Shown: positions 1-64,000 of the stretch, piece after piece
How positions within the stretch are numbered: position 1 is the first letter of the stretch
How the letters are laid out: each line of letters starts with the position of its first letter
Assembly (NCBI GenBank): GCA_963555755.3
Contig: OY820905.2
Location: forward strand, 2,720,001-2,784,000
Reading direction: 5' to 3'
DNA length: 64,000 nt
DNA from: Nitrospirales bacterium
GTDB lineage: Bacteria; Nitrospirota; Nitrospiria; Nitrospirales; UBA8639
Made by a program: the position numbers and the translations under genes
Notes under the pieces: model-generated
What the model saw: the letters and a program-made list of their open reading frames with translations, nothing else
Databases searched by the model: none
Told to the model about the DNA's origin: nothing

Positions 1-204
1 GCAAACCGAATTACCGCTATTTTAAAAGGAGACCGGGGCATCACCGGAGACACAGCCGTACGGCTCGGAACTTTTTTTGATACTACCTCCGCGTTTTGGA
101 TGAATCTTCAAACCAGCTATGAGTTAAGGCTTGCCGAAAAAGCCCTCCCACAAAGGGTTCGAAAAAATATAGAGGCGCAAAGGGAAACACTGGTTTCAGC
201 GTAG
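1..204 (+). CDS. higA: HigA-family (HTH/Xre) antitoxin, 5'-truncated by the window edge
   Basis: Frame 1 reads ANRITAILKGDRGITGDTAVRLGTFFDTTSAFWMNLQTSYELRLAE...*, with the HigA signature R.I..D.A.RL..FF...A.FWMNLQ..Y.L; not in the ORF track. Confidence 0.85.
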   Translation, partial: ANRITAILKGDRGITGDTAVRLGTFFDTTSAFWMNLQTSYELRLAEKALPQRVRKNIEAQRETLVSA

Positions 205-344
205 AGATCGCTCCAACTCTCTAACCCAAATCCTTCCAGGCCACATCCGATCCTTTCTATATTAGGGTGTTAGTCGCTCTTCCCAATCAGCCTGGCGTCA
301 ATTGGTACAAAGGCTTGTCCTTTTGGTACTTGAAGCGATACTGC

Positions 345-449
345 GAAACCGAAGAGTTCTGGGCCACCGCCCATAAAAATCTCAACCCCGGCAGCCAAGA
401 CGCCGAATTCGTCAAACAAGCCCTCGCCAAACTCCGCGAAGGCGAGACA
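345..449 (+). repeat. Coding-derived ~105-bp direct repeat, copy 1 (3' end of small ORF 267..458)
   Basis: gaaaccgaagagttctgggccaccgcc...gaaggcgagaca; encodes ETEEFWATAHKNLNPGSQDAEFVKQALAKLREGET. Confidence 0.9.
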
Positions 450-516
450 CCGTTTTAATTCCCGGAAAGGGCCTCAAGGGCACAAATCCAATTCACTGTG
501 CCCTCTCCCACAGACT

Positions 517-810
517 CTACTGGTTTCCAAACTCATCAGGCCATTTCCGAGAGGTGTGCATGACAGCAAGAATGCGAATCTGTTTCCCTTTGATGTAATA
601 GGGAAGGATATAGGGCAAACTCGGCACGATAAGTTCTCGAGTTTTGTCAACCCGACCAGGACGTCCTAAGTGTGGGTTATGGAGAAGGGAATTTCCTGAG
701 GTTTCGATTTTGGTTAAGACTCCATAAGCAGCAGCAGGGTCATCCGCTGCGATGAATTGACCGATTTCTTTGAGATCCTGAATCGCCTCTTTCAACCATA
801 GAACTTCCAT
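517..810 (-). CDS. RelE/ParE-family toxin
   Basis: W..EA.QDL.EI..FIA.DDP.AA...GRPGRV..TRELIV..LPYI..Y...IRILAVMHTSRKWP; its ATG overlaps the antitoxin stop (TGATG). Confidence 0.9.
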   Translation of the reverse strand: MEVLWLKEAIQDLKEIGQFIAADDPAAAYGVLTKIETSGNSLLHNPHLGRPGRVDKTRELIVPSLPYILPYYIKGKQIRILAVMHTSRKWPDEFGNQ

Positions 811-1061
811 CACCGCTTGAAGGACTCAACAACCTTATTCACCTCGGCAGTAGAAAAAAATTTCCCCCCTCTTTCAGCTTTTTTCAGGCGTTGACGGATC
901 CGCTTTTCTTGCCAGTCATACACTTCTAAATAGTGTTCAAGGGCTTCATTAATGAGCCAATTCCTAGAGCGATCAATTCCTGCAGCGATTCGGTCCAATT
1001 TTTTTTGAGTTTCAACCGACATCCTCACGGTCACATTTCCAGTATTTTGAGGCATATGCAT
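810..1061 (-). CDS. CopG/ribbon-helix-helix antitoxin
   Basis: VTVRMS.ETQKKLDRIA..IDRSRNWLINEALEHYL RHH pattern; directly upstream of the RelE toxin. Confidence 0.85.
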   Translation of the reverse strand: MHMPQNTGNVTVRMSVETQKKLDRIAAGIDRSRNWLINEALEHYLEVYDWQEKRIRQRLKKAERGGKFFSTAEVNKVVESFKR

Positions 1062-1157
1062 TTACTCCGATTGCAAAAGATTACAGTTGCAGTATGGCAC
1101 GGATTTCTATGAATTTCTAGTCAGGAACCTCCAAAGCTAAGGAATAGGATATTTAGA

Positions 1158-1262
1158 GAAACCGAAGAGTACTGGGCCACCGCCCATACCAATCTCAAAC
1201 CCGGTAGCCAAGACGCCGAATTCGTCAAACAAGCCCTCGTCAAACTGCGTGAAGGGGAAACG
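1158..1262 (+). repeat. Coding-derived ~105-bp direct repeat, copy 2
   Basis: 94/105 identical to 345..449 by manual alignment; 6 of 11 differences are synonymous third-position changes. Confidence 0.9.
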
Positions 1263-1357
1263 AAATTTTTATTTGGGTCTCCGCTCGATCTTCCCTAAAA
1301 AAATTGCCTAAAATCAATCCATTGTATGTTTTACCTAAATGGTAGAACACGCTATTA

Positions 1358-1466
1358 ACTGAAGAAAACAAGGCCACCGCTTCCAAGTACTTCACACGCG
1401 GCAGCCAGGATGCTGAATTCGTCAAGCAAGCCCTCACGAAATTGCGTGAAGGCAAAATCTCCTTCC
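1358..1466 (+). repeat. Coding-derived direct repeat, copy 3 (more diverged)
   Basis: Encodes TEENKATASKYFTRGSQDAEFVKQALTKLREGKISF; no in-frame start. Confidence 0.8.
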
Positions 1467-1724
1467 AACGAAATACATCCCGAAACCCCAGGCAAGACTT
1501 CTTAGGCTCTGCGTCGAAAGAAAAAGTGAATTAAGCCAAATTAAACATAAGAAATATATTTCCCTGATAACGCTGGTATGTACTAGCCTCTACTCCAAAG
1601 TTTATGATACCCCCTCATGAGTACTGTTGACCTAGGCAGATAAAATCAAGTACCCCTGGTCATATACACTGTAAAACTTTGGGGTTTTATTAAATCTTTT
1701 ACCCATTCAAATTTGAGGGTAGCC

Positions 1725-2432
1725 ATGTTGAAAAATGTTAATTATTTCCTCCTCTTTTTTGTTTTCCTGACGGCAACCGGGTGTGCGCAGACATCTGTTC
1801 TGACCCGTGATGGGGAAATTATTGAAAAGGCCGCTGACGATAGAATTTTGCTAATGCCGCCTGATATTGAACTTTATGAAATGACTATGGGTGGAATGCT
1901 GGAACCAAAGGCAGATTGGACTGCCTCGGCACTTAAGAATGTGGCGGAAGCTCTTAAACAGGAATTAAAGGCCAATAATGACACCATGATCTCTTATAAG
2001 GAACCTGCCGACGGTTCGAATGAGTTTAAAGTTCATCAGCAACTGATCAAGCTCCATGAAGTTGTTGGTGCGTCTATTATGAAGCATCAATATCCAACTG
2101 TTTGGCAACTTCCAACCAAAGAGGATAACTTTGAATGGACCTTGGGACAAAGAACAACTCGACTAAAGGAAAAATACGGAGCTCAGTATGGGCTGTTTGT
2201 CTATATGAGGGATAGTTACGCCAGTGCTGGGCGAGTCAGCTTAATGATTGGAATGGCAGTTTTAGGGGTGGGAATTCCTCTCGGACAACAGGTAGGTTTC
2301 GCATCGTTGGTAGACCTCAAAACTGGAGATATCGTTTGGTTTAATCGGATGTTTTCTGAGTCCGGTGACTTAAGAGAGTTGAATTTAGCTAGAGACTCTG
2401 TTCAGAACCTACTTGATGATTTTCCTTTATGA
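1725..2432 (+). CDS. Putative lipoprotein, unknown function
   Basis: GAGGG RBS then ATG 1725; hydrophobic signal ending LTATGC; ATGA overlap with the next gene. Confidence 0.75.
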   Translation: MLKNVNYFLLFFVFLTATGCAQTSVLTRDGEIIEKAADDRILLMPPDIELYEMTMGGMLEPKADWTASALKNVAEALKQELKANNDTMISYKEPADGSNEFKVHQQLIKLHEVVGASIMKHQYPTVWQLPTKEDNFEWTLGQRTTRLKEKYGAQYGLFVYMRDSYASAGRVSLMIGMAVLGVGIPLGQQVGFASLVDLKTGDIVWFNRMFSESGDLRELNLARDSVQNLLDDFPL

Positions 2433-3604
2433 CATTCTTAAAAACCGTATTAATTTTGGTTATGTATGGAATGTGCATTTCCTGCGCCACTCCAGGGGGA
2501 GAACCTGGTGCCTTAGGAGACATCAAACCAGGAGAACGTCCTGAACTCCACACTGATGAAGCAGGATTATGGATGGCCTTCGACAACATGGAGGAAAAAT
2601 TGAAGACTTCGGGGCGTCGAATCACCGATCCTCAAGTCAATCACTATATCCGAAATATCGTGTGTAAACTTGCGGGCCCCCAATGCTCTGATATTCGAAT
2701 TTACATCATGCAAATCCCAGATTTTAATGCCAACATGGCTTCCAATGGGATGATGCAAGTGTGGACAGGACTGATTCTTAGAGCCCAAAACGAGGCCCAA
2801 CTAGCTTACATTCTAGGTCATGAGATTGGTCACTATTTACGCCGCCACTCGATTCAAGCATGGCGTGATACTCGAATGAAGTCCAATGTTTCCGTGTTAT
2901 TTCAAATCGCCACGGCGGCCGCTGGAGTGGGCTATGTCGGTCAACTGGGACACATTGCGCTCATAGGGAGTATTCAGGCCTTTTCACGCGATAATGAACG
3001 AGAAGCCGACGATGTGGGATTTGATTTGATTGCTCAAGCGGGCTACGACCCGAGAGAGGCTTCCCGTATTTGGGAATCCTTGATGAAGGAACATGCCGCA
3101 TCCGAAAAGGAGGCTCCTTCTATCTTTTTCGCTACACATCCCCCCACGGAAGAGCGCATTGAAACCCTCACGGCCAAGGCTCAAGCAGTGACAGCCCAGG
3201 GAGGACGTTTTTTTGTGGGCAAGAAAGAACTCGAAGCTGTGGTATTACCACTAAGAGCTAGCTTACTTCGTGATGAATTGCGGCGCGGGGAATTCAAAGA
3301 GACTCAAATACTTTTAAATAATCTAATGAAAAATGAAGTGGGGTTGGGTCAGATACATTTCTTTCAAGGGGAACTTCATCGGCTGAGAGCTGAACCAGAT
3401 GACCAGGAAAAGGCTGTTGTTGCTTATCAGAAGGCCTTAGAATTTCCCAATGCCCCACCAGAAGCCCACCGAGCCCTGGGGCTTTTCTACTTCAAGGCAG
3501 GGGAAAAACCCAAAGCCCGGGAAGCCTTGGAGCGGTACTTGGATTTAAAGCCTGACGGAGATGATCACGAGATGATTCGTGAGTACCTCCGACAATTAAA
3601 CTGA
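2429..3604 (+). CDS. M48-family metallopeptidase lipoprotein with C-terminal TPR
   Basis: FNA motif, EAQLAYILGHEIGH (HExxH), FSRDNEREAD, ATHPPTEERI, C-terminal TPR; lipobox-like CISC. Confidence 0.9.
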   Translation: MTFLKTVLILVMYGMCISCATPGGEPGALGDIKPGERPELHTDEAGLWMAFDNMEEKLKTSGRRITDPQVNHYIRNIVCKLAGPQCSDIRIYIMQIPDFNANMASNGMMQVWTGLILRAQNEAQLAYILGHEIGHYLRRHSIQAWRDTRMKSNVSVLFQIATAAAGVGYVGQLGHIALIGSIQAFSRDNEREADDVGFDLIAQAGYDPREASRIWESLMKEHAASEKEAPSIFFATHPPTEERIETLTAKAQAVTAQGGRFFVGKKELEAVVLPLRASLLRDELRRGEFKETQILLNNLMKNEVGLGQIHFFQGELHRLRAEPDDQEKAVVAYQKALEFPNAPPEAHRALGLFYFKAGEKPKAREALERYLDLKPDGDDHEMIREYLRQLN

Positions 3605-3611
3605 GGAAACC

Positions 3612-4193
3612 ATGAGAAAATTACTATTTATTTCTGGGCTGATAATGATGCTTACTGGGTGTGCCACGTATACCTTAGTAGAACCTAATCGGACTGAAAT
3701 CGGCGACCTCTATACAGTTGAACCCCAAATTCCTTGGAGTGAGTCAACCTCGGATAAAACCCAAATTTGGACAGTGGACGGTCCCGCTTTGCAAGAACTT
3801 CGCTTTGTCAATGGTATTGAAGATAGTGAGTCTCCATTTGTGGGCTTACTAGAAGAAGAAAAGAGTCCAAAATTTAGAAAGGGCATGACGTCTTTAGAAA
3901 TTAAGGACCTGGTAGTTGATGGGCTCTCCGTCATGGGCGCCTACAAAATTAAAATGAAAAAGGTTAAGCCATTTCAGTTTGGGGCACATGAGGGTTTTCG
4001 AATGGAATTGGATTATGTCACAGAGGATGGACTTGAAAAATCGGGATTGGTGGTTGGCTCAGTCATTAAAGAAAAATTGTACGTTATCGCGTATACCGGG
4101 GCACGGGCACATTATTTTGCCAAGCATAAAGATCACGCTGAAAAAATAATTAATTCGATTCAAATGAAAGATAGTAAACCTTCTGCGGAATAG
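3612..4193 (+). CDS. Putative lipoprotein, unknown function
   Basis: GAGG RBS; MRKLLFISGLIMMLTGC lipobox. Confidence 0.75.
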   Translation: MRKLLFISGLIMMLTGCATYTLVEPNRTEIGDLYTVEPQIPWSESTSDKTQIWTVDGPALQELRFVNGIEDSESPFVGLLEEEKSPKFRKGMTSLEIKDLVVDGLSVMGAYKIKMKKVKPFQFGAHEGFRMELDYVTEDGLEKSGLVVGSVIKEKLYVIAYTGARAHYFAKHKDHAEKIINSIQMKDSKPSAE

Positions 4194-4402
4194 AGGCTTT
4201 TAAGATCTTCCATAGACTGTCGTTCCTTTCTTCTCAACTCCTATATGTATTCTTGTCCCTCTTCTCCTTAAGGCTTCTCTCGTATGGGGAGACCAGTAAT
4301 AATCTGGTTCCTAATGATCTTACCGTGGGCTCGGTATGCCCGATGCAGTTGCACCGGGGAATAAGAAGAATGAAAATGAAGAGAAAAGGAAGGTACAAGG
4401 TA

Positions 4403-4420
4403 TTGGTGCCGAAGCCGGGA
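4403..4420 (-). repeat. att-like duplication of the tRNA-Leu(GAG) 3' end
   Basis: ttggtgccgaagccggga is identical to 9160..9177. Confidence 0.85.
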
Positions 4421-4930
4421 TTGTGATAGTGGGGGTTGCTCAAGTCGTTGATAACTTTGGCAATCCCCGCTCCTAGCGTGCCTTTACGCAGTTTGCCTCT
4501 TTGCCTGACCTTGCCTCTCTCTTCCTCCATTCCCAACAGTTTGTCTGTATTTCTAACACCTATTTAACACCTACCAATTTGGCTAGGAAAGAGGGGGGGG
4601 GGTTGTCGGCAGGCGGGGGTGGCCAATGAGGAGTCCTCGCCCTAGCCTCTCATCTGGAGGGCTGTCGTCCTCAAAAGTCCTGTTAAGCATGTCTCGACGG
4701 GTTGATACACGCTTTTTCCCTCCAATCTACCGTGGGTTTGTCACAAGGAAAACAACAAAGCCCGTCGCCAACACGATGAGGCTTGCTGTTTGCAGGATGT
4801 TGTTTTCAACTACTCGTTTACGCTTTTACCTACCTCATTGCCCCGCTTGCATGAAGTCCTACGCGGAGAATTTCAACTAACTTTGGGCTTGACTCTTCTG
4901 TTTCTGTGTAAGGAATAGAAAGCATATGAA

Positions 4931-4950
4931 GTGTGACAACTATGTCACAC
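4931..4950. promoter_or_regulatory. Perfect palindrome, candidate bEBP upstream activator site
   Basis: gtgtgaca-acta-tgtcacac about 140 bp upstream of a sigma54 consensus. Confidence 0.5.
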
Positions 4951-5086
4951 AGAGAAAGCCTTCATTTTGTTAGGTTATTTGAGAAATTCGTTTGTAATTT
5001 TGAAAGATGGTGCGACACACTTTCCACAGTTTTTTTATTGCGAAGGCTAAGTCTCTAAAATTCAAAGGATTTTTTAATCATCATTT

Positions 5087-5101
5087 TGGCACAGAGCTTG
5101 C
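5087..5101 (+). promoter_or_regulatory. Sigma54 (-24/-12) promoter
   Basis: TGGCAC-agagc-TTGC matches TGGCAC-N5-TTGC exactly. Confidence 0.65.
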
Positions 5102-5190
5102 TTTATATCGTTTTTTAGAAGATTTTTTTTAACAATATGACATGAAGGAAGTACATACCCTGGTAAAAGCAATAGTAAGATTTTTCGTAA

Positions 5191-6639
5191 CTACTCAGGT
5201 GTGATGATCTTTGTAGTGAATTGTGCAGGCATAAAGGGGTGGCCGATCATGGCTTGTGAAATGGCTTGCAGCATGTTGCCGCCCTGCTTTCTCGCGGTAG
5301 AAAGGTAGCTTCGTATGCGGGCGAACTGCCTCGCGCCTTGAAGCGTTCGAAAACACCCGGATATTTTGAGGCGGAGCTTGATCATGCGGATATCCTGTTC
5401 TGCCAGATTATTAGTGAAGGGAACCTGTCTGTCATGGAGGAACGCGAGCACGGAGGCTTCATGCTCGCCAAGACGGGTGAGGAGATTTTGGGCCTTGGTC
5501 TTTTTGGGCCGGCCTCGTGACTTTTTCTGTGGCGGTGCCGGAAGGGGGTTGGCCTGCCATCCGAGGGTGAGAAGATCCCTGTATTGTTTCAGCCAGGGGG
5601 TTTTCTGTTCTTCCGTTAACTGTGCGAGTTGCTTGCTGACAAACACGTTCATCGTCAGCAACAGGTCAAACATGTGTTTGGCCCATGGTTGTTCGTGCTG
5701 CTCGAACAGGCACGTGAGTTCCCGCAAATGATGGGCGTTACAGAGGCCGTGGGCACAGTCATAGGAGAGATAGGGTTTCCAGAAATCGTGGATCAGGCGG
5801 CCAGCAAAATCCGGGAGGATCTGGAACTGCTCGATCGCCTCTCTTCCCCGTTTGGCGTGCACACCGTAAAAGGTCAACGTGGCCGTGCTGGCACTGTGGA
5901 GCCAGTGGAGCGTCCCGGCCGTGCGGACGCCGCTTTCATCGGCATGGAGGATGGGACTCTTGCCGAGCGCTTCTTTGACCGCAGTCTCGAACGGCGCGAG
6001 GTGCTCATAACTTCGGCGGGAGGCCTCGTCAATGGTGGCGTCGCTGACCGAGGCGCCATACAGATCAGCCATCATCTGGCTGACACGGCGTAAGGGGATC
6101 AACTGTTGGTTCTGGAGGTAGACCAGGAGGCTGCGAAATCTGGGACCGTACTGTGCCGGCGCAGGCAGGTCATCAGGAAATGACGCCGTGACCGAGCGGC
6201 CGCATTGGGGGCAGGTTTTGATTGCTCCCCGATATTCGGTGACGTCGAGTTTTGGCTCCGGCAGTTCAAAGAGCTGCCGGCGTTCATAGCCGGTGACCGT
6301 CTCGTTGGTGAGGTCGGCATGGCAGGAACAGGAGTGAACAGGCAGGTGGACCAGGTGGTCTGGGGTTTCCACCTGTTTTAACGTCTGGCCGGCATGTCCC
6401 TGTTGGCCGCCCGGCTTTTTCCCGGAAGGTATGCGCAGGCTCTTGGTTCGGGGCTTGGCCGGTCCATCGGACGAGGGCGGTTTGCTGCTGTTGCGACTGT
6501 GTTGGTCGAGCCGCTGTGCCAGTTCGGTGACATGCGTGGTCAGCGCCTGCCCCTGTTCCTGCAGCGCCAGGATCAGTTCGACGAGCGCCTCGGGGTTGCT
6601 CTTGGCCAGGATGAGGAGTGCGTCGCGGGTGAAGGTCAT
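5191..6639 (-). CDS. IS66-family DDE transposase
   Basis: NSSKPPSSD, KKPGGQQGHAG, CPQCG zinc finger, HADESG, CNAHHLREL, VPFTNNLAEQDIR. Confidence 0.93.
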   Translation of the reverse strand: MTFTRDALLILAKSNPEALVELILALQEQGQALTTHVTELAQRLDQHSRNSSKPPSSDGPAKPRTKSLRIPSGKKPGGQQGHAGQTLKQVETPDHLVHLPVHSCSCHADLTNETVTGYERRQLFELPEPKLDVTEYRGAIKTCPQCGRSVTASFPDDLPAPAQYGPRFRSLLVYLQNQQLIPLRRVSQMMADLYGASVSDATIDEASRRSYEHLAPFETAVKEALGKSPILHADESGVRTAGTLHWLHSASTATLTFYGVHAKRGREAIEQFQILPDFAGRLIHDFWKPYLSYDCAHGLCNAHHLRELTCLFEQHEQPWAKHMFDLLLTMNVFVSKQLAQLTEEQKTPWLKQYRDLLTLGWQANPLPAPPQKKSRGRPKKTKAQNLLTRLGEHEASVLAFLHDRQVPFTNNLAEQDIRMIKLRLKISGCFRTLQGARQFARIRSYLSTARKQGGNMLQAISQAMIGHPFMPAQFTTKIITPE

Positions 6640-7523
6640 GGCTTGCTCCGGCAGAGGGCCTGTCGGAAGTGGCGGATGAGGGGATAGAGATAAATTGCCT
6701 TCACCGGCACGCGCAGAGCCTTGTCACGGTCCTGCCGGGACCGGCCTTTGGTCTGCCCGACATAGAGCCAGTTCGCGGCCTGATAGCAGATACCTTTGAA
6801 GCGGTCTCGCTCCACAAAGGTCTCCACCAAGTGGACGGGATGGCCGTATTTCTCGATCCAGTCCTGCCGGAGACGTCTCATGACCCGGCCCAGGAGATGG
6901 CTGGCCAGATGCGGCACACGCACCCAGGGCAGGATGAGAAAGCGGGTATTGTTGGTCATGAAGTTGAGGTTGGCGGCTCGGGTGTCCGGCTCCCAGCCGA
7001 TAAAGGTGTCGCGCGGAGTGGTTTTCCAGGCGGCGGAACCGAAGAGGAGGCAGGCCAGATCCTGCCCGGAGCGATCCCGCACCAGGTACTTGAGATGTTC
7101 ACCGACCGTTCGGGTGAACCCGAGGTAGTGATGGTGGCTCAGGTAATATCCCACACAACTGGCTTCGTAGGAATGTGAGGTTGGAATATGAATGGACAGG
7201 GGCGTCAGGGTCTTGAGAGCTGCGTCGATGTGCGGGGCTTCGGGAGGCATAAACCCCTTTCGGAAAGGGGGGAAGATGTTGCGTCGAGAGGCGACACGAA
7301 TCGGGGGCAGCTTCAGGAGCCCGCGATGTTCGAGTTTGTCGATCATGCTGCGGGCGGCAAAGGTTTTCAGTTGTCCGGACGGGGTCTGCCAGCCCCAGTG
7401 CCGACAAATATGCTGGGTTATTTTATGGCGGCTCCAGTCAGGGTGCCGGCAAACCAGATGGCGTAACCAGCACAGATCAGATTGGGGGAGGCGACGACCT
7501 TGACATGTAATCGCTTCATTCAT
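6636..7523 (-). CDS. DUF4338-like (DruA-related) protein carried inside the IS66
   Basis: HHYLG, GEHLKYL, AAWK...RD.FIGW, NNTRFLILPWVRVPHLASHLL, ETFVE..RF.G.CYQAANW..VGQTKGR. Confidence 0.85.
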   Translation of the reverse strand: MNEAITCQGRRLPQSDLCWLRHLVCRHPDWSRHKITQHICRHWGWQTPSGQLKTFAARSMIDKLEHRGLLKLPPIRVASRRNIFPPFRKGFMPPEAPHIDAALKTLTPLSIHIPTSHSYEASCVGYYLSHHHYLGFTRTVGEHLKYLVRDRSGQDLACLLFGSAAWKTTPRDTFIGWEPDTRAANLNFMTNNTRFLILPWVRVPHLASHLLGRVMRRLRQDWIEKYGHPVHLVETFVERDRFKGICYQAANWLYVGQTKGRSRQDRDKALRVPVKAIYLYPLIRHFRQALCRSKP

Positions 7524-7595
7524 GGCCCCGATTATGCCATGGGTGGAGCCGTTAGTCCAGAAAAAAATCAGGCTATAGAAAATTGACCTGAGTAG

Positions 7596-8048
7596 TTACC
7601 AATCATCAAGCCAATCCTTAAATTCTTCACCTCCTAACTCAGATGCGTGAACGGGTCTTAAGGAAAATCTGGCTTTCCACACTCCCATTCTAGGTGTCAC
7701 TAAAGCATAGTACACCTTCCCTGCCTCAAGTTCGGCATCCATAAAATCAGCGGCTTCACTTATGACCATAAAACGAGTGGGTCCGGGGTTGGTCATATAG
7801 GTCAGTTTCCTTTTGGCCGGCACAATTCCAACAAATTCGTCCCTGTCTGGTTTTAGTTCATAGACGGAGGAAGCAATGGCAAAACCAAAAGTGGAAGGAC
7901 GCAGGAATAACACCAAGGCTTTTCCCGGATCCGGTTCTATTGTGGCTTGTTCAGGCAGCAACTCCCGCATGTGGGTAATAGGACCAGCACAACCTGTAAC
8001 CGTGAGCAATAGACAGAAAAGTGTTACGAAAAATCTATTTGGTGACAT
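7596..8048 (-). pseudogene. Lipoprotein gene truncated by the IS66 end
   Basis: GGAGG RBS, lipobox TVTGC; the stop codon is supplied by the IS terminal GTAA. Confidence 0.7.
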
Positions 8049-8446
8049 TAGGCCTCCTTAGTTTGAAAACCATCCTAAAGGGATAGGACTTTGAACGCGA
8101 GTTGGAGAAACATAACATCCAAGATAAGAGTCAAATGCCCTGGTTTATTTCATTTACACCTCAATCCAGTCGTCGCCTCATTGCCCCCCACCTCCCCACC
8201 CTCATGACTCCTCTTTCCCTTTCCTTTTTTAAAAATATCCTTGACCGGAGAAAAGAGTCAAGCCAAAAGTTGGTATTGTCAACTTAACGTGCTGCAAATG
8301 AAATGGGACGCATTCGCCGAACGGTGACACCATCTCATGCACACACCACATCTTTCCAAACCTGAAATGCCTGAGTACGCAACAGACGGTAATTGACCGC
8401 CTGCATGAGGTGGCGGCCGAGACGAAAGAGATTCTGCGTGAGTCCG

Positions 8447-8494
8447 GAAAAGGGGTCAATCATATTTACTGAAAAGGGGTCAATCATATTTACT
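8447..8494. repeat. Exact 24-bp tandem duplication
   Basis: gaaaaggggtcaatcatatttact x2. Confidence 0.9.
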
Positions 8495-9160
8495 AATTAA
8501 TAGGGAACAGGAAATTCAAACGCTATTTTAGGTCAATCGGAAACGTACCGAAGGGGCCGCACGGTGTCAATTACAAAATGAGAGGTTTCGGCGGTGGGGC
8601 TTTGTTGCTGGCGAGGTCTATCTACTTGTCAATAATTTGGAGGCAGACAAACGAAAGGCCCACACGGTTACCAGCCGGTAAGCCTTTCCAAAAGGAGAAT
8701 GCACCATTAGGTTTACTATCTCATGGAACGCGGAATCGGGCTAAACGTCGTTTGGAATATGGCCGATGAACAATCACCTTCCCTATAGTCTTTACTGTGG
8801 GCCTATCAAAACATTTCCAAAATCGAACCAGAAATTTTACGAGGACTCCGTACGCCCTGGACTGATTGCTGATTTTAACCCCCACCCCCCTATCCTTGCA
8901 TGCCCTATAGGATTAACTTGTTTATTGACTATGGCACCCCTTCCCTTCACATTCCTCGCCCTATCTCCTCCTTTCCTGAGCATGTAAATAAGCTGACTGC
9001 CATCCTAGAAATGGTACACATCGAACTATGAATCTCACAGGAACAGCCAGAGGTAGTGCGGTATATAAAAGCGGAAAAAGGAAAGGCGGACGGCCATTTT
9101 ACGGCCCACGGAGATTGATACAAACGAATCCCTTAAATATATCAATCACATAAAGAAACT

Positions 9161-9244
9161 TGGTGCCGAAGCCGGGACTTGAACCCGGACGGGTTTCCCC
9201 ACACGCCCCTCAAACGTGCGCGTCTGCCATTCCGCCACTTCGGC
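9161..9244 (-). tRNA. tRNA-Leu(GAG)
   Basis: gccgaagtggcggaatggcagacgcg-cacgt-ttGAGgg-gcgtg...ggttcaagtcc...cttcggcacca; long variable arm, encoded CCA. Confidence 0.96.
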
Positions 9245-9254
9245 ACGGTGGGGG

Positions 9255-9306
9255 ATTATATGTAGGGGTGAAAACGGTTGTCAATCAACCAAACCTCCGG
9301 TACAAT
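9255..9306. promoter_or_regulatory. Overlapping divergent sigma70 promoters (tRNA-Leu and HAD gene)
   Basis: Minus strand TTGACA-N18-TATAAT (9284..9255); plus strand TTGTCA-N17-TACAAT (9278..9306). Confidence 0.7.
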
Positions 9307-9348
9307 TCACTTGATGGATTGTTTCTCACTTTAGAGCTTCAAATTTTG

Positions 9349-10044
9349 ATGTCCGATTCCAATCAGCATTTTCGTTCCCATTCCTCAGTTGACAGTTCTA
9401 TCGGTGCTTTTTTCGACGTTGATAATACGTTGATTCCCGGTCAATCCATTGAAATCCGCTTTGTGCGATATTTGTGGAAAAATGGATTTTTATCCAAACG
9501 GGTGATCGTCGACAGCGCACTCTATTTGTTGTTCAATATTCTTGAGTTTTCCCTGTCCCCTCTTCGCGAACGAAAAATTTATCTTTTGGACAAACGGCCA
9601 GAAGGCATAGAACCTCTGGCGAAGTGGTTTGTACGATCAGAGATCTGTCCACGCCTGTCGTTAAAAGGCACGGCTGCTTTAGCTCAACATCTCCAAGCGG
9701 GGCATCATGTGGCCCTAGTCAGTGGTACGCCGGAATTTCTTGTGAAACCACTCGCACATTTTTTGGACGTGCCCACTGTCCTTGCCGCAAAATTAGAAAC
9801 CAATGAGGATGGCTACACGGGTCGAGTGCTTGCGCCCTATCCATATGGGGAAGGGAAGCGCCGTTTACTCCAAACCTTCGCGGAAACGCATGGGGTGAAT
9901 CTCAATCAAAGCTACGCGTATGGTGATAGTCCCGGCGATATTCAAGCGTTAGAATCCGTGGGACATCCACTCGTGATCAATCCCATTCGCGGAATGGCAC
10001 GGATTGCGAGGCAACACAGGTGGCCTATTGCCCTGTGGAGCTAA
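9349..10044 (+). CDS. HAD-superfamily IB hydrolase (SerB-like)
   Basis: FFDVDNTL motif I, LVSGT motif II, GEGK, YAYGDS.GD motif IV; start reassigned to ATG 9349 downstream of the tRNA. Confidence 0.88.
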   Translation: MSDSNQHFRSHSSVDSSIGAFFDVDNTLIPGQSIEIRFVRYLWKNGFLSKRVIVDSALYLLFNILEFSLSPLRERKIYLLDKRPEGIEPLAKWFVRSEICPRLSLKGTAALAQHLQAGHHVALVSGTPEFLVKPLAHFLDVPTVLAAKLETNEDGYTGRVLAPYPYGEGKRRLLQTFAETHGVNLNQSYAYGDSPGDIQALESVGHPLVINPIRGMARIARQHRWPIALWS

Positions 10045-10153
10045 TTCGTGAAGCGTAAGGCGTGAACACTCCTTATTTCTTTTCTTGCCCCCTCACCAAT
10101 CAACTCACACGCCTTCATCCTCACTCCTCACGGAACACATTCTCGGCAAGAGT

Positions 10154-10855
10154 ATGAATTCTTCGTCCAGTTTACCAGACAATCCATTGACCGAACTGTC
10201 GAATACCCCGCAGTCTTCTCTCCGAATCACGGAAATTTTTCATAGTATTCAAGGCGAGTCCACATATGCCGGGGAACCCTGCGTCTTTGTTCGGTTAACG
10301 GGGTGCCCGCTTCGATGCTCCTGGTGTGATACGGCCTATGCATTTCACGGTGGCACGGATATGAATCTGGAAGCCGTGCTGGACCAGGTCAAAACCTACG
10401 GCTGTCCTTTGGTTGAAATCACCGGAGGAGAACCACTTTCTCAATCAACGGCTTTCGAGTTGATCGCCCGTTTGTGTGATGAACGATTCGAGGTGTTAAT
10501 AGAAACCAGCGGCGCCATCGATATCTCGCCTGTTGATTCGCGAGCCAAGATTATCATGGATATCAAATGTCCCGGCAGTGAAATGGACGACCGTATGCGT
10601 TGGGACAATCTTCAGCACATCGCCCCAAAAGACCAGATTAAATTTGTCATAAGCGACCGTCGAGATTACGATTGGGCTGTAGGGGTGGTGAAGCAGTATC
10701 AACTCACGAATCGGTGTCCTGTATTGTTTAGCCCAGTGTTTGCAGGACAAGAGTTACGACCGCTGGCCGAATGGATTCTTCAAGACCGGTTGCCGGTTCG
10801 CTTTCAAGTCCAGTTGCATAAGTTTATTTGGGCCCCCGATACGCGAGGGGTATAA
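10154..10855 (+). CDS. queE: 7-carboxy-7-deazaguanine synthase (radical SAM)
   Basis: EIFHSIQGE, FVRLTGCPLRCSWCDT, ITGGEPL, QVQLHKFIW; exact start uncertain. Confidence 0.92.
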   Translation: MNSSSSLPDNPLTELSNTPQSSLRITEIFHSIQGESTYAGEPCVFVRLTGCPLRCSWCDTAYAFHGGTDMNLEAVLDQVKTYGCPLVEITGGEPLSQSTAFELIARLCDERFEVLIETSGAIDISPVDSRAKIIMDIKCPGSEMDDRMRWDNLQHIAPKDQIKFVISDRRDYDWAVGVVKQYQLTNRCPVLFSPVFAGQELRPLAEWILQDRLPVRFQVQLHKFIWAPDTRGV

Positions 10856-10950
10856 TTGTTAGCCATATGCCGCTAATCCTAAATTAAAGAGGGGCATTTC
10901 ACACCAATAGCCAATAAACGTTTCATATGAGCCACACACCATCAAAGGGA

Positions 10951-11096
10951 GGGAATGTTCAAAAAAGCATGCCCTGAGTCTTTCGGAAGGGTCTATCCAG
11001 CAAGGCCGCAGCCGTTTTGACGCGCGGAGCGTACTCTTCGTACGTGAGCACGGCAAAAGGGCGAGAACGCCGCTGGCGGCTTTTTTCAACATTCCC
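10951..11096 (+). mobile_element. MITE family A with an inserted mini-hairpin
   Basis: TIRs gggaatgttcaaaaa / ttttcaacattccc; core ccagcaagg...cggagcgtac..gtacgtgag...acgccgctgg. Confidence 0.85.
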
Positions 11097-11114
11097 GGAG
11101 GAATAGGAGAATTT

Positions 11115-12623
11115 ATGAATTGTCAGGTCAAGCAAGGAGATATCAACACAGAAGCCACGGAGGTGTTGGTCTTAGGTGGTTATGAAGATGAGAACACGTT
11201 GCCCAAAACATATCAAGGACTGGATAAAGCGTTGGGTGGACAACTCCAAGAGCTGAGAAAAAACGGAGAGTTTTCAGGCAAGAATCAACAATCGGTGTTG
11301 ATTCATACGCGTGGAGCCGTTCCTGCCAAGCGAATTCTATTGATGGGTTTAGGCAAGAAAAAGGATGTGACCTTAGACCGCGTGCGCCAAGCCATGGGTA
11401 CGGCATCCAAAAAGGTTCGGCAAACCGGGGCACAAAAGTTTTCCGCCCCAATATTAGGAGCCGATGCCCTAAGTGCCTCTGCATCTGACGTCGTCCAAGC
11501 AATGGTCGAGGGGGCTATTCTGGGAGGATACCGCTTCAATCACTATCGATCGGACAATGGGGATGCGTCAAAAGAAGTTCAGTCGATCACACTCATAGCA
11601 AATACTGCGAGCCAAATGAGTGGAATGAAAACCGGCGCGAAGCGCGGAGAAGCCAGTGCCAACGCCACATCATTGGCGCGCGATCTCTGTAACCACCCAG
11701 CCAATGTCATGACCCCAACGCGCGTGGTGAAAGAAGCGAAAAAAATCACTAAAGAATCCAAGGTGAAATTAACGGTGTTGGAACGCAAGCATCAGGAAAA
11801 ATTAGGCATGGGTGGCATGCTGGGCGTATCGCGCGGAAGCCAGGAACCTCCTAAATTTCTTATTCTGGAATATTCCGGTGGCAAGAAAAAAGAACAACCC
11901 ATTGTGTTGGTCGGAAAAACCGTCACCTTCGATTCGGGCGGTATTTCCATTAAGCCCGCCGAGAATATGGAACAGATGAAAGCGGATATGACCGGTGGAG
12001 CAGAGGTACTGGGCGCGGTGCGAGCGGCTGCTCGTCTTAAATTGCCAATCAATCTGATAGGCATCCTTCCTGCTGTGGAAAATATGCCCGGCGGTCGAGC
12101 GACCAAACCAGGGGATATCCTGAATATGCTCAACGGCAAAACCGTTGAAGTGCAAAATACTGATGCTGAGGGCCGACTGATCTTAGCCGACGGCCTGTCC
12201 TATGCCACTCGGCTCAAACCGAAATGTGTGGTTGATATTGCCACGCTGACTGGCGCGTGCATTGTGGCACTGGGCCAATTCGCAATTGGCATGTTGGGCA
12301 ATGATGATAAGTTAAAAGCCGAGTTGAAAAAAGCGGGCGAGCAAGCGGGCGAACGCGTGTGGGAAATGCCGCTCTGGGACGAATATTTCGAACAACTCAA
12401 AAGTGACGTGGCGGACATGCGCAATATCGGTGGCCGTGGGGGTGGCATGATCACCGCTGGGATGTTCTTGAGTAAGTTTGTCGGAGATTACCCTTGGGTA
12501 CATCTCGATATTGCGAGCACGGACTGGAGTGCCTCTGAACGCCCGTACGTCAGTAAAGGGCCAACCGCCATTGGCACGCGATTGTTGGTTCAATTTTTAA
12601 TCAATCGTGCAGGGAATTCATGA
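11115..12623 (+). CDS. pepA: Leucyl aminopeptidase (M17)
   Basis: VGKTVTFDSGG, MKADMTG, NTDAEGRL, DIATLTGA, WVHLDIA. Confidence 0.96.
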   Translation: MNCQVKQGDINTEATEVLVLGGYEDENTLPKTYQGLDKALGGQLQELRKNGEFSGKNQQSVLIHTRGAVPAKRILLMGLGKKKDVTLDRVRQAMGTASKKVRQTGAQKFSAPILGADALSASASDVVQAMVEGAILGGYRFNHYRSDNGDASKEVQSITLIANTASQMSGMKTGAKRGEASANATSLARDLCNHPANVMTPTRVVKEAKKITKESKVKLTVLERKHQEKLGMGGMLGVSRGSQEPPKFLILEYSGGKKKEQPIVLVGKTVTFDSGGISIKPAENMEQMKADMTGGAEVLGAVRAAARLKLPINLIGILPAVENMPGGRATKPGDILNMLNGKTVEVQNTDAEGRLILADGLSYATRLKPKCVVDIATLTGACIVALGQFAIGMLGNDDKLKAELKKAGEQAGERVWEMPLWDEYFEQLKSDVADMRNIGGRGGGMITAGMFLSKFVGDYPWVHLDIASTDWSASERPYVSKGPTAIGTRLLVQFLINRAGNS

Positions 12624-12636
12624 AAGGTCTCTCTCA

Positions 12637-13722
12637 ATGACGGCCCGTGGCACCATCGGACAGCTCTTGATGGTGGGGTTCCAAGGGACAGAACTCTCTT
12701 CGGAATTTATCGACTGGCTTCAAGAATATCGCCCAAGTGGGGTTATTCTGTTTTCACGCAACCTGGTCGATCCCGAACAAGTTGCCCGGCTCACGAATTC
12801 CCTTCAAGAACATGCGCCAAACCCTCCCCTCTTGATCGCGATCGATCAAGAAGGGGGGCGCGTCTCGCGATTACCTCAAGGGTTTACTATCTTCCCTTCA
12901 GCGGTTTCAGTGGCTGCATGTCAATCACCGGATGTGGCCTATGGAGTTGCGGAGATTACAGCCAAAGAACTGCGGGCCGTCGGGATCAACATGAACATGG
13001 CCCCGGTGTTGGATGTGAACAGCAATCCCGCCAATCCCATCATTGGGATTCGGGCGTATGGTAATTGTCCCGAACAAGTCTGCACTTTTGCCATGGCCAC
13101 GATGGAGGGGCTCCGGGACAACGGAGTTATTCCTTGCGGCAAACATTTTCCCGGACATGGCGACACCACGACGGATTCACACAAAGTCCTGCCCGTGGTG
13201 AACGCCGACCGAGCCCGGCTGGATGCCATTGAATTGGCACCCTTTCGCCATGCGATTGGCCACGGGCTCCCGACTATTATGACCGCGCATGTTCACTACC
13301 CTGCTCTTGATGCCGATGCTCCCGCGACCTTGTCTCGCCCTATCTTAACCGACCTCTTGCGGAATGAATTGGGTTTCCAAGGAGTCACACTCACCGATGA
13401 TATGGAAATGCGAGCGATTCTCGATCATGGGTCTATTGGAGAAGCCTCCGCCCGCTCCCTTCAGGCAGGAGCCGACATGGTGCTCATTTGTCATCAACAG
13501 GATCGGCAAACCGAGGCCGTGCTAGCCATCGAGCAAGCGCTGGATCGAGGTGAGCTTTCCATGGACGATCTTACGGCCAGCGCTGATCGTATACACGCTC
13601 TGAAAAAAACCCATCTTTCCTCATTTCAACCCGTCGATCCTTCGCAGGTCTCCCAAACAGTCGGCATTCCCCCCCACAAATCCTTTCTGGGAAAAATTCA
13701 CCGAGTCGCCGCCCGAGTGTAA
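12637..13722 (+). CDS. nagZ: Beta-N-acetylhexosaminidase (GH3)
   Basis: IDQEGGRVSRL, APVLDV, KHFPGHGDTTTDSH, TDDMEM. Confidence 0.93.
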   Translation: MTARGTIGQLLMVGFQGTELSSEFIDWLQEYRPSGVILFSRNLVDPEQVARLTNSLQEHAPNPPLLIAIDQEGGRVSRLPQGFTIFPSAVSVAACQSPDVAYGVAEITAKELRAVGINMNMAPVLDVNSNPANPIIGIRAYGNCPEQVCTFAMATMEGLRDNGVIPCGKHFPGHGDTTTDSHKVLPVVNADRARLDAIELAPFRHAIGHGLPTIMTAHVHYPALDADAPATLSRPILTDLLRNELGFQGVTLTDDMEMRAILDHGSIGEASARSLQAGADMVLICHQQDRQTEAVLAIEQALDRGELSMDDLTASADRIHALKKTHLSSFQPVDPSQVSQTVGIPPHKSFLGKIHRVAARV

Positions 13723-13773
13723 TCTCTTTTCTTTCCAAAGCTGGACTTTCCCCCTTTCAATTTGGTTAGCTAG

Positions 13774-14062
13774 GAGCCTGTCCGAGATTAGCGATCGTAG
13801 CGAGGAGGTGCTGGTTTGAGTCAGATGTTTCGATCGTTTGAGGCGAATAGTGGGACTATTCAACGAAAACGGGGAATGTTCAAAAAGGCCATCCAGCAAG
13901 GCCGCAGGGGTTTTGGCGGGCGGAGCGTACACGGAGTACGTGAGCACGCCAAAAGCCCGAGAACGCAGCTGGGGGCCTTTTTCAACATTCCCCGAAAAGG
14001 ATCGGAAGATCTGGCCACCTCCAGCACATCCGCAGTAGATTCGGCTAATCTGGGACAGGCTC
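13774..14062. mobile_element. MITE family D (CTAG target) containing a nested family A copy
   Basis: TIRs gagcctgtccgagattag / ctaatctgggacaggctc; CTAG on both sides (13770..13773, 14063..14066). Confidence 0.8.
13871..13993 (+). mobile_element. MITE family A, nested copy
   Basis: ggggaatgttcaaaaaggcc ... ggcctttttcaacattcccc with the shared core. Confidence 0.85.
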
Positions 14063-14194
14063 CTAGGCCAACGGCATCGAGTCATCATTTTTCTTGGCAC
14101 GTGACTTTTTTTCTTTCTAAGGATTGTTGCAAAATTGAAACAATCTCGATTGGCCCTTGGTCTTGACACACCATCAATCACAACAAAAGGAACA

Positions 14195-14315
14195 GGGACT
14201 GTTCAAAAAGGCCGTCCAGCAAGGCCGCAAGCAGCGAGAAGGGCGAGGCGTACGCTGCGTACGTTGAGGCCTTCGCGCAATGAGAACGCAGCTGGCGGCT
14301 TTTTTCAACAGTCCC
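14195..14315 (+). mobile_element. MITE family A, variant core
   Basis: gggactgttcaaaaag / ttttcaacagtccc; apical gagg-cgtac..gtacg-ttgag. Confidence 0.8.
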
Positions 14316-14328
14316 TTCGGAGGATTTC

Positions 14329-14724
14329 ATGGGGTTAAAAAAGGGAGACATCATTGATGAACACAAAAACCACCCAGATAGTTGTGGCTTGATGATCAAA
14401 GTCATGGCCGGAGGAGAAGGGTTTGAAAAAATCGTGTGCTGTGGGCATGAATTAACGGAAGAAGATGTCATGCCGACCTTTACCCGCGGTCGAGGACGCA
14501 AGCGAGGGACGTTACCACCTGCCGTCCTCTTGGATGAAAAAAAACTTTACCAGGATTCCTGTGGCCTTCGAGTCATGATCATGGATGGCGGAGCAGGATT
14601 TCAGGAAATCATCTGCTGTGGGCATTCACTCAAACTCAACGCCATGAAAGAACTTAAATATGGCGAAGATCAACGCGGAGGAGAGGAACAGATAGAAGAG
14701 ACAGGGCATTCAGGGACTGCGTAA
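14329..14724 (+). CDS. Small protein with two desulforedoxin-like Cys repeats
   Basis: GGAGG RBS; DSCGLMIKVMAGGEGFEKIVCCGHEL and DSCGLRVMIMDGGAGFQEIICCGHSL. Confidence 0.7.
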   Translation: MGLKKGDIIDEHKNHPDSCGLMIKVMAGGEGFEKIVCCGHELTEEDVMPTFTRGRGRKRGTLPPAVLLDEKKLYQDSCGLRVMIMDGGAGFQEIICCGHSLKLNAMKELKYGEDQRGGEEQIEETGHSGTA

Positions 14725-14918
14725 CGGCCGTGAAACGTAATGCGTAAAAAACCTAAGGTGAAATGGGGAAGGCCCCGCGATTCCTCAACTAGCACAGTAC
14801 ACGAACCCCCTCATAATACCATCTTCTCCTCTCGCATCACGGATAACGCATCACGCATGACGAAACAGGTCTTGCATCTCCGAAACCGGGCATGGCACTA
14901 TATTTTCCCGAACCTACC

Positions 14919-15524
14919 ATGAGTACACTTCCTGAATTCGTCGGTACGATTCATATTTTTTTCGGTCCCTACCGTGGCAACCCGATTGCGCTCTATTTGC
15001 GAAAGAAAGGCGAATCCTGGCACATCTCGCCAACTATCTATCCCTGGAATCGATTTGTGGGAATTGGGGAAAGCGTCAATAAAGCTGCGGCAAATTTCGA
15101 TGTCAATTGGAAAGAAGGCAATCTCGCACCGGAAATGTACTCCGGTCCCCACTGGGAAGGTGGAATAAAACCAGAAAAACCCAAACCGCCACCCAAGCCA
15201 GCAGCTCCCCCACAACCAGCCACGACTGAACCCGCGAAGGCAGAAACACCGGTTGCCGACCTTCCAAAACCCGAGGCGGCTCAAGCCGGAACCGCGAAAC
15301 CAGAAGCCACAAAGCCTTCGACACCAACAAATGCTCCCTCACCAACCAGTGAATCCTCGCAATCCCAAACAGCCAATATCACTCCGGCCCCGCCTGCACC
15401 AGCACTACCCGCAGATACGAATTCTGCATCAGCGGCTCCAGCTCCTCCAGAACCAAAAAGTTCACCACTACCCACCCCAACCAAATCTACTTCAACGGTC
15501 GATCCTCCTAAAAACTCGTCATAA
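14919..15524 (+). CDS. Hypothetical protein with an aromatic N-terminal domain and a long Pro/Ala/Thr-rich tail
   Basis: Long ORF co-oriented with its neighbours; start uncertain (14892 or 14919). Confidence 0.65.
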   Translation: MSTLPEFVGTIHIFFGPYRGNPIALYLRKKGESWHISPTIYPWNRFVGIGESVNKAAANFDVNWKEGNLAPEMYSGPHWEGGIKPEKPKPPPKPAAPPQPATTEPAKAETPVADLPKPEAAQAGTAKPEATKPSTPTNAPSPTSESSQSQTANITPAPPAPALPADTNSASAAPAPPEPKSSPLPTPTKSTSTVDPPKNSS

Positions 15525-15694
15525 ACATAAATCCATTTCTCAACTCTTGGAGACCAACCCCTGTTGTTGATCGACAATGTCAGGCCGGATACCCAAAAGG
15601 GAGGCCCCAACGCAGAGATTTCCCAGGATAAAACTAAAAACGCCAGTCACATGGCCATTGGCCCGTTCATGCCCCTCGGCAGTACTCAGGACGG

Positions 15695-15805
15695 GCTTCG
15701 ACCCTTCGGCAAGCTATGGGTCAGCACGAACGGGATGTCGGGGCGGTCACCCGTTGGGTCAAATGCCATTCGCCCTGAGCGCCGCGGCTTCCGCAGGAGT
15801 CGAAG
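15695..15805. repeat. REP-like palindromic element (cttcga...tcagcacgaacgg...ccctgag...gtcgaag)
   Basis: Related copy at about 51940..52050. Confidence 0.55.
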
Positions 15806-15901
15806 AGATCCGAGAGTTCCAATGGCCGTTTTTAGGATTATTCGTCCTAGCGATGCAAATCCTCCGCCCTATTTTCAACATACACCTTGTTTTTAACTTT
15901 A

Positions 15902-16043
15902 GGGCACCTCTAAAAATCCCGGCATTTTTTGTGAGGGCAAAGAAGCCGCGCGCGGAAAACCGGAGTGTATGGGCGAATACATGAGGATGTGAGCACGTGG
16001 CTGACGCCGCCATCACGGAAAAGGACGGTTTTTAGAGGTGCCC
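15902..16043 (+). mobile_element. MITE family C
   Basis: 15-bp perfect TIRs gggcacctctaaaaa; 4-bp TSD TTTA; near-identical to 35361..35501. Confidence 0.9.
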
Positions 16044-16168
16044 TTTACAACATTTTTCCCGTTTTTGAAGTGGATTTGAGAGTAACGACACAGAGGCGTG
16101 AATATTTCCCGGCTCAATTTTTTCTCAAACACCCCTACCCAATAATGGAAAAGTAGGGGCGAGGAGGG

Positions 16169-16924
16169 CTATTGGCATGACTTGCGTTTGGAAAAGGCTC
16201 GGGCTGCTCTGATAAGCGCTTGAAATAGCTTTTTTTGGATGGGATGGCGTTCGTACAAAAACTCGGGATGCCATTGCACGCCGAGGAGAAACTGTTTGTT
16301 CGGGGCTTCAATGGCTTCGATGATCCCATCAGGGGAAACAGCAGTGGTGAAGAGGCACGAGGGAACGTCTTTGACAGATTGATGGTGCGAGCTATTGACC
16401 TGAATGGTCGCTTTGCCGGCAATGCGCCGAAGCAGTGATCGCGGTTCGATCTGAATAGCATGGGCTATCTTCGTGGCTGAGTAGGTTGGTTGGTGCGAGA
16501 TCGAGGTGTTGAGTTGAGAGTTGATGTCTTGAAACAGGGTTCCCCCCAGCGCAACGTTGATGGATTGCATGCCACCACAGATGCCGAGCATGGGCACATC
16601 GGCTTGGTACGCGATTTTGGAGATGCCTAATTCCAGGATCGCGCGCGCGCTACTCATGCGCGTAAATTTGTATCGTTGCTTCTCTCCGTATGTTTCCGGG
16701 GCAAGGTCTGACCCACTACCGGTGATCAGCAACCCATCAACGTGGGAGACAATTCTCCGCCATGCCCGACGATCAGGCAGGAGTGGAAGAATGAACGGAA
16801 TGCCGCCCGCATCCTCAATGGCTTTGGTATAGCGAACCCGAAGGAAATAGGTGGGCTCTTTTCCACCCATATCCTTGCGATCGCCTGCATTAAAATCTGG
16901 CGTGACGCCGATGATAGGTTTCAT
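16169..16924 (-). CDS. Gamma-glutamyl-GABA hydrolase / peptidase C26 family glutamine amidotransferase
   Basis: KPIIGVT, GLLITGSGSD, LGICGGMQ, VNSSHHQSV, GVQWHPE. Confidence 0.9.
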   Translation of the reverse strand: MKPIIGVTPDFNAGDRKDMGGKEPTYFLRVRYTKAIEDAGGIPFILPLLPDRRAWRRIVSHVDGLLITGSGSDLAPETYGEKQRYKFTRMSSARAILELGISKIAYQADVPMLGICGGMQSINVALGGTLFQDINSQLNTSISHQPTYSATKIAHAIQIEPRSLLRRIAGKATIQVNSSHHQSVKDVPSCLFTTAVSPDGIIEAIEAPNKQFLLGVQWHPEFLYERHPIQKKLFQALIRAARAFSKRKSCQ

Positions 16925-16951
16925 CAAGAATCGCTATCTCACTCCAGTGCG

Positions 16952-17524
16952 TTACTCCGCGTAGGCATCTTCTTCGTAGGGACTCACACCAAAAAATCGA
17001 AGGGGTGTTTTCCCTTTGAGATGATCTGGGGTGATGACGTAATCACCGTAAAAACTGGGCGCCCATACGGCCTGGGCTGTTTCAGTATTTCCTCCGGTCA
17101 ACACCCAGGTGGCGCCTCCGACAATTCCCCCCAATCCCGCATAAATAATCTTCGCGGGGCCATAGGGAAGGGTCAGCAGTGCACTGGCGACACCAAGCCC
17201 GGCTTCTTCAACCGGATCCGAGTCTTCCTGTGCCGCAGCCAGGGTGGCGCCTCCGCCAACCAACAGCACACACATGGCCAACACAAGAAAACACTTGGAC
17301 CAGTTGAACCTAGAAACGGCAGTTGGGCGCCAACCAGCCGTGTAAGATATTGGGGTGCCTGGTGCAATACAAAAAGTCGAGGTCACCTCGGTGGTGATGA
17401 GACATTTTTGTATTGTGCCAGGTGTGCCAAGGGCTAGCGCGGACTTTTGTGATCCACCTGCCGTTTCTAGGTTCATGAATAATTCATGAGATGAGCGCCC
17501 GTTCATAAACTTTTGGGTTTTCAT
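16952..17524 (-). CDS. Hypothetical exported/membrane protein with an in-frame MITE in its N-terminus
   Basis: AAGGAGG RBS before ATG 17524; signal-like CFLVLAMCVLLVGGGATLAAA follows the MITE-encoded segment. Confidence 0.65.
   Translation of the reverse strand: MKTQKFMNGRSSHELFMNLETAGGSQKSALALGTPGTIQKCLITTEVTSTFCIAPGTPISYTAGWRPTAVSRFNWSKCFLVLAMCVLLVGGGATLAAAQEDSDPVEEAGLGVASALLTLPYGPAKIIYAGLGGIVGGATWVLTGGNTETAQAVWAPSFYGDYVITPDHLKGKTPLRFFGVSPYEEDAYAE
17309..17471. mobile_element. MITE family E (163 bp), copy 1
   Basis: cctagaaacggcag...ctgccgtttctagg; same length as, and clearly homologous to, 60905..61067. Confidence 0.9.
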
Positions 17525-17656
17525 TGGTTGTCCCTCCTTAAATGGATCTGCTGGATGGATACAAGACGAATTCTTCCGTGAATTCAAAACTGGTGAGAAG
17601 GGAAATTCCTTGTATTTAACCGATCTCCCCCAAACTTGCAAATGAGTGCTGTTCGG

Positions 17657-18109
17657 TTATGCAGGAAGCTCAATGCCCAATTCTTGTAAAATTTCTTCCT
17701 TCACTACAACTTCTTCCTTTCCTAAGACTTCATCAAGTTCAGCCACCAGAAAGTCTTTGGGCACTCGACTATTTTCTTGTTGGATACCGACTCCTATGGC
17801 CAATTGGAGTTTGACCAAGCATACCTGCTGGACAAATATGTCGTGTCCACGGTCCAGGTAATCCTCCCGTTCCGATTCGGGAAGATGAACCAGGAAGGTG
17901 GGTAACCACTGATCAAAGCCGAAACGTTTGCGAATGTGTGCCATCTGGGCCTGAGACATTTCCACAGCCACCTGAACCCCACCCTTCCAGCTTCGCTTTT
18001 TGACATTAAACACACAGTACACCACATCGGAGGCAGACTCATCCGGTTCGGGTCCATAAAACAAGGTCATGCGGTAAGGGGGAATTTTGGGCGAGGCCAT
18101 ATCCGACAT
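17657..18109 (-). CDS. Hypothetical protein
   Basis: 150-aa ORF with normal composition (TLFYGPE, CVFNVKKRSWKGGVQV). Confidence 0.7.
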   Translation of the reverse strand: MSDMASPKIPPYRMTLFYGPEPDESASDVVYCVFNVKKRSWKGGVQVAVEMSQAQMAHIRKRFGFDQWLPTFLVHLPESEREDYLDRGHDIFVQQVCLVKLQLAIGVGIQQENSRVPKDFLVAELDEVLGKEEVVVKEEILQELGIELPA

Positions 18110-18284
18110 GGCTGAATTGTACCATGGAAGGTGAACAAAACAAGGCTGATACGAATCCTTATCCTGTCAAAACCTGTACCTGCTTTGAGGACCATCTTGT
18201 TTTCCTAAAGGGACTTTTGAAAAAATTGAAATTTTTCAAAATGAAATTGGTCTTTAACATCTTTAGTGACCAAAAAGAGCGAGA

Positions 18285-18450
18285 GGGGCTGTTCAAAAAG
18301 CATGCCCTCGCGGAGGCGGGGGGGTGCGCTCAGCAAGGCCGCAGGCACTTTGGCGCGCGGAGGGTACGTGAGCACGACAAAGGGCCGAGAACGCCGCTGG
18401 CTTGTCTGCCGTAGCCTTGGCGAAGGCTGGCGCCCTTTTTCACCATTCCC
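18285..18450 (+). mobile_element. MITE family A, degenerate, with two inserted mini-hairpins
   Basis: ggggctgttcaaaaag ... cagcaaggccgc ... gtacgtgagcacg ... acgccgctgg ... ttttcaccattccc. Confidence 0.75.
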
Positions 18451-18543
18451 TTCAGGTTGACACCGCAAGTTCTGGGTCATTACCATGATTGCTTAGATCT
18501 ATGTATTAGGAATCCAACGCACTTTAGGCTGAGGGACATCAAT

Positions 18544-19356
18544 ATGTTTGGTACAATGGGAATTTCTGAACTCGTCATTATTCTGGTGATCGTGTTAATC
18601 ATTTTTGGCGCCGGTCGGCTTCCCCAGATTGGGGAAGGGGTGGGGAAGGCGCTCAGGGGATTTAAAAAAGAAATCAGTGAAATTCCGCCTCCGGTTGAAG
18701 AGCAAAATCCTGTGGCCCCTTCTGAAACCCCAACACAAACACAGCCTGCGGCAGCGCCGAGTGCCCAGGAACCATCAGCCTCTCAACCCGTTGCTCAGCC
18801 CGCCACGCAACAACCCTATAAACCAGGACCTGAACGAACTCCCGGCACCTTAGCCGCTATGGTGTATAGCGGAATAGGTCCAGAGCCCGTCCAACCCGTT
18901 TCAGCGCAGCCAGAAGTTGCCCCAGCATCCACGTACGTTGAACAGCATGCACCGGTGAGTATGGAACAGCGAGCCTCGGGGACGGTTCCTCGCCAAACGG
19001 CTCAGTACCCCCCCATGCCAACCTCAGTCACGCCGACCCCAACCGGGAAACGCCCCTCAGCCGTGGTCAACAAAGAAGCTGTTGCACGAGTTCAAGCCCA
19101 ACAATCCGCCATAAAAGCCAAGACCGCTCAGACCAAGCCCAACATTGGGTCGCCAGAGGATTTACAAAGCCTCGGCGAGGGACTGGGCGGCGCCTTGCGA
19201 ACTTTCCGGGAAGCCACCGCTGATGTGCGTAATTCCATCGATCCAGAGATGCGGACGATTCAAGCCGAATTGGAAGCAGCGAAAAAGGAAGTCGAAGAAA
19301 CCATTGAGGTAGCGAAGCAGCCTCCTCTCCCCAAAGACCCACCGCCCTCGACCTAA
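18544..19356 (+). CDS. tatA: TatA/TatB-family subunit with a long Pro/Gln/Ala linker and a second amphipathic helix
   Basis: MFGTMGISELVIILVIVLIIFGAGRLPQIGEGVGKALRGFKK; GAGG RBS. Confidence 0.8.
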   Translation: MFGTMGISELVIILVIVLIIFGAGRLPQIGEGVGKALRGFKKEISEIPPPVEEQNPVAPSETPTQTQPAAAPSAQEPSASQPVAQPATQQPYKPGPERTPGTLAAMVYSGIGPEPVQPVSAQPEVAPASTYVEQHAPVSMEQRASGTVPRQTAQYPPMPTSVTPTPTGKRPSAVVNKEAVARVQAQQSAIKAKTAQTKPNIGSPEDLQSLGEGLGGALRTFREATADVRNSIDPEMRTIQAELEAAKKEVEETIEVAKQPPLPKDPPPST

Positions 19357-19424
19357 ATTCCGTTAATTATAGCTACTTCAATTAACTACCGCACTCTCTG
19401 CTGATGGTGGAAGAACCATAGATT

Positions 19425-19532
19425 AAATCCGAAGCTCGAATATCAAAATCCGAAACAATTGAGAATGACCAAATTGAAACATTCGCATTTAGGATTTTGG
19501 GCTTGTTTCGAAATTCGATATTCGTATTTCGA
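19425..19532. repeat. Inverted heptamer array (AAATCCG/CGAAATC type)
   Basis: aaatccgaagctcgaatatcaaaatccgaaac ... gtttcgaaattcgatattcgtatttcga. Confidence 0.75.
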
Positions 19533-19536
19533 GTGT

Positions 19537-20367
19537 ATGACATTTATTTGGAATGGCTATACACGGCGCAGGCAGGCTTTACTACCCTACATAACCCTTG
19601 TGTTTGTGCTGATGGTGATCGGTGTGGGCTGTCAGGCAGACTCCACTCGAAACGATCCTCTGACGTTAACCGCCGCGTTAGTGGAATTGCTTCAGGATCC
19701 CTCTCCAGACGTCCGGCGAACCGCGGCGCTGTCTCTTGGGAAAATTGGGCATTCCGCAGGAACACAGGGATTGGCCAAGGCAATATCTGATCCAGATCCT
19801 TTAGTTCGAGAATATAGTGCCTGGGCTCTTGGCCAAATCGGAGAAGAAATCAATACGGATGCAGCCCTCGCAGTCGTATCTGCCTTGGGAGACGAGCACC
19901 CAGCGGTCAAACAAGCAGCAGCGAAAGCATTAGGAAATATCGGAATACGAAGGTCTATGATTCCTTTGCTCATCGAAGGATTGAAAGTCGGCGAAGTCCA
20001 GAGCCGCCGTGCGGTGGTCGATGCGCTCATGCACCTGGAAGGGAAAAATGCGTACTCCGCACTCCTTGCTGTTTTGGACGACCCTGACCCCAACGTTCGG
20101 CAAGGAGCCATTGCCGCCTTAGGAGAATTAGGTGACCGACATGCACTTCCCCTGTTTCGAAAAAGCTTGTTGAGTGATCCAAATGTGGGAGTACGAACCG
20201 AAGCGGCTTATCGGCTTGGAAAACTGGGTGGCCCCACTGACCTTCATTCCCTACAAAAAGCCGCCAAGCAGGATACCGCCCCCATTGTTCATTTGTGGGC
20301 CACCTGGGCTATCAACAATATTACTCCTGTTCCCGAAGCGGCAGGGTTGAAATCTGCTGAGAATTGA
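19537..20367 (+). CDS. HEAT-repeat (PBS-lyase-like) putative lipoprotein
   Basis: Hydrophobic segment ending GVGC; repeats L.DP.P.VR..AA..LG.IG. Confidence 0.85.
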   Translation: MTFIWNGYTRRRQALLPYITLVFVLMVIGVGCQADSTRNDPLTLTAALVELLQDPSPDVRRTAALSLGKIGHSAGTQGLAKAISDPDPLVREYSAWALGQIGEEINTDAALAVVSALGDEHPAVKQAAAKALGNIGIRRSMIPLLIEGLKVGEVQSRRAVVDALMHLEGKNAYSALLAVLDDPDPNVRQGAIAALGELGDRHALPLFRKSLLSDPNVGVRTEAAYRLGKLGGPTDLHSLQKAAKQDTAPIVHLWATWAINNITPVPEAAGLKSAEN

Positions 20368-20397
20368 GAGGAAGAGGGTTTCTAGGTTAAAAGGTTA

Positions 20398-20538
20398 GTA
20401 ACTACTCAGGTTGCTTCAATTTTGGCTCAGGACAAGGCGCGAGGAGCGCAGAACCGGAGCGTATGTGGGAATACGTGAGGATTTGAGCACCACAGCAACG
20501 CCGTCATGAGCCAAAAGGGAAGTGACCTGAGTAGTTAC
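20398..20538 (+). mobile_element. MITE family B with IS66-type ends
   Basis: TIRs gtaactactcaggt / acctgagtagttac identical to the IS66 at 5187..7599; perfect 8-bp TSD aaaggtta. Confidence 0.93.
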
Positions 20539-20589
20539 AAAGGTTAAAGGTAGGAGGGGAATTTTGTCCCCATTATTCTCTTACAGGGC

Positions 20590-21261
20590 CTAAGAAAAAT
20601 TCTCGTTTCTGAGGGCAGCAAGCTGAGGGATCATTTCTTTCTCATAACAGGCGGGACAAATCCCGTGACTAAACTTCACTTCGGAATGGTTCCCTATGTA
20701 CTCCTCAACCTGCTGCCAATAATTCCCATCGTCTCGAATCTTTTTACAATACGAACAAATCGGCAACAGCCCTTGCAATTGTTTAATCTGACCGAGCGCC
20801 TGCTCTAATTCGTCCACGCGATGGGTGAGCTTTTCTTGAAGGTCGAGTACGCGAAATCCTACTCGCACCCGTGCTCGTAATTCTTCCGCATCAAACGGCT
20901 TGATCATGTAATCATCGGCCCCGGCTTCCAATCCTTTGACCACATCCTGGCATTCAGCTTTGGATGTCACAAGAATCAGATACCGAGTCCTTCCGTCATT
21001 GGCACCCTTCAGGTCACGGCATAATTGGACCCCATCCAAGCCGGGCATCATCCAATCCAAGATCGCCAGGCGTGGGGCATTGGGGTCTTGCAACACATCC
21101 CAAGCTTGCAGACCGTCTTTGGCTTCCACCACCTGATTCCCGCCTCGGGCCAAGGCTGCCACCACTATTCGGCGTGATATCGTGTCGTCCTCTGCAACCA
21201 GGACGCTTCTCAAGGTCGGGACTTGCACCCCCCAGTCTACTCCTTCTCCACTTTTACTCAT
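20590..21261 (-). CDS. Response regulator with a C-terminal Cys-rich domain
   Basis: VLVAEDD, ILDWMMPGLDG, GADDYMIKPF; tail LPICSYCKKIRD...SHGICPAC. Confidence 0.9.
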   Translation of the reverse strand: MSKSGEGVDWGVQVPTLRSVLVAEDDTISRRIVVAALARGGNQVVEAKDGLQAWDVLQDPNAPRLAILDWMMPGLDGVQLCRDLKGANDGRTRYLILVTSKAECQDVVKGLEAGADDYMIKPFDAEELRARVRVGFRVLDLQEKLTHRVDELEQALGQIKQLQGLLPICSYCKKIRDDGNYWQQVEEYIGNHSEVKFSHGICPACYEKEMIPQLAALRNENFS

Positions 21262-21330
21262 GGGTGCAGTCTCTTTTTGATTCTCACCGAATTGGGATAT
21301 ATTGATGTCCCCAGATACATGGGGCAGCGC

Positions 21331-21726
21331 TCAAGAACACGATACGGGAATGGGATCAGTTTGGGTTAAGACCTTCCGCACGGCTAGGAGCATGTCCCCG
21401 AGTTCAAACGGTTTGGGAAGCGTCCACCGTGCACCCAATTTTTTGGTGAATTCTAACGAGGTAAAGCCCAACGACCCAGTATACCCAGACATGGTAATGA
21501 ACTTCAGGGTCGGAAAGTCCTGGACAAGTTCTCGGATCATGGTAATTCCGCTTTTTTCCGGCATCACCAGATCGCAAATAATCAAATCCGCGGGTCGCGA
21601 TCGGAAGAGTTCGACTCCCTCGGCGCCATTGACAGACTCGAGGACCGTGTGGCCCGCTGATTCGAGGGCTTCGCGCAAAAACCCTCGAATTTGCCGGTCA
21701 TCGTCTATGATGAGAATAGTGGCCAT
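21331..21726 (-). CDS. Single-domain response regulator
   Basis: ILIIDDD, ICDLVMPEKSG, TMSG, LPKPF. Confidence 0.9.
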   Translation of the reverse strand: MATILIIDDDRQIRGFLREALESAGHTVLESVNGAEGVELFRSRPADLIICDLVMPEKSGITMIRELVQDFPTLKFITMSGYTGSLGFTSLEFTKKLGARWTLPKPFELGDMLLAVRKVLTQTDPIPVSCS

Positions 21727-21755
21727 GTTTCAATTAGTCCTCTCAATTGGACATC

Positions 21756-22100
21756 TTAGGCCATGACTGGTGATCGGGCCGCCTCTTGAATGCTTGGGTA
21801 CATGGGAATAATTTTTTGAAGGTTCGCAAGCTCAAACATTCTCTTCACATAGTCCTGAGGATTGGCAATACTGACCCGTGCATTTTTCAGTTTCAGATTC
21901 TGATGAGCTAGAGCCAATAATCCAAGGGCGGCGCTATCAACAAACGGCACATGTTGAAAATTCAAGATCACATGAGCCACAGGTCCCTCTTGGACCTTCC
22001 TCAACGAATCCGTGAAGACTTTCCGTCCCATAAATTCAAATCGTCCGGAAATATTCAGAACGGTAGCACCATCCAGGGATTCCTGTGTGACTGTCAACAT
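21756..22100 (-). CDS. STAS-domain protein (anti-sigma factor antagonist)
   Basis: ISGRF, ILNFQHVPFVDSAALGLL; GAGG RBS before ATG 22100. Confidence 0.88.
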   Translation of the reverse strand: MLTVTQESLDGATVLNISGRFEFMGRKVFTDSLRKVQEGPVAHVILNFQHVPFVDSAALGLLALAHQNLKLKNARVSIANPQDYVKRMFELANLQKIIPMYPSIQEAARSPVMA

Positions 22101-22382
22101 AGAGTTTCCTCTCGAATGCAAAGCCTCAATGAACTTCGAAGATGGTATTTGGCCCGCCGTGGCCAATTTTCACATCCCCTTTCTTGCTAGTTCGGTTCTT
22201 TCCCTTTCTTTCTGAAGTACTTGTTCAGTATTTTTTGAGGTTTTGATAATTTTTCTGACCCCGCCCCACGATGGTTCACAGCACAGGGATCAAAAAAATG
22301 AGGGAAGCATCCAGAATGGATTTCAGAGGAGAGGAGGGAGCAAATACTCTCGTCGAGTCAAAACAATGACGGGAGCGGATAA

Positions 22383-22539
22383 GGGCTCGCGCAAGAATAA
22401 TTTCCCATGTTTGGGCGTCGATCCATCCCGCCTGGCGGCGTGGCTCGTCCTTTCCATACGAGGAGTATGCGCAGTCCTCGCGCCTTGCCAGACAGGTGTC
22501 TCAGCACCCAAACATGGAAAGTTATTCTTGCGCGAGCCC
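22383..22539 (-). mobile_element. MITE family F
   Basis: 18-bp perfect TIRs gggctcgcgcaagaataa; 3-bp TSD TAA; minus-strand core tggc-aagg-cgcgagg...acgcc-gcca. Confidence 0.88.
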
Positions 22540-22544
22540 TAAGG

Positions 22545-24545
22545 TTATTCAGGTTTGATATCAACCAGAAATCCGATGGCTTTACGAATGTTATCGGAGG
22601 ATCCTAAGAGGGCCAAGACGTCTCCAACCTCCAGCCTGGACTTGTTTGAAGGATTGGATTGGGTCACCCCTGCCTTCATGAGTGCGATGACGGAGGCCCC
22701 TGTTCGTTGGCGAATTGCGAGTTCCCCCAGAGATTTCCCGAGAGCAGGTGAATCTTCATCAATTCGGCATGTTTCGACTTCGACGTCAACTAAGGTGCCC
22801 GCCCGCAGATGATGAGCCAATTCCGGGAGCTCGCCACGCCGTAACAGAGCATACCCTTCCCGACGAATCTGTTCAGCCTTTTCCAGGATCACCTGCTTGG
22901 GCAATTTGTAGGTTTGAAGCACCAACGTGGATATTTCGATGGAGGTTTCAAACTCTTCAGGAATAATTTCGTTGGCCCCGAGTTGCCGAAGCTCTTCCAA
23001 TTCTTTCAAATACCTGGTGCGCACGACGATATGCACCGTCGGATTGAGCTCTCTTGCTAGTTGAACGATCCGCCTGGCTCCAAAGGGATCAGATGTGGCC
23101 ACGACCAGAACCTTGGCATATTCGATTTGTACATGTCGGAGGACCGTGGGATTAGTGGCATCTCCGTATTGAATGGGGACCCCCGTTCCCAATTCCATCT
23201 GTACGACATCCCCACGAATCTCCAGAACCATATAGGGCAGCTCAAACTCTTCTAGAACTTTTGCCAGATTTCTTCCATTGAGCCCAAATCCCACAATGAT
23301 CACATGATCTTTCAGTTTGAGTTGAGAGGATTCGGTACGATGCGTGATTCGACCAGGAAACCATTGATGAAGGCGCTGAATGGCTTCGGTTCGACGAGCA
23401 AGTTTCGGAGCCCATTGAATGAAAAACGGAGTAATGATCATGGTGATCACGGAGACCGCGAGAAATACGTTATAGGTCTCCTGATAGAGAATGCCGACTT
23501 TGAGTCCCTCTTGCGCCAAAATAAAGGCAAACTCTCCCACTTGCGCTAAGCCAACCCCTGCGAGGACAGCCGGGCGAAGAGGGACCCCAGCCGCAAGCAC
23601 TGCCCCAGCCCCCGTGACAAATTTTCCGATGAAGACCGTTGCGACCATCATCAGGATCAGGAAAGGATGTTCAAATAGCACACGAGGATCCATCAACATC
23701 CCAATCGACACGAAAAACAGGCTGTTAAAGCTATCACGGAATGGCAGTACTTCTGCTAAGGCCTGATGGCTATACTCCGATTCTGAGATTAGCAGTCCGG
23801 CAATAAACGCCCCCAAGGCGAGTGATAATCCCACGAGCGAGGTCAGCCACGCTGTTCCCAACCCCAACACTACGACCGTCAGCAGAAAGAGTTCTCGGCT
23901 TCTGGTGCGAACGATGTGGGTCAGAAGCCAGGGAACAAAGAATCGAGCGGCAATGACAACGGTTGTGACCAAAGCGAGTGATTGAACGAGCGTCCAGAGA
24001 ATCTGCCCCATGCCCTCCACTCCCTCCTGATCACTTAAGAAGGGGGTCATGAGCATCATGGGAACGACAGCGAGGTCTTGAAAAATTAAAATTCCAATGG
24101 TAGAGCGTCCATGCAGTGTGTCATTTTCCCTGCGTTCCGCAAGAGATTTGAGGACGATTGCCGTACTACTGAGCGAGAGGAGCATGCCCCAAAAAATCGC
24201 GGTCTTCATGGACAACCCAAAGCCCAACCCGCCCACCATGACCAACAACAGCACACCAAAGACTTGAGCAGGCCCGGCAATGAGTAGTACTGACTTTGAG
24301 GATTTGAGTTGGGCTAAGGAAAATTCCAGACCGATGGTAAATAACAGGAGAATCACGCCAACCTCAGCCAGGACTTGGACTTGCTCTCGATCTGAGATGA
24401 GGTTCAGGCCGTATGGGCCGACTAACGTCCCGGCGACCAGAAAGCCGGCAATAGAGGGCAAGTGGAGTTTCTGGAATAAAAACACCACGCCAACCGAAAC
24501 CGTAAAAATAACAATGATATCTCGTAAGATGCTGCTGTCTTCCAT
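22545..24545 (-). CDS. CPA2 cation:proton antiporter (Kef-like) with TrkA-N and TrkA-C domains
   Basis: LAEVGVILLLFTIGLE, LSSTAIV, ILIFQDLA, LAQVGEFAF, IIVGFGLNG, YGDAT. Confidence 0.92.
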   Translation of the reverse strand: MEDSSILRDIIVIFTVSVGVVFLFQKLHLPSIAGFLVAGTLVGPYGLNLISDREQVQVLAEVGVILLLFTIGLEFSLAQLKSSKSVLLIAGPAQVFGVLLLVMVGGLGFGLSMKTAIFWGMLLSLSSTAIVLKSLAERRENDTLHGRSTIGILIFQDLAVVPMMLMTPFLSDQEGVEGMGQILWTLVQSLALVTTVVIAARFFVPWLLTHIVRTRSRELFLLTVVVLGLGTAWLTSLVGLSLALGAFIAGLLISESEYSHQALAEVLPFRDSFNSLFFVSIGMLMDPRVLFEHPFLILMMVATVFIGKFVTGAGAVLAAGVPLRPAVLAGVGLAQVGEFAFILAQEGLKVGILYQETYNVFLAVSVITMIITPFFIQWAPKLARRTEAIQRLHQWFPGRITHRTESSQLKLKDHVIIVGFGLNGRNLAKVLEEFELPYMVLEIRGDVVQMELGTGVPIQYGDATNPTVLRHVQIEYAKVLVVATSDPFGARRIVQLARELNPTVHIVVRTRYLKELEELRQLGANEIIPEEFETSIEISTLVLQTYKLPKQVILEKAEQIRREGYALLRRGELPELAHHLRAGTLVDVEVETCRIDEDSPALGKSLGELAIRQRTGASVIALMKAGVTQSNPSNKSRLEVGDVLALLGSSDNIRKAIGFLVDIKPE

Positions 24546-24627
24546 GACAAGTCTGGGGAAAGGATAAGAATTTTGTCCGGTACTATACCTGACTCCCTAC
24601 AATGACAAAAGCAGAGATATCGGAGGC

Positions 24628-24842
24628 CAAATCCGAAACTCGAATATCGAAATCCGAAACACACCTGAAATAAATCCGAAATCCGAATCTCGAAATCCGA
24701 AAAACATTCAAATGACTAATACCAAAAATGCTCGAAACAGTCAGTACGGCTTTTTTGCGCCCAACTGCCGTTTCTAGGTTGAAACATTCGAGTGTATGAT
24801 TTCGGATGTGTTTCGGATTTCGAGATTCGGATTTCGAATTTA
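24628..24842. repeat. Inverted heptamer array containing a family E MITE end (about 24746..24778)
   Basis: (cgaaatc)n ... (gatttcg)n; internal acggcttttttgcgcccaactgccgtttctagg is the reverse complement of the left end of 60905. Confidence 0.8.
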
Positions 24843-24863
24843 AGACACGGAGTAGGGAGGTCA

Positions 24864-25490
24864 TTACGAGGCTGACATATCACGAAACAGCCATGGTGCT
24901 TCAGCCTTTCTCCGTTGTTCGTAGGCGGTGATGGCCGCTTCCTGTTTTAGGGTCAATCCGATCGCGTCGAGGCCTTCCATCAGACAATTCTTTCGAAATG
25001 GATCGATTGAAAAGTGAAAAAGGAAGCCTGCAGGTGTGGCCACTGTTTGGTTGAGAAGGTCAATAGTCAGTTGCACGGTCTCTTCACTCGTCACCGCATC
25101 AAAAAGTTGCTGGATTTCTTCCGCTTGAAGCGTGACAGGCAACATACCGTTTTGAAAACAGTTGTTATAAAAAATATCCGCAAAACTCGGAGCCAGAAGG
25201 GATCGAATACCATAATCCAACAGTGCCCAAGGAGCATGTTCCCGTGACGACCCGCATCCAAAGTTGTCACGCGTGAGCAAAATCGTGGCATGTTCATATC
25301 GGGGCTGGTTCATGAAGAAATCAGGGTCTGGTGTATCGTTGGCCTGCATTTTCCAATCGACGAATAGACCCGTTTTGAGTCCGGTCCGATGAATAGTCTT
25401 CAAATATTGCTTGGGAATAATTTGGTCAGTATCGACATTGACCCGATCAAGCGGAGCAACAATGCCCGTCAAAGTGGTAAACGGTTCCAT
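24864..25490 (-). CDS. leuD: 3-isopropylmalate dehydratase small subunit
   Basis: NVDTDQIIPKQ, NFGCGSSREHAPWAL, SFADIFYNN. Confidence 0.97.
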   Translation of the reverse strand: MEPFTTLTGIVAPLDRVNVDTDQIIPKQYLKTIHRTGLKTGLFVDWKMQANDTPDPDFFMNQPRYEHATILLTRDNFGCGSSREHAPWALLDYGIRSLLAPSFADIFYNNCFQNGMLPVTLQAEEIQQLFDAVTSEETVQLTIDLLNQTVATPAGFLFHFSIDPFRKNCLMEGLDAIGLTLKQEAAITAYEQRRKAEAPWLFRDMSAS

Positions 25491-25604
25491 GAGACTCCTC
25501 AGTAATTAGGTATGTCCAAAGAGTGATGAGTCAGGAGAAAAATTCTTTCTTCACGCTTCATAAAAATGAGCCTGTCGAATAATTCAAAATTCGCAAAAGC
25601 GGGA

Positions 25605-25723
25605 GGGGCTGTTGAAAAAGGTCTCCAGCAAGGCCGCAGGGCCTTTGGCGCGCGGAGCGTACTCTCGTACGTGAGCACGACAAAGGACCGAGAACGCCGC
25701 TGGTGGCCTTTTTCAACAGCCCC
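25605..25723 (+). mobile_element. MITE family A between leuC and leuD
   Basis: ggggctgttgaaaaagg / cctttttcaacagcccc; abuts the leuC stop. Confidence 0.88.
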
Positions 25724-27127
25724 TTAGGACCAATGGCGAATATCGACAAAATGTCCAGCAATCGCCGCCGCGGCAGCCATGGCTGGGGAGACAAGGTGCG
25801 TACGACCACCCTTACCTTGACGGCCTTCAAAATTACGATTGCTGGTTGAGGCGCAACGCTCACCTGGTTGTAGCACATCGGCATTCATAGCCAGGCACAT
25901 ACTACACCCGGCATCACGCCATTCCGCGCCAGCAGAACGAAACACTTCATCCAATCCTTCTTCTTCAGCTTGTTTTTTTACGAGGCCTGAACCCGGCACG
26001 ACCATGGTGTGAACACCGTCTGCTACTTTTCTCCCTTTGAAGTACGATGCGGCCACGCGTAAATCCTCGATTCGCGCGTTGGTACACGACCCAATAAACA
26101 CCCGATCAATTGTTAGCTTTTCTATGGGGGTTCCCGGTGTCAGAGCCATATAATCCAACGCCCGTTGAATCGAATTTCGCGTCTCACCTTCCGGATAGGA
26201 ACGGGGATCGGGAATCACTTCATTGACACCGCTGACCATACCCGGGTTCGTTCCCCAGGATACTTGTGGAGGAATCTCTTCAGCCTGGAGACAAATGGTC
26301 TGATCATATGATGCACCCGGATCGGTTGTTAAGCTGGCCCACGCTTGTACCGCTTGATCAAATAATGCCCCTTGGGGAGACAAGGGCCGTCCTCGCACAT
26401 AGGCAACCGTGGTTTCATCAGGAGCGACCATGCCAGCCCGTGCGCCACCCTCGATAGACATATTACACAAGGTCATCCGGCCTTCCATGGTCAGAGCACG
26501 AACCGCTGATCCCGTGTATTCGATCACGTACCCAGTCCCGCCTGATGTGCCGATCTTGCCAATAATGGCCAAAATCATATCCTTCGCGGAACACTGTGGT
26601 GGCAACGTGCCATCGACCCGAATCTCCATGGTCTTGGGACGTTTTTGCACCAAACATTGGGTGGCCAACACATGCTCGACCTCACTGGTGCCAATGCCAA
26701 ACGCCAAAGCCCCAAATGCTCCATGCGTGGAGGTGTGTGAATCACCGCACACAATCGTCATCCCAGGCAAGGTCAGGCCCTGTTCCGGTCCAATCACATG
26801 CACAATACCTTGGCGGATATCGTCCATTGTAAAAATGGAAATTTTGGAGTCCTGGCAATTTTGTTCTAGCGTCTGGATTTGAATACGGCTCATGGGGTCA
26901 GCAATGCCCAAACCTCGGTCCGTGGTCGGGACATTATGGTCTGGAACCGCTAGCACGGCTGTCGGACGTCGAGGCGTGCGCCCGGCAAGTTTTAATCCCT
27001 CAAAAGCCTGAGGGGAGGTGACTTCATGAACCAAGTGGCGATCAATATAAAGAAGAGTCGTGCCATCAGCCTCCTCATGAACGACATGTGTTTCCCAAAT
27101 CTTATCAAAGAGGGTCTTTGCGGGCAT
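25724..27127 (-). CDS. leuC: 3-isopropylmalate dehydratase large subunit
   Basis: [51 protein letters not shown]. Confidence 0.97.
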
Positions 27128-27269
27128 CCCTAGCTCCTGTAGTAAATTGAAGGACCAATATCATGCGCCGAATGAATTCCGCCTTGCAACCCCATGATGC
27201 CTGGGTTAGCTGGGCTGAAGGGTCAGTCGTCAACCAAACAGTCTGGAGTACAAAATGTTGAATGGCTCA

Positions 27270-27483
27270 GGTTCAGGGTTCAGGGTTCAGGGTTCAGGGT
27301 TCAGGGTTCACGGTTCAGGGTTCACGGTTCAGGGTTCACGGTTCAGGGTTCACGGTTCAGGGTTCACGGTTCAGGGTTCACGGTTCAGGGTTCACGGTTC
27401 AGGGTTCACGGTTCAGGGTTCAGGGTTCACGGTTCAGGGTTCACGGTTCAGGGTTCACGGTTCAGGGTTCAGGGTTCAGGGTT
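27270..27483. repeat. Tandem array of 30 GGTTCA(G/C) heptamers
   Basis: Uninterrupted 7-bp period, largely alternating CAC/CAG; short inverted copy at about 27536..27559. Confidence 0.97.
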
Positions 27484-27926
27484 GGTTCTATTGCCACACA
27501 TCAATATTTTTAAACCCTTCAATCTTTACTCTATTCCTAAACCGGGAACCCTGAACCTGCCAACCTGCGTCGTTATCAAATTTTTGCCCCCCCCCCTTTT
27601 CATAAGACCCCGAGCGAGGTAACTTGGTAGGTGACAGAGGATTTGCTATACTTTTTGAAAGGTTTCGTTTACATTTCATGGTTTAGGGTTTGACCATTGA
27701 CGGAAAAACTCCTTTTCCGTCGAGGACTTATGTTACAAAGAGATCTCGTCTTCTTTGAGCAGACCCACCTCCGTCCCAGGATGTGACCCTCAAGCCAATT
27801 GGCCAATCGGCCAATCAGATAGTATGTCTTTCTTGTGATGTGGCAAAAGTAATTGAAAAACAGCATCCGTTTGAGCAAAACCGGGTCCCTCGATCATGCA
27901 ATCGATCATGTCAAGAGTCGTCCTGA

Positions 27927-28991
<1,065 letters not shown>

Positions 28992-29002
28992 AGGACACAT
29001 GT

Positions 29003-29905
29003 ATGATTGGCCGGGTCCGGCCTTTAGTCCTGTGGAGTCCCAGTACAAGGCGACTAGTTGTGGTGTTGGTGATTATCGCCCTGGTACTTCTATTTCTCCT
29101 TCCTCGCCAAACGCAATTTCTCCTCCAACAAGTCAGTAAGCCCGTGGCGGACCTGGTCAGCGTTCCCTTGGAAATGATGGCCGATGTCGATCGTGGGGTT
29201 CGCAATTGGTGGAACCAATATGTCGCCCTACAAGGCATGTATGAACAAAACCGCGACCTTCAGGTCAAAGTTCAGAACTTGGAAGGAGAATTAAATCGGC
29301 TCCGGGAACACGCTCTGGCCTCTCAACGGTTAGCTGCATTGCTCGACTTTCAGGAAGAAAGCGCCATGACCACTCTTGCGGCACGAGTGATTGGCCGAAG
29401 CGCCTCGAATTGGTATAGCGGCGTGGTGTTAAATAAAGGAGAAGATGATGGAGTCGCGGTGGAATTTGGCGTGATCACCCCAGCTGGAATCGTAGGGCAC
29501 ATTGTGAAAGTCGCCAGTTCAACGAGTATCGCCTTGTTGATCACCGACCCCAATGTGGCGGTAACTGGGCTCGTTCAGCGAACGCGGGATGAAGGCATTG
29601 TCCAAGGAACGGCGCAGGGTTATGTCCGGATGAAATACATTCCTCCCTTAGCGGCCGTGAAAGAGGGAGATGCGGTTGTCACATCGGGATTGACCGGAGG
29701 ATTTCCTCGCGGGCTCCTGATTGGGCAGGTTCTCAAAGTTGGAGAACGAGAAGGAGATCTCTTCCAAACGGCTCACGTTGCCCCTGTAGTCGATTTTGGA
29801 AAGTTGGAGGAAGTGTTAATCGTCCTTCCACCACCATCGTCGGAAAGTACGGAGTCAATTGGCAACATCCTGACTTCTCAAGAGAAGAAACCCAAGGATT
29901 CATGA
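29003..29905 (+). CDS. mreC: Rod shape-determining protein MreC
   Basis: TM, coiled coil, NKG..DGV, GD.VVTSGL.GGFPRGL.IG; synteny. Confidence 0.93.
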   Translation: MIGRVRPLVLWSPSTRRLVVVLVIIALVLLFLLPRQTQFLLQQVSKPVADLVSVPLEMMADVDRGVRNWWNQYVALQGMYEQNRDLQVKVQNLEGELNRLREHALASQRLAALLDFQEESAMTTLAARVIGRSASNWYSGVVLNKGEDDGVAVEFGVITPAGIVGHIVKVASSTSIALLITDPNVAVTGLVQRTRDEGIVQGTAQGYVRMKYIPPLAAVKEGDAVVTSGLTGGFPRGLLIGQVLKVGEREGDLFQTAHVAPVVDFGKLEEVLIVLPPPSSESTESIGNILTSQEKKPKDS

Positions 29906-30390
29906 AAACTGGTCTTTTCGTCGGCTTTATTCTCCTGCTCGTTCCCTTACAAACGACTGTGTTGGGATCGGTTAGCCCGTTTGGCATTCGCCCGGATTTG
30001 TGTCTTATCGCAGCCTGCCTCATTGGGTTTCTCACGGGGCAAGTCCAGGGATTGATCATGGGATTTTTTCTCGGATTTGTTCAAGATCTGTTTTCCGCCA
30101 GTGACTTGTGGCTGAATACCATCACCAAATCTGGCGTGGGATTTTTTGCCGGGTTGATTGCGAGAAATTTAGCGAATGCCGCGTCGCATTCAGCATTTTT
30201 AGTTGTGGCTGTTTTTTCAGTCTTTTCCGGGGTGGTGTTTATGGTGTCGTCAAGAGTTGGCATGGACATCGGGGATGTGTTGTTGGGATTTCCTTCCATC
30301 CTCTTGCCCCAAGCGCTCTTTGATGGGTTGGTGGCTATTGCCGTCTATTGGGTCGCCACTCGTTGGACACCAGAGGCCTCAAGCTTCTAG
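29902..30390 (+). CDS. mreD: Rod shape-determining protein MreD
   Basis: Hydrophobic, RPDLCLI, GF.QDLFS; synteny. Confidence 0.88.
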   Translation: MKTGLFVGFILLLVPLQTTVLGSVSPFGIRPDLCLIAACLIGFLTGQVQGLIMGFFLGFVQDLFSASDLWLNTITKSGVGFFAGLIARNLANAASHSAFLVVAVFSVFSGVVFMVSSRVGMDIGDVLLGFPSILLPQALFDGLVAIAVYWVATRWTPEASSF

Positions 30391-30493
30391 GAGTTGTCGC
30401 TCGCGGCTAGAGAAAAAGATGGTATGAAAACTCTTATAAATACGAGGGACGAATTTGGGCATACCTTTTCAATAGTCCCAAAACGGATTCGAA

Positions 30494-32338
30494 ATGAGTG
30501 ACAGAAAACTTCAAGAAAACGGATTAGCGGAACTCCAACAGCGGTTGGTTCTGCTCAAAATCGGCGTGCTGGTCGTCATCGGCCTTCTCGCATTGCGTTT
30601 ATGGCAATTACAGGTTCGTGATGGTCCGTACTATCGGGAGCTCGCTCAAAATAATCGAACGCGTTCGATCCTGTTACACCCTGCCCGCGGGCTCATTTTC
30701 GACAGAGACGGGAAACTCCTGGCCAATAATGTTCCCAGTTTTAACGTGTATGTCGAGCTCAACGATGTCAATGATCGAGAAGTCCTCATTCAGAAACTCG
30801 TGAAGTACCTGGGTATTGAAGAATCCGAATTGAGCAAAAAGTTTCGAGCAAGAGGGACCCTAACCCGGGTGAAATTAAAGGGGGGATTGACGCTCCGTGA
30901 GGCGGCCTTGATTGAATCTCATCGGTTGGATTTACCAGAAGTCGTGGTTCACCCGGAATTTCAACGGAATAATCCCCAAGGCCCCTATGCTGCGCATGTG
31001 ATTGGATATGTTGGTGAAGTGTCTGAGCAACAACTGTCCCAGGAATATTTTCAAGGACTTCATCCGGGGAGTATCGTGGGGCAATATGGCGTGGAACGGA
31101 AGTATGATCAACTCTTGCGCGGACAAGCCGGCCGTAAATTGATCGAGGTGGATGCTCTGGGGCATGAAAAACGAACAATCTCCGTCGAGAAACCGCAAGC
31201 CGGCCATGACCTCTATCTGACCCTTGATTTTGATCTGCAACAATTAGCAGAAAATTTATTAGGTGAAGAAGCTGGGGCCATCATTGCGTTGGACCCCAAA
31301 ACCGGCGACACGTTGGCAATAGCCAGCCGCCCCAGTTTTGACCCAAATGCCCTTTCAAGAGGATTGAGTTCAAAGAAATGGCAAAACATTCTCCAGGACA
31401 AGCGGCATCCGCTCACTAACCGAGCCATACAAGGACTCTATCCTCCCGGATCGACGTTTAAAATTATTATGGCTGCAGCCGCATTAGAAACCAATGAGGT
31501 GAAAATGTCCGAAACGATTCAATGCCACGGGAGGTTTCGGTTCGGCAGACGAACGTTTCGTGATTGGAAAGCGAGCGGACATGGTACGGTGAATTTACAC
31601 AAAGCCCTCACACAGTCGTGTGATGTGTATTTTTATAAAATGGGTCATCGCTTAGGCATTGATGCCATTGCGACCTACGCCAGCCTGTTTGGGCTGGGCA
31701 AAAAAACGGGGATTGATTTGCCATCGGAGCAACGAGGCATCGTCCCCTCAACCGAATGGAAACAACAGTTTCGGGGAGAACCCTGGTATCCGGGAGAAAC
31801 CATTTCGGTTGCCATTGGGCAGGGATACGTCACCGTAACCCCGATTCAAATGGCACAAGTGATTGCCACCATCGGCAATAATGGGGTGGCCCACCAACCT
31901 CGATTAGTTCGGGGTGTGCGACGCCGCAATACCGGGAAAGTCGAAACTTGGCCAATGGCCAAAGCCGTACCATTAGGCTTGAATCCCGTGTTTGTGGAGG
32001 GCATTCAACGTGCCCTGGCATCTGTCGTCTCAGAGGGAACGGCGCGACGAGCCAATTCCCCACTGGTCACCATTGCCGGGAAAACCGGGACGTCTCAAGT
32101 TGTGGCACTTCGCGCAGACAAAAAAAAAGAAACGCCAAAGCAGTTTCGTGATCATGCCTGGTTTGTCTCGTATGCTCCCTTTGACAATCCCCAAATCGCG
32201 GTGGCCGTCCTGGCCGAGCATGCTGGACATGGTGGTTCTGCCGCCGCACCTCTGGCAAGAAAATTAATCGAAGCCTTTATCAAAAAAACCAGTGAGAAGA
32301 CGCGGCTCGGCCAGAAACGCGAGAGGCCAATTTTGTGA
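30494..32338 (+). CDS. mrdA: Penicillin-binding protein 2
   Basis: RG.IFDRDG, YPPGSTFK (SxxK), SCD, AGKTGTSQ, DHAWF. Confidence 0.95.
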   Translation: MSDRKLQENGLAELQQRLVLLKIGVLVVIGLLALRLWQLQVRDGPYYRELAQNNRTRSILLHPARGLIFDRDGKLLANNVPSFNVYVELNDVNDREVLIQKLVKYLGIEESELSKKFRARGTLTRVKLKGGLTLREAALIESHRLDLPEVVVHPEFQRNNPQGPYAAHVIGYVGEVSEQQLSQEYFQGLHPGSIVGQYGVERKYDQLLRGQAGRKLIEVDALGHEKRTISVEKPQAGHDLYLTLDFDLQQLAENLLGEEAGAIIALDPKTGDTLAIASRPSFDPNALSRGLSSKKWQNILQDKRHPLTNRAIQGLYPPGSTFKIIMAAAALETNEVKMSETIQCHGRFRFGRRTFRDWKASGHGTVNLHKALTQSCDVYFYKMGHRLGIDAIATYASLFGLGKKTGIDLPSEQRGIVPSTEWKQQFRGEPWYPGETISVAIGQGYVTVTPIQMAQVIATIGNNGVAHQPRLVRGVRRRNTGKVETWPMAKAVPLGLNPVFVEGIQRALASVVSEGTARRANSPLVTIAGKTGTSQVVALRADKKKETPKQFRDHAWFVSYAPFDNPQIAVAVLAEHAGHGGSAAAPLARKLIEAFIKKTSEKTRLGQKRERPIL

Positions 32339-32402
32339 TGCGTATCTCCTGAAAGGACGAGATACGAACGACGAGAGACGCTATACTTTCCAAGGGAATT
32401 AC

Positions 32403-33512
32403 GTGACCAGAAGTCGAAGATTCGATGGTGTTGATTGGGGCTTGCTTGGGGTGATTCTATCCCTCTTGGTTATCGGGATTGTCACGATCTATAGCGTGAC
32501 CTCGAATGGCCAGGGTGGCACATTCCCCATCTTTGCCAAGCAGGCTGTGTGGATGGGTGTTGGCGCATTAGCCTTTGTGATCATCGCCAGCATGGATTAC
32601 CATAAGCTGGCCCGATTGTCCTATATTCTCTACGGGTTGGGATTACTCCTACTCGTGATCGTGATGTTTAGCGGCAAAAGCAGTCGAGGCGCTCAACGGT
32701 GGATTGCATTAGGTCCTGTGGCCATCCAGCCATCTGAATTTATTAAAATACCGCTCCTCCTGATGCTGGCCTCATATTATGCGACACAGACACGAAGCGG
32801 GTGGCTCTATCGGGTGATTGTTCCAGGTCTGTTGGCCTTGCCAGGGTTCTTCTTAATTCTCAACCAGCCTGATTTAGGGAGTAGCCTGAGTTTTCTCGCA
32901 ATCTATATTACCCTACTGCTTGCGGTGGGCGTGAAGTCTAAAGCATTTGGCCTGGTCTTGCTTTCCGCACTCATGATGTTTCCTTTTGCCTGGGGCGGGC
33001 TGTGGGGATCGCTCCATGATTATCAGAAAGAACGAATAATAAGTTTTGTTGACCCGGCCTATGATCCGGGCGGGAAAGGTTATCAAGGATTGCAGTCTCG
33101 CATTGCTGTGGGCTCTGGAGAATTCATGGGCAAAGGCCTTTATGGCGGAACCCAAACCCAATTTAAATTTCTCCCGGAGGGCCATACGGATTTTGTGTTT
33201 GCCGTGTTTGCCGAAGAGTGGGGATTTTTAGGTGCGGTCGTGCTCATCATGCTATTTCTGACCTTATTTCTTCTCGGCCTCGACATCGCCTCGAAAGCCA
33301 AGGATATGTTAGGTGCGCTGTTGGCTGTAGGAGTGGTGGGCATGATGGCTTTTAATGTGGTGGTCAATATCGGGATGACCGTTGGCCTTGCGCCCATTGT
33401 TGGAATTCCGCTGCCCTTATTGAGTTATGGGGGCAGCGCCACAATTATGACAATGGCCGCCCTGGGCTTGTTGCTCAGTGTGAAACGGCGCCGAATGACC
33501 TTGATTCAATAA
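32403..33512 (+). CDS. rodA: Rod shape-determining protein RodA (SEDS)
   Basis: GAQRWI, IQPSEFIK, QPDLGS, LPEGHTDFVF, LSYGGS; GTG start 32403 inferred. Confidence 0.95.
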   Translation: MTRSRRFDGVDWGLLGVILSLLVIGIVTIYSVTSNGQGGTFPIFAKQAVWMGVGALAFVIIASMDYHKLARLSYILYGLGLLLLVIVMFSGKSSRGAQRWIALGPVAIQPSEFIKIPLLLMLASYYATQTRSGWLYRVIVPGLLALPGFFLILNQPDLGSSLSFLAIYITLLLAVGVKSKAFGLVLLSALMMFPFAWGGLWGSLHDYQKERIISFVDPAYDPGGKGYQGLQSRIAVGSGEFMGKGLYGGTQTQFKFLPEGHTDFVFAVFAEEWGFLGAVVLIMLFLTLFLLGLDIASKAKDMLGALLAVGVVGMMAFNVVVNIGMTVGLAPIVGIPLPLLSYGGSATIMTMAALGLLLSVKRRRMTLIQ

Positions 33513-33653
33513 TCTCAACTGATTTCTGAGTCGTTCAGGAACGAATGCATGCAACGATGAGGTCTTCAATCAACACCTCATCTACCGGTCACACCATTAC
33601 GGTTCAGCCGATCTGCTCGTTGCCATGACGCACTCAAAATTTAAGGAGTTACC

Positions 33654-35174
33654 ATGGGTGTAGAAATAGCCATTAATGTCACCCCGCAAGAGACGAGGGT
33701 GGCGGTATTAGAAAACAAAGTGGTCACGGAGTTGTATGTGGACCGGGCCAAAAAAAAGGATTTTGTCGGAGATGTGTATAAAGGAAAAGTCGTCAAAGTA
33801 TTGCCCGGAATGCAAGCAGCGTTCATCGATATCGGGTTAGACAAGGCCGCCTTTGTGCATGTCTCGGACCTCTCCGTTGGCACCGAACCTGGAGATATCC
33901 TGGTCGATAGCGATGAAGACGACAAAGGCCCTGAGCTTCCTCGTCCCCGACGACAAAACATTCGCCCCATTGAAGAGTTGCTCAGTGAGGGGCAAGAACT
34001 CACGGTCCAAATATCGAAAGGCCCGATTGGGACGAAGGGACCACGCGTCACATCCTACTGTTCGTTGCCCGGACGTTTTTTGGTGCTGATGCCTAATGTG
34101 GACCATGTTGGCATTTCACGACGCATTGCCAAGGACGAAGAGCGCGGGCGCTTGAAGGAGATCATGCGACGGAACCGGGAACCCGGCTTCGGCTATATCG
34201 TTCGAACCGTGAGCGAGGGCGTGAGTGAAGATGATCTGCGATCCGACGTGAATTTTCTGACCGCTCTATGGAAGGACATTTTGAAAAAACAGGAACACTC
34301 TCCTGCTCCGGCTCCCTTGCATACGGATCTCAGCCTGACCCTTCGGGTGGTCCGGGACTTATTCACCAAAAAGGTTGATCGGCTCGTGATCGATTCCAAA
34401 GAAGAATGCGCTGCAGTTCGGGAGTTTGTCAAACGCTATCTTCCGGAACAGACGTCCCGGATTTACCATTACGATAAAGAGGAAGGCTTATTCGACCATC
34501 TCGGGGTTGAGATGGAAATTTCTCGTGCATTGAGCCGGAAGGTGTGGCTGAAATCAGGTGGACATATTGTGATTGACCATACCGAAGCCATGACCGTGGT
34601 AGACGTGAATACCGGTCGATTTGTCGGAAAACGGGACCAAGAAGAAACGATTCTGAAAACCAATCTGGAAGCCGCGCGAGAAGTGGCCTATCAGATCAAG
34701 CTTCGAGGAATTGGTGGTATCATCACTATCGATTTCATTGATATGGAACGCGAACGTAATCGCGAGAAGGTGTACCATGCCATGGTCGATGCCATGGCCA
34801 ATGACAAAGCCCGAACGAGGATTTCACGCATTACGGATTTGGGACTCATTGAGATTTCTCGTGAGCGTGTGCGCGAGGATATCTTGCGGACCTTATCGGA
34901 TCTGTGTTCCGATTGTGATGGTCGCGGATATACCAAATCAGCCACCACCGTAGTGTATGACATTTTTCGCGACCTTCGTCGTATTGGCAGAGGACCTGGC
35001 CAACAGAAAATCATGGTTGGGGCGAACCCCATTGTCGTGGACATGCTTCGAGACACCGAGCATGAGGGGCTTGAACAACTGGAACGTCAAAGCCATCATC
35101 ATATCATGGTCCAAGCTGACCCCCTCCTGCACCTCGAACAATATGATATTGTGGTTATGGGCGGGTGGTCATGA
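33654..35174 (+). CDS. rng: Ribonuclease G (Rne/Rng family)
   Basis: S1 domain VLPGMQAAFIDIG, TEAMTVVDVNTG, GGIITIDFIDM. Confidence 0.94.
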   Translation: MGVEIAINVTPQETRVAVLENKVVTELYVDRAKKKDFVGDVYKGKVVKVLPGMQAAFIDIGLDKAAFVHVSDLSVGTEPGDILVDSDEDDKGPELPRPRRQNIRPIEELLSEGQELTVQISKGPIGTKGPRVTSYCSLPGRFLVLMPNVDHVGISRRIAKDEERGRLKEIMRRNREPGFGYIVRTVSEGVSEDDLRSDVNFLTALWKDILKKQEHSPAPAPLHTDLSLTLRVVRDLFTKKVDRLVIDSKEECAAVREFVKRYLPEQTSRIYHYDKEEGLFDHLGVEMEISRALSRKVWLKSGGHIVIDHTEAMTVVDVNTGRFVGKRDQEETILKTNLEAAREVAYQIKLRGIGGIITIDFIDMERERNREKVYHAMVDAMANDKARTRISRITDLGLIEISRERVREDILRTLSDLCSDCDGRGYTKSATTVVYDIFRDLRRIGRGPGQQKIMVGANPIVVDMLRDTEHEGLEQLERQSHHHIMVQADPLLHLEQYDIVVMGGWS

Positions 35175-35202
35175 GTGGGATAAATTCGACTATCGTGGAA
35201 TA

Positions 35203-35358
35203 CATCCGAAACTCGAATATCGAAATCCTAAACACATTTACATGATCAAAAGGTAAAGAACCAAAACGATTCTTTCTATTGGTCGGCATGACCCTTTGAA
35301 GCATTCGAGTTTTGTATTTAAGATTTGTTTCGGATTTCGATATTCGAATTTCAGATTT
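35203..35358. repeat. Inverted heptamer array (CGAAATC type)
   Basis: atccgaaactcgaatatcgaaatcctaaac ... gtttcggatttcgatattcgaatttcagattt. Confidence 0.8.
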
Positions 35359-35360
35359 AA

Positions 35361-35501
35361 GGGCACCTCTAAAAACCAGGCATTTTTTGTGAGGGCAAGG
35401 AAGCCGCGCGCGGAAAACCGGAGTGTATGGGCGAATACATGAGGATTTGAGCACGCGGCTGACGCCGCCATCACGGAAAAGGACGGTTTTTAGAGGTGCC
35501 C
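35361..35501 (+). mobile_element. MITE family C, copy 2
   Basis: TIRs gggcacctctaaaaa; TSD TTAA. Confidence 0.9.
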
Positions 35502-35534
35502 TTAAGGTACGAATTTGCCAGAATAGGACCGTCA

Positions 35535-36653
35535 GTGGAATCTCTCGAACCGTGGCTTCTGTTACGAGCAGTCAACGGTTTGAGCGATGGAACCCTCACG
35601 AGACTCGTTCGCGAATTCGGTTCCCCTCAGGCCGTCACGGTCGCTTCCATGCCAGAGCTGCAGAACCGAGGGGGCATCAGTCGTAATGTGGCGACGGCCA
35701 TTCATCATGGCCCCAATCCTCAAGCCCGGGCAAATGCTGAGAACGAGGCCTGTCGCATTGCACAGCAGGGGGTCTGTGTTCTCACCGTACTCGATCCGTT
35801 CTACCCCCAGAAACTTTCAAGAATTGCCGATCCGCCGCCCCTTCTCTATTTGAGCGGGGCATTCGCCCCGAGTGATGATCGGGCCATTGCTATTGTTGGA
35901 GCGCGTAAAGCTACACCAACCGGGATGGCCTTTACAGAAGAGTTGAGCCATACACTTGCCACGCTAGGTTTTACTATCGTGAGCGGGCTGGCCAGAGGCA
36001 TCGATGCCGCAGCGCATCGTGGAGCCCTCAAGGCTAATGGGCGAACCGTGGCAGTATTGGGGTGTGGCATTGACACCACCTACCCTCCTGAACATCGAAA
36101 ACTTCGAGAAGCCATCGAAACCCAAGGTGCCGTAGTATCCGAATTTCCATTAGGAACGCCCCCACGGCCATTTAATTTTCCCCGACGGAATCGTATCATC
36201 AGCGGATTGTCCTTTGGCGTGGTTGTCACACAAGCCAGTCGTAAAAGCGGATCGCTCATTACCGCGCGCTTTGCGCTTGAGCAGAATCGTGAGGTGTTTG
36301 CCGTACCGGGATCCGTCAAAGAAGGCAACCATAAAGGGCCACATGGGCTCATCCAACAAGGGGCCAAACTCGTTGAAAACGTGGGAGATATCATTGAGGA
36401 GCTGCTCCCCCAACTTGACGAATCGTTTCAGAATGAAGTAAAGAATGCGGCTTCCGGACCGGTTCCAGCACCACCGGACCTCAGTACGCAGGAAAAGGAA
36501 ATATTTGACTTAGTCACGGACAGTCCCATTTCGGTCGATGAAGTCTTAGCTCAAGCTCGTTATTTTCCTGCCGAGGTAATGGGTATCTTGCTGGCCCTCG
36601 AGCTAAAAGGAGTGGTAAAGCCAGCACCAGGTTCTTGTTATATTCGATTATAG
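35535..36653 (+). CDS. dprA: DNA-processing protein DprA
   Basis: AIVGAR, IVSGLARGIDAAAH, FPRRNRIISGLS, SGSLITA; GTG start inferred because the longer ORF begins inside a MITE. Confidence 0.95.
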   Translation: MESLEPWLLLRAVNGLSDGTLTRLVREFGSPQAVTVASMPELQNRGGISRNVATAIHHGPNPQARANAENEACRIAQQGVCVLTVLDPFYPQKLSRIADPPPLLYLSGAFAPSDDRAIAIVGARKATPTGMAFTEELSHTLATLGFTIVSGLARGIDAAAHRGALKANGRTVAVLGCGIDTTYPPEHRKLREAIETQGAVVSEFPLGTPPRPFNFPRRNRIISGLSFGVVVTQASRKSGSLITARFALEQNREVFAVPGSVKEGNHKGPHGLIQQGAKLVENVGDIIEELLPQLDESFQNEVKNAASGPVPAPPDLSTQEKEIFDLVTDSPISVDEVLAQARYFPAEVMGILLALELKGVVKPAPGSCYIRL

Positions 36654-36723
36654 GCGTGACTGAAGAACGGGAGTTCAGGATAGCAGCGGGTCCCAACATC
36701 CGAGAAACAAGGAACAACTGATT

Positions 36724-39021
36724 GTGGCGAAATCGTTAATTATTGTGGAGTCTCCGGCCAAGGCCCGAACCATTTCGAAGTATTTAGGTCGCGGGTATCA
36801 GGTGCTAGCCTCTGTGGGACATGTCAAGGATTTACCCAAGAACAAGTTGGGGATAGATGTCGAAAATAACTTCCAACCGCAATATGTCGTCATCCGAGGA
36901 AAAAGTAAAACTCTCACAGAGATCAAAGCGCAAGCGAAGAAGGCGGATAAAGTGTTCCTGGCACCAGACCCCGACCGAGAAGGTGAAGCCATTGCCTGGC
37001 ACATTGCCGAAGAACTGAATGGCCAATCCAACAAGGTGTACCGAGTCCTCTTTAACGAAATCACCGAGAGCGCGATCAAGCGAGCACTGGAATCTCCCGG
37101 CACCATCAACATGAATAAGGTGAATGCGCAACAAGCGCGCCGGGTGCTGGATCGTATTGTCGGATATATGTTGAGCCCCTTACTCTGGAAGAAAGTTCGG
37201 CGTGGGCTGAGTGCCGGTCGAGTGCAATCCGTGGCCGTACGGATCATCTGTGAACGGGAAGCGGAGCGTGATGCGTTTGAAACTGTTGAGTATTGGACCA
37301 TAACCGCAAACCTGCAAGGGCAAAAACCGCCCATGTTTGAGGCGCGATTGCAGGAGTTCCAAGGCACGTCGATTGAGATTCATACGCAAGAAGAAGCCGA
37401 TCGGGCGTTGCAGGCGATTCAACAATCCAGTTTTTCCGTTTCTGCTGTTGAAAAAACAGAAAAGCGTCGAAACCCTCAACCACCGTTTATCACCAGTCGT
37501 CTTCAGCAGGAAGCCTCCAGAAAACTGCGCTTCACCGCGAAGAAGACCATGATGCTGGCTCAGCGTCTGTATGAAGGGATTGAGATTGGGAAAGAAGGTC
37601 CGGTCGGGTTGATCACCTATATGAGGACTGATTCGACACGGATTTCCAATGAGGCGCAAGCCGAAGCCGCGGAAGTCATTCGAGCACGGTTCGGTGACCA
37701 GTATCTCCCAGCAAAGCCTAACGTGTATAAAGCACCCAAGGCCGCGCAGGAAGCTCACGAAGCCATTCGCCCCACTTCCGCCCAACGCGACCCTGAAGCC
37801 GTAAAACAATTTTTGGAAAATGACCTATATAAGCTGTACAAACTGATTTGGAACCGCTTGCTAGCATCTCAAATGTCCAAGGGTTTTGATGAAGCCACCA
37901 AAGTAGACATCCAGGCTGGCGAGTATCTTTTCCGAGCAACCGGGACGGTAGAAAAATTCGATGGGTTTCGCCGAGTCTATGTCGAAGGGACCGACACAAC
38001 AGAGTCGGAGCAGGGCACACCAGGACGTCAAGTAGCGACTGATGACGAAGAGGGCAAACGATTGCCGGAATTGTCTGTGGGTGAATCTCTCACGGTAGTG
38101 GATGGCGAAGGATTGGGCATTCTCCCCAAACAACATTTTACGCAACCATCCCCACGGTATAACGAGCCCTTGTTGATTCGCGAACTCGAAGATAAGGGAA
38201 TTGGTCGCCCATCCACCTACGCCGCGATAATATCCACCATCCAAGATCGTCAATATGTCGAAAAGGACGAGGGCCGGTTTAAGCCGACGGAATTAGGCCT
38301 GACGGTGAATGACCGATTGGTGACGTATTTTCCGCGGATCTTTGATGTGGCGTTTACTGCACAAATGGAGTCCGAGCTGGATGATATCGAAGCAGGCGAC
38401 AAGAACTGGGTCACGACGGTTTCTGAATTCTACACCCCGTTTTCCAAGGACCTTGGAAACGCCGAAGTCAACATGGAGGACCTCAAGGGGAAGGAAGAGC
38501 CCACGGATATTGTGTGCGATAAATGTGGGCAAAACATGGTCATTAAATGGGGACGCCACGGTCACTTTTTGGCCTGTCCCGGATATCCGACCTGCAAAAA
38601 TACCAAGCCGTTTACGAAAGACGAATCAGGAACCATTACGGTTATTGAAAAGCCCGTAGAGAGTACTGGAGAAGTGTGTGAGAAATGTGGAAATCCGATG
38701 GTGCTCAAACAGGGACGATTCGGAGAATTCCTGGCATGCTCCAATTACCCCGATTGTAAAACAACCAAACCGTTATCCCTTGGAGTGAAGTGTGCAGCAG
38801 ATGGGTGCAACGGCGATTTGGTGCAACGCCGAACGAAAAAAAACCGCGTGTTTTATTCCTGCAGCCAGTACCCAAAATGTTCCTTTGCCATTTGGAGCAA
38901 GCCGGTCAATCGCGCCTGTCCACAATGTCAAACCCCATTTCTTATCGAGAAATTTAGCAAGCAGGCTGGAAAAAGTATTCAATGCCACCAGGAGAGCTGC
39001 GATTATCAAGAAGCGGGGTAG
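36724..39021 (+). CDS. topA: DNA topoisomerase I
   Basis: IVESPAKA, DPDREGEAI, SAGRVQS, ITYMRTDS, C-terminal zinc ribbons. Confidence 0.97.
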   Translation: MAKSLIIVESPAKARTISKYLGRGYQVLASVGHVKDLPKNKLGIDVENNFQPQYVVIRGKSKTLTEIKAQAKKADKVFLAPDPDREGEAIAWHIAEELNGQSNKVYRVLFNEITESAIKRALESPGTINMNKVNAQQARRVLDRIVGYMLSPLLWKKVRRGLSAGRVQSVAVRIICEREAERDAFETVEYWTITANLQGQKPPMFEARLQEFQGTSIEIHTQEEADRALQAIQQSSFSVSAVEKTEKRRNPQPPFITSRLQQEASRKLRFTAKKTMMLAQRLYEGIEIGKEGPVGLITYMRTDSTRISNEAQAEAAEVIRARFGDQYLPAKPNVYKAPKAAQEAHEAIRPTSAQRDPEAVKQFLENDLYKLYKLIWNRLLASQMSKGFDEATKVDIQAGEYLFRATGTVEKFDGFRRVYVEGTDTTESEQGTPGRQVATDDEEGKRLPELSVGESLTVVDGEGLGILPKQHFTQPSPRYNEPLLIRELEDKGIGRPSTYAAIISTIQDRQYVEKDEGRFKPTELGLTVNDRLVTYFPRIFDVAFTAQMESELDDIEAGDKNWVTTVSEFYTPFSKDLGNAEVNMEDLKGKEEPTDIVCDKCGQNMVIKWGRHGHFLACPGYPTCKNTKPFTKDESGTITVIEKPVESTGEVCEKCGNPMVLKQGRFGEFLACSNYPDCKTTKPLSLGVKCAADGCNGDLVQRRTKKNRVFYSCSQYPKCSFAIWSKPVNRACPQCQTPFLIEKFSKQAGKSIQCHQESCDYQEAG

Positions 39022-39034
39022 GACTGCGGGGAGT

Positions 39035-39113
39035 GAAGAACGTGATGCGTAATGCGTGAAGCGAAAAAACCGTATTTTTTAACGCATTACGGATAACGCA
39101 TCACCCATCACGA
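39035..39113. repeat. Inverted heptamer hairpin (GTGAAGC/GCATCAC type) between convergent topA and clpX
   Basis: cgtgatgcgtaatgcgtgaagcg ... cgcattacggataacgcatcac; relatives at about 10047, 14729-14862, 32336-32380, 44347-44433, 45224-45305, 48311-48392. Confidence 0.75.
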
Positions 39114-39117
39114 TTCT

Positions 39118-40377
39118 TTAAGAGCCCACAGCCGGTTTCATGGCTGTTGGTTGTTCGAATATTTTCAGGGCTTCGCTCTTCTTCAGAATCACATCTTCCG
39201 TAATGAGCACTTCTCTGATTTCACTCTGAGAGGGAATTTCGTACATGATATCGAGCATGACTTCTTCGAGTATGGCGCGAAGGCCACGAGCTCCTGTTTT
39301 TTGAGCATGGGCCTTACGGGCAATCGCAACAAGCGCCCCATCAGTAAACTTCAGTTTGACTTTGTCGAAAGAGAGCAATTTTTGGTACTGCTTCGATAAG
39401 GCATTTCGTGGTTCTGTTAAAATCTGTACCAGAGCTTTCTCATCAAGTTCATTCAGAGTCGTCACCACGGGCAATCGTCCGATAAACTCCGGAATCAGCC
39501 CATATTGAAGGAAATCTTCTGGTTGGACGTGGGCCAACAATGACCCCGATCTTTCCTTCCGCGTCTTTTTACCATCAGACCGGAAACCCATCCGCTTCTG
39601 ATTCAAGCGACGCTCAATGATATCTTCCAATCCAACAAAGGCTCCACCGCAAATCACTAAAATATTCTTCGTATCAACTTGAATGAATTCTTGATGAGGA
39701 TGCTTGCGCCCACCCTGAGGCGGCACATTGGCCACGGTTCCCTCAATCAATTTCAATAACGCCTGCTGGACGCCTTCTCCGGATACATCCCGCGTAATCG
39801 AGGGGCTATCGGACTTCCGGGTAATCTTGTCGATTTCATCGATATAGATAATCCCACGCTCTGCCCGCTCAACCTCATAATCAGCAGCTTGTAACAATTT
39901 CAAGATAATGTTTTCGACATCTTCACCGACATATCCAGCTTCGGTGAGAGTGGTGGCATCAGCCAGTGTAAATGGCACGTCTAAATAATCGGCCAACGTT
40001 TGGGCAAGGAGTGTCTTGCCGGTTCCCGTCGGCCCGACCATAAGGATGTTTCCCTTTTGGAGCTCAACATCTCCGGTATCAGTCGCGGCAATTCGCTTGT
40101 AGTGGTTGTGAACAGCGACGGAGAGAATTTTTTTTGCACGATCCTGCCCAATGATATATTGATCGAGGTGGCGATTAATCTCGACAGGCTTCCGAAGTTT
40201 TGACGAAATCTCTTCCTTGGTCTCTTGCCACTCCTCGGCCATAATCTCATTGCACAACCCCACACATTCGTCACAAATATAGACGGTGGGGCCCGCAATG
40301 AGCTTCCGGACCTGATCGCGGTTTTTCCCGCAAAAAGAGCACCGAAGGTTCGCCTCGGTTTTGACTTGTTTGGCCAT
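39118..40377 (-). CDS. clpX: ATP-dependent Clp protease ATPase ClpX
   Basis: CSFCGK zinc finger, [29 protein letters not shown]. Confidence 0.97.
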
Positions 40378-40410
40378 ACGTCCCTTAAGACTTTCTCCTA
40401 AGACATGGCG

Positions 40411-41025
40411 TCACGACGACTTTCCGTTCGTCGCTTTATCCTTTTCTGGCACTCGAATAATCACTTCGTCAATCAGCCCATATTCTTTGGCCTCATCAGC
40501 AGACATAAAATAATCCCGTTCCGTATCCTGGGCAATTTTTTCTAAGGGCTGACCGGTGTGGTGAGATAAAATCTGGTTCAGCCGTTCACGGATTTTTAAA
40601 ATTTCCCTGGCATGAATATCAATTTCGGTGGCCTGGCCTTGGAAGCCCCCCATCGGTTGATGAATCATCACACGGGCATTCGGGAGAGCATACCGTTTAC
40701 CCTTCGTTCCCCCGCTAAGCAGAAAGGCTCCCATGCTGGCGGCCTGTCCCATGCAAATAGTGGTAATCGGAGGTTTGACATATTGCATGGTATCATAAAT
40801 TCCAAGCCCTGCCGTCACGCTCCCACCAGGGGTATTGATATAGAGATTAATGTCTTTTTCAGGATCTTCCGCTTCTAAAAACAGCAACTGAGCAATGATG
40901 AGGTTCGAAAAGACATCGTCAATCGGAGTCCCAAGGAAGATAATCCGATCTTTCAACAGGCGGGAGTAAATATCATAGGCCCGCTCACCGCGGTTCGTCG
41001 TTTCAATGACCATTGGAACTAACAT
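40411..41025 (-). CDS. clpP: ATP-dependent Clp protease proteolytic subunit
   Basis: [29 protein letters not shown]. Confidence 0.97.
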
Positions 41026-41141
41026 ACAGATCTGCCCTTTCTTTTCGGTATAGAATTCAGATTGTCGGTGTACCAGGGCCCCACAGACAAGAAGGAACCT
41101 TCAGAACGGTACTCGATGCCTCGACCCAATTTCTCCAAAGC

Positions 41142-42467
41142 TTATCCTTGAATCACAGCAAATTGATACACCTGCTGCAACGCTCGTTCTGAACGAATCC
41201 GGTCTTCAAACTCTTGACGGGAAGTATCCCCGCCGGATGTGATCATATCCTGGATATTCTCAACAGGAATTCGAAGGCTGTGCGCCAATTTGGTAATTTC
41301 CTCTTGAATGTCTTGATCGGAAACAGACACCCCTTCTTTGTCGGCAATGGCCTCAAGGATCAGCGCGAGTTTGACGCGTTTTTTGGCATCGGGTGCGAGG
41401 TCTTGTTGCAAGCGTTTCACTTCCGCTTCCCAATACGTTTGATCATCAGGGGAAGGCCCGCCACCTTTTTTACGCTGCTCGCTCATTAAGCGTTGACGAA
41501 CCATGGCTTTGACTTCCCGTTCCACTAGCACTTCAGGGAGATCGAAATGATGCATTGACACGAGCCGCTCAATGATTTGATCTTTATGCGCCTCTTCCAC
41601 CTCTCGTTTCAGTGCACTCTCCAATTCTGTGCGTACTTTGTCTTTGAGTACATCCAGGGTTTCATAGGGGCCGCAGTCTTTGGCGAATTCGTCATCCAAC
41701 GCTGGGACGTTTTTTTGCTTCACCCCCACGATAGCAATCCGAAACGTGACAGACTTTCCTGCCAATCGTTCGTCGGGGTGAGTCGCCGGATATTCTTGAA
41801 CCACTTCCGCGGTTTGTCCTTCGGATAACCCCATCAACGCTTCGTCAATCTTGATACCCAAAACTGGTTCGTTTGAGCCCACCGTGTGGAGATGACCATC
41901 TTTTTTCGACCCATCAACTGGCTCACCATCAAGGAGCCCTTCGATATTGACAACGGCGTAGAGGCCTTCATCCAGAGGGGTACCCTTCGGCGCCACATCA
42001 ATCTGTGCTTGTGACTCCCGTAGCTTTTCCAAGGCCTTGTCCACATCTTCATCAGAAATCGATCGTGTATCAGGCTTTAAAGAAATAGGATTGGGCGGAC
42101 GGTAATCCCGCAATTCGAATGTTGGCTTGATTTCGACCGTGGCGGTAAATGTCAACGAGGTATCGCGTTGGGCTTTCATCCGGTCGAGCGGGGGAATTTC
42201 TACCAAGACCGGAGAGACACCGGCCTCTTTCATCGCCCGTTGGTAGTAATTCGGTACTAGGCTTTGGATGACATCTTGCTCTACGGCTTTCGCATACCGC
42301 TTTACCAGCATGGCCATGGGGGCTTTACCTGGACGAAATCCAGGGATACGGACTTGCCGTTTCAGGTTAGTGTAAACCCGATCAAATTCTTGGTTAACCA
42401 CATCTTCAGGAACTTCAATTTTGATCGCCCGTTTAACCGGACCCAGTTCTGTCACTTCCAATTTCAT
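41142..42467 (-). CDS. tig: Trigger factor
   Basis: IPGFRPGKAP motif, LAGK.VTF, LDDEFAK; synteny with clpPX. Confidence 0.94.
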   Translation of the reverse strand: MKLEVTELGPVKRAIKIEVPEDVVNQEFDRVYTNLKRQVRIPGFRPGKAPMAMLVKRYAKAVEQDVIQSLVPNYYQRAMKEAGVSPVLVEIPPLDRMKAQRDTSLTFTATVEIKPTFELRDYRPPNPISLKPDTRSISDEDVDKALEKLRESQAQIDVAPKGTPLDEGLYAVVNIEGLLDGEPVDGSKKDGHLHTVGSNEPVLGIKIDEALMGLSEGQTAEVVQEYPATHPDERLAGKSVTFRIAIVGVKQKNVPALDDEFAKDCGPYETLDVLKDKVRTELESALKREVEEAHKDQIIERLVSMHHFDLPEVLVEREVKAMVRQRLMSEQRKKGGGPSPDDQTYWEAEVKRLQQDLAPDAKKRVKLALILEAIADKEGVSVSDQDIQEEITKLAHSLRIPVENIQDMITSGGDTSRQEFEDRIRSERALQQVYQFAVIQG

Positions 42468-42528
42468 GATACGTCTCTGCCTTTTAATAATGTATTAATG
42501 AGTCGATGCGAAGAACCCCACCGAAACG

Positions 42529-42611
42529 TGGTGCGAGAGGGGGGACTTGAACCCCCACGGTCTCCCACGAGATCCTAAATCTCGCGCGTCTGCCGGTTCC
42601 GCCACTCTCGC
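42529..42611 (-). tRNA. tRNA-Leu(TAG)
   Basis: gcgagagtggcggaaccggcagacgcg-cgaga-ttTAGga-tctcg...ggttcaagtcc...ctctcgcacca. Confidence 0.95.
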
Positions 42612-42776
42612 ATCGATGGCCTTCGTCATTCGCTATCTGTTATGAGAATGAATCGAATTGTGATCCACGTGAATCGAGGTAAACAAGGGCTCTTTCATGC
42701 ATCATAGACTCTTGTATGTTAAGCTGTTTTCCCTATTTACCCACACCTTGCATGCAGTGTCAACGACTATAGATAT

Positions 42777-42977
42777 GATTCCGTAGTTCGTATTTCGGGA
42801 TTCGTATTTCGTCATTCCTTTTCCGTTCTTTCACGCTTGCACGCCGGGCCTACTTCGCCGGAGTAGCTACGAAGGCTGAAAGCGCTCCCGGCCGTCGTAG
42901 CCAAGAGGCTACTATGGCGGAGTCGGCACAGCCCGCAGGCACCAGATACGAATGACGAGATACGAATGACGAATTTC
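42777..42977. repeat. Inverted heptamer array enclosing nested mini-hairpins
   Basis: ttcgtatttcg... / ...gatacgaatgacga flanking cctacttcgcc..gctacgaagg and ccgtcgtagcc..ggctactatgg. Confidence 0.65.
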
Positions 42978-43025
42978 CATTCTCTTCTTGCCAGAATCGC
43001 GACAACTGAGCTAAGGTAAAGAGTT

Positions 43026-43286
43026 ATGGGACTCAAGAAACTCTACCTCGATATTTACGAACAGTTTTCCCAAAAACAGGGAACCGCTAAGGGCTACAAC
43101 TTTCAGGAAAGCAGTCAAGGTAGTACGCGGCCCAAAATGGTCACCTTCAAAGACCGGGTCAAATGGTGGACCCTTAATCGCCCCAAGCGATTAACCATGA
43201 TCACGCAAGAACGGGACCGACAGCAACAGGAAATCCTTGCGATCAAACAGCAGCCGAAGTCCACACCTCAAAACCCTCAAGCCTGA
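43026..43286 (+). CDS. Hypothetical protein
   Basis: 86-aa ATG ORF with purine-rich RBS, co-oriented with the next gene. Confidence 0.55.
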   Translation: MGLKKLYLDIYEQFSQKQGTAKGYNFQESSQGSTRPKMVTFKDRVKWWTLNRPKRLTMITQERDRQQQEILAIKQQPKSTPQNPQA

Positions 43287-43304
43287 TTCTCTACACGACC
43301 ACAC

Positions 43305-44111
43305 ATGTTCGAGCTCGTCCGAGCGACCCTTGAGTTATATCGACAGGCCTTGCGTGCCACCTTTTCCTCCTTGACCAGGAATTGGACCCTTATTGCAGCC
43401 ATTGTCGTACTCGCCATCTTGATGTTCCTCATCACGGGCGTGGCCATGTCACTAGGTATGCTCGGCGGATTTTTGTTGGGAGCCGCCAATGCCTTCGCGG
43501 TGGGAACGCTGTTGAGTCTGGTAGAGCAAGCCGTGATGACAACACGCCGAATAACCTGGGAAGATCTGTGGAAGGCAGCCGGTCAATATTTTTGGGATGT
43601 CATTTCCATTGGGTTTATTGTCTGGGTGCCATTGCAGTTTTTGGAAATCGGGATGCAAGCCAATCCCAACGGGCCTGCCATCGTCTCGGCGGTGTTTTTT
43701 CTGCTTTTTCTTTTGCTGAATCCCGTCCCGGAAATTATCTATCAAGTCCGCCTTGGTTCGCCCCTCGACAGCCTAAAGGAAAGCTATGAATTTGTACTAG
43801 AAAACTGGATTGAATGGTTTGTGCCATTAGCGGTGATTCTCGCGCCGTTTGGGCTGTCGTTCTTCTTTGTGATTTCAGGCCAAGGAGGCCGGCTCATCGG
43901 CTTGGACTTTTTGCACTTGTTGCAGCTGCCGTTTGCTGTACTGGCTCAGCTATTCCAACTTCTCGGCTTTTCCTCATCTCTCGCCACAGTGATCATCCTC
44001 ATCCTTACACCGATAGGCGTGGTCGCAATGATGTTATTTCGCGGGTTCCTCTTTTCGGCATTGCATGGATCGTCGAGACGACAACGGCAATTTCGTGCCA
44101 GGGGTTGTTGA
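43305..44111 (+). CDS. Multi-pass membrane protein, unknown function
   Basis: Several hydrophobic helices; stop codon lies inside the adjacent MITE. Confidence 0.75.
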   Translation: MFELVRATLELYRQALRATFSSLTRNWTLIAAIVVLAILMFLITGVAMSLGMLGGFLLGAANAFAVGTLLSLVEQAVMTTRRITWEDLWKAAGQYFWDVISIGFIVWVPLQFLEIGMQANPNGPAIVSAVFFLLFLLLNPVPEIIYQVRLGSPLDSLKESYEFVLENWIEWFVPLAVILAPFGLSFFFVISGQGGRLIGLDFLHLLQLPFAVLAQLFQLLGFSSSLATVIILILTPIGVVAMMLFRGFLFSALHGSSRRQRQFRARGC

Positions 44112-44243
44112 AAAAGCATGCCCTGAGTCTTTCCGAAGGGTCCCAGCGGCGTTCTCGGGCCTTTGTCGTGCTCACGTACTCACGTACGCTCCGCGCGCCA
44201 AAGCCCCTGCGGCCTTGCTGGAGGGCCTTTTTGAACAACCCCC
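44101..44243 (-). mobile_element. MITE family A, reverse orientation
   Basis: ggggttgttgaaaaag ... ctttttgaacaacccc with the reverse-complement core. Confidence 0.85.
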
Positions 44244-44592
44244 TTTCCTTCTGACAATTGAAGCGGTTAGACCGTCCCTGGAAAACTCACAAAAAATATG
44301 AATTATTCAACAGTCCCTGCCAGGTCTCTTGGGTCCTAGTAGATATGAAGCGTCATGCGTAAAGCGTGATACGCAGGAGAAAAACGCGATGGAATTTCTT
44401 CCTCGCTTCACGCATGACGCTTCACGTTTCACGAAATAGACCTTAATCCAACACGTTACGGACAGGTCCTGAACAGCCCATTTTAGCGATCCTTGTGGAC
44501 CGGAAAGGCCCGTGATAATATGTCGAACCTTGCTGAAAATAGGAGAAAAAAGCTTCTTGATCAGCCTAAAATTTCACTAGTTGATATGGTTT

Positions 44593-44682
44593 GGAGAGGT
44601 GCGAGAGTGGCCGATTCGGCGTGCTTGGAAAGCACGTGTACCGGCAACGGTACCATGGGTTCGAATCCCATCCTCTCCGCCA
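44593..44682 (+). tRNA. tRNA-Ser(GGA)
   Basis: ggagagg...cgtgc-ttGGAaa-gcacg, long variable arm, ggttcgaatcc...cctctccgcca. Confidence 0.95.
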
Positions 44683-44726
44683 TTAGCTTGATAACTAACA
44701 GAAATGATTCGCCTCAGAGAGTCATT

Positions 44727-44858
44727 TATGGATCAAAATTCAAGCCTTGGAAGCTGATCAGTTTTGTTGGATTTTCTGAAGCTTCAAAGGCCGTTGAATT
44801 TGAACGTTACCTTAAGACGGGATCTGGGCGAGCCTTTGCTAGAAAAAGATTATTGTAA
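44727..44858 (+). pseudogene. 3' remnant of a small GIY-YIG nuclease
   Basis: SKFKPWKLISFVGFSEASKAVEFERYLKTGSGRAFARKRLL*; the N-terminal GIY-YIG motif is missing. Confidence 0.7.
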
Positions 44859-44916
44859 TACGACCAGATGTAGGAGGATTGTTCCAGAGCACGGAATAAT
44901 CATAAATACTCGAAAA

Positions 44917-45017
44917 GGGGCTGGGCCCTGTGCAACAGAATCTTGTGAACCCCGCCAGGTCCGGAAGGAAGCAACGGTAAGCAGGCGAGTCTGGGTGCCG
45001 CAGGATCACCTGGCCCC
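44917..45017 (+). ncRNA. ffs: Signal recognition particle RNA (4.5S)
   Basis: Domain IV ccaggtccggaaggaagcaacgg; terminal pairing ggggc..gg / cc..gcccc; upstream of dnaX. Confidence 0.93.
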
Positions 45018-45026
45018 GGTTTTTAT

Positions 45027-45149
45027 GGAAATGTTCACAAAACCCCGCCAGCGGCGTTCTCGCCATTTTGCCGTGCTCACGTACTGAGAGTACGCTCCGC
45101 TCGTCAAAATGGCTGCGGCCTTGCTGGACAGGATTTTTTGAGCATTTCC
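45027..45149 (-). mobile_element. MITE family A, reverse orientation
   Basis: ggaaatgttcacaaaa ... ttttttgagcatttcc with the reverse core. Confidence 0.8.
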
Positions 45150-45309
45150 AGTTGATAATGCCCATCAGAGCTTGGGCATTGATTGATCATTGAAGTAAAA
45201 TTTTCAACCGTCCTTAATCTCTATGCGTGAGACGTGATCCGAAATGTGTAAAGAACAATCCGTTTTCACATTCTTCGCTTCACGCTTCACGCTTCACGCT
45301 TAACGAACG

Positions 45310-47166
45310 ATGGAATACCAAGTCTCCGCTAGAAAATTTCGCCCGGGTACGTTTGACGAACTGATTGGTCAACCCCACGTCGTCCAAACGTTGCGGAATG
45401 CGATTCTGCGCAAACAAGTGGCTCATGCCTATTTGTTCTCAGGGATGCGTGGCGTGGGTAAGACAACAGTGGCCCGCATTCTCGCCAAAGCTCTCAATTG
45501 TGAAAATGGACCGACCGCCGATCCCTGCGAACAATGCGAAAGTTGCAAGGAAATCAGCCGTGGCAATTCTGTTGATGTTATTGAGATAGACGGCGCATCG
45601 AATACTGGAGTCGATGATGTCCGCGAACTTCGGGAAAATGTGAAATATGCCCCGTTTCGCGGCACCTACCGGATTTACATCATCGACGAAGTCCACATGC
45701 TTTCCAATGCTGCGTTTAACGCTTTACTGAAAACGCTGGAAGAACCGCCGGCTCATGCCATCTTTGTCTTTGCCACCACCGAAATTCATAAAATTCCCGC
45801 TACCATCACGTCACGGTGCCAGCATTTTAATTTTCGCCGCATTCCCCGCCGGGAAATTATCGCACGCCTTCAAGAGGTGGCCACACGGAATGACGTGACC
45901 ATTGAGGAGCGGAGCTTGGGCGCAATTGCTCAAGCCAGCGAAGGCAGCATGCGCGACGCGTTAAGCTTGCTGGATCAAGCCGTGGCTTTTGGTGGGAAGT
46001 CGATCGGCGATCAGGACATTGAAGACATGCTCGGCTCGGTGCCGGATGAACTGGTTCGCCGGTTGGTGGAAACCGTTGTTGGCCAAGACGCGGCAGCGGC
46101 GGTAGAGTTAGTCGGCGAAGTTATCGACCACGGGTATGATCTTCGCGTGTATTGCGGAGCCGTGGTAGAACGAATGCGCAACCTCATGATCGCTGCCGTG
46201 GTGCCTGGAGCAGCGCAAGCCGAAGGGTTGATGGACTTACCGAGTGAAGATGTTCAACACCTGATGACGGAAGCCAAAGCATTTTCCGTTGAACAATTAC
46301 AGGAGCTGTTTCAGTTGTTTGCCCAAGCGGAAGATCGGCTTCGCGTCACAGCCCATCCACGTTTTGCCTTTGAAGTGGCAGCGGTTCGAGCAGCTCGGTT
46401 GTTTCAACATAAACCGGCTGCCTCTAGCAGCCAACCCATAGACGTGGCTCCGAAACCTACGGCCCATAGGACTGGTACGGCTCAGCCAGAAGTGCCAAGG
46501 AAGCTGATTCCGGCAGGAGCCCCCTCGCCAAAGCCTCTGCCAACCCAGTCAGAACGCAGGCCTGAAACAACAGCCACTCTTGCCCAAGAAGAGCCCAGCC
46601 CGGCTCAAAAGCCGCCGCAAAAATCGAATGAGCCGCAACGAACTTCAGGGGCCACTCGAACAACCGAACGACCGCAAGTAGTATCCAAAGGGCCATTGCC
46701 AAGTCCGGCTCTGCCCAAGGGCAAACCATCGCCAGCCCTAACCCCAGCCCTTCAACCGGACGATTGGCGAAAAGTCGTCGAGTCGATGATTAAAAAATAT
46801 CCGAACATCGGCACGTTTCTGGAGATGGGTATGTTGGTCAAGGTTGAAGGGAACCAAGTCATCATCGGATTTCCGAAAACTGCGTCTGTAGCATGCTCTC
46901 GCATTCAAAAAGAAGAGAATCGGGTGCTGATCTCGACAATTTGCCAAGAGGTGGTTGGAGCCACGATCCAGCTTCGCGTGGTCGAGTTAGCAGAAAATCA
47001 GGAAAGTGGTCTGACCATCAAGCAGATGCGGGTTCAACGGCAGAAACACGATGATGACGCGTTGCTTGAAGAAGCAAAAGCCAACTCATTAGTAAAGCAA
47101 ACGATGGAGCTGTTTGGCGGAGAGGTGATCAAAGCCAGCCGCATGGTGGAGAAAAAGGAGGCATAA
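45310..47166 (+). CDS. dnaX: DNA polymerase III subunit gamma/tau
   Basis: ARKFRP, GMRGVGKTT, EIDGASN, IIDEVHML, SRC. Confidence 0.96.
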   Translation: MEYQVSARKFRPGTFDELIGQPHVVQTLRNAILRKQVAHAYLFSGMRGVGKTTVARILAKALNCENGPTADPCEQCESCKEISRGNSVDVIEIDGASNTGVDDVRELRENVKYAPFRGTYRIYIIDEVHMLSNAAFNALLKTLEEPPAHAIFVFATTEIHKIPATITSRCQHFNFRRIPRREIIARLQEVATRNDVTIEERSLGAIAQASEGSMRDALSLLDQAVAFGGKSIGDQDIEDMLGSVPDELVRRLVETVVGQDAAAAVELVGEVIDHGYDLRVYCGAVVERMRNLMIAAVVPGAAQAEGLMDLPSEDVQHLMTEAKAFSVEQLQELFQLFAQAEDRLRVTAHPRFAFEVAAVRAARLFQHKPAASSSQPIDVAPKPTAHRTGTAQPEVPRKLIPAGAPSPKPLPTQSERRPETTATLAQEEPSPAQKPPQKSNEPQRTSGATRTTERPQVVSKGPLPSPALPKGKPSPALTPALQPDDWRKVVESMIKKYPNIGTFLEMGMLVKVEGNQVIIGFPKTASVACSRIQKEENRVLISTICQEVVGATIQLRVVELAENQESGLTIKQMRVQRQKHDDDALLEEAKANSLVKQTMELFGGEVIKASRMVEKKEA

Positions 47167-47168
47167 GC

Positions 47169-47495
47169 ATGTCGAAGAATCCATTTGGAAATATGGCCGA
47201 TATGATGAAACAGGCGCAGGCCATGCAGGAGCGGTTAGGCAAGATTCAAGAAGAGGCCGAGACCAAAACAGTGGAGGCTTCAGCTGGCGGCGGCATGGTC
47301 ACGATCACGGCCAATGGTGGCATGAAGATTATCAAAATCGCCATCGATCCTGAGGTCTTAAAATCCGAGGATCCCGAGATGCTTCAGGATTTATTGGTGG
47401 CGGCCACGAACGAAGCCCTTCGCAAAGCCAAAGAACTCATGGCTGAAGAGGTAAAAGGGCTCACCGGCGGAATGGGCATCCCAGGCATGTTCTAG
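47169..47495 (+). CDS. ybaB: YbaB/EbfC nucleoid-associated protein
   Basis: MMKQAQAMQ, SAGGGMV, EMLQDLL.AA.NEA. Confidence 0.94.
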   Translation: MSKNPFGNMADMMKQAQAMQERLGKIQEEAETKTVEASAGGGMVTITANGGMKIIKIAIDPEVLKSEDPEMLQDLLVAATNEALRKAKELMAEEVKGLTGGMGIPGMF

Positions 47496-47496
47496 C

Positions 47497-47616
47497 CAGG
47501 ATGTTCAAAATGTCCACCAGCGGCGTTCTCGGGCCTTTGTCGTGCTCACGTACTGGTGTACGCTCCGCGCGCCAAAGTCCCTGCGGCCTTGCTGGACGGC
47601 CATTTTGAACATCCTG
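47497..47616 (-). mobile_element. MITE family A between ybaB and recR
   Basis: Perfect 16-bp TIRs caggatgttcaaaatg / cattttgaacatcctg. Confidence 0.88.
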
Positions 47617-47656
47617 AATGAATGACATAATACGGATGAAGGTTTGGTGAAGGCGC

Positions 47657-48265
47657 ATGAGTATTCAGCAACAGGAACAAGGGCTTCTAGCAAAACTCGT
47701 GAAAGAGTTTGTCCGCTTGCCGGGTATCGGGCAAAAGACCGCTCAGCGGTTAGCGTTTCATATGATGAAGGCGAATACAGACGACGCGCTACGATTAGCC
47801 AACGCCATTCGCGATGTCAAAGAATTCGTGACCTTTTGCGTGCAATGCCGCAACATTGCGGAAAGCGAGTTGTGCGAGATCTGCCAAGATCCGAAACGGG
47901 ACCGCACAAAAATCCTGGTTGTCGAAGAACCCAGCACGCTGTATGCAATTGATCAAAGCCGAAGTTACAAAGGCTTGTATCACGTATTGATGGGATCGCT
48001 CTCACCGCTGGATGGCGTGGGGCCATCCGATATTCGCCTAAAAGAGTTGGAACTGCGAGTCCAAGGTGGGGGGATAGAGGAAATCATCGTGGCCACCAAC
48101 CCCACCATTGAAGGTGAGGCTACGGCCATCTATCTCACCAAAGTGCTCAAGCCTTACGGGGTCAAAGTGTCTCGGATTGCCTATGGCATTCCCGTTGGCA
48201 TGGATATCGAATACGCCGACGAAGTCACGCTGACCAAATCAATCGAAGGCCGCCGAGAACTCTAG
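47657..48265 (+). CDS. recR: Recombination mediator RecR
   Basis: LPGIGQKTAQRLA, C4 zinc finger, ATNPTIEGEATA, EYADEVTL. Confidence 0.96.
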   Translation: MSIQQQEQGLLAKLVKEFVRLPGIGQKTAQRLAFHMMKANTDDALRLANAIRDVKEFVTFCVQCRNIAESELCEICQDPKRDRTKILVVEEPSTLYAIDQSRSYKGLYHVLMGSLSPLDGVGPSDIRLKELELRVQGGGIEEIIVATNPTIEGEATAIYLTKVLKPYGVKVSRIAYGIPVGMDIEYADEVTLTKSIEGRREL

Positions 48266-48400
48266 GAGCCATTCCAAGATTAGACGGATCTACTGCGGGC
48301 GCCGGATTCGTTATCCGTGATGCGTAATGCGTGGAAGAAACTCCATTACGGTCTTTTCCCTTCGCTTCACGGATTACGCTTCACACATGACGTGCCCCTC

Positions 48401-49105
48401 TTAAGCCCCCAATAATCTCGCAAAATCTTCCAAATCGGTTTTCCAGCGCTTACCTGATGGATCATCGGCTTTTGCAAATTGGGAAAGTCCTTTAAGGACG
48501 CTGCGTCGAGTCCCCTCGCCTGCCAACCCATCAGCAAACAGTTTCGGGATTCGTAACCCTTGTGAAACGCGGAACAAATTCGCTTGTTCCAATTTCGAAA
48601 GACCAAGATGCGTCACCATACGTTTCAGACGACCTTGCCCTTCTTTCGTAAAGGTCTCAATCACGCACGCACACAAACCGCCGACGTTGTAGCATTCTGA
48701 AGGCGACAGTTGGCTCAGCCCCTTCAAAGACGTGTTCGTTTTTGCCGGCTGTGCACCCTTCGACTTGACCGTGTTCTTTGCGGTCGGAGTTTTTGATGGA
48801 GCCACTTTCTGCGCGGTTTTTTGTTTTGTGGCCGTAGCGTTCTTTTTCTTACTTTGAGAGGATGACGCAACTTTTTTCTTTTTCGAAGAAGGAGCTGGTT
48901 GAGCCTTCTTGGCGGACGAAGAAGATTTCATAGACTTGGCCACAGGTTTTTTCTGGGAGATAGCCTTTTTACTCTGAGCTGTTTTGGCTTTGGTTGTGCC
49001 TTTTGCGATGCTGGATTTTTTCTTGGTCGAAGGCCGGCTTTTGGCGACGACCCTTGAGGCTTTGGCTTTTCCAGAAGATTTGCTAGGTTTCTTTTTTGTG
49101 GCCAT
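48401..49105 (-). CDS. Lys/Ala/Ser-rich histone-H1-like protein with a globular C-terminal domain
   Basis: GAGG RBS before MATKKKPS; about 125 aa of basic low-complexity sequence, then ECYNVGGLCACVIETF... Confidence 0.7.
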   Translation of the reverse strand: MATKKKPSKSSGKAKASRVVAKSRPSTKKKSSIAKGTTKAKTAQSKKAISQKKPVAKSMKSSSSAKKAQPAPSSKKKKVASSSQSKKKNATATKQKTAQKVAPSKTPTAKNTVKSKGAQPAKTNTSLKGLSQLSPSECYNVGGLCACVIETFTKEGQGRLKRMVTHLGLSKLEQANLFRVSQGLRIPKLFADGLAGEGTRRSVLKGLSQFAKADDPSGKRWKTDLEDFARLLGA

Positions 49106-49200
49106 AAGTAATTCCTCTCTATAGTAACAGTCGATGAACGAGCGAAGAAAAATAATCCGGTCAGGGAATATAGCCCTTTGCCAATGGTGGAGCAAGAATA

Positions 49201-50787
49201 CCCAAGATCCGCGATGGATTTATTTTGGGCATAAAAAAACCTCGTTGATTTGCTAAGATACGGGTGCCCACCCACTTAGCCACTCCTCACCAACGAGGTG
49301 AAACGAATGATGCCACAAACCGTTCTTCCGTTCAAGCTTGAGCCCACCGACGAACAGCTCACCGCTCATGGCGGGCTGGCGCTGTTCGGGGAGTTTCTCC
49401 AAGCCATGAATGTGCCCCGGCAACTCAATGCGGCCTTGCCCGCGCCCGGGAGCCGCATCGGCTATCACCCCGCCCAATTTGTCGAGCCCCTGCTGCTGAT
49501 GTTGCATGGCGGGGGCCGGACGCTGGAGGATCTGCGCCAGATTCGCGAGGATGCGGGCTTGCGGGCCGTGCTGCGACTCCCCGTGGTTCCCAGTGCCGAT
49601 GCCACGGGCGATTGGCTGCGACGCATGGGGGAGAAGGATGGTTTAGCAAGTTTAGCCGTCGTCAATCAGCAGCAGATCCGGCGGGCGTTGAAGCGGGAAC
49701 CGCGCACGGACTATACCCTCGATCTTGATGCCACGCAGATTGTCGCGGAGAAGCAGGCAGCCAAATGGACGTACAAGGGGGAGCGAGGCTATCTGCCGAT
49801 GCTGGGGCACCTGGCGGAAAATGGGCTGGTGCTTGGGGAGGAGTTTCGTGAAGGGAATGAGGCTCCGGCGTCCCGCAATCTTGAATTCACCCAGGCGTGT
49901 GCGGCGCAGATGCCCAAAGGCAAACGGATTGCTCATGTGCGGGCGGATAGTGCGGCGTACCAAGCGGAGTTGTTCAATTGGTGCGAGGAGCACAACGTGA
50001 CGTTTGCGATTGGGGGCGTGCAGGATACGGCCGTGCAGGCCGCCATTGCCGCCATCCCTGAGAGCCAGTGGCAACCCTACCGAGATGGCCATCTCGCTGA
50101 AACGGTACATTGTATGGCGAAGACCAAGCAAGCCTTTCGCCTCATCGTATTGCGACGGCCCGTGCAACAGGATCTGTTTGCCCCCGAGGCCCCCAGCCTG
50201 CGCTACACGCTGATTGCGACGAACCGAGATGGAACCCCTGAGGAGATTGTACGATGGTACAACCAGCGGGGCGAGACCAGCGAGAATCGCATCAAAGAAC
50301 TGAAGAGTGGCTTTGGCATGGAACGGCTTCCGTGTGGGACCTTCGCGGCCAATGCCGTCTTCTTTCGCATTGGCGTGTTAGCCTACAACCTGTTTGTGTT
50401 GTTCAAGTTGTTGGCGTTGCCCTATGCCTGGAGCCAGTGCCAAGTGCGCACGGTGCGTTGGCGGCTGTATCAGGTGGCGGGCAAAGTGGTCCGGCATGCT
50501 GGTGCCGTGATCCTCAAAGTGCAACAACAGCTGTGGGGCTTGTGTGAGGAGATTCGGACGCGCTGTGCAGAAGCTGCCCAGCCTTATTAAGCCGGGGCAG
50601 GGGACAGCACAAGAGAAGAAGGAAGCAGGAAGGGAGTGGTCTGCCCAAAAGGCTGGTCGATCCCATGTCAGGACAGGCAACTCTGGGAGGTGGCTCAAAT
50701 CCAGCCAGACCATTGACTAAGCAACGGCGCGAACACGTGGGTTTTGCCAAAGGACCTCTGTTGACCAAACCCATCGCGGATCTTGGG
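49201..50787 (+). mobile_element. IS1380-family insertion sequence, intact
   Basis: 17-bp perfect TIRs cccaagatccgcgatgg; 5-bp TSD GAATA. Confidence 0.93.
49298..50590 (+). CDS. IS1380-family transposase
   Basis: LTAHGGL, TLDLDAT, FREGN, VRADSA, YNQRGETSENRIKELK, RWRLYQVAGKVVRHA. Confidence 0.92.
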   Translation: MKRMMPQTVLPFKLEPTDEQLTAHGGLALFGEFLQAMNVPRQLNAALPAPGSRIGYHPAQFVEPLLLMLHGGGRTLEDLRQIREDAGLRAVLRLPVVPSADATGDWLRRMGEKDGLASLAVVNQQQIRRALKREPRTDYTLDLDATQIVAEKQAAKWTYKGERGYLPMLGHLAENGLVLGEEFREGNEAPASRNLEFTQACAAQMPKGKRIAHVRADSAAYQAELFNWCEEHNVTFAIGGVQDTAVQAAIAAIPESQWQPYRDGHLAETVHCMAKTKQAFRLIVLRRPVQQDLFAPEAPSLRYTLIATNRDGTPEEIVRWYNQRGETSENRIKELKSGFGMERLPCGTFAANAVFFRIGVLAYNLFVLFKLLALPYAWSQCQVRTVRWRLYQVAGKVVRHAGAVILKVQQQLWGLCEEIRTRCAEAAQPY

Positions 50788-50835
50788 GAATAACATCGGG
50801 TGGCCTTTTTGTCGCGGTATGGTAGGATGCCCTTC

Positions 50836-51648
50836 ATGCCAATTATCAACCTGCCTTCACCTTCCGAGCTGCAGGCGTTCAAGAAAATCGCCATTGAAGC
50901 AGCCCAGGTTGGCGGCGAGATTCTGCAAAAATACGCCAAGGCAGGCTTTGCTATCGAACACAAAACTCGGTTGAGTCTGGTGACCGATGCCGACAAAGAA
51001 TCGGAACACACCATTGTCGCCTTGATCAAGAACGCCTATCCCACCCATCAAATTTTGGCCGAAGAAGAAGGGATACATTCCGATCAGCAGTCCCCGTATA
51101 AATGGGTTATTGATCCTTTGGATGGCACCACAAACTTCACCCATGGCTTCCCGTTGTATAACGTCTCGATAGGGTTGGAATATGAGGGAACATGTATTGT
51201 GGGGGTGGTGCTAGACCCGACTCGCCCCGAACTGTTTGTGGGAGTGCGAAACGAAGGGGCCACGTGCAATGGGCAACCCATTCGAGTATCTCAAGTTTCC
51301 GAGCTTGGCAAATCGTTACTCGTCACCGGATTCGGATACGATGTGGCAGAGACAGCCGACAACAATCTCGATGAGTTTTGCCGCTTCACCCTCAGAACCC
51401 AAGGCATCCGACGAACCGGCTCCGCAGCCATAGACCTATGCTACGTCGCCAGTGGGCGATTTGACGGATTTTGGGAAATGAAACTCAACCCCTGGGACAC
51501 CGCCGCTGGAGTCGTGATTCTCGAAGAAGCCGGGGGGAAACTCACGAACTACGACGGCGGGCCCTACTCCATTTACAGCAAAAAAATGATCGCCAGTAAT
51601 GGGTTGGTGCATGAACAAATCATTAAAGTATTGCAGTCGCCTGGGTAA
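50836..51648 (+). CDS. suhB: Inositol monophosphatase
   Basis: LVTDAD, WVIDPLDGTTNF, RRTGSAAIDL, PWDTAAG; exact start uncertain. Confidence 0.92.
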   Translation: MPIINLPSPSELQAFKKIAIEAAQVGGEILQKYAKAGFAIEHKTRLSLVTDADKESEHTIVALIKNAYPTHQILAEEEGIHSDQQSPYKWVIDPLDGTTNFTHGFPLYNVSIGLEYEGTCIVGVVLDPTRPELFVGVRNEGATCNGQPIRVSQVSELGKSLLVTGFGYDVAETADNNLDEFCRFTLRTQGIRRTGSAAIDLCYVASGRFDGFWEMKLNPWDTAAGVVILEEAGGKLTNYDGGPYSIYSKKMIASNGLVHEQIIKVLQSPG

Positions 51649-51698
51649 CATGCATCGAAAGATCATCCGCCCTTAACTACTTATATAGTAGGTGAGAA

Positions 51699-51932
51699 AT
51701 GGAGCAACGATTTCGGGATATGATCCTCGCCCACTCTGGGGAAGACCGATTAAAGATGGGATGTTCCATGCATGCAATGGCGCAAGCACGAGTTAAAGCA
51801 TCACTAAAAGAAAGAAACCCAAATTTTACGCTGAGTGAACTACGGCAAGAACTCTTTCTCCGATTTTATGAAAAAGATTTTGATTCAAAAACGATTGAGA
51901 AAATATTAACTTATTTGGAAATTTCAAAATGA
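51699..51932 (+). CDS. Small hypothetical protein (possibly an orphan antitoxin-like gene)
   Basis: AT-rich 77-aa ORF with SGEDRLKMGCSM and ELRQELFLRFY. Confidence 0.5.
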   Translation: MEQRFRDMILAHSGEDRLKMGCSMHAMAQARVKASLKERNPNFTLSELRQELFLRFYEKDFDSKTIEKILTYLEISK

Positions 51933-52089
51933 TTTTCCTGCTTCGACTGGCCTATCCTGAGCAAAGTCGAAGGGCTCAGCACGAACGGATGTTTTTCCTC
52001 TTCGTCCTGCCGCCCTCGAAACCTATCCAGAACTTTGTCGAAGGGGACAAACCGGGATCTTTAAATCTGAAACGTAAGGGCCCTTGCAC

Positions 52090-52902
52090 ATGAAATACTT
52101 GGTAAAATTTCTTCTTTTAATCGTAGGACTTGGCATTATCGCGATCATCGTTGTGAGTATGTCGTTAAATGGACTCGTCAAATCCGGCGTCGAGACTATG
52201 GGCCCGAAAATGATGGGAGTCCCAGTTACCTTGGGCGAGGTGGACATCTCCCTACTGTCTGGTGGTACAGACATGCGGGCCAGTCTCAACGAACTCATCA
52301 TTAAAAATCCTGAAGAGTATGAGACCGACTATGCATTTTCCCTCCCAAGCATTCGCATCAGGGTGAATCGCAACTCTGTGTTGACTGATACCGTCATCGT
52401 CGAAGAAATATTGATCGAAGGCCCGGCCATCACTTTCGAAGGTTCATTGCTGGGCAGTAATCTTGGCGATATTCAAGACAACCTCACACGCAACACTCGA
52501 CCTGTTTCAAATCACGAAGCGAAAGAGGAAGAGAAGGATGAAAAGCATGAGGAAGGGGACGAACCAGAGCCAGAGCCAGAGAAAAAGGTTCACATAAAAA
52601 AAGTAACCATAAAAAATGCCACGATCAACCTGAGCCTCTTCGGCGGGAAAATCGATCCCATTCAATTGACCTTGCCAGATTTTGAACTACACGATATTGG
52701 CAAAGAATCCGGTGGCACCAGCTTCCAAAAAGCGTCAGCCAAAATTTTCGATGCGATTTATGCCTCCACCATCAAAGCCGTCATGAAGTCCGGCAAGCTC
52801 ATTCCCAAGAGCCTGGAGGAGTTCGGAAAAACAGCTGAGGAATTGGGGGAGTCGGCGGAGAAGGTGGGGAAGGAACTATTAAAAGGTTTATTTAATAAAT
52901 AA
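52090..52902 (+). CDS. AsmA-like membrane-anchored protein
   Basis: N-terminal TM, G.PVTLGEVDISLLSG, L.IKNPEEY, L.LPDFELHDIGK. Confidence 0.7.
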   Translation: MKYLVKFLLLIVGLGIIAIIVVSMSLNGLVKSGVETMGPKMMGVPVTLGEVDISLLSGGTDMRASLNELIIKNPEEYETDYAFSLPSIRIRVNRNSVLTDTVIVEEILIEGPAITFEGSLLGSNLGDIQDNLTRNTRPVSNHEAKEEEKDEKHEEGDEPEPEPEKKVHIKKVTIKNATINLSLFGGKIDPIQLTLPDFELHDIGKESGGTSFQKASAKIFDAIYASTIKAVMKSGKLIPKSLEEFGKTAEELGESAEKVGKELLKGLFNK

Positions 52903-53101
52903 TGATAAGCAACAGGCTTTACGAATTGTCATTTCGACCAGAGGGAGAAATCTAGTTTTTTCTTACCCCTTGGTCACAATTTGAAAGATTAAAACTAATA
53001 GGATTTCGCTGAAATTTATCTTTGCCGGGTTTCGCCCCGGCATATAATAAAACTGGATTCCGATTTTGGGAAATAGTGGAGTGACGTGCTAGAAAATAAA
53101 C

Positions 53102-53431
53102 TTAGGGAGCAAACGTTTCAGCAAGAACCGCCAAAACTTTTTGCGCGGCGGAAGATTTAATTTTCCCCAGTCGCCTCACCAACCGTTTTTTGTCTACCGT
53201 CCGAATTTGATCAAGGACGATGTAGCCTTTCTTTCCTTGGAAGGTCACGGGCACACGAGTAGGATAGGCACGGCCCTTGGTAGTCATCGGGGCAATAATC
53301 ACGGTATCAATGGTGTGGATCATCTCATCGGGAGAGATAACCAATCCGGGGCGGGTTTTACGAAGTTCGCGGCCAACGGTAGGATCTAACGTGACAAGGT
53401 GAACCTCAAAACGAGAAACTACCAAGTCCAT
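53102..53431 (-). CDS. mazF: PemK/MazF-family toxin
   Basis: LDPTVGRE.RKTRP.LVISP, IIAPMTT, LDQIRTVDK.RL. Confidence 0.92.
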   Translation of the reverse strand: MDLVVSRFEVHLVTLDPTVGRELRKTRPGLVISPDEMIHTIDTVIIAPMTTKGRAYPTRVPVTFQGKKGYIVLDQIRTVDKKRLVRRLGKIKSSAAQKVLAVLAETFAP

Positions 53432-53673
53432 TCAGTCCTATCCCATTCAGAATCGGAAGGTAGGAAAGGATAGAGAAGCTGGTCTTCATTCTTAGAAGCC
53501 ATTTGCTCAAATGACTGTTTCCAGCCTGTTCTTGGTTTAGTCAGAGACCGGATCACGAGTTGCCCGTTTTGTACTTCCAATTCAATGGAATCCTCTAATT
53601 GGCATTGTTTTAAAAGGGTTTTAGGGATCCGAATGCCACGAGAATTTCCGATTTTGACAACATGGGTTTTCAT
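53419..53673 (-). CDS. mazE: AbrB/MazE-family antitoxin
   Basis: VVKIGNSRGIRIPK; overlaps the toxin start. Confidence 0.9.
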   Translation of the reverse strand: MKTHVVKIGNSRGIRIPKTLLKQCQLEDSIELEVQNGQLVIRSLTKPRTGWKQSFEQMASKNEDQLLYPFLPSDSEWDRTEWTW

Positions 53674-53797
53674 GAAATCCACCAATAAAGTTTTTTTAAT
53701 AATTACTTTGTAATTACATCAGAAACCCGTAAGTGTCAAGGCAAGCCAAGAACCACACTTTTTTAAGTGGTTGGTCATCCAATTCATATCAAATCTT

Positions 53798-54016
53798 TGG
53801 ATGCTCCCGCCTTCTGCGTGGCCGAGAAGCGCACCCGAGCCCGGCAGTTCGGCGAGCACTGTCTGAGCGTAGCGAGTTGCGCAGCCGCCGGGCTCGGGGT
53901 GAATCGCAGGGAATCCGAAGGACCACGCAGGGCGAAAGTGGTTTTGGGTCCTTTTGCCGAAACAAAAGAGCTGAGCCAACGCCGAAGGAACCTCGTCGGC
54001 TGGGGCGAAACCCCGC
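53798..54016. repeat. GC-rich, highly structured intergenic element of unknown family
   Basis: Nested stems ccttctgcgtgg/ccacgcagggcg, cccgagcccggc/gccgggctcggg, cttttg/caaaag; terminal ggggcgaaacccc. Confidence 0.55.
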
Positions 54017-54322
54017 ATATACTCACTTTGAACCAATCCTGAATCAAATAGTTCAAAAAACCCCTATCTCCTGCCACCTGACCTTCTTACCCCTCCCCCC
54101 CCTAATTCGGGGGGTGTTTCACCCTATGGTATCGCTTTCCGTTTCGTTCAATTGACCGCTAAAAAAACCGTGTGGTATCGTGGCATGATTAGGTGTTTTC
54201 CCGTTTTTTCGCTGCCTGGGCTTATTTAGCAAATAGTGGCCAGTGCAAGAAATAATGAACGGAAACAAGCCTTATCCAAATTTTTAAAGAAAGTTGCCCC
54301 AAAAACCTAATGGGACTGTTGA

Positions 54323-55417
54323 ATGGCTGATTATGTTGGTGAACAGATTGCGGCGTTACGGGATGAAGATTGGGGTATTCGAGAGGATGCCGCCCTGGCG
54401 TTGGGGCAATCCGGTGATTCACGAGGAGTTCGCCCGTTGATTGAGGCATTACGAGATTCTGACAAAGCGGTTCAAACGGCTGCCACATCAGCTCTTAGCT
54501 CCATTGGGGCATCGGCTGTCGTGGATTTGGGAAGTTGCTTGCGTGATCCGGACTTGTCGGTTCAAGAAGCTGCGGCTTCCATTTTATCATCGATTGCGGA
54601 TGAACGAGTCGTTGAGCCCTTAATGTCGGCCTTGTTAAGTGAAGACTGGGTCGTCCGCATGCACGCGGCACGTGCAATTGGTCGCATGGCCAGTTCACAG
54701 GCGGTGGACACGTTGGTCCTGCTCCTTCAGGACAAAGTCCCCTCCGTTCGTGATGAGGCCATGATTGCGCTGAAAGCGATCGGGGAACAGGCTGTGTTAC
54801 CCCTGCTGACCGCCCTTAGGGATAAGAACTGGCGAGTGCGGCTCAAGGCCACCGAGGCCTTAGGTGTGTTGGGATCGAAAACGACAGTGCAGCCGCTTTT
54901 GGATATCGTCAAAGAGGATCCGGATACCGCTGTTCGTCAAGATGCAATTCGAGCACTTGGCACTATCGGTGATCCGTCCGCGACGGAACCGTTACTACGA
55001 GAACTGGACACACCTCGCCACCAGATACAAGCGATAGAAGCGTTAGGCAAAATTGGTGACCGGCGAACGGTGCCGACTCTCATGAAGTTGGTCACCCTTT
55101 TGGACCCAAGCCAGTATGAAGGACGGGCTCCTTCCTGTGAGGATGAACGGTATGAGAGGGATTTGCCTGTAGTGGAATCGGCCATTCGTTCGCTGGCGCA
55201 ATTAAAGGATGATCGAGCCATTCCGGTACTCATTCAGGCACTTCAAAGTACGCTCGTTCGAAAAGAAGCAGCAGAAGCGCTAAGCGCATTGGGCAGCAAG
55301 GCAGCGATTCCCCCTCTGTTCGAGCTTTTTAAGAAGGAACCGGACGAAAACATACGATTTTATGTAAAAGATACCCTCATGCGTCTGGGTTGGAACCCCA
55401 ATCGGATCCGACTCTAG
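54323..55417 (+). CDS. HEAT-repeat (PBS-lyase-like) protein 1
   Basis: About ten repeats such as ALRDEDWGIREDAALALG. Confidence 0.9.
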   Translation: MADYVGEQIAALRDEDWGIREDAALALGQSGDSRGVRPLIEALRDSDKAVQTAATSALSSIGASAVVDLGSCLRDPDLSVQEAAASILSSIADERVVEPLMSALLSEDWVVRMHAARAIGRMASSQAVDTLVLLLQDKVPSVRDEAMIALKAIGEQAVLPLLTALRDKNWRVRLKATEALGVLGSKTTVQPLLDIVKEDPDTAVRQDAIRALGTIGDPSATEPLLRELDTPRHQIQAIEALGKIGDRRTVPTLMKLVTLLDPSQYEGRAPSCEDERYERDLPVVESAIRSLAQLKDDRAIPVLIQALQSTLVRKEAAEALSALGSKAAIPPLFELFKKEPDENIRFYVKDTLMRLGWNPNRIRL

Positions 55418-55451
55418 AGTTAAGGACAGGTAGGGGACCCAGGATAATACG

Positions 55452-56549
55452 ATGCCAAAAGAAACCGTTGAAATTATCATCACCGAGTTGGCCCATGAAG
55501 AAGATTGGCGCCGAATGCGAGCCACAGCCACCAGTTTAAAAGGTGGCCCCAAAGTCGTGGATCTCATCATTAAGGAAATTCAGGTCGGATCCCCTTCCTA
55601 TAAAGTTGCCGCAGCGAAAATGTTGGCACGAATTCGAGACCCCAGGGCTGGAGTCCCTCTGGTGAACTTATTGGGCGGGGAAGAGGAAGGCGTTCGGGAT
55701 GCGGTCGTTGAGTCCTTAGAGCAGATGGCCGGGATTCTTGATGAACCCACCGCAGCAGCTCTTGTTGATCTGTTAAAAACCGAAGCCCTTCGATCGGTCG
55801 TGACGTCCTTATTGGGAGTGATTCCAACCTCTATTGGTCCGTTAACCGCAATGTTGAAAGATCCTGATGAAGAGGCACGGGTACAGGCTGCGGATATTCT
55901 CGACCATTTACTGGATCCCCGGTCCGCGGATGCGTTAGTTGATGCGATGGCTGATCCGGCGATTCAGAATACGGCAGTCCAGACATTGAAAAAGCTTGGG
56001 GCGGTTCGCGATCGCATTGATCAGGTGATGAACCGATTAAGCAGCGTAGAAGAAACTGAACTTCGGGAAGGCGCTCGGCAGGAAGCTGTGTTTAGCCTCC
56101 ATCCGATTGGCCGTCCGAGTGTCGAGATCCTCATTGAATATCTTGAAGATGACGATTGGGTCGTGCGTGAGGCCGCCGCTGATGTTTTGGGAAAAATCGG
56201 GGATGTGCGAGCTGTGGAACCGCTTATTGAACGGTTGCGGAATGACCAGGATACCGGCGTGAAAGAATTAGCCGCGAAAGGGTTGGGGCTCATTGGTGAT
56301 TCCCGACCCGTTGACTTGCTCGTTGAAATGATTCCCATCAAAGTTCTTCGTATACTCGCGGTGGAAGCGTTGGAAAAGATCAAAGATATTGAAGCCTTGC
56401 GGCCTCATGCCGAGATCTTTAAACGATTAAAAACTGATCGTGATGGCTTGGTGTCCTATAATTCCGGAATAATTGTGGATAAGTTGGAAGCCGCTGCGGC
56501 TCAATTGGACGAAGATTTTTGGCTAGCGAAGGAGAATGTGAATGGCTGA
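55452..56549 (+). CDS. HEAT-repeat protein 2
   Basis: LEDDDWVVREAAADVLGKIGD and related repeats. Confidence 0.9.
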   Translation: MPKETVEIIITELAHEEDWRRMRATATSLKGGPKVVDLIIKEIQVGSPSYKVAAAKMLARIRDPRAGVPLVNLLGGEEEGVRDAVVESLEQMAGILDEPTAAALVDLLKTEALRSVVTSLLGVIPTSIGPLTAMLKDPDEEARVQAADILDHLLDPRSADALVDAMADPAIQNTAVQTLKKLGAVRDRIDQVMNRLSSVEETELREGARQEAVFSLHPIGRPSVEILIEYLEDDDWVVREAAADVLGKIGDVRAVEPLIERLRNDQDTGVKELAAKGLGLIGDSRPVDLLVEMIPIKVLRILAVEALEKIKDIEALRPHAEIFKRLKTDRDGLVSYNSGIIVDKLEAAAAQLDEDFWLAKENVNG

Positions 56550-57297
56550 TAGTGATCGGATAGAACAACTGTTATTATCGCTCCGCGATGAGAATGAAGG
56601 TTTGAGAAATCATGCGGCTACAGGACTTGGGCAAGTCGGAGAGTCCGCAATTCCTAAATTGATTGAGTTGTTTGAGGATGATGATTTAGTGATACGGGAG
56701 GCCGCAGTGAGCGCCGTTGTCCAAGTCGGCGAACCGGCTATTGCCCCGCTCATTGAAGCGCTTGAGGAAGATGGATGGGCCATTCGCGAACAAGCCGCCT
56801 CGGCATTGGGAAAGCTGAAAACTCCTGAAGCGGTGGATCCATTGGTGAAAGCGCTGAAGGATAAAGATGGTGGGGTGCGAACAGCAGCCGTCTGGGCATT
56901 AGAACGGATCGGGGATGCTCGCGCGGTTCCTGGCTTGGTTGAATGTCTGATGGATAAAATGCTCAGCGAAGATGTTGCCCGCGTCTTGAAAAAAATTGGC
57001 GATGAGCGCGCCACGGATGCCTTGATTGATGGGTTGCAAGGACCGAATTGGATCGTGCGTCGCCATGCAGCGGAGGCACTTGGTAAGATTGGCGATGCCA
57101 AGGGATATGGTGCGCTGGTTGAAGCGCTGTCTGACGAAGACTGGTTGGTCCGGCGGAATGCCGTCGAAGCCTTGGCGCGGTTTGGTGATACACGGGCGAT
57201 CGAGCCCGTGGTTCTGTTACTTGAAGACGAAAACGAAATGGTTCGAGATACCGCAGAAGGTGTGTTGGTAAGCTTGGGATGGAAGCCCAAGACGTGA
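56542..57297 (+). CDS. HEAT-repeat protein 3
   Basis: About eight repeats; overlaps the previous stop; GGAG RBS. Confidence 0.9.
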   Translation: MADSDRIEQLLLSLRDENEGLRNHAATGLGQVGESAIPKLIELFEDDDLVIREAAVSAVVQVGEPAIAPLIEALEEDGWAIREQAASALGKLKTPEAVDPLVKALKDKDGGVRTAAVWALERIGDARAVPGLVECLMDKMLSEDVARVLKKIGDERATDALIDGLQGPNWIVRRHAAEALGKIGDAKGYGALVEALSDEDWLVRRNAVEALARFGDTRAIEPVVLLLEDENEMVRDTAEGVLVSLGWKPKT

Positions 57298-57398
57298 TAG
57301 AAAAGACTATTCGGTTAAGAGACAATTCAGAACAAGAAATTGCAAGGTAGTCAACACGGTGGTGTTCGGCACCTGAATATGAGGGAGGAGAAGTACCC

Positions 57399-58073
57399 AT
57401 GGCAGATCCAGTAAAGCTTTTTCAAATATCTCCGAAGCACGCCAAAAAAGGCGAGGGGTTCAATATTGTGACAGAAAATGTCACGGCGATTAATCTGGAG
57501 GCACATCAAATTGAGATTGAGTTGTTAGCCTACGATGGCAAGACCGTATTGCTCGATGTGGCAGAGGAAGCGTGGGAAGATCTTCAGCGGATCAAAACCG
57601 GTGACGGGGCCACGCTTCGGGTCATTGAAGTAGAAGGCAAACGGTTTGTGAACCAATTCCGTATTCGTACCAAAGACCCCAACATGGTTAAATTGGATTC
57701 GGCATTGATGGATCTCAAGGATACCCATTGGCTCAACCGCAAATATGCCGTAGAAGTATTGGGCGAACTCAAAGCTGTCGAAGCTGTTGATGAATTAGTG
57801 GCCTGTCTGGAAGATGATGTGGGGGATGTGCGGAACCGATCATATGATGCGCTGATCAAAATCGGAGCCCCCTCGGTTTCAAAAATCATTCCGTTGTTGG
57901 TCTCTGAAGAAGATGAGCTACGTCAAAATGCCACGGAAATCCTTCGGAAGATTGGCAAGCCGGCTGTGGAGCCTTTGGCCACAGCGCTCGTGGATGCAGA
58001 CGCCGCCCTGAAAAAACGGATTATGAAAGTCTTGGATCGAATGGGATATAAACCGAAGGAAGCCACTGCGTGA
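57399..58073 (+). CDS. HEAT-repeat protein 4 with a beta-rich N-terminal domain
   Basis: GGAGG RBS; VTAIN...IEIEL...TVLLDV...IKTGDGATLRV followed by HEAT repeats. Confidence 0.85.
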   Translation: MADPVKLFQISPKHAKKGEGFNIVTENVTAINLEAHQIEIELLAYDGKTVLLDVAEEAWEDLQRIKTGDGATLRVIEVEGKRFVNQFRIRTKDPNMVKLDSALMDLKDTHWLNRKYAVEVLGELKAVEAVDELVACLEDDVGDVRNRSYDALIKIGAPSVSKIIPLLVSEEDELRQNATEILRKIGKPAVEPLATALVDADAALKKRIMKVLDRMGYKPKEATA

Positions 58074-58084
58074 GGCGTAAGATG

Positions 58085-58136
58085 GAACCCCGTAAGGGGT
58101 AAGGACCTTTCTTTATTCCTTACCCTTCCGGGGTTC
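58085..58136. terminator. Strong hairpin between convergent genes
   Basis: gaaccccg..gggtaagga / tccttaccc..cggggttc; lacks a clear U-tract. Confidence 0.45.
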
Positions 58137-58146
58137 GTCAACTATC

Positions 58147-59478
58147 TTAGGATGACTTCAGCGGATTGATTCCTGCTGAGGCCCGTCCTACCGAGACATA
58201 GTAAAAACCTTTTTCTGCCACTTTCTCCGGTTCGTAGACATTCCGAAGGTCAATCAAAATTGGTGCCCGAAGCAGTGTTTTCATTTGGTCAAAGTCTAGG
58301 TTTCGGAATTGGTTCCATTCCGTAGCGAGGACAATGGCATCAGCTCCATCTGCGGCATCGTAGGCATCTTTACATCCTATCAGTCCTGTGAGGTTTTTCA
58401 CCGATTCCTCTTGGCCTTCAGGATCGTGGGCTCGCACGGTACAGCCTTCCTTCATCAGATGTTCGGCAATCATGAGTGCCGGGGAATCGCGTAAATCGTC
58501 CGTGTTGGGTTTAAAAGACAGCCCCAACAATGCGATCGTTTTCCCTTGCACACCATCCAGGGTCTCTCGAATCTTATCAACCATCCGGCCGCCTTGTTGT
58601 TCATTCACGCGTTGGGCAGTGGCGGCCAACTTCATTTCATAGCCAGCTTGTTCTCCAATGTGCACGAGGGCTGCCGTGTCCTTACCAAAACACGATCCAC
58701 CATAACCAGGACCCGCGTGCAAAAACTTTGAACCAATCCGTTTATCCAACCCCATGGCTTTCGCCACGGTTTGCACATTGGCATCCACCAATTCGCACAA
58801 ATTGGCCACTTCGTTGATAAAGGAAATTTTGGTCGCCAAGAATACGTTAGACGCATACTTGATCATTTCCGCGGTAGGAACATTCGTAATAACTATTGGG
58901 GTCTCAAGCAAGTACAAGGGGCGATACAGATCCTTCATGATCGCGGCTGCCTGATCGCTATCCACGCCAATGACGACACGATCCGGTCGCATGAAGTCTC
59001 CAATTGCCGAACCCTCGCGTAAGAATTCAGGATTCGAGGCCACATCAAAATTAATGGGTCTGGCTTGATTGCTCTTGATCAATTCCCGCACACGTTTGGC
59101 TGTACCCACCGGAACGGTCGATTTCGTCACCACGACCTTATACCCAGTCATCCGGCTGCCGATGCTTCGCGCCACTTCATCCACGTAGGAGAGGTCGGCA
59201 GAACCGTCAGGCCTGGAAGGGGTCCCGACCGCGATAAAGATCACCAGTGCGGTATCCAGAGCGGAATTCAAATCCGTGGAAAATTTCAAGTGTCCTGATT
59301 TGCGACCTTTGGCCACCAATTCGGCTAACCCAGGTTCATAAAACGGCACTTCGCCATTTTCTAATTTTTCAATACGTGTCGGGTCTACATCCATGCACGT
59401 GACGGTTAAACCGAATTCTGCAAAGCAGGCCCCTGTCACTAATCCCACATACCCCGTTCCAAGTACGCTAATATGCAT
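58147..59478 (-). CDS. ugd: UDP-glucose 6-dehydrogenase
   Basis: GTGYVGL, IAVGTP, KSTVPVGT, SNPEFLREG, GYGGSCF, FKPNTDDLRDS. Confidence 0.95.
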   Translation of the reverse strand: MHISVLGTGYVGLVTGACFAEFGLTVTCMDVDPTRIEKLENGEVPFYEPGLAELVAKGRKSGHLKFSTDLNSALDTALVIFIAVGTPSRPDGSADLSYVDEVARSIGSRMTGYKVVVTKSTVPVGTAKRVRELIKSNQARPINFDVASNPEFLREGSAIGDFMRPDRVVIGVDSDQAAAIMKDLYRPLYLLETPIVITNVPTAEMIKYASNVFLATKISFINEVANLCELVDANVQTVAKAMGLDKRIGSKFLHAGPGYGGSCFGKDTAALVHIGEQAGYEMKLAATAQRVNEQQGGRMVDKIRETLDGVQGKTIALLGLSFKPNTDDLRDSPALMIAEHLMKEGCTVRAHDPEGQEESVKNLTGLIGCKDAYDAADGADAIVLATEWNQFRNLDFDQMKTLLRAPILIDLRNVYEPEKVAEKGFYYVSVGRASAGINPLKSS

Positions 59479-59702
59479 AACAACCTCTTAAAAAGTGAGA
59501 ACTAATAGAAACACTGTACTAATTCCAATGGTTTATTCAAAAACTGAGAACGACAATTCCAGGTTCCCATTCAGATCCCCTTAAGTCAATGCCTTGGGGC
59601 TTTGGTCTCCGAGGAAACACTCAATAAATCGGCATCAGGGTGTCGAAACTTAAGCAAACAAGCATGTACCTGAAATTACGGCCAAAAGACCCTGATCCCT
59701 CC

Positions 59703-59732
59703 TTGACACGGTATTATTACGGAAACTAGAAT
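59703..59732 (+). promoter_or_regulatory. Sigma70 promoter of tRNA-Gly
   Basis: TTGACA-N18-TAGAAT ending 27 nt before the tRNA. Confidence 0.65.
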
Positions 59733-59759
59733 CGAAATCTACCTAACTTTATCTGGAGA

Positions 59760-59834
59760 GCGGGAATAGCTCAGTGGTAGAGCATCGCCTTGCCAAGGCG
59801 AGGGTCGAGGGTTCAAATCCCTTTTCCCGCTCCA
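59760..59834 (+). tRNA. tRNA-Gly(GCC)
   Basis: gcgggaatagctcagtggtagagca-tcgcc-ttGCCaa-ggcga...ggttcaaatcc...ttcccgctcca. Confidence 0.97.
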
Positions 59835-60065
59835 ATCTTTTCAAGGACTTCCAGTGGAAGAAGAGAAAGCCGAATCGGTAGGGGTTAGATAGGTGTTAAG
59901 TTTGGAAGCGGCTTTGAGAAGATCGCCTTCAGAAATGCCGTTATAACGCCTGTGCATCTGCTCAGATTTATGGCCCACAATTTTCATGGCCGTAATCGTG
60001 TCTGCCCCAGCTCGCCGAAGGTTTGTAGCTGCAGGCGTTGTTGCATAATTGGCCTGTAATGTTGG

Positions 60066-61198
60066 GTGTCGTTACAATGGCTCATGACACACAACGCATA
60101 TAATTTCCGATACCGTGTTTGTCAATGGCACCACTATAATCAGGCCCTCATAGGTCGGGGCGGAATTACCTTCTGGATCGACAAAGCCGCACTAACGACG
60201 TGGCCAAACACCCAGGGTCACAGTGGAGCTGGTGCACCTAGGATCCACTCGGATACGGCGATACCATGCGCAGTGGTTGTGAAGAGTGTTTACCACTTCA
60301 TCCTGCGGGCCGCTCAAGGGTTTGTATCCTCGGTGATGAGTCTCATGAGACTCGACCTGCCGGTGCCGAACTATAGCACAGTTTGTCGGCGACAAGGCTC
60401 ACTCAAAGTCCCAATTTTATCCTCACCAAATAACAGGCCCCGTCACATTGTCATTGATGCCACAGGTCTTCGGGTCTACGGAGCAGGGGAGTGGTCCGTC
60501 CACGAGCATCGAGGCAGTCGACGACGGATCTGGCGCAAACTTCATCTGGGATTCGATAAACACACTAAAGAGATTGTGGCTGTTGAGATTACCGCAAGCC
60601 ACGTTCATGATAGCCTGATGCTTCCTTCGTTGTTGATGCAGATTCCCGGTAAGGTGTATCAGGATTCCGGGGATGAGGCCTACGACACCAAGGCCTGCTA
60701 TGAATCCGTTGGCCAGAGCCGAGCGAAAGCCACAATTCCCCCTCGGCGTATCGCGAAGCGGATGAAGTGTTCTCACCCTCCCGAAAAGCTCGCCCTCCGG
60801 GATACCAATCTTCGTCATATTCAGCAGCAAGGCCGGTATGGCTGGTGCCTAGCCAGTGGTGGTACACAACAGAGTTTGGCGGAGAATGCCGTGTTTCCGT
60901 TTAACCTAGAAACGGCAGTTGGGCGCAAAAAAGCCGTGTAAGGTATTGGCGTACATGGTGAAATAAAAAAAGTCGAGGTCACCTCGGTGGTGATGAGACA
61001 TTTTTTTATTTTGCCAGGTGCGTCAAGAACTTGCGCGGACTTTTGTGATCCAACTGCTGTTTCTAGGTTTAATGCTCTCTTCGGCCCAAAACTGCAAGCT
61101 CGGCGGTTTAAAATCAGAAGGGGGAAGGACTGATGAAACGCGACATTTTAAATCGAATGACGAGTTTGGGTATGCCGATGTCAGAGAGAATTTATTGA
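60066..61198 (+). pseudogene. IS5-family transposase pseudogene
   Basis: YNQAL..RG.ITFW, VP.YSTVCRR, IDATGL.VYGAGEW, WRKLHLG; continues after the MITE as ALFGPKLQARRF...ILNRMTSLGMP with a frameshift. Confidence 0.85.
60905..61067. mobile_element. MITE family E (163 bp), copy 2
   Basis: cctagaaacggcagttgg / ccaactgctgtttctagg; perfect 5-bp TSD TTTAA. Confidence 0.92.
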
Positions 61199-61277
61199 GC
61201 CGGCGAACGAGGCCGCAAAACCAGCTGCGATTGTGAAGTATGCAACAACGCCTCCTTTCAAGGAAAGGAAACTTGCA

Positions 61278-61937
61278 ATGAGCCACGCGTACTGTGACCA
61301 GGTCACTTCTCTCTGCAGAGGGAAGCGTTTCCCCGTTTTGTCTTTCCTGACGTGTCTTTTTGTGTTGTTCATGCATCAAGGTTCTGTTACGGCCGTAGAA
61401 TCGGGTTCAGCTACCGAAGCCGTCAAGGAAACGATCGATCAGGTCTTGGTCATTCTTGGTGATGAAAAAATCAAAAAACCTGAGCATACCGATGAACGTC
61501 TCGCAGCTCTGGAAAAAGTGATAGCCAAACGGTTTGACTATGAAGAAATGGGGAAGCGCACGCTAGGCCGTACATGGAAAACGTTGAACGCCGCCCAACA
61601 GAAGGAGTTTGTAGAATTGTTCCAAGTATTCCTGTCGAATACGTATGCCGGAAATGTAGATGGATACTCAGGAGAGCGGGTGGAGTATATTAAGGAGCGT
61701 CGCAAGGGAAAATTCGCGGAGGTCCAAACCAAGGTCATTTCGGAAAAGTCTGAAGTGCGGCTTGATTATCGCCTTCTGAAGAATTCTAACTCATGGCGTG
61801 TCTATGATGTGGTCATCGACGGAGTCAGTTTGGTCAAGAATTTCCGTGGACAGTTTGCCCGGATCATCAAAACGACTGGACTTGAGGGTCTCCTAAAAAA
61901 ACTTCGTTCTAAGATCGCTAAAACAGCAGTGAAATAA
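61278..61937 (+). CDS. MlaC/Ttg2D-family phospholipid-binding periplasmic protein
   Basis: Signal peptide, FDYEEMGKRTLG..W, LDYRL, WRVYDVVIDGVSLVKNFRGQF. Confidence 0.88.
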   Translation: MSHAYCDQVTSLCRGKRFPVLSFLTCLFVLFMHQGSVTAVESGSATEAVKETIDQVLVILGDEKIKKPEHTDERLAALEKVIAKRFDYEEMGKRTLGRTWKTLNAAQQKEFVELFQVFLSNTYAGNVDGYSGERVEYIKERRKGKFAEVQTKVISEKSEVRLDYRLLKNSNSWRVYDVVIDGVSLVKNFRGQFARIIKTTGLEGLLKKLRSKIAKTAVK

Positions 61938-62327
61938 TTTCTCTTCTGCAGGCGTTGTTGCACAATTGGCCAGTCGTTTTGGATGTGTGTCTCGAATTTC
62001 TGGTCTTCCCCAAATAGTGAGAAATTTTAATGGACTTTTGAGGGGAAGGAATTTATAGAAAGGACAGGCTTGGCCCCCTATGCAGGAGCTGGCGAGGCTC
62101 TCGTTTTGCCGAGCCGGTGAGGGCCGAGGGTTCAAATCCCTTTTCCCGCTCCAAATTTCCTTCATTGCGTTTCCGAACTACTTACATTTCACCATGAGCT
62201 AGAAAATTTTCTGGATTTGAACCCACGACCGTGGATTTGAAAAGGGGTGTGTCCCCGTTGCGGAGTGTTCAGGGGGTCAGCCAATACTCTGAACCTCAAA
62301 GGCTTCCTCAATGGGTGTAGCTTTGTC

Positions 62328-62483
62328 CTAAAGACTGCCCGGAGGGCCGAGAATATTCTGAGTGTCCTGTGGGCAACTCATGGCAGCCTGTTCAGGTCCA
62401 TCAGGAACCCATCGTTTGAGCATGGTAGCCAAAACTTCTGCCGTAATCGGTTTCGCGATATAATCATCCATCCCAGCTTCCAA
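62328..62483 (-). pseudogene. C-terminal fragment of a receiver domain (hybrid-kinase type)
   Basis: LEAGMDDYIAKPITAEVLATMLKRWVP...*, cut off upstream by a degenerate family A MITE fragment (about 62484..62560). Confidence 0.65.
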
Positions 62484-62803
62484 ATTCTCGGCCTTCGGGC
62501 TCACCGACTTGGCGCTCTTCGCACCGTTCGCGTGGCGAGCGCCCTTTTTGAACAGTCCCTTCTCCTTCTGCCGCTTGAGGGTAGGTGTCAGGGAAGCCTG
62601 CTATCGGGAATTTTTTGAATTATTCAACAGGCCCATTCAGCCTGAATTTCGCAGTAGGAGATGTGATCTGTTACTCATCGCTCGTGGTCCATATCTCGCT
62701 GTTAGCGAGCGACGAACGACAAAATGATGAAGCACCATCAAGGCGAGTTCAACTGCCATTTCTTAGGTTGAAGCACGGCGGAAAAGAATCTAAGGACCTG
62801 AGG

Positions 62804-64000
62804 CAATACTGTTCACTTAGATATCTTCGGTGGTTTGATGGATGGTGTCCAGTCAATTTGCGCAACGGGCGGTCTCGGACGTTTGTACGGTGCGTATGGA
62901 GAGTTTCGGCGTTTCACCATCCTCGGCTTGATTTTTCCACGACTGGATTCACACAACAGTTTCGCCGTCGCCTCAAACAGCAGCCGATACCATGTTTTTT
63001 GGCGCTCAGGGGGGAAGGGCCCCAGATTGGGGCAGGGTTCGACGCACTAACTGCACCGTGGCCGTAAAAGATACCGTGCGGTCAGGGATGTCTGCCTGGG
63101 TGGCCCCTTGATACATCAACCAGCGCACGGCGTAGTGGGCCATCACCCATCCGTAGAACTCTTGACGCACCAACTCTGGCGTTTTACTGCGCAGGACGCG
63201 ACGACGTTGCCTCAGGTGCGTCTTCAGCTCATCAAACACCAATTCCACCTCCCAGCGCTCGTGATACAGTTGAGCCAGGTCCTGGGCGGGTGCGCCTTGG
63301 TCATCCAGCAGCGTGGTGACGAGACGGTACAGCGGTTCGCTATTGGGCCCCTGCGGTAAGACATACTCAATCACCCTGATGGCGATCCCATCAATTCGCT
63401 TTCTTCTGGCGCGTTCACTGGGATACAGATGGCTCAGGTACGAGCCATCGTCCAACAGCTTGTCAACTGGAAGGATCAAGCTCTTCGGCATGCGCCAGAG
63501 TAGTTGCGCTCCGGTCTGAAGGCCGGCCTGCCAATGGGCGTACCCGACAAAGCCGCGATCGGCCATGCAGAGCATGTCGGGCGTGAGGCGACGCACCAAG
63601 GGCGCGGCCACCTCCCATTCGGCCTGCTTATAGGCCCCTAGTTCGGCATCCAAAATGGCGTGACTGGCACATTCCGTCAAAATGGCGCACTGGGCTTGGG
63701 GGTAGCCGGCCTGCCCGGTTCGGCTCCCTGGGTACCCAAAGGCTTGCACATTGGCTTCCTCATCCGGGACCTCAAAGTTGGAGCCATCTATCGCGACGAG
63801 TCGGTAGCCTGCAAAAAAGGCGTGGGCATGCTCTGGACGAGCCAACGGGCGCAAGCAGCGCTGTCCAATGGCTTTCAGCGCCTTCCACGTCAGCCGTGAG
63901 CGGGCTTTGCTGATGGCTGATTTGACAACGGTCACGGGAGCAACGGGTTTGTGGTCTTTCCATGCCAGCCCTTGGGCCACAGCGGCAAACACCGCTTCGT
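62804..64000 (-). mobile_element. IS4-family element, running off the window
   Basis: Terminal IR caatactgttcacttag at 62804..62820 and the transposase ORF. Confidence 0.85.
63006..64000 (-). CDS. IS4-family transposase (5'-truncated by the window; probable frameshift extension to 62813)
   Basis: SAISKARSRL, LVAIDGS, ADRGF, YRLVTTLLD, LYHERWEVELVFDELKTH, LRSKTPELVRQE. Confidence 0.92.
   Translation of the reverse strand, partial: EAVFAAVAQGLAWKDHKPVAPVTVVKSAISKARSRLTWKALKAIGQRCLRPLARPEHAHAFFAGYRLVAIDGSNFEVPDEEANVQAFGYPGSRTGQAGYPQAQCAILTECASHAILDAELGAYKQAEWEVAAPLVRRLTPDMLCMADRGFVGYAHWQAGLQTGAQLLWRMPKSLILPVDKLLDDGSYLSHLYPSERARRKRIDGIAIRVIEYVLPQGPNSEPLYRLVTTLLDDQGAPAQDLAQLYHERWEVELVFDELKTHLRQRRRVLRSKTPELVRQEFYGWVMAHYAVRWLMYQGATQADIPDRTVSFTATVQLVRRTLPQSGALPP

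Follow-up and report, generated by a model that had tools for sequence, protein, structure and literature searches.

We found that toxin-antitoxin (TA) modules in a Nitrospirales genome likely spread between related species by ordinary recombination via a captured gene end, with no integrase of their own. At 19 genes of this 4.6-Mb genome, an orphan copy of the gene's own 3′ end lies 0.7 to 3.1 kb downstream, and these orphan ends were probably left by homologous single-crossover entry of DNA from a related lineage that carried a gene tip, a TA module, and part of that gene's end. The case described in most detail runs into the left edge of the window, by which we mean the whole stretch of 64,000 nucleotides that was analyzed (positions 2,720,001 to 2,784,000 of contig OY820905.2). 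Positions without a prefix are those of the window; C1 denotes the contig, G000 the present genome, G001 to G022 related genomes, and L numbers individual loci or contigs.

The array follows ccmI (cycH) in the order ccmI, higBA unit, copy 1, parE-copG unit, copy 2, relic higBA unit, and copy 3. An intact parent gene had been predicted to lie left of the window, and full-length ccmI was found there (C1:2716245-2717165; 306 amino acids; TIGR03142 above cut-off). It is the last gene of a ccm operon (preceded by genes for an ABC ATPase, CcmB, a CcmC-type protein, two CcmE proteins, CcmF, a thioredoxin, and CcmH) and ends 2,835 nt left of the window; the two CcmE-domain genes stand side by side (L001 11851-12930). 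Between ccmI and higB, also left of the window, is a nested IS4/IS630 pair (C1:2717210-2719731; L001 17209-19731), a later arrival in the higBA unit. Its IS630-family element sits inside the right end of the IS4-family element, and an 11-nt sequence is present on both flanks of the pair, though 196 nt of higB DNA is gone. The truncated higB (C1:2719750-2719880) is followed by the higA antitoxin gene (103 amino acids; TIGR02607, E value of 6e-30), which starts 107 nt left of the window and whose 3′ part occupies 1..204 on the plus strand. Copy 1, an orphan ccmI 3′ end (225..458, plus strand), begins 231 nt before the parent stop; its head is decayed (225-265, ~40 nt), while its tip is intact and ends with a TAA stop at 458. 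On the minus strand are a ParE/RelE-family toxin gene (517..813; 98 amino acids; PF05016, E value of 1e-15) and an RHH/CopG antitoxin gene (810..1061; 83 amino acids or shorter; PF01402, with NF048017 below cut-off). Copy 2 (1158..1294, plus strand) has lost its stop and runs on into a diverged copy of the parent 3′ flank. A relic of the region upstream of higB (1278..1354, plus strand) marks an eroded second higBA-type unit whose genes are gone, and copy 3 (1357..1466, plus strand; ~75 to 80% identical to the parent) closes the array. Elsewhere in the window, an IS66-family transposase gene adjoins a DruA-like gene (5191-7523), with 22-nt inverted repeats at 5179-5200 and 7586-7607.

This layout bears out the order of higA, repeat 1, copG-relE, repeat 2, spacer, and repeat 3 given in a preliminary description made from the window alone, and all three repeats indeed yield one peptide, GSQDAEFVKQAL.KLREG, in one frame. 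Copies 1 and 2 (345-449 and 1158-1262) differ at 11 positions, 6 of them synonymous and 5 nonsynonymous, and copies 2 and 3 have no in-frame ATG, GTG, or TTG after the preceding stop. The genome holds only four copies of the ccmI end, all within 4.5 kb, and their resemblance is not accidental (blastn E values of 3e-35 for copies 1 and 2 and of 1e-9 to 3e-11 for copy 3). They do not form a plain age ladder: copy 2, which matches the parent without a single difference for 92 nt, is nearer to it than copy 1 is. The spacer at 1278-1354 aligned to DNA upstream of higB with a score of 61, compared with 35 for the best shuffle (0 of 1,000 shuffles reached it), and the tip of copy 3 and its downstream DNA match the distal orphan of G006. 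As judged from profile matches, the adjacent ParE and RHH genes and the adjacent HigB and HigA genes belong to toxin and antitoxin families, and by gene family both units fit type II TA modules. A promoter scan gave nothing above shuffles. The repeats are coding sequence, no IntI lies beside the array, and the nearest tyrosine integrase is 61 kb away with none inside, in keeping with the earlier suggestion of an integrase-independent array.

Orphan gene ends were sought genome-wide. One scan looked for same-strand copies of the last 200 nt of 3,151 ORFs, with gene middles as the control. Such a copy was present downstream of 81 ORFs and upstream of 47, versus 47 and 48 for gene middles; after dispersed repeats were removed, 30 low-copy genes had a 3′-end copy downstream and 6 had one upstream. 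A second scan, of 4,466 ORFs, gave 29 3′-downstream versus 8 5′-upstream cases (P = 0.0008). The 30 candidates were curated to 19 parents by dropping IS-linked or internally repetitive ORFs, tandem paralogues, likely shadow ORFs, a 14-kb unit, and the carB region. Also dropped were g2310 (an identical copy tied to an IS) and g3143 (a 248-nt gap), both of which stay in the set of 24 orphans used for divergence. The parents encode CcmI, a NuoN-type subunit, BioB, MetRS, citrate synthase, EngA/Der, an HflC-type protein, CobW, acetyl-CoA synthetase, RapA, an OEP/TolC protein, an oligopeptide ABC ATPase, an FtsX permease, a histidine kinase, dienelactone hydrolase, a molybdopterin oxidoreductase, a DUF255 protein, and two unannotated proteins; short names such as nuoN, bioB, metG, and der are labels put on Pfam matches. 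Their orphan coding ends are 53 to 876 nt long, and tandem fragments occur at ccmI (three copies) and tolC (two to three) in G000 and G003. Units do accumulate behind ccmI, as the preliminary description proposed in calling it a cassette hotspot, but no special hotspot mechanism applies there, the locus being one of 19 such genomic sites.

Most of the cargo is of TA type. Fifteen of the 19 units carry TA-type genes, one is weakly AbiEii-like (bringing the TA-type total to 16 of 19), one is unassigned, and two are non-TA. The families represented are PemK-MazE, PIN with VapB, FitA, or PSK partners, HicA, HepT-nucleotidyltransferase, HigB, ParE, and the DUF433-DUF5615 and DUF4160-DUF2442 pairs, which we take to be TA-type. 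Starting from toxin loci, low-copy direct repeats flanked 12 of 54 PIN, ParE, and DUF433 loci compared to 2 of 120 random small ORFs (P = 2e-5), leaving 42 of the 54 toxin loci without such repeats. In a search that covered PF00589 and PF07508, none of the 16 tyrosine integrase matches, nor the one serine recombinase match, fell inside the 19 units. Other arrangements were also observed. One of the 12 repeat-flanked toxin loci is a mirror case, in which a PIN-toxin locus lies between copies of a 197-nt repeat that covers a gene start together with the DNA upstream of it (C1 60333-61802); more multicopy direct-repeat arrays surround ParE-family genes outside the curated 19 (C1 2575130-2576798 and 928069-930409); and longer units of 14 and 23 kb, with no tyrosine integrase match inside, lie between a gene end and its orphan copy (C1 1090571-1105921, locus L143, and C1 222977-247846).

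Most differences between orphan and parent are silent (24 orphans from 21 parents; pS of 0.268, pN of 0.043, pN/pS of 0.16). The nuoN orphan has 20 silent and 0 replacement changes, and some orphans are 96 to 98% identical to the parent. Since the differences are mostly silent, both copies diverged as working alleles, and the derivation from coding alleles that had been read from the ccmI repeats holds. The excess of decay expected in the 5′ half of the orphans was not significant (87 versus 66 changed or broken codons; P = 0.10). A single crossover of the resident gene with an incoming foreign allele predicts a switch along the gene from parent-siding sites at the 5′ end to orphan-siding sites at the 3′ end. 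When 13 loci were compared with the closest available relative, orphan-siding sites lay 3′ of parent-siding ones at 9 of 12 informative loci (within-locus permutation, P = 0.00015). At HK830 and der, where the relative bears a cassette of its own, the polarity was flat; it was reversed at acs and missing at metG. Three loci lacked it, and one had no orphan-siding site.

Empty sites exist in relatives at the DLH, cobW, yyaL, oppF, metG, and ccmI (G001) loci, and there the gene runs directly into the DNA that follows the orphan in G000. The orphans of one gene start at different points in different genomes: -287, -219, -194, or -186 at bioB; -102, -281, or -67 at the ABC permease gene; and -338, -231, -114, -63, -41, or -31 at ccmI, with variable starts at tolC and der as well. 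Erosion could account for part of this variation. The junctions have no motif in common. Among the ccmI boundaries, that at -227/-231 is fixed in several genomes and always follows higA; it was considered as an att site and taken instead as one inherited junction, since a fixed boundary always after higA fits inheritance of a single join.

The ccmI locus itself could be compared widely. The C-terminal 63 amino acids of ccmI were matched in 35 of 61 related genomes and more than once in three of them (G000, G003, and G006), all within the genus; in scans of metagenomes and genomes, in which many contigs stop soon after the gene, 10 of 72 loci had a second copy of the ccmI end. As the preliminary description expected, the TA cargo is strain variable, and relatives show other orders, other cargo, or an empty site. 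In G006, parE-copG comes first and is followed by a decayed fragment, vapBC-higA, and an orphan; in L059, vapBC-higA comes first, followed by an orphan and parE. G003 carries three non-TA genes (encoding a DUF3015 protein, an Lnb-like protein, and a third) and then a 338-nt orphan. Five metagenome contigs (L052 to L056) and contigs of two runs have the higBA unit with a whole higB and without an IS; IS4 and IS630 were set aside as vehicles for this reason, both being missing from that related allele. At the empty site of G001, ccmI lies 230 bp from a convergent tRNA-Leu gene with nothing between. An 18-nt copy of the tRNA-Leu(GAG) 3′ end lies at 4403-4420 of the window, 4.7 kb from the tRNA gene (9161-9244), and forms an att-like scar at the opposite flank of the interval between ccmI and the tRNA gene. 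In G003, an 80-nt copy of the tRNA-Leu 3′ end brackets a DUF4258 gene pair (L032, about 9325-10250).

In G000, the orphan head behind higA is joined to tip A; it carries an A-like tip in L059, tip C in G006, and another tip in L052, and L072 has a 125-nt head identical to that of L052 on a fourth tip. One head on four different tips points to repeated crossovers inside the repeat. Copy 1 and the parent differ at 24 sites, and there the working ccmI of G006 is parent-like early and copy-1-like at the last six (P = 0.001); its end is followed by parE-copG, just as copy 1 is in G000. By these shared letters and the shared neighbor, the tip of copy 1 is a displaced working end of ccmI. The proposal that each module brings a new allele and displaces the old one is upheld to the extent that copy 1 is such a displaced end; the travelling unit is something that we infer. 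Taken as a whole, the reading of the array in the preliminary description is supported.

Other loci show the same kind of variation. In relatives, bioB (G003, G006, and G022), tolC, der, the ABC permease gene, a second nuoN, and a recQ-like gene (G021) have separate orphans with different cargo; G021 and G022 belong to other genera. At DUF433 loci across the family, a flanking repeat of any kind was found at 6 of 27 full-length windows, with 3 of 30 too short, versus 11 of 150 random windows (P = 0.03). Only two of these repeats were clear gene ends (G000 cobW and the G021 recQ-like gene), so the prevalence outside the genus is lower or uncertain. At one parent (L137/L236), G000 and G005 share the last 83 nt without a difference but are only 91% alike over the rest of the gene, which suggests a tip received recently from a common donor.

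In the mechanism that we favor, the incoming unit would consist of a gene tip, a TA module, and a stretch of the end of that gene, all from a related lineage. One homologous crossover within the gene, presumably of the RecA type, would give a working gene with a resident 5′ part and a foreign tip, and it would push the old resident tip behind the module, so that the orphan would combine a foreign head with a resident tip. The incoming DNA may have been a circle excised between such repeats in the donor or, alternatively, a linear fragment, both ends of which pair with the same target, and it would have entered by natural transformation. ComEC (C1 2008920-2009792) and DprA (window 35757-36377) are intact in G000. 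The first junction of each unit would be an illegitimate join; A search of seven genomes of the genus found no Ku, which leaves this initial join without a named enzyme. TA cargo may dominate because addiction would save the units from looping out between the repeats. The identity of copy 2 to the parent over 92 nt means that plain serial addition fails without a conversion or a duplication-deletion step. Donors that are 10 to 15% diverged are poor RecA substrates, which counts against the proposed crossover. No excision product or circle was seen in the assembled run contigs; a joint in the X1 contigs that goes back corresponds to the IS-free higBA allele between its repeats.

Two other histories would leave similar remains. 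Each unit could be the eroded stump of an integrase-driven island or prophage that inserts at the gene 3′ end and rebuilds it, of which only the addictive module and an attR fragment are left. Islands that integrate at the 3′ ends of protein genes exist in the accounts available (trmE and dusA), Belot et al., in the portions of their 2026 study at hand, propose that TA-only islets form by losing neighboring mobility genes (PMC13617665), the tRNA-Leu remnant shows that att-like scars occur nearby, and the two longer units are present in the genome. We nonetheless consider erosion unlikely. The target genes are 19 unrelated ones, no integrase lies in any of the 19 units, starts and crossover zones vary at a single gene with no common junction motif, and no viral locus was returned when the ccmI end was used as a query; several orphans, such as that of nuoN with 0 replacements, show no decay, leaving little time for erosion. 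Alternatively, the end could have been duplicated locally at the first insertion, by break repair or template switching, and the working copy overwritten later by allelic exchange or gene conversion, so that the units do not travel. The 92-nt identity of copy 2 and the 96 to 98% identity of some orphans favor such a history, exchange anchored in the gene and the cargo would also yield a foreign parent tip, and Furuta et al., in the text available, suggest double-strand breakage for restriction-modification (R-M) cases (PMC2853133). However, neutral decay is slight in the orphans (pN/pS of 0.16); moreover, the permuted unit order and the one head on four tips need crossovers between unequal copies anyway. 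This makes local duplication quite unlikely in our view.

A transposase might also have made one of the two joins. A HUH (Y1) enzyme of the TIRtron kind would nick a strand at a TGACCCC end and join it to the gene, leaving the other end to be completed by homologous recombination. TGACCCC, which we take to be a TIRtron-type end, stands 4 to 10 nt before the orphan start at 3 of 24 junctions in G000 (HK830, DLH, and yyaL; C1 832600, 921875, and 2000200), versus ~0.0035 per 40-nt window. It was rejected as a general junction motif, as relatives show it in none of 16 junction rows; the three ccmI junctions lack it too, and it was chosen post hoc, so that a transposase of this kind is a very improbable source of the units. 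That the arrays are an assembly artefact is scarcely credible. Repeats are prone to misjoining, but these copies differ by 3 to 25% in codon-shaped differences, and related arrays occur in other genomes and metagenomes. Four runs of the same organism (X19, X22, X23, and X24) yielded contigs that tile the layout with zero differences; being possibly source material, these contigs oppose misassembly only modestly.

Single-crossover entry, if correct, has consequences beyond this locus. In its fullest form, which we put forward tentatively and rate somewhat below an even chance, TA modules of Nitrospirales would be recombinase-free mobile elements that capture any gene end, excise as small circles, cross species by transformation, home by host recombination, and build shuffled arrays; about one-fifth of the genome's toxin loci would have been gained in this way, and the tips of core genes would be kept swapping. 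Such entry implies that core genes, nuoN and ccmI among them, can carry foreign DNA over their last 20 to 250 nt. Orphan ends also give a simple mark by which gene gain without an integrase can be searched for, and the 19 sites serve as natural replicates, offering empty sites, permuted units, and a crossover that can be read. The entry of chromosomal TA modules was called poorly characterized in the consulted part of the 2026 study (PMC13617665).

A literature search that fell short of most subscription papers and supplements found no published report of TA modules flanked by displaced host-gene ends. TA-only islets, as far as the available text of Belot et al. describes them, are alike in being small TA-only loci between core genes with no mobility genes (PMC13617665). 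Homologous recombination is suggested there as their means of spread, with arrival on transposons or integrative elements, erosion, and exchange via both flanking core genes; duplicated gene ends, which mark the present units, were not encountered in that text. Islands that integrases place at 3′ ends (SGI1 at trmE and the dusA islands, in the descriptions available) share the restored target and the displaced fragment downstream, and integron cassette arrays share tandem accretion and TA cassettes within arrays. In contrast to both, the present units have no integrase and no fixed crossover, and their repeats are 30 to 880 nt of coding sequence rather than att or attC sites.

R-M systems are also known to insert with a long variable target duplication, and the founding paper for this is reportedly Nobusato 2000. 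In the sections at hand of the account by Furuta, Abe, and Kobayashi (2010; PMC2853133), an addictive module lies between long imperfect direct repeats with no mobility gene and with an empty site in relatives, as here. Those repeats often span a start or stop site, the species are mostly competent, and a cycle of amplification, release, and reinfection was hypothesized, in 2010 without evidence for release (PMC2853133). Their definition calls for a duplication that is variable and longer than 30 bp (53 to 876 nt at the 19 parents), for an insert below 20 kb without another mobile element (0.7 to 3.1 kb, with the ccmI IS pair absent from L052 to L056), and for a one-copy empty site in a relative (ccmI in G001; DLH, cobW, yyaL, oppF, and metG). 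It also calls for R and M genes inside, whereas the cargo here is TA-type at 16 of 19 units and other at 3. Compared with the R-M insertions described there, the present units occupy 19 sites in one genome rather than scattered cases and form tandem permuted arrays, and their divergence points to two alleles, not to a fresh duplicate.

The displacement of rhs C-terminal ends offers the closest mechanical parallel. The available text of Jackson et al. (2009; PMC2935791) proposes a circle excised by homologous recombination and entry by a single crossover. The rhs and ccmI loci are alike in having a direct-repeat array of variable-length 3′ fragments of the upstream gene and no recombinase gene, and in both the old tip would be shunted downstream by a single crossover, seen here as the parent-to-orphan switch at 9 of 12 loci. 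The two differ in that an rhs event, as described there, swaps in a new protein tip (a toxin) of a polymorphic gene, whereas the anchors here are many unrelated, conserved housekeeping genes whose C terminus is unchanged and whose cargo follows the stop codon. Strictly, then, the array is a member of neither the rhs nor the R-M class, its protein tip not being variable and its cargo not being R-M. As far as these sources go, the mechanics were known already from the rhs displacement model and the anatomy from R-M insertion with long target duplication; what is new is the TA cargo, the housekeeping anchors, the 19 sites in one genome, the permuted units, and the sequence evidence for crossover polarity.

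Follow-up and report, generated by a model that had tools for sequence, protein, structure and literature searches.

A folded core shared by MITEs with different ends in a Nitrospirales genome and by ERIC and RPE1 repeats

ERIC sequences, also known as IRU or RU-1, are repeats of enterobacteria and Vibrionaceae, listed as about 127 bp long with TA termini in Table 1 of PMC2229807 and in PMC3184786. Their origin and mobility, like those of the RPE repeats of Rickettsia, have been a puzzle for decades. Two reviews derive MITEs from a parent IS by deletion (PMC11602168, PMC10969869). The elements described here have the ends and target duplications of MITEs, and those of families A, B and C (F in part) carry a core that is also the interior of ERIC and RPE1.

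Elements of the window and their families

The window, a stretch of 64,000 nucleotides from contig OY820905.2 of a Nitrospirales bacterium, includes the elements below (positions are those of the whole stretch).

5187..7599, minus strand: autonomous IS66 of 2413 bp, 12 copies in the genome; ends identical to those of family B over 14 of 14 bases, the core lacking
10951..11096, plus strand: family A palindrome with its core at 10997-11076 and, from about 10890, a degenerate outer spacer; an additional small hairpin at about 10967-10996 is the site targeted by an IS110 in other copies
13774..14062, plus strand: IS1182-ended MITE (family J), CTAG TSD, with a nested A palindrome at 13870-13994, core 13893-13972
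14195..14315, plus strand: family A variant with a GAGG...TTGAG apical loop, its core at 14216-14295 and its outer end near 14121
15902..16043, plus strand: family C MITE, IS5-type ends, 4-bp TSD, core 15934-16013, AAAG variant
17307..17473, plus strand: family G MITE, outside the set of the preliminary description; apical-loop-like motif only
18285..18450, plus strand: family A palindrome, most of the apical hairpin lost, two small hairpins inserted; outer end near 18210
20398..20538, plus strand: family B MITE, IS66 ends, 8-bp TSD, core 20429-20507; missing in related strains
22383..22539, minus strand: family F MITE, 3-bp TSD (TAA), basal half of the core at 22432-22491 plus a short variant hairpin
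25605..25723, plus strand: family A palindrome flanked by leuC and leuD, with its core at 25625-25703 and an outer end near 25568
35361..35501, plus strand: family C MITE, TTAA TSD, core 35392-35471; match to the RPE1 HMM under the cut-off
44101..44317, minus strand: complete family A unit, with outer end, spacer of about 75 nt, palindrome 44101-44242 and exact 5-bp TSD
45027..45149, minus strand: family A palindrome that directly follows the SRP RNA gene, with its core at 45048-45127 and an outer end near 45213
47497..47616, minus strand: family A palindrome flanked by ybaB and recR, with its core at 47517-47595
60903..61069, plus strand: another family G copy, which runs into the 3' end of an IS5 ORF

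The twelve A, B, C and F elements of the preliminary description are all real, 12 to 16 of their 16 terminal bases being complementary. Their palindromes measure 119-166 bp and contain no transposase, as is usual for MITEs. The sizes and TSDs given earlier for B (141 bp, 8 bp) and C (141-142 bp, 4 bp), and the TAA duplication of the 157-bp F element, were confirmed. The real unit of family A is about 70 bp longer than the palindrome (about 190-215 bp in all), and has a 5-bp TSD. Among 242 family A copies, an exact 5-bp TSD is found at the outer end some 70 nt upstream in 47 and at the palindrome ends in 3, and 141 copies are without any TSD. Empty sites in sister genomes agree with the longer unit. 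Family A tips are heterogeneous, 26 distinct self-complementary types being found among 158 of the 242 copies. Exact TSDs flank 91 of 115 C, 84 of 149 F and 4 of 10 B elements genome-wide. Empty sites for B and for the composite of J and A were found in all three DNA-type runs, the skip at B spanning 146 nt (149 expected). The composite is absent from related strains and the corresponding skip is of 293 nt, which indicates that the A copy at 13871 moved with the IS1182-ended MITE.

The core and the repeats that carry it

The core is an imperfect hairpin of about 80 nt, made up of a basal helix with an AA bulge (AAGGC/ACGC), a free middle stem, and an apex consisting of a tandem G.A plus G.U loop and, closing it, a 5-bp stem whose own loop varies. 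Since the length of the apical loop varies among cores, a hairpin suits the data better than a double-stranded site with fixed spacing. The first account of the basal motif, AAGG...ACGC(C/A), and of the apical hairpin, GGAG-stem-TGAG, holds, except that the hairpin is mostly lost at 18285 and variant at 14195. Family F was assigned to the same architecture, and this stands for the basal half of the core only. Altogether 315 A, 144 B/C and 174 F cores (633) reside in the genome; a descriptor of the core has 156 matches, compared with 0, 1 and 1 in three controls.

A covariance model built from TIR-free family A cores alone matches B (E 4.9e-5), C (E 5.6e-4 and 4.5e-6) and E. coli ERIC (E 2e-5). 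The core thus crosses families once the TIRs are stripped, as had been anticipated. Family F scores are weak (E 0.078 and 0.23) and fall short of significance in the window, because F retains the basal half alone. Members of B and C are homologous throughout their interiors, most of their differences lying in the outermost 20 bp or so, and 114 of the 120 B matches in a genome search overlap C matches. By nhmmer, no sequence-only link of A or F to B/C was detected in the genome. Families G, H and I have parts of the motif only. Plasmid searches by blastn, for which the B core or C served as query, returned short chance-level matches only, and Rfam yielded no match at gathering score, nor any at E<=5 on the elements between 10000 and 48500 of the window.

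Two structural readings, the kink-turn and the hammerhead, were discarded on register and sequence. By definition, a kink-turn places a bulge of 3 nt ahead of tandem G.A pairs. In the core, the covariation seen at pairs 25-58, 26-57 and 28-55 points to a bulge of 1 nt, and ERIC has no bulge there.

A match of the core to a described repeat had been set beforehand as a ground for refuting the first reading, and such a match exists: the core is the interior of ERIC and RPE1. Outer helix, AAGGC...ACGC and GGAG-CTTAC/GTAAG-TGA are all shared with ERIC. In E. coli K-12, all ten matches of the A-only model at E<=1 are repeats, five of ERIC type and five of a second family. The model matches the copy at rpsB-tsf, which matches in turn the ERIC primers of PMC5938721. 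The elements of the window have the central hairpin and the basal motif of ERIC/IRU, but not its size of about 127 bp, its TA termini or its ends, being bounded by IS66, IS5 or other end types with TSDs of 8, 4, 5 and 3 bp; their apical loop features one additional bulged G. The second K-12 repeat, which we take to be RSA, is nearly identical to B/C in the apical half at five loci, but there the AAGG basal motif is missing or changed, and the ends are different. RPE is said to have been compared with IRU and RSA by Ogata, a weak similarity being perhaps remarked upon.

As many as 108 of the 110 matches to the RPE1 HMM (TIGR01045) fall in B/C elements. The match to B/C cores spans positions 14/17-37 of the 48 in the profile, and both the apical motif and a length of 141-146 bp are shared. 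The best score here is 21.2 bits, against a cut-off of 30 and 36-77 bits for true RPE1 copies, no full-length RPE1 over the cut-off being found, and the ends are unlike. A Rickettsia locus featuring the exact apical motif is an RPE1 over the cut-off. Copies in the window are intergenic, whereas RPEs often reside in frame inside genes; overlaps of copies with ORFs over the whole genome depend on crude gene calls.

The Rfam sRNAs CssrA, V_AS5 and sX9 overlap core-bearing repeats of other genomes, of which they are fragments or antisense strands, sX9 lying opposite the motif strand; some Rfam sRNA models are therefore pieces of such repeats. REPs of GTAG type share short words with the core. One E. 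coli REP has the same short AAGGCG...ACGCCGC words, extending over about 13 bases only, and REP/RAYT systems are distinguished by a GTAG tag, no TSD and a linked RAYT gene, in contrast to the DDE-type TSDs and TIRs found here.

The core is found across many phyla. The cross-phylum sets were picked by a pattern which includes the apical motif, and the invariance of the apex in them is circular. With a pattern lacking the 3' basal motif, this motif was found at the mirrored distance in 86 of 109 metagenome loci, as against a single one of 105 background windows. Exact pairing of the apical stem holds in 105 of the 109 loci (31 expected). No account of the shared core was found in the literature covered, the scope of which did not extend to Chen and Shapiro 2003, Ogata 2000/2002, De Gregorio 2005, Bachellier 1999, and Wilson and Sharp 2006.

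Ends, partner transposases and change at fixed loci

The ends belong to different transposase families, as had been claimed. Those of B match the IS66 of the same genome, those of J match IS1182, and those of C match a 1296-bp IS5 with 4-bp TSD located outside this genome (locus L340). No IS5 partner of C was detected in this genome with a query of the L340 type, nor a partner transposase for A or F; four viral loci and a search with NF033580 gave no F partner, and paired-end genome scans for a parent IS retrieved only other elements nested inside MITEs. A further IS5 (locus L012) was rejected as partner of A, its ends being only loosely alike and its TSD reading 4 or 6 bp, not 5. The core had been considered as the possible interior of one parent IS, and none of four autonomous ISs tested carries it: their interiors do not match any of the 633 elements by blastn, the C ends matching the L340 ends as positive control. 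The core model has no match in L340 and L010-L012. MITEs derived from a parent IS, such as RUP (IS630) and TIMEs (Tn3), likewise match an autonomous partner in TIR and TSD, but the interior found here is not a deletion product of the partner, and is common to several transposase families.

Covariation of the outer helix and the apical stem had also been reported. The apical stem does covary between families, and is invariant within family A. At fixed loci, copies flip, swap modules and alter both arm tips. Both tips have changed together in the orthologue, in genome G006, of the 25605 copy; the core is inverted in place at locus L337; at locus L310 the apical module is replaced and the basal motif retained. 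In 14 pairs of orthologous loci, 15 single changes break pairs, 10 keep them, and 5 are compensatory doubles. No selection is needed for template switching to homogenise arms and invert spacers (PMC8604942). As arms change together and cores flip at fixed loci, template switching can explain the covariation, which alone does not demonstrate RNA selection. The same caution applies to RNA discovery at large, strong covariation in palindromic repeats being a possible product of DNA template switching. The mismatched motifs were never symmetrised (0 copies, against 237, 226, 102, 97 and 125 native copies in the respective tests). This suggests selection, yet longer perfect palindromes could simply be deleted.

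Possible origin and maintenance of the core

Families A, B and C, and F in part, may well be MITEs built on one inherited core, the ends of which would be exchanged by template switching, and which would be kept as its fold aids copying; on the sequence comparisons above, belief and doubt in this reading are about balanced. The preliminary description had left the choice between a core recruiting the ends of several transposase families and independent selection as cargo. The match of the core to the interiors of ERIC and RPE1 favours the former, in the shape of common descent with swapping of ends. One arm would acquire a new IS end, template switching would copy it to the other arm, and the element would then be mobilised by the DDE transposase fitting the new ends. 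Arm-to-arm copying would also erase mismatched motifs; because these persist, the folded motif strand is presumably recognised by something, probably a protein. The single-stranded fold, of DNA or RNA, would likely be an aid in cis to the copying or spread of the element. In favour of this reading, G.T outnumbers A.C (59 vs 20) and A.G outnumbers C.T (99 vs 12) on the motif strand, copies not being independent. Against it, the two strands fold nearly equally well in family A (35/60), IS66 mobilises the core-less B2 described below, A, C and F lack a partner transposase among those searched for in this genome, F scores are weak, and single changes at orthologous loci break pairs more often than they keep them.

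By tentative extension, a single superfamily might embrace ERIC and RPE, the second repeat of E. coli and many MITEs across phyla; its hallmark would be a folded cis-module and not the ends. The module would act as a transposase-independent enhancer, or as a signal for a copying step through ssDNA or RNA, and, with both ends rewritten at once, elements could pass between IS66, IS5, IS1182 and other DDE families. If true, one core with exchangeable ends would unite the ERIC and RPE repeats, and would reverse the logic of deletion from a parent IS.

Descent and swapping of ends could be the same and the motif be kept by host tolerance, the folded RNA avoiding harmful cleavage or tuning decay. 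Tandem G.A, G.U and bulges are RNA-like features. The motif strand folds better than the opposite one in B (9/9), C (57/60) and F (55/60). The review PMC10969869 reports that ERIC alters mRNA levels via RNase E, and the three Rfam sRNAs are fragments of such repeats, though sX9 lies on the wrong strand. C elements are mostly sense to tandem genes (34 sense, 11 antisense), but A elements are mostly antisense (51 and 78), F elements unbiased (37 and 27), and about half of the copies never place the motif strand in a host mRNA. Orientation, which is inconsistent between families, does not favour the role in mRNA stability once suggested, and host tolerance remains a doubtful explanation. No bias for a replication strand was found either in A (144/314), C (72/134) or F (88/174).

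It is also unlikely that the core is not specifically recognised at all, being inherited and horizontally transferred, with template switching accounting for all of the covariation and mismatches surviving because they avert a lethal perfect palindrome. Homogenised arms and inverted spacers, the known marks of template switching, do occur here. Moreover B2, a second IS66-ended MITE with no match to the model, numbers 10 paired copies, as many as B, and IS66 does not, therefore, need the core. On the other side, middle stems turn over completely, yet the mismatched letters stay as they are. Conservation among 228 unique A cores is at least 90% for the letters of the internal loop, 40-69% for several middle-stem positions, and 40-60% for the apical loop. 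Family B offers here a clean test system that ERIC lacks, with exact IS66 ends, an autonomous IS66 in the same genome, empty sites, and B2 as core-less control.

Copying via RNA, by a reverse transcriptase which recognises the fold, the cDNA hairpin being converted into a duplex with TIR ends and inserted by a fitting DDE transposase, is very improbable. It would suit the strand-specific RNA-like motif, the perfect but variable arms, the high copy numbers, and the one-way orientation of the core relative to the A spacer (124 vs 3); multi-copy RT-like ORFs with a YADD-like stretch, as judged by eye, are present in the genome. Yet the arms are more simply explained by DNA template switching, one scanned A spacer has no promoter, and the 89 ORFs neighbouring the cores include no transposase (neither Y1 nor other) and no RT, IS110 alone being enriched beside cores in this genome. 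Hardly credible is the convergence of unrelated MITEs which independently acquired or evolved the same module as cargo: the want of a sequence match of A and F to B/C and the partial motifs of G, H and I would fit it, but B and C align over the entire interior, F has two words, of 13 and 10 bases, in common with B at mirrored positions in 112 of its 174 copies, and total lengths of the metagenome loci cluster at 120-129 and 140-149 bp.

Elements of the window and their ends

Families A, B, C and F are MITE families which carry different ends on a common core, an imperfect hairpin of about 80 nt made up by a basal AAGG...ACGC motif, a middle stem and an apical GGAG-stem-TGAG loop. All 12 elements located by the preliminary description reside in the window at the positions assigned to them (12/12). 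With TIR-free cores as nhmmer queries, 315 A, 144 B/C and 174 F copies were counted in the source genome (4.62 Mb), where a descriptor of the common architecture has 156 matches, vs. 0, 1 and 1 in the controls (two Markov genomes and the reversed genome). Exact TSDs flank 91/115 C (4 bp), 84/149 F (3 bp) and 4/10 B elements (8 bp).

Several units were redefined. B and C differ in their ends, as first described, but have one and the same interior; F keeps the basal half of the core but lacks the rest. A palindromes are real, but taking the palindrome as the mobile unit is usually wrong: many A copies have a conserved spacer and, some 70 nt upstream of the palindrome, a third TIR, and exact 5-bp TSDs were found at the outer end in 47/242 copies (near matches there in 18), at the palindrome ends in 3/242, with 141/242 copies having no TSD. 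The longer unit was confirmed by empty sites in sister genomes (e.g. loci L332, L334, L311). The A palindrome at 13871 is real too, but is no mobile element of its own, being a passenger within an IS1182-ended MITE; three runs lack this MITE, the missing block being 293 nt long. Elsewhere in the genome, spacer and A palindrome form a head-to-tail tandem (G000:C1:453977-454438, a contig of the same genome), or are preceded by a collapsed, core-less palindrome. The ORF at 43305-44111 of the window terminates inside the A copy at 44101.

The ends of B are those of a 2413-bp IS66, present in 12 genome copies, one within the window; B is missing at the window site in three runs, which skip 146 nt vs. 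149 expected. A second IS66-ended MITE, B2, is core-less and equals B in abundance; the core is therefore not required for IS66 mobilisation. C ends agree with those of a 1296-bp IS5 (4-bp TSD) on a viral contig; this partner was not found in the source genome, and searches for a partner IS of A or F gave none. The core has no match inside any of the autonomous ISs tested (0/4), and no transposase was found at E<=1e-20 among ORFs adjoining metagenome cores (0/89; 89 of 100 neighbours scanned).

Core elements make up about 2% of the genome. Further MITE families (G, H, I, the IS1182-ended J, F2 and B2) were noted, in the window at 17307-17473 and 60903-61069, and many on G000:C1; H consists of two arms, G and I retain a motif like the apical loop. 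MITE families nest within each other, up to several deep. Small hairpins of 22–30 nt are inserted at fixed places in family A genome-wide; one type has 104/183 copies within core elements, some immediately before AAGG. IS110 (about 12 copies; on G000:C1, e.g. stretch L010) inserts at CT inside a small hairpin carried by A copies, the one at 10967-10996 being an empty target, and clustered IS110 ORFs lie beside cores in 9/11 cases.

Features of the window
10967-10996: small inserted hairpin of A
18300-18325: small inserted hairpin of A
18400-18430: small inserted hairpin of A
44118-44142: small inserted hairpin of A
6636-7523, (-) strand: ORF upstream of the IS66 transposase, matching Pfam DruA (PF14236), not the usual IS66 accessory families
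44593-44679, 42532-42611, 44919-45018: two tRNAs and the SRP RNA

The core in ERIC, RPE1 and other bacteria

A covariance model, R1, built from 11 A cores devoid of TIRs, matches B (E 4.9e-5) and C (5.6e-4 at 35392, 4.5e-6 in fetched stretch L008, though 0.29 for the AAAG copy), as the claim of a core shared across families demanded, F weakly (0.078), and one E. coli locus (2e-5), E-values of these models being rough. The E. coli locus agrees with the published ERIC primers (available text of PMC5938721). On the E. coli K-12 chromosome, searched in full, R1 has 10 matches at E<=1, every one of them a repeat: five belong to the ERIC type, the other five to a different family, presumably RSA. 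The RPE1 protein HMM (TIGR01045) has 110 sub-cut-off matches in the Nitrospirales genome, 108 within B/C elements, and a Rickettsia locus bearing the exact B/C apical motif is RPE1 above cut-off. A match to described repeats, which would count against the initial claim, is thus found: the core lies in ERIC and RPE1 interiors and is known sequence. An E. coli K-12 REP (L021:2601) also shares AAGGCG...ACGCCGC words with the basal motif.

ERIC, RPE and CIR are given as separate families in the available text of PMC10969869, PMC2229807, PMC3184786, PMC11602168, PMC2267715, PMC2759123, PMC3372372, PMC1273637 and PMC5938721; MITEs of Neisseria, E. coli and Anabaena, according to the part of PMC3184786 consulted, have cores bearing no similarity to one another. 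No description of a shared core was found in the literature searched, which did not extend to the first papers on RPE, CIR and Yersinia ERIC, and Rfam holds only fragments of such repeats. RPE has reportedly been compared with IRU and RSA.

The exact apical pattern is found at 121 genome loci at least, in many proteobacteria and in Chlorobium, Bacillus, Bacteroidales, Scalindua, Deferribacteraceae, Desulfobacula and Rickettsia; among the matches listed, 81/121 have TIRs, of many types. R1 matches 32/37 loci selected from this set, 41/100 sources at E<=0.001, and 16/61 genomes within the phylum. The covariation score on the R1-fitted alignment (0.42 vs. 0.12 shuffled and 0.05–0.08 slid) is biased towards structure, because loci were motif-chosen and model-fitted. 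Less circular is a metagenome pattern omitting the 3' basal motif (122 loci, 109 with usable flanks): this motif occurs at the mirrored distance in 86/109 loci vs. 1/105 background windows. Exact pairing of the apical stem is seen in 105/109 (31 expected). Proteobacterial relatives (L037, L039, L075, L108, L131 and others) have a further conserved outer loop, GTAG...AGTAG, presumably loop E-like.

Source of the covariation

Covariation is present in A cores: in 150 unique cores, drawn from the 226/315 copies with fixed geometry, compensatory changes map to 22 tree branches, vs. 0–1 in slid controls. Unmoved orthologous copies, however, have both arm tips altered together. Forty stretches were fetched, 30 with an ortholog, giving 14 comparable pairs; these feature 5 compensatory and 2 other double changes, and 10 pair-keeping and 15 pair-breaking single changes. 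At an unmoved site (L337) the core is inverted between its arms, in L310 the apical module is replaced and the basal motif retained, and in L330 subfamilies are swapped at an orthologous site. Homogenisation of arms and inversion of spacers are known products of template switching (PMC8604942, in the part available), which can account for the covariation; covariation is thus no proof of RNA selection.

Intergenic heptamer-repeat tracts or hairpins (14828, 19414-19539, 24618-24872, 27214-27521, 35191-35361, 39078, 44399, 45271 and 48358) alternate with A elements at orthologous sites, once in place of the apical part of the core.

Retention and spread of the core

Template switching would be expected to wipe out mismatched motifs too. 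It has produced 26 distinct self-complementary tip types, in 158/242 A copies, yet no symmetrised motifs were found, vs. 237, 226, 102, 97 and 125 native copies, which suggests selection. In 228 unique A cores, conservation reaches 90% or more at unpaired letters of the internal loop but 40–69% in parts of the middle stem; the length of the apical loop varies. Of the two strands, the one with the motif folds better in families B, C and F; in A the difference is slight. From the absence of symmetrised motifs, the conserved loop letters, the variable loop length and the strand folding, we infer that the folded single strand is recognised by something.

The reading we favour, with about even confidence, is one inherited core whose ends are exchanged. 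A new end would be acquired on one arm, then copied to the other, and the fold would be retained because it assists, in cis, the copying of the element. The common core and the differing ends are established, whereas the exchange route and the function are inferred. An RNA motif favouring tolerance by the host is a doubtful alternative: copies have no bias in replication orientation, gene orientation is inconsistent between families (on crude gene calls), and these orientations agree better with a function in spreading the element itself than with one in host mRNA. Slightly less probable still is neutral inheritance combined with palindrome avoidance. Copying through RNA is very improbable, and convergence hardly credible.

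In 124/127 A units the core has the same orientation with respect to the spacer; inversions may be rare, or inverted copies may not spread.
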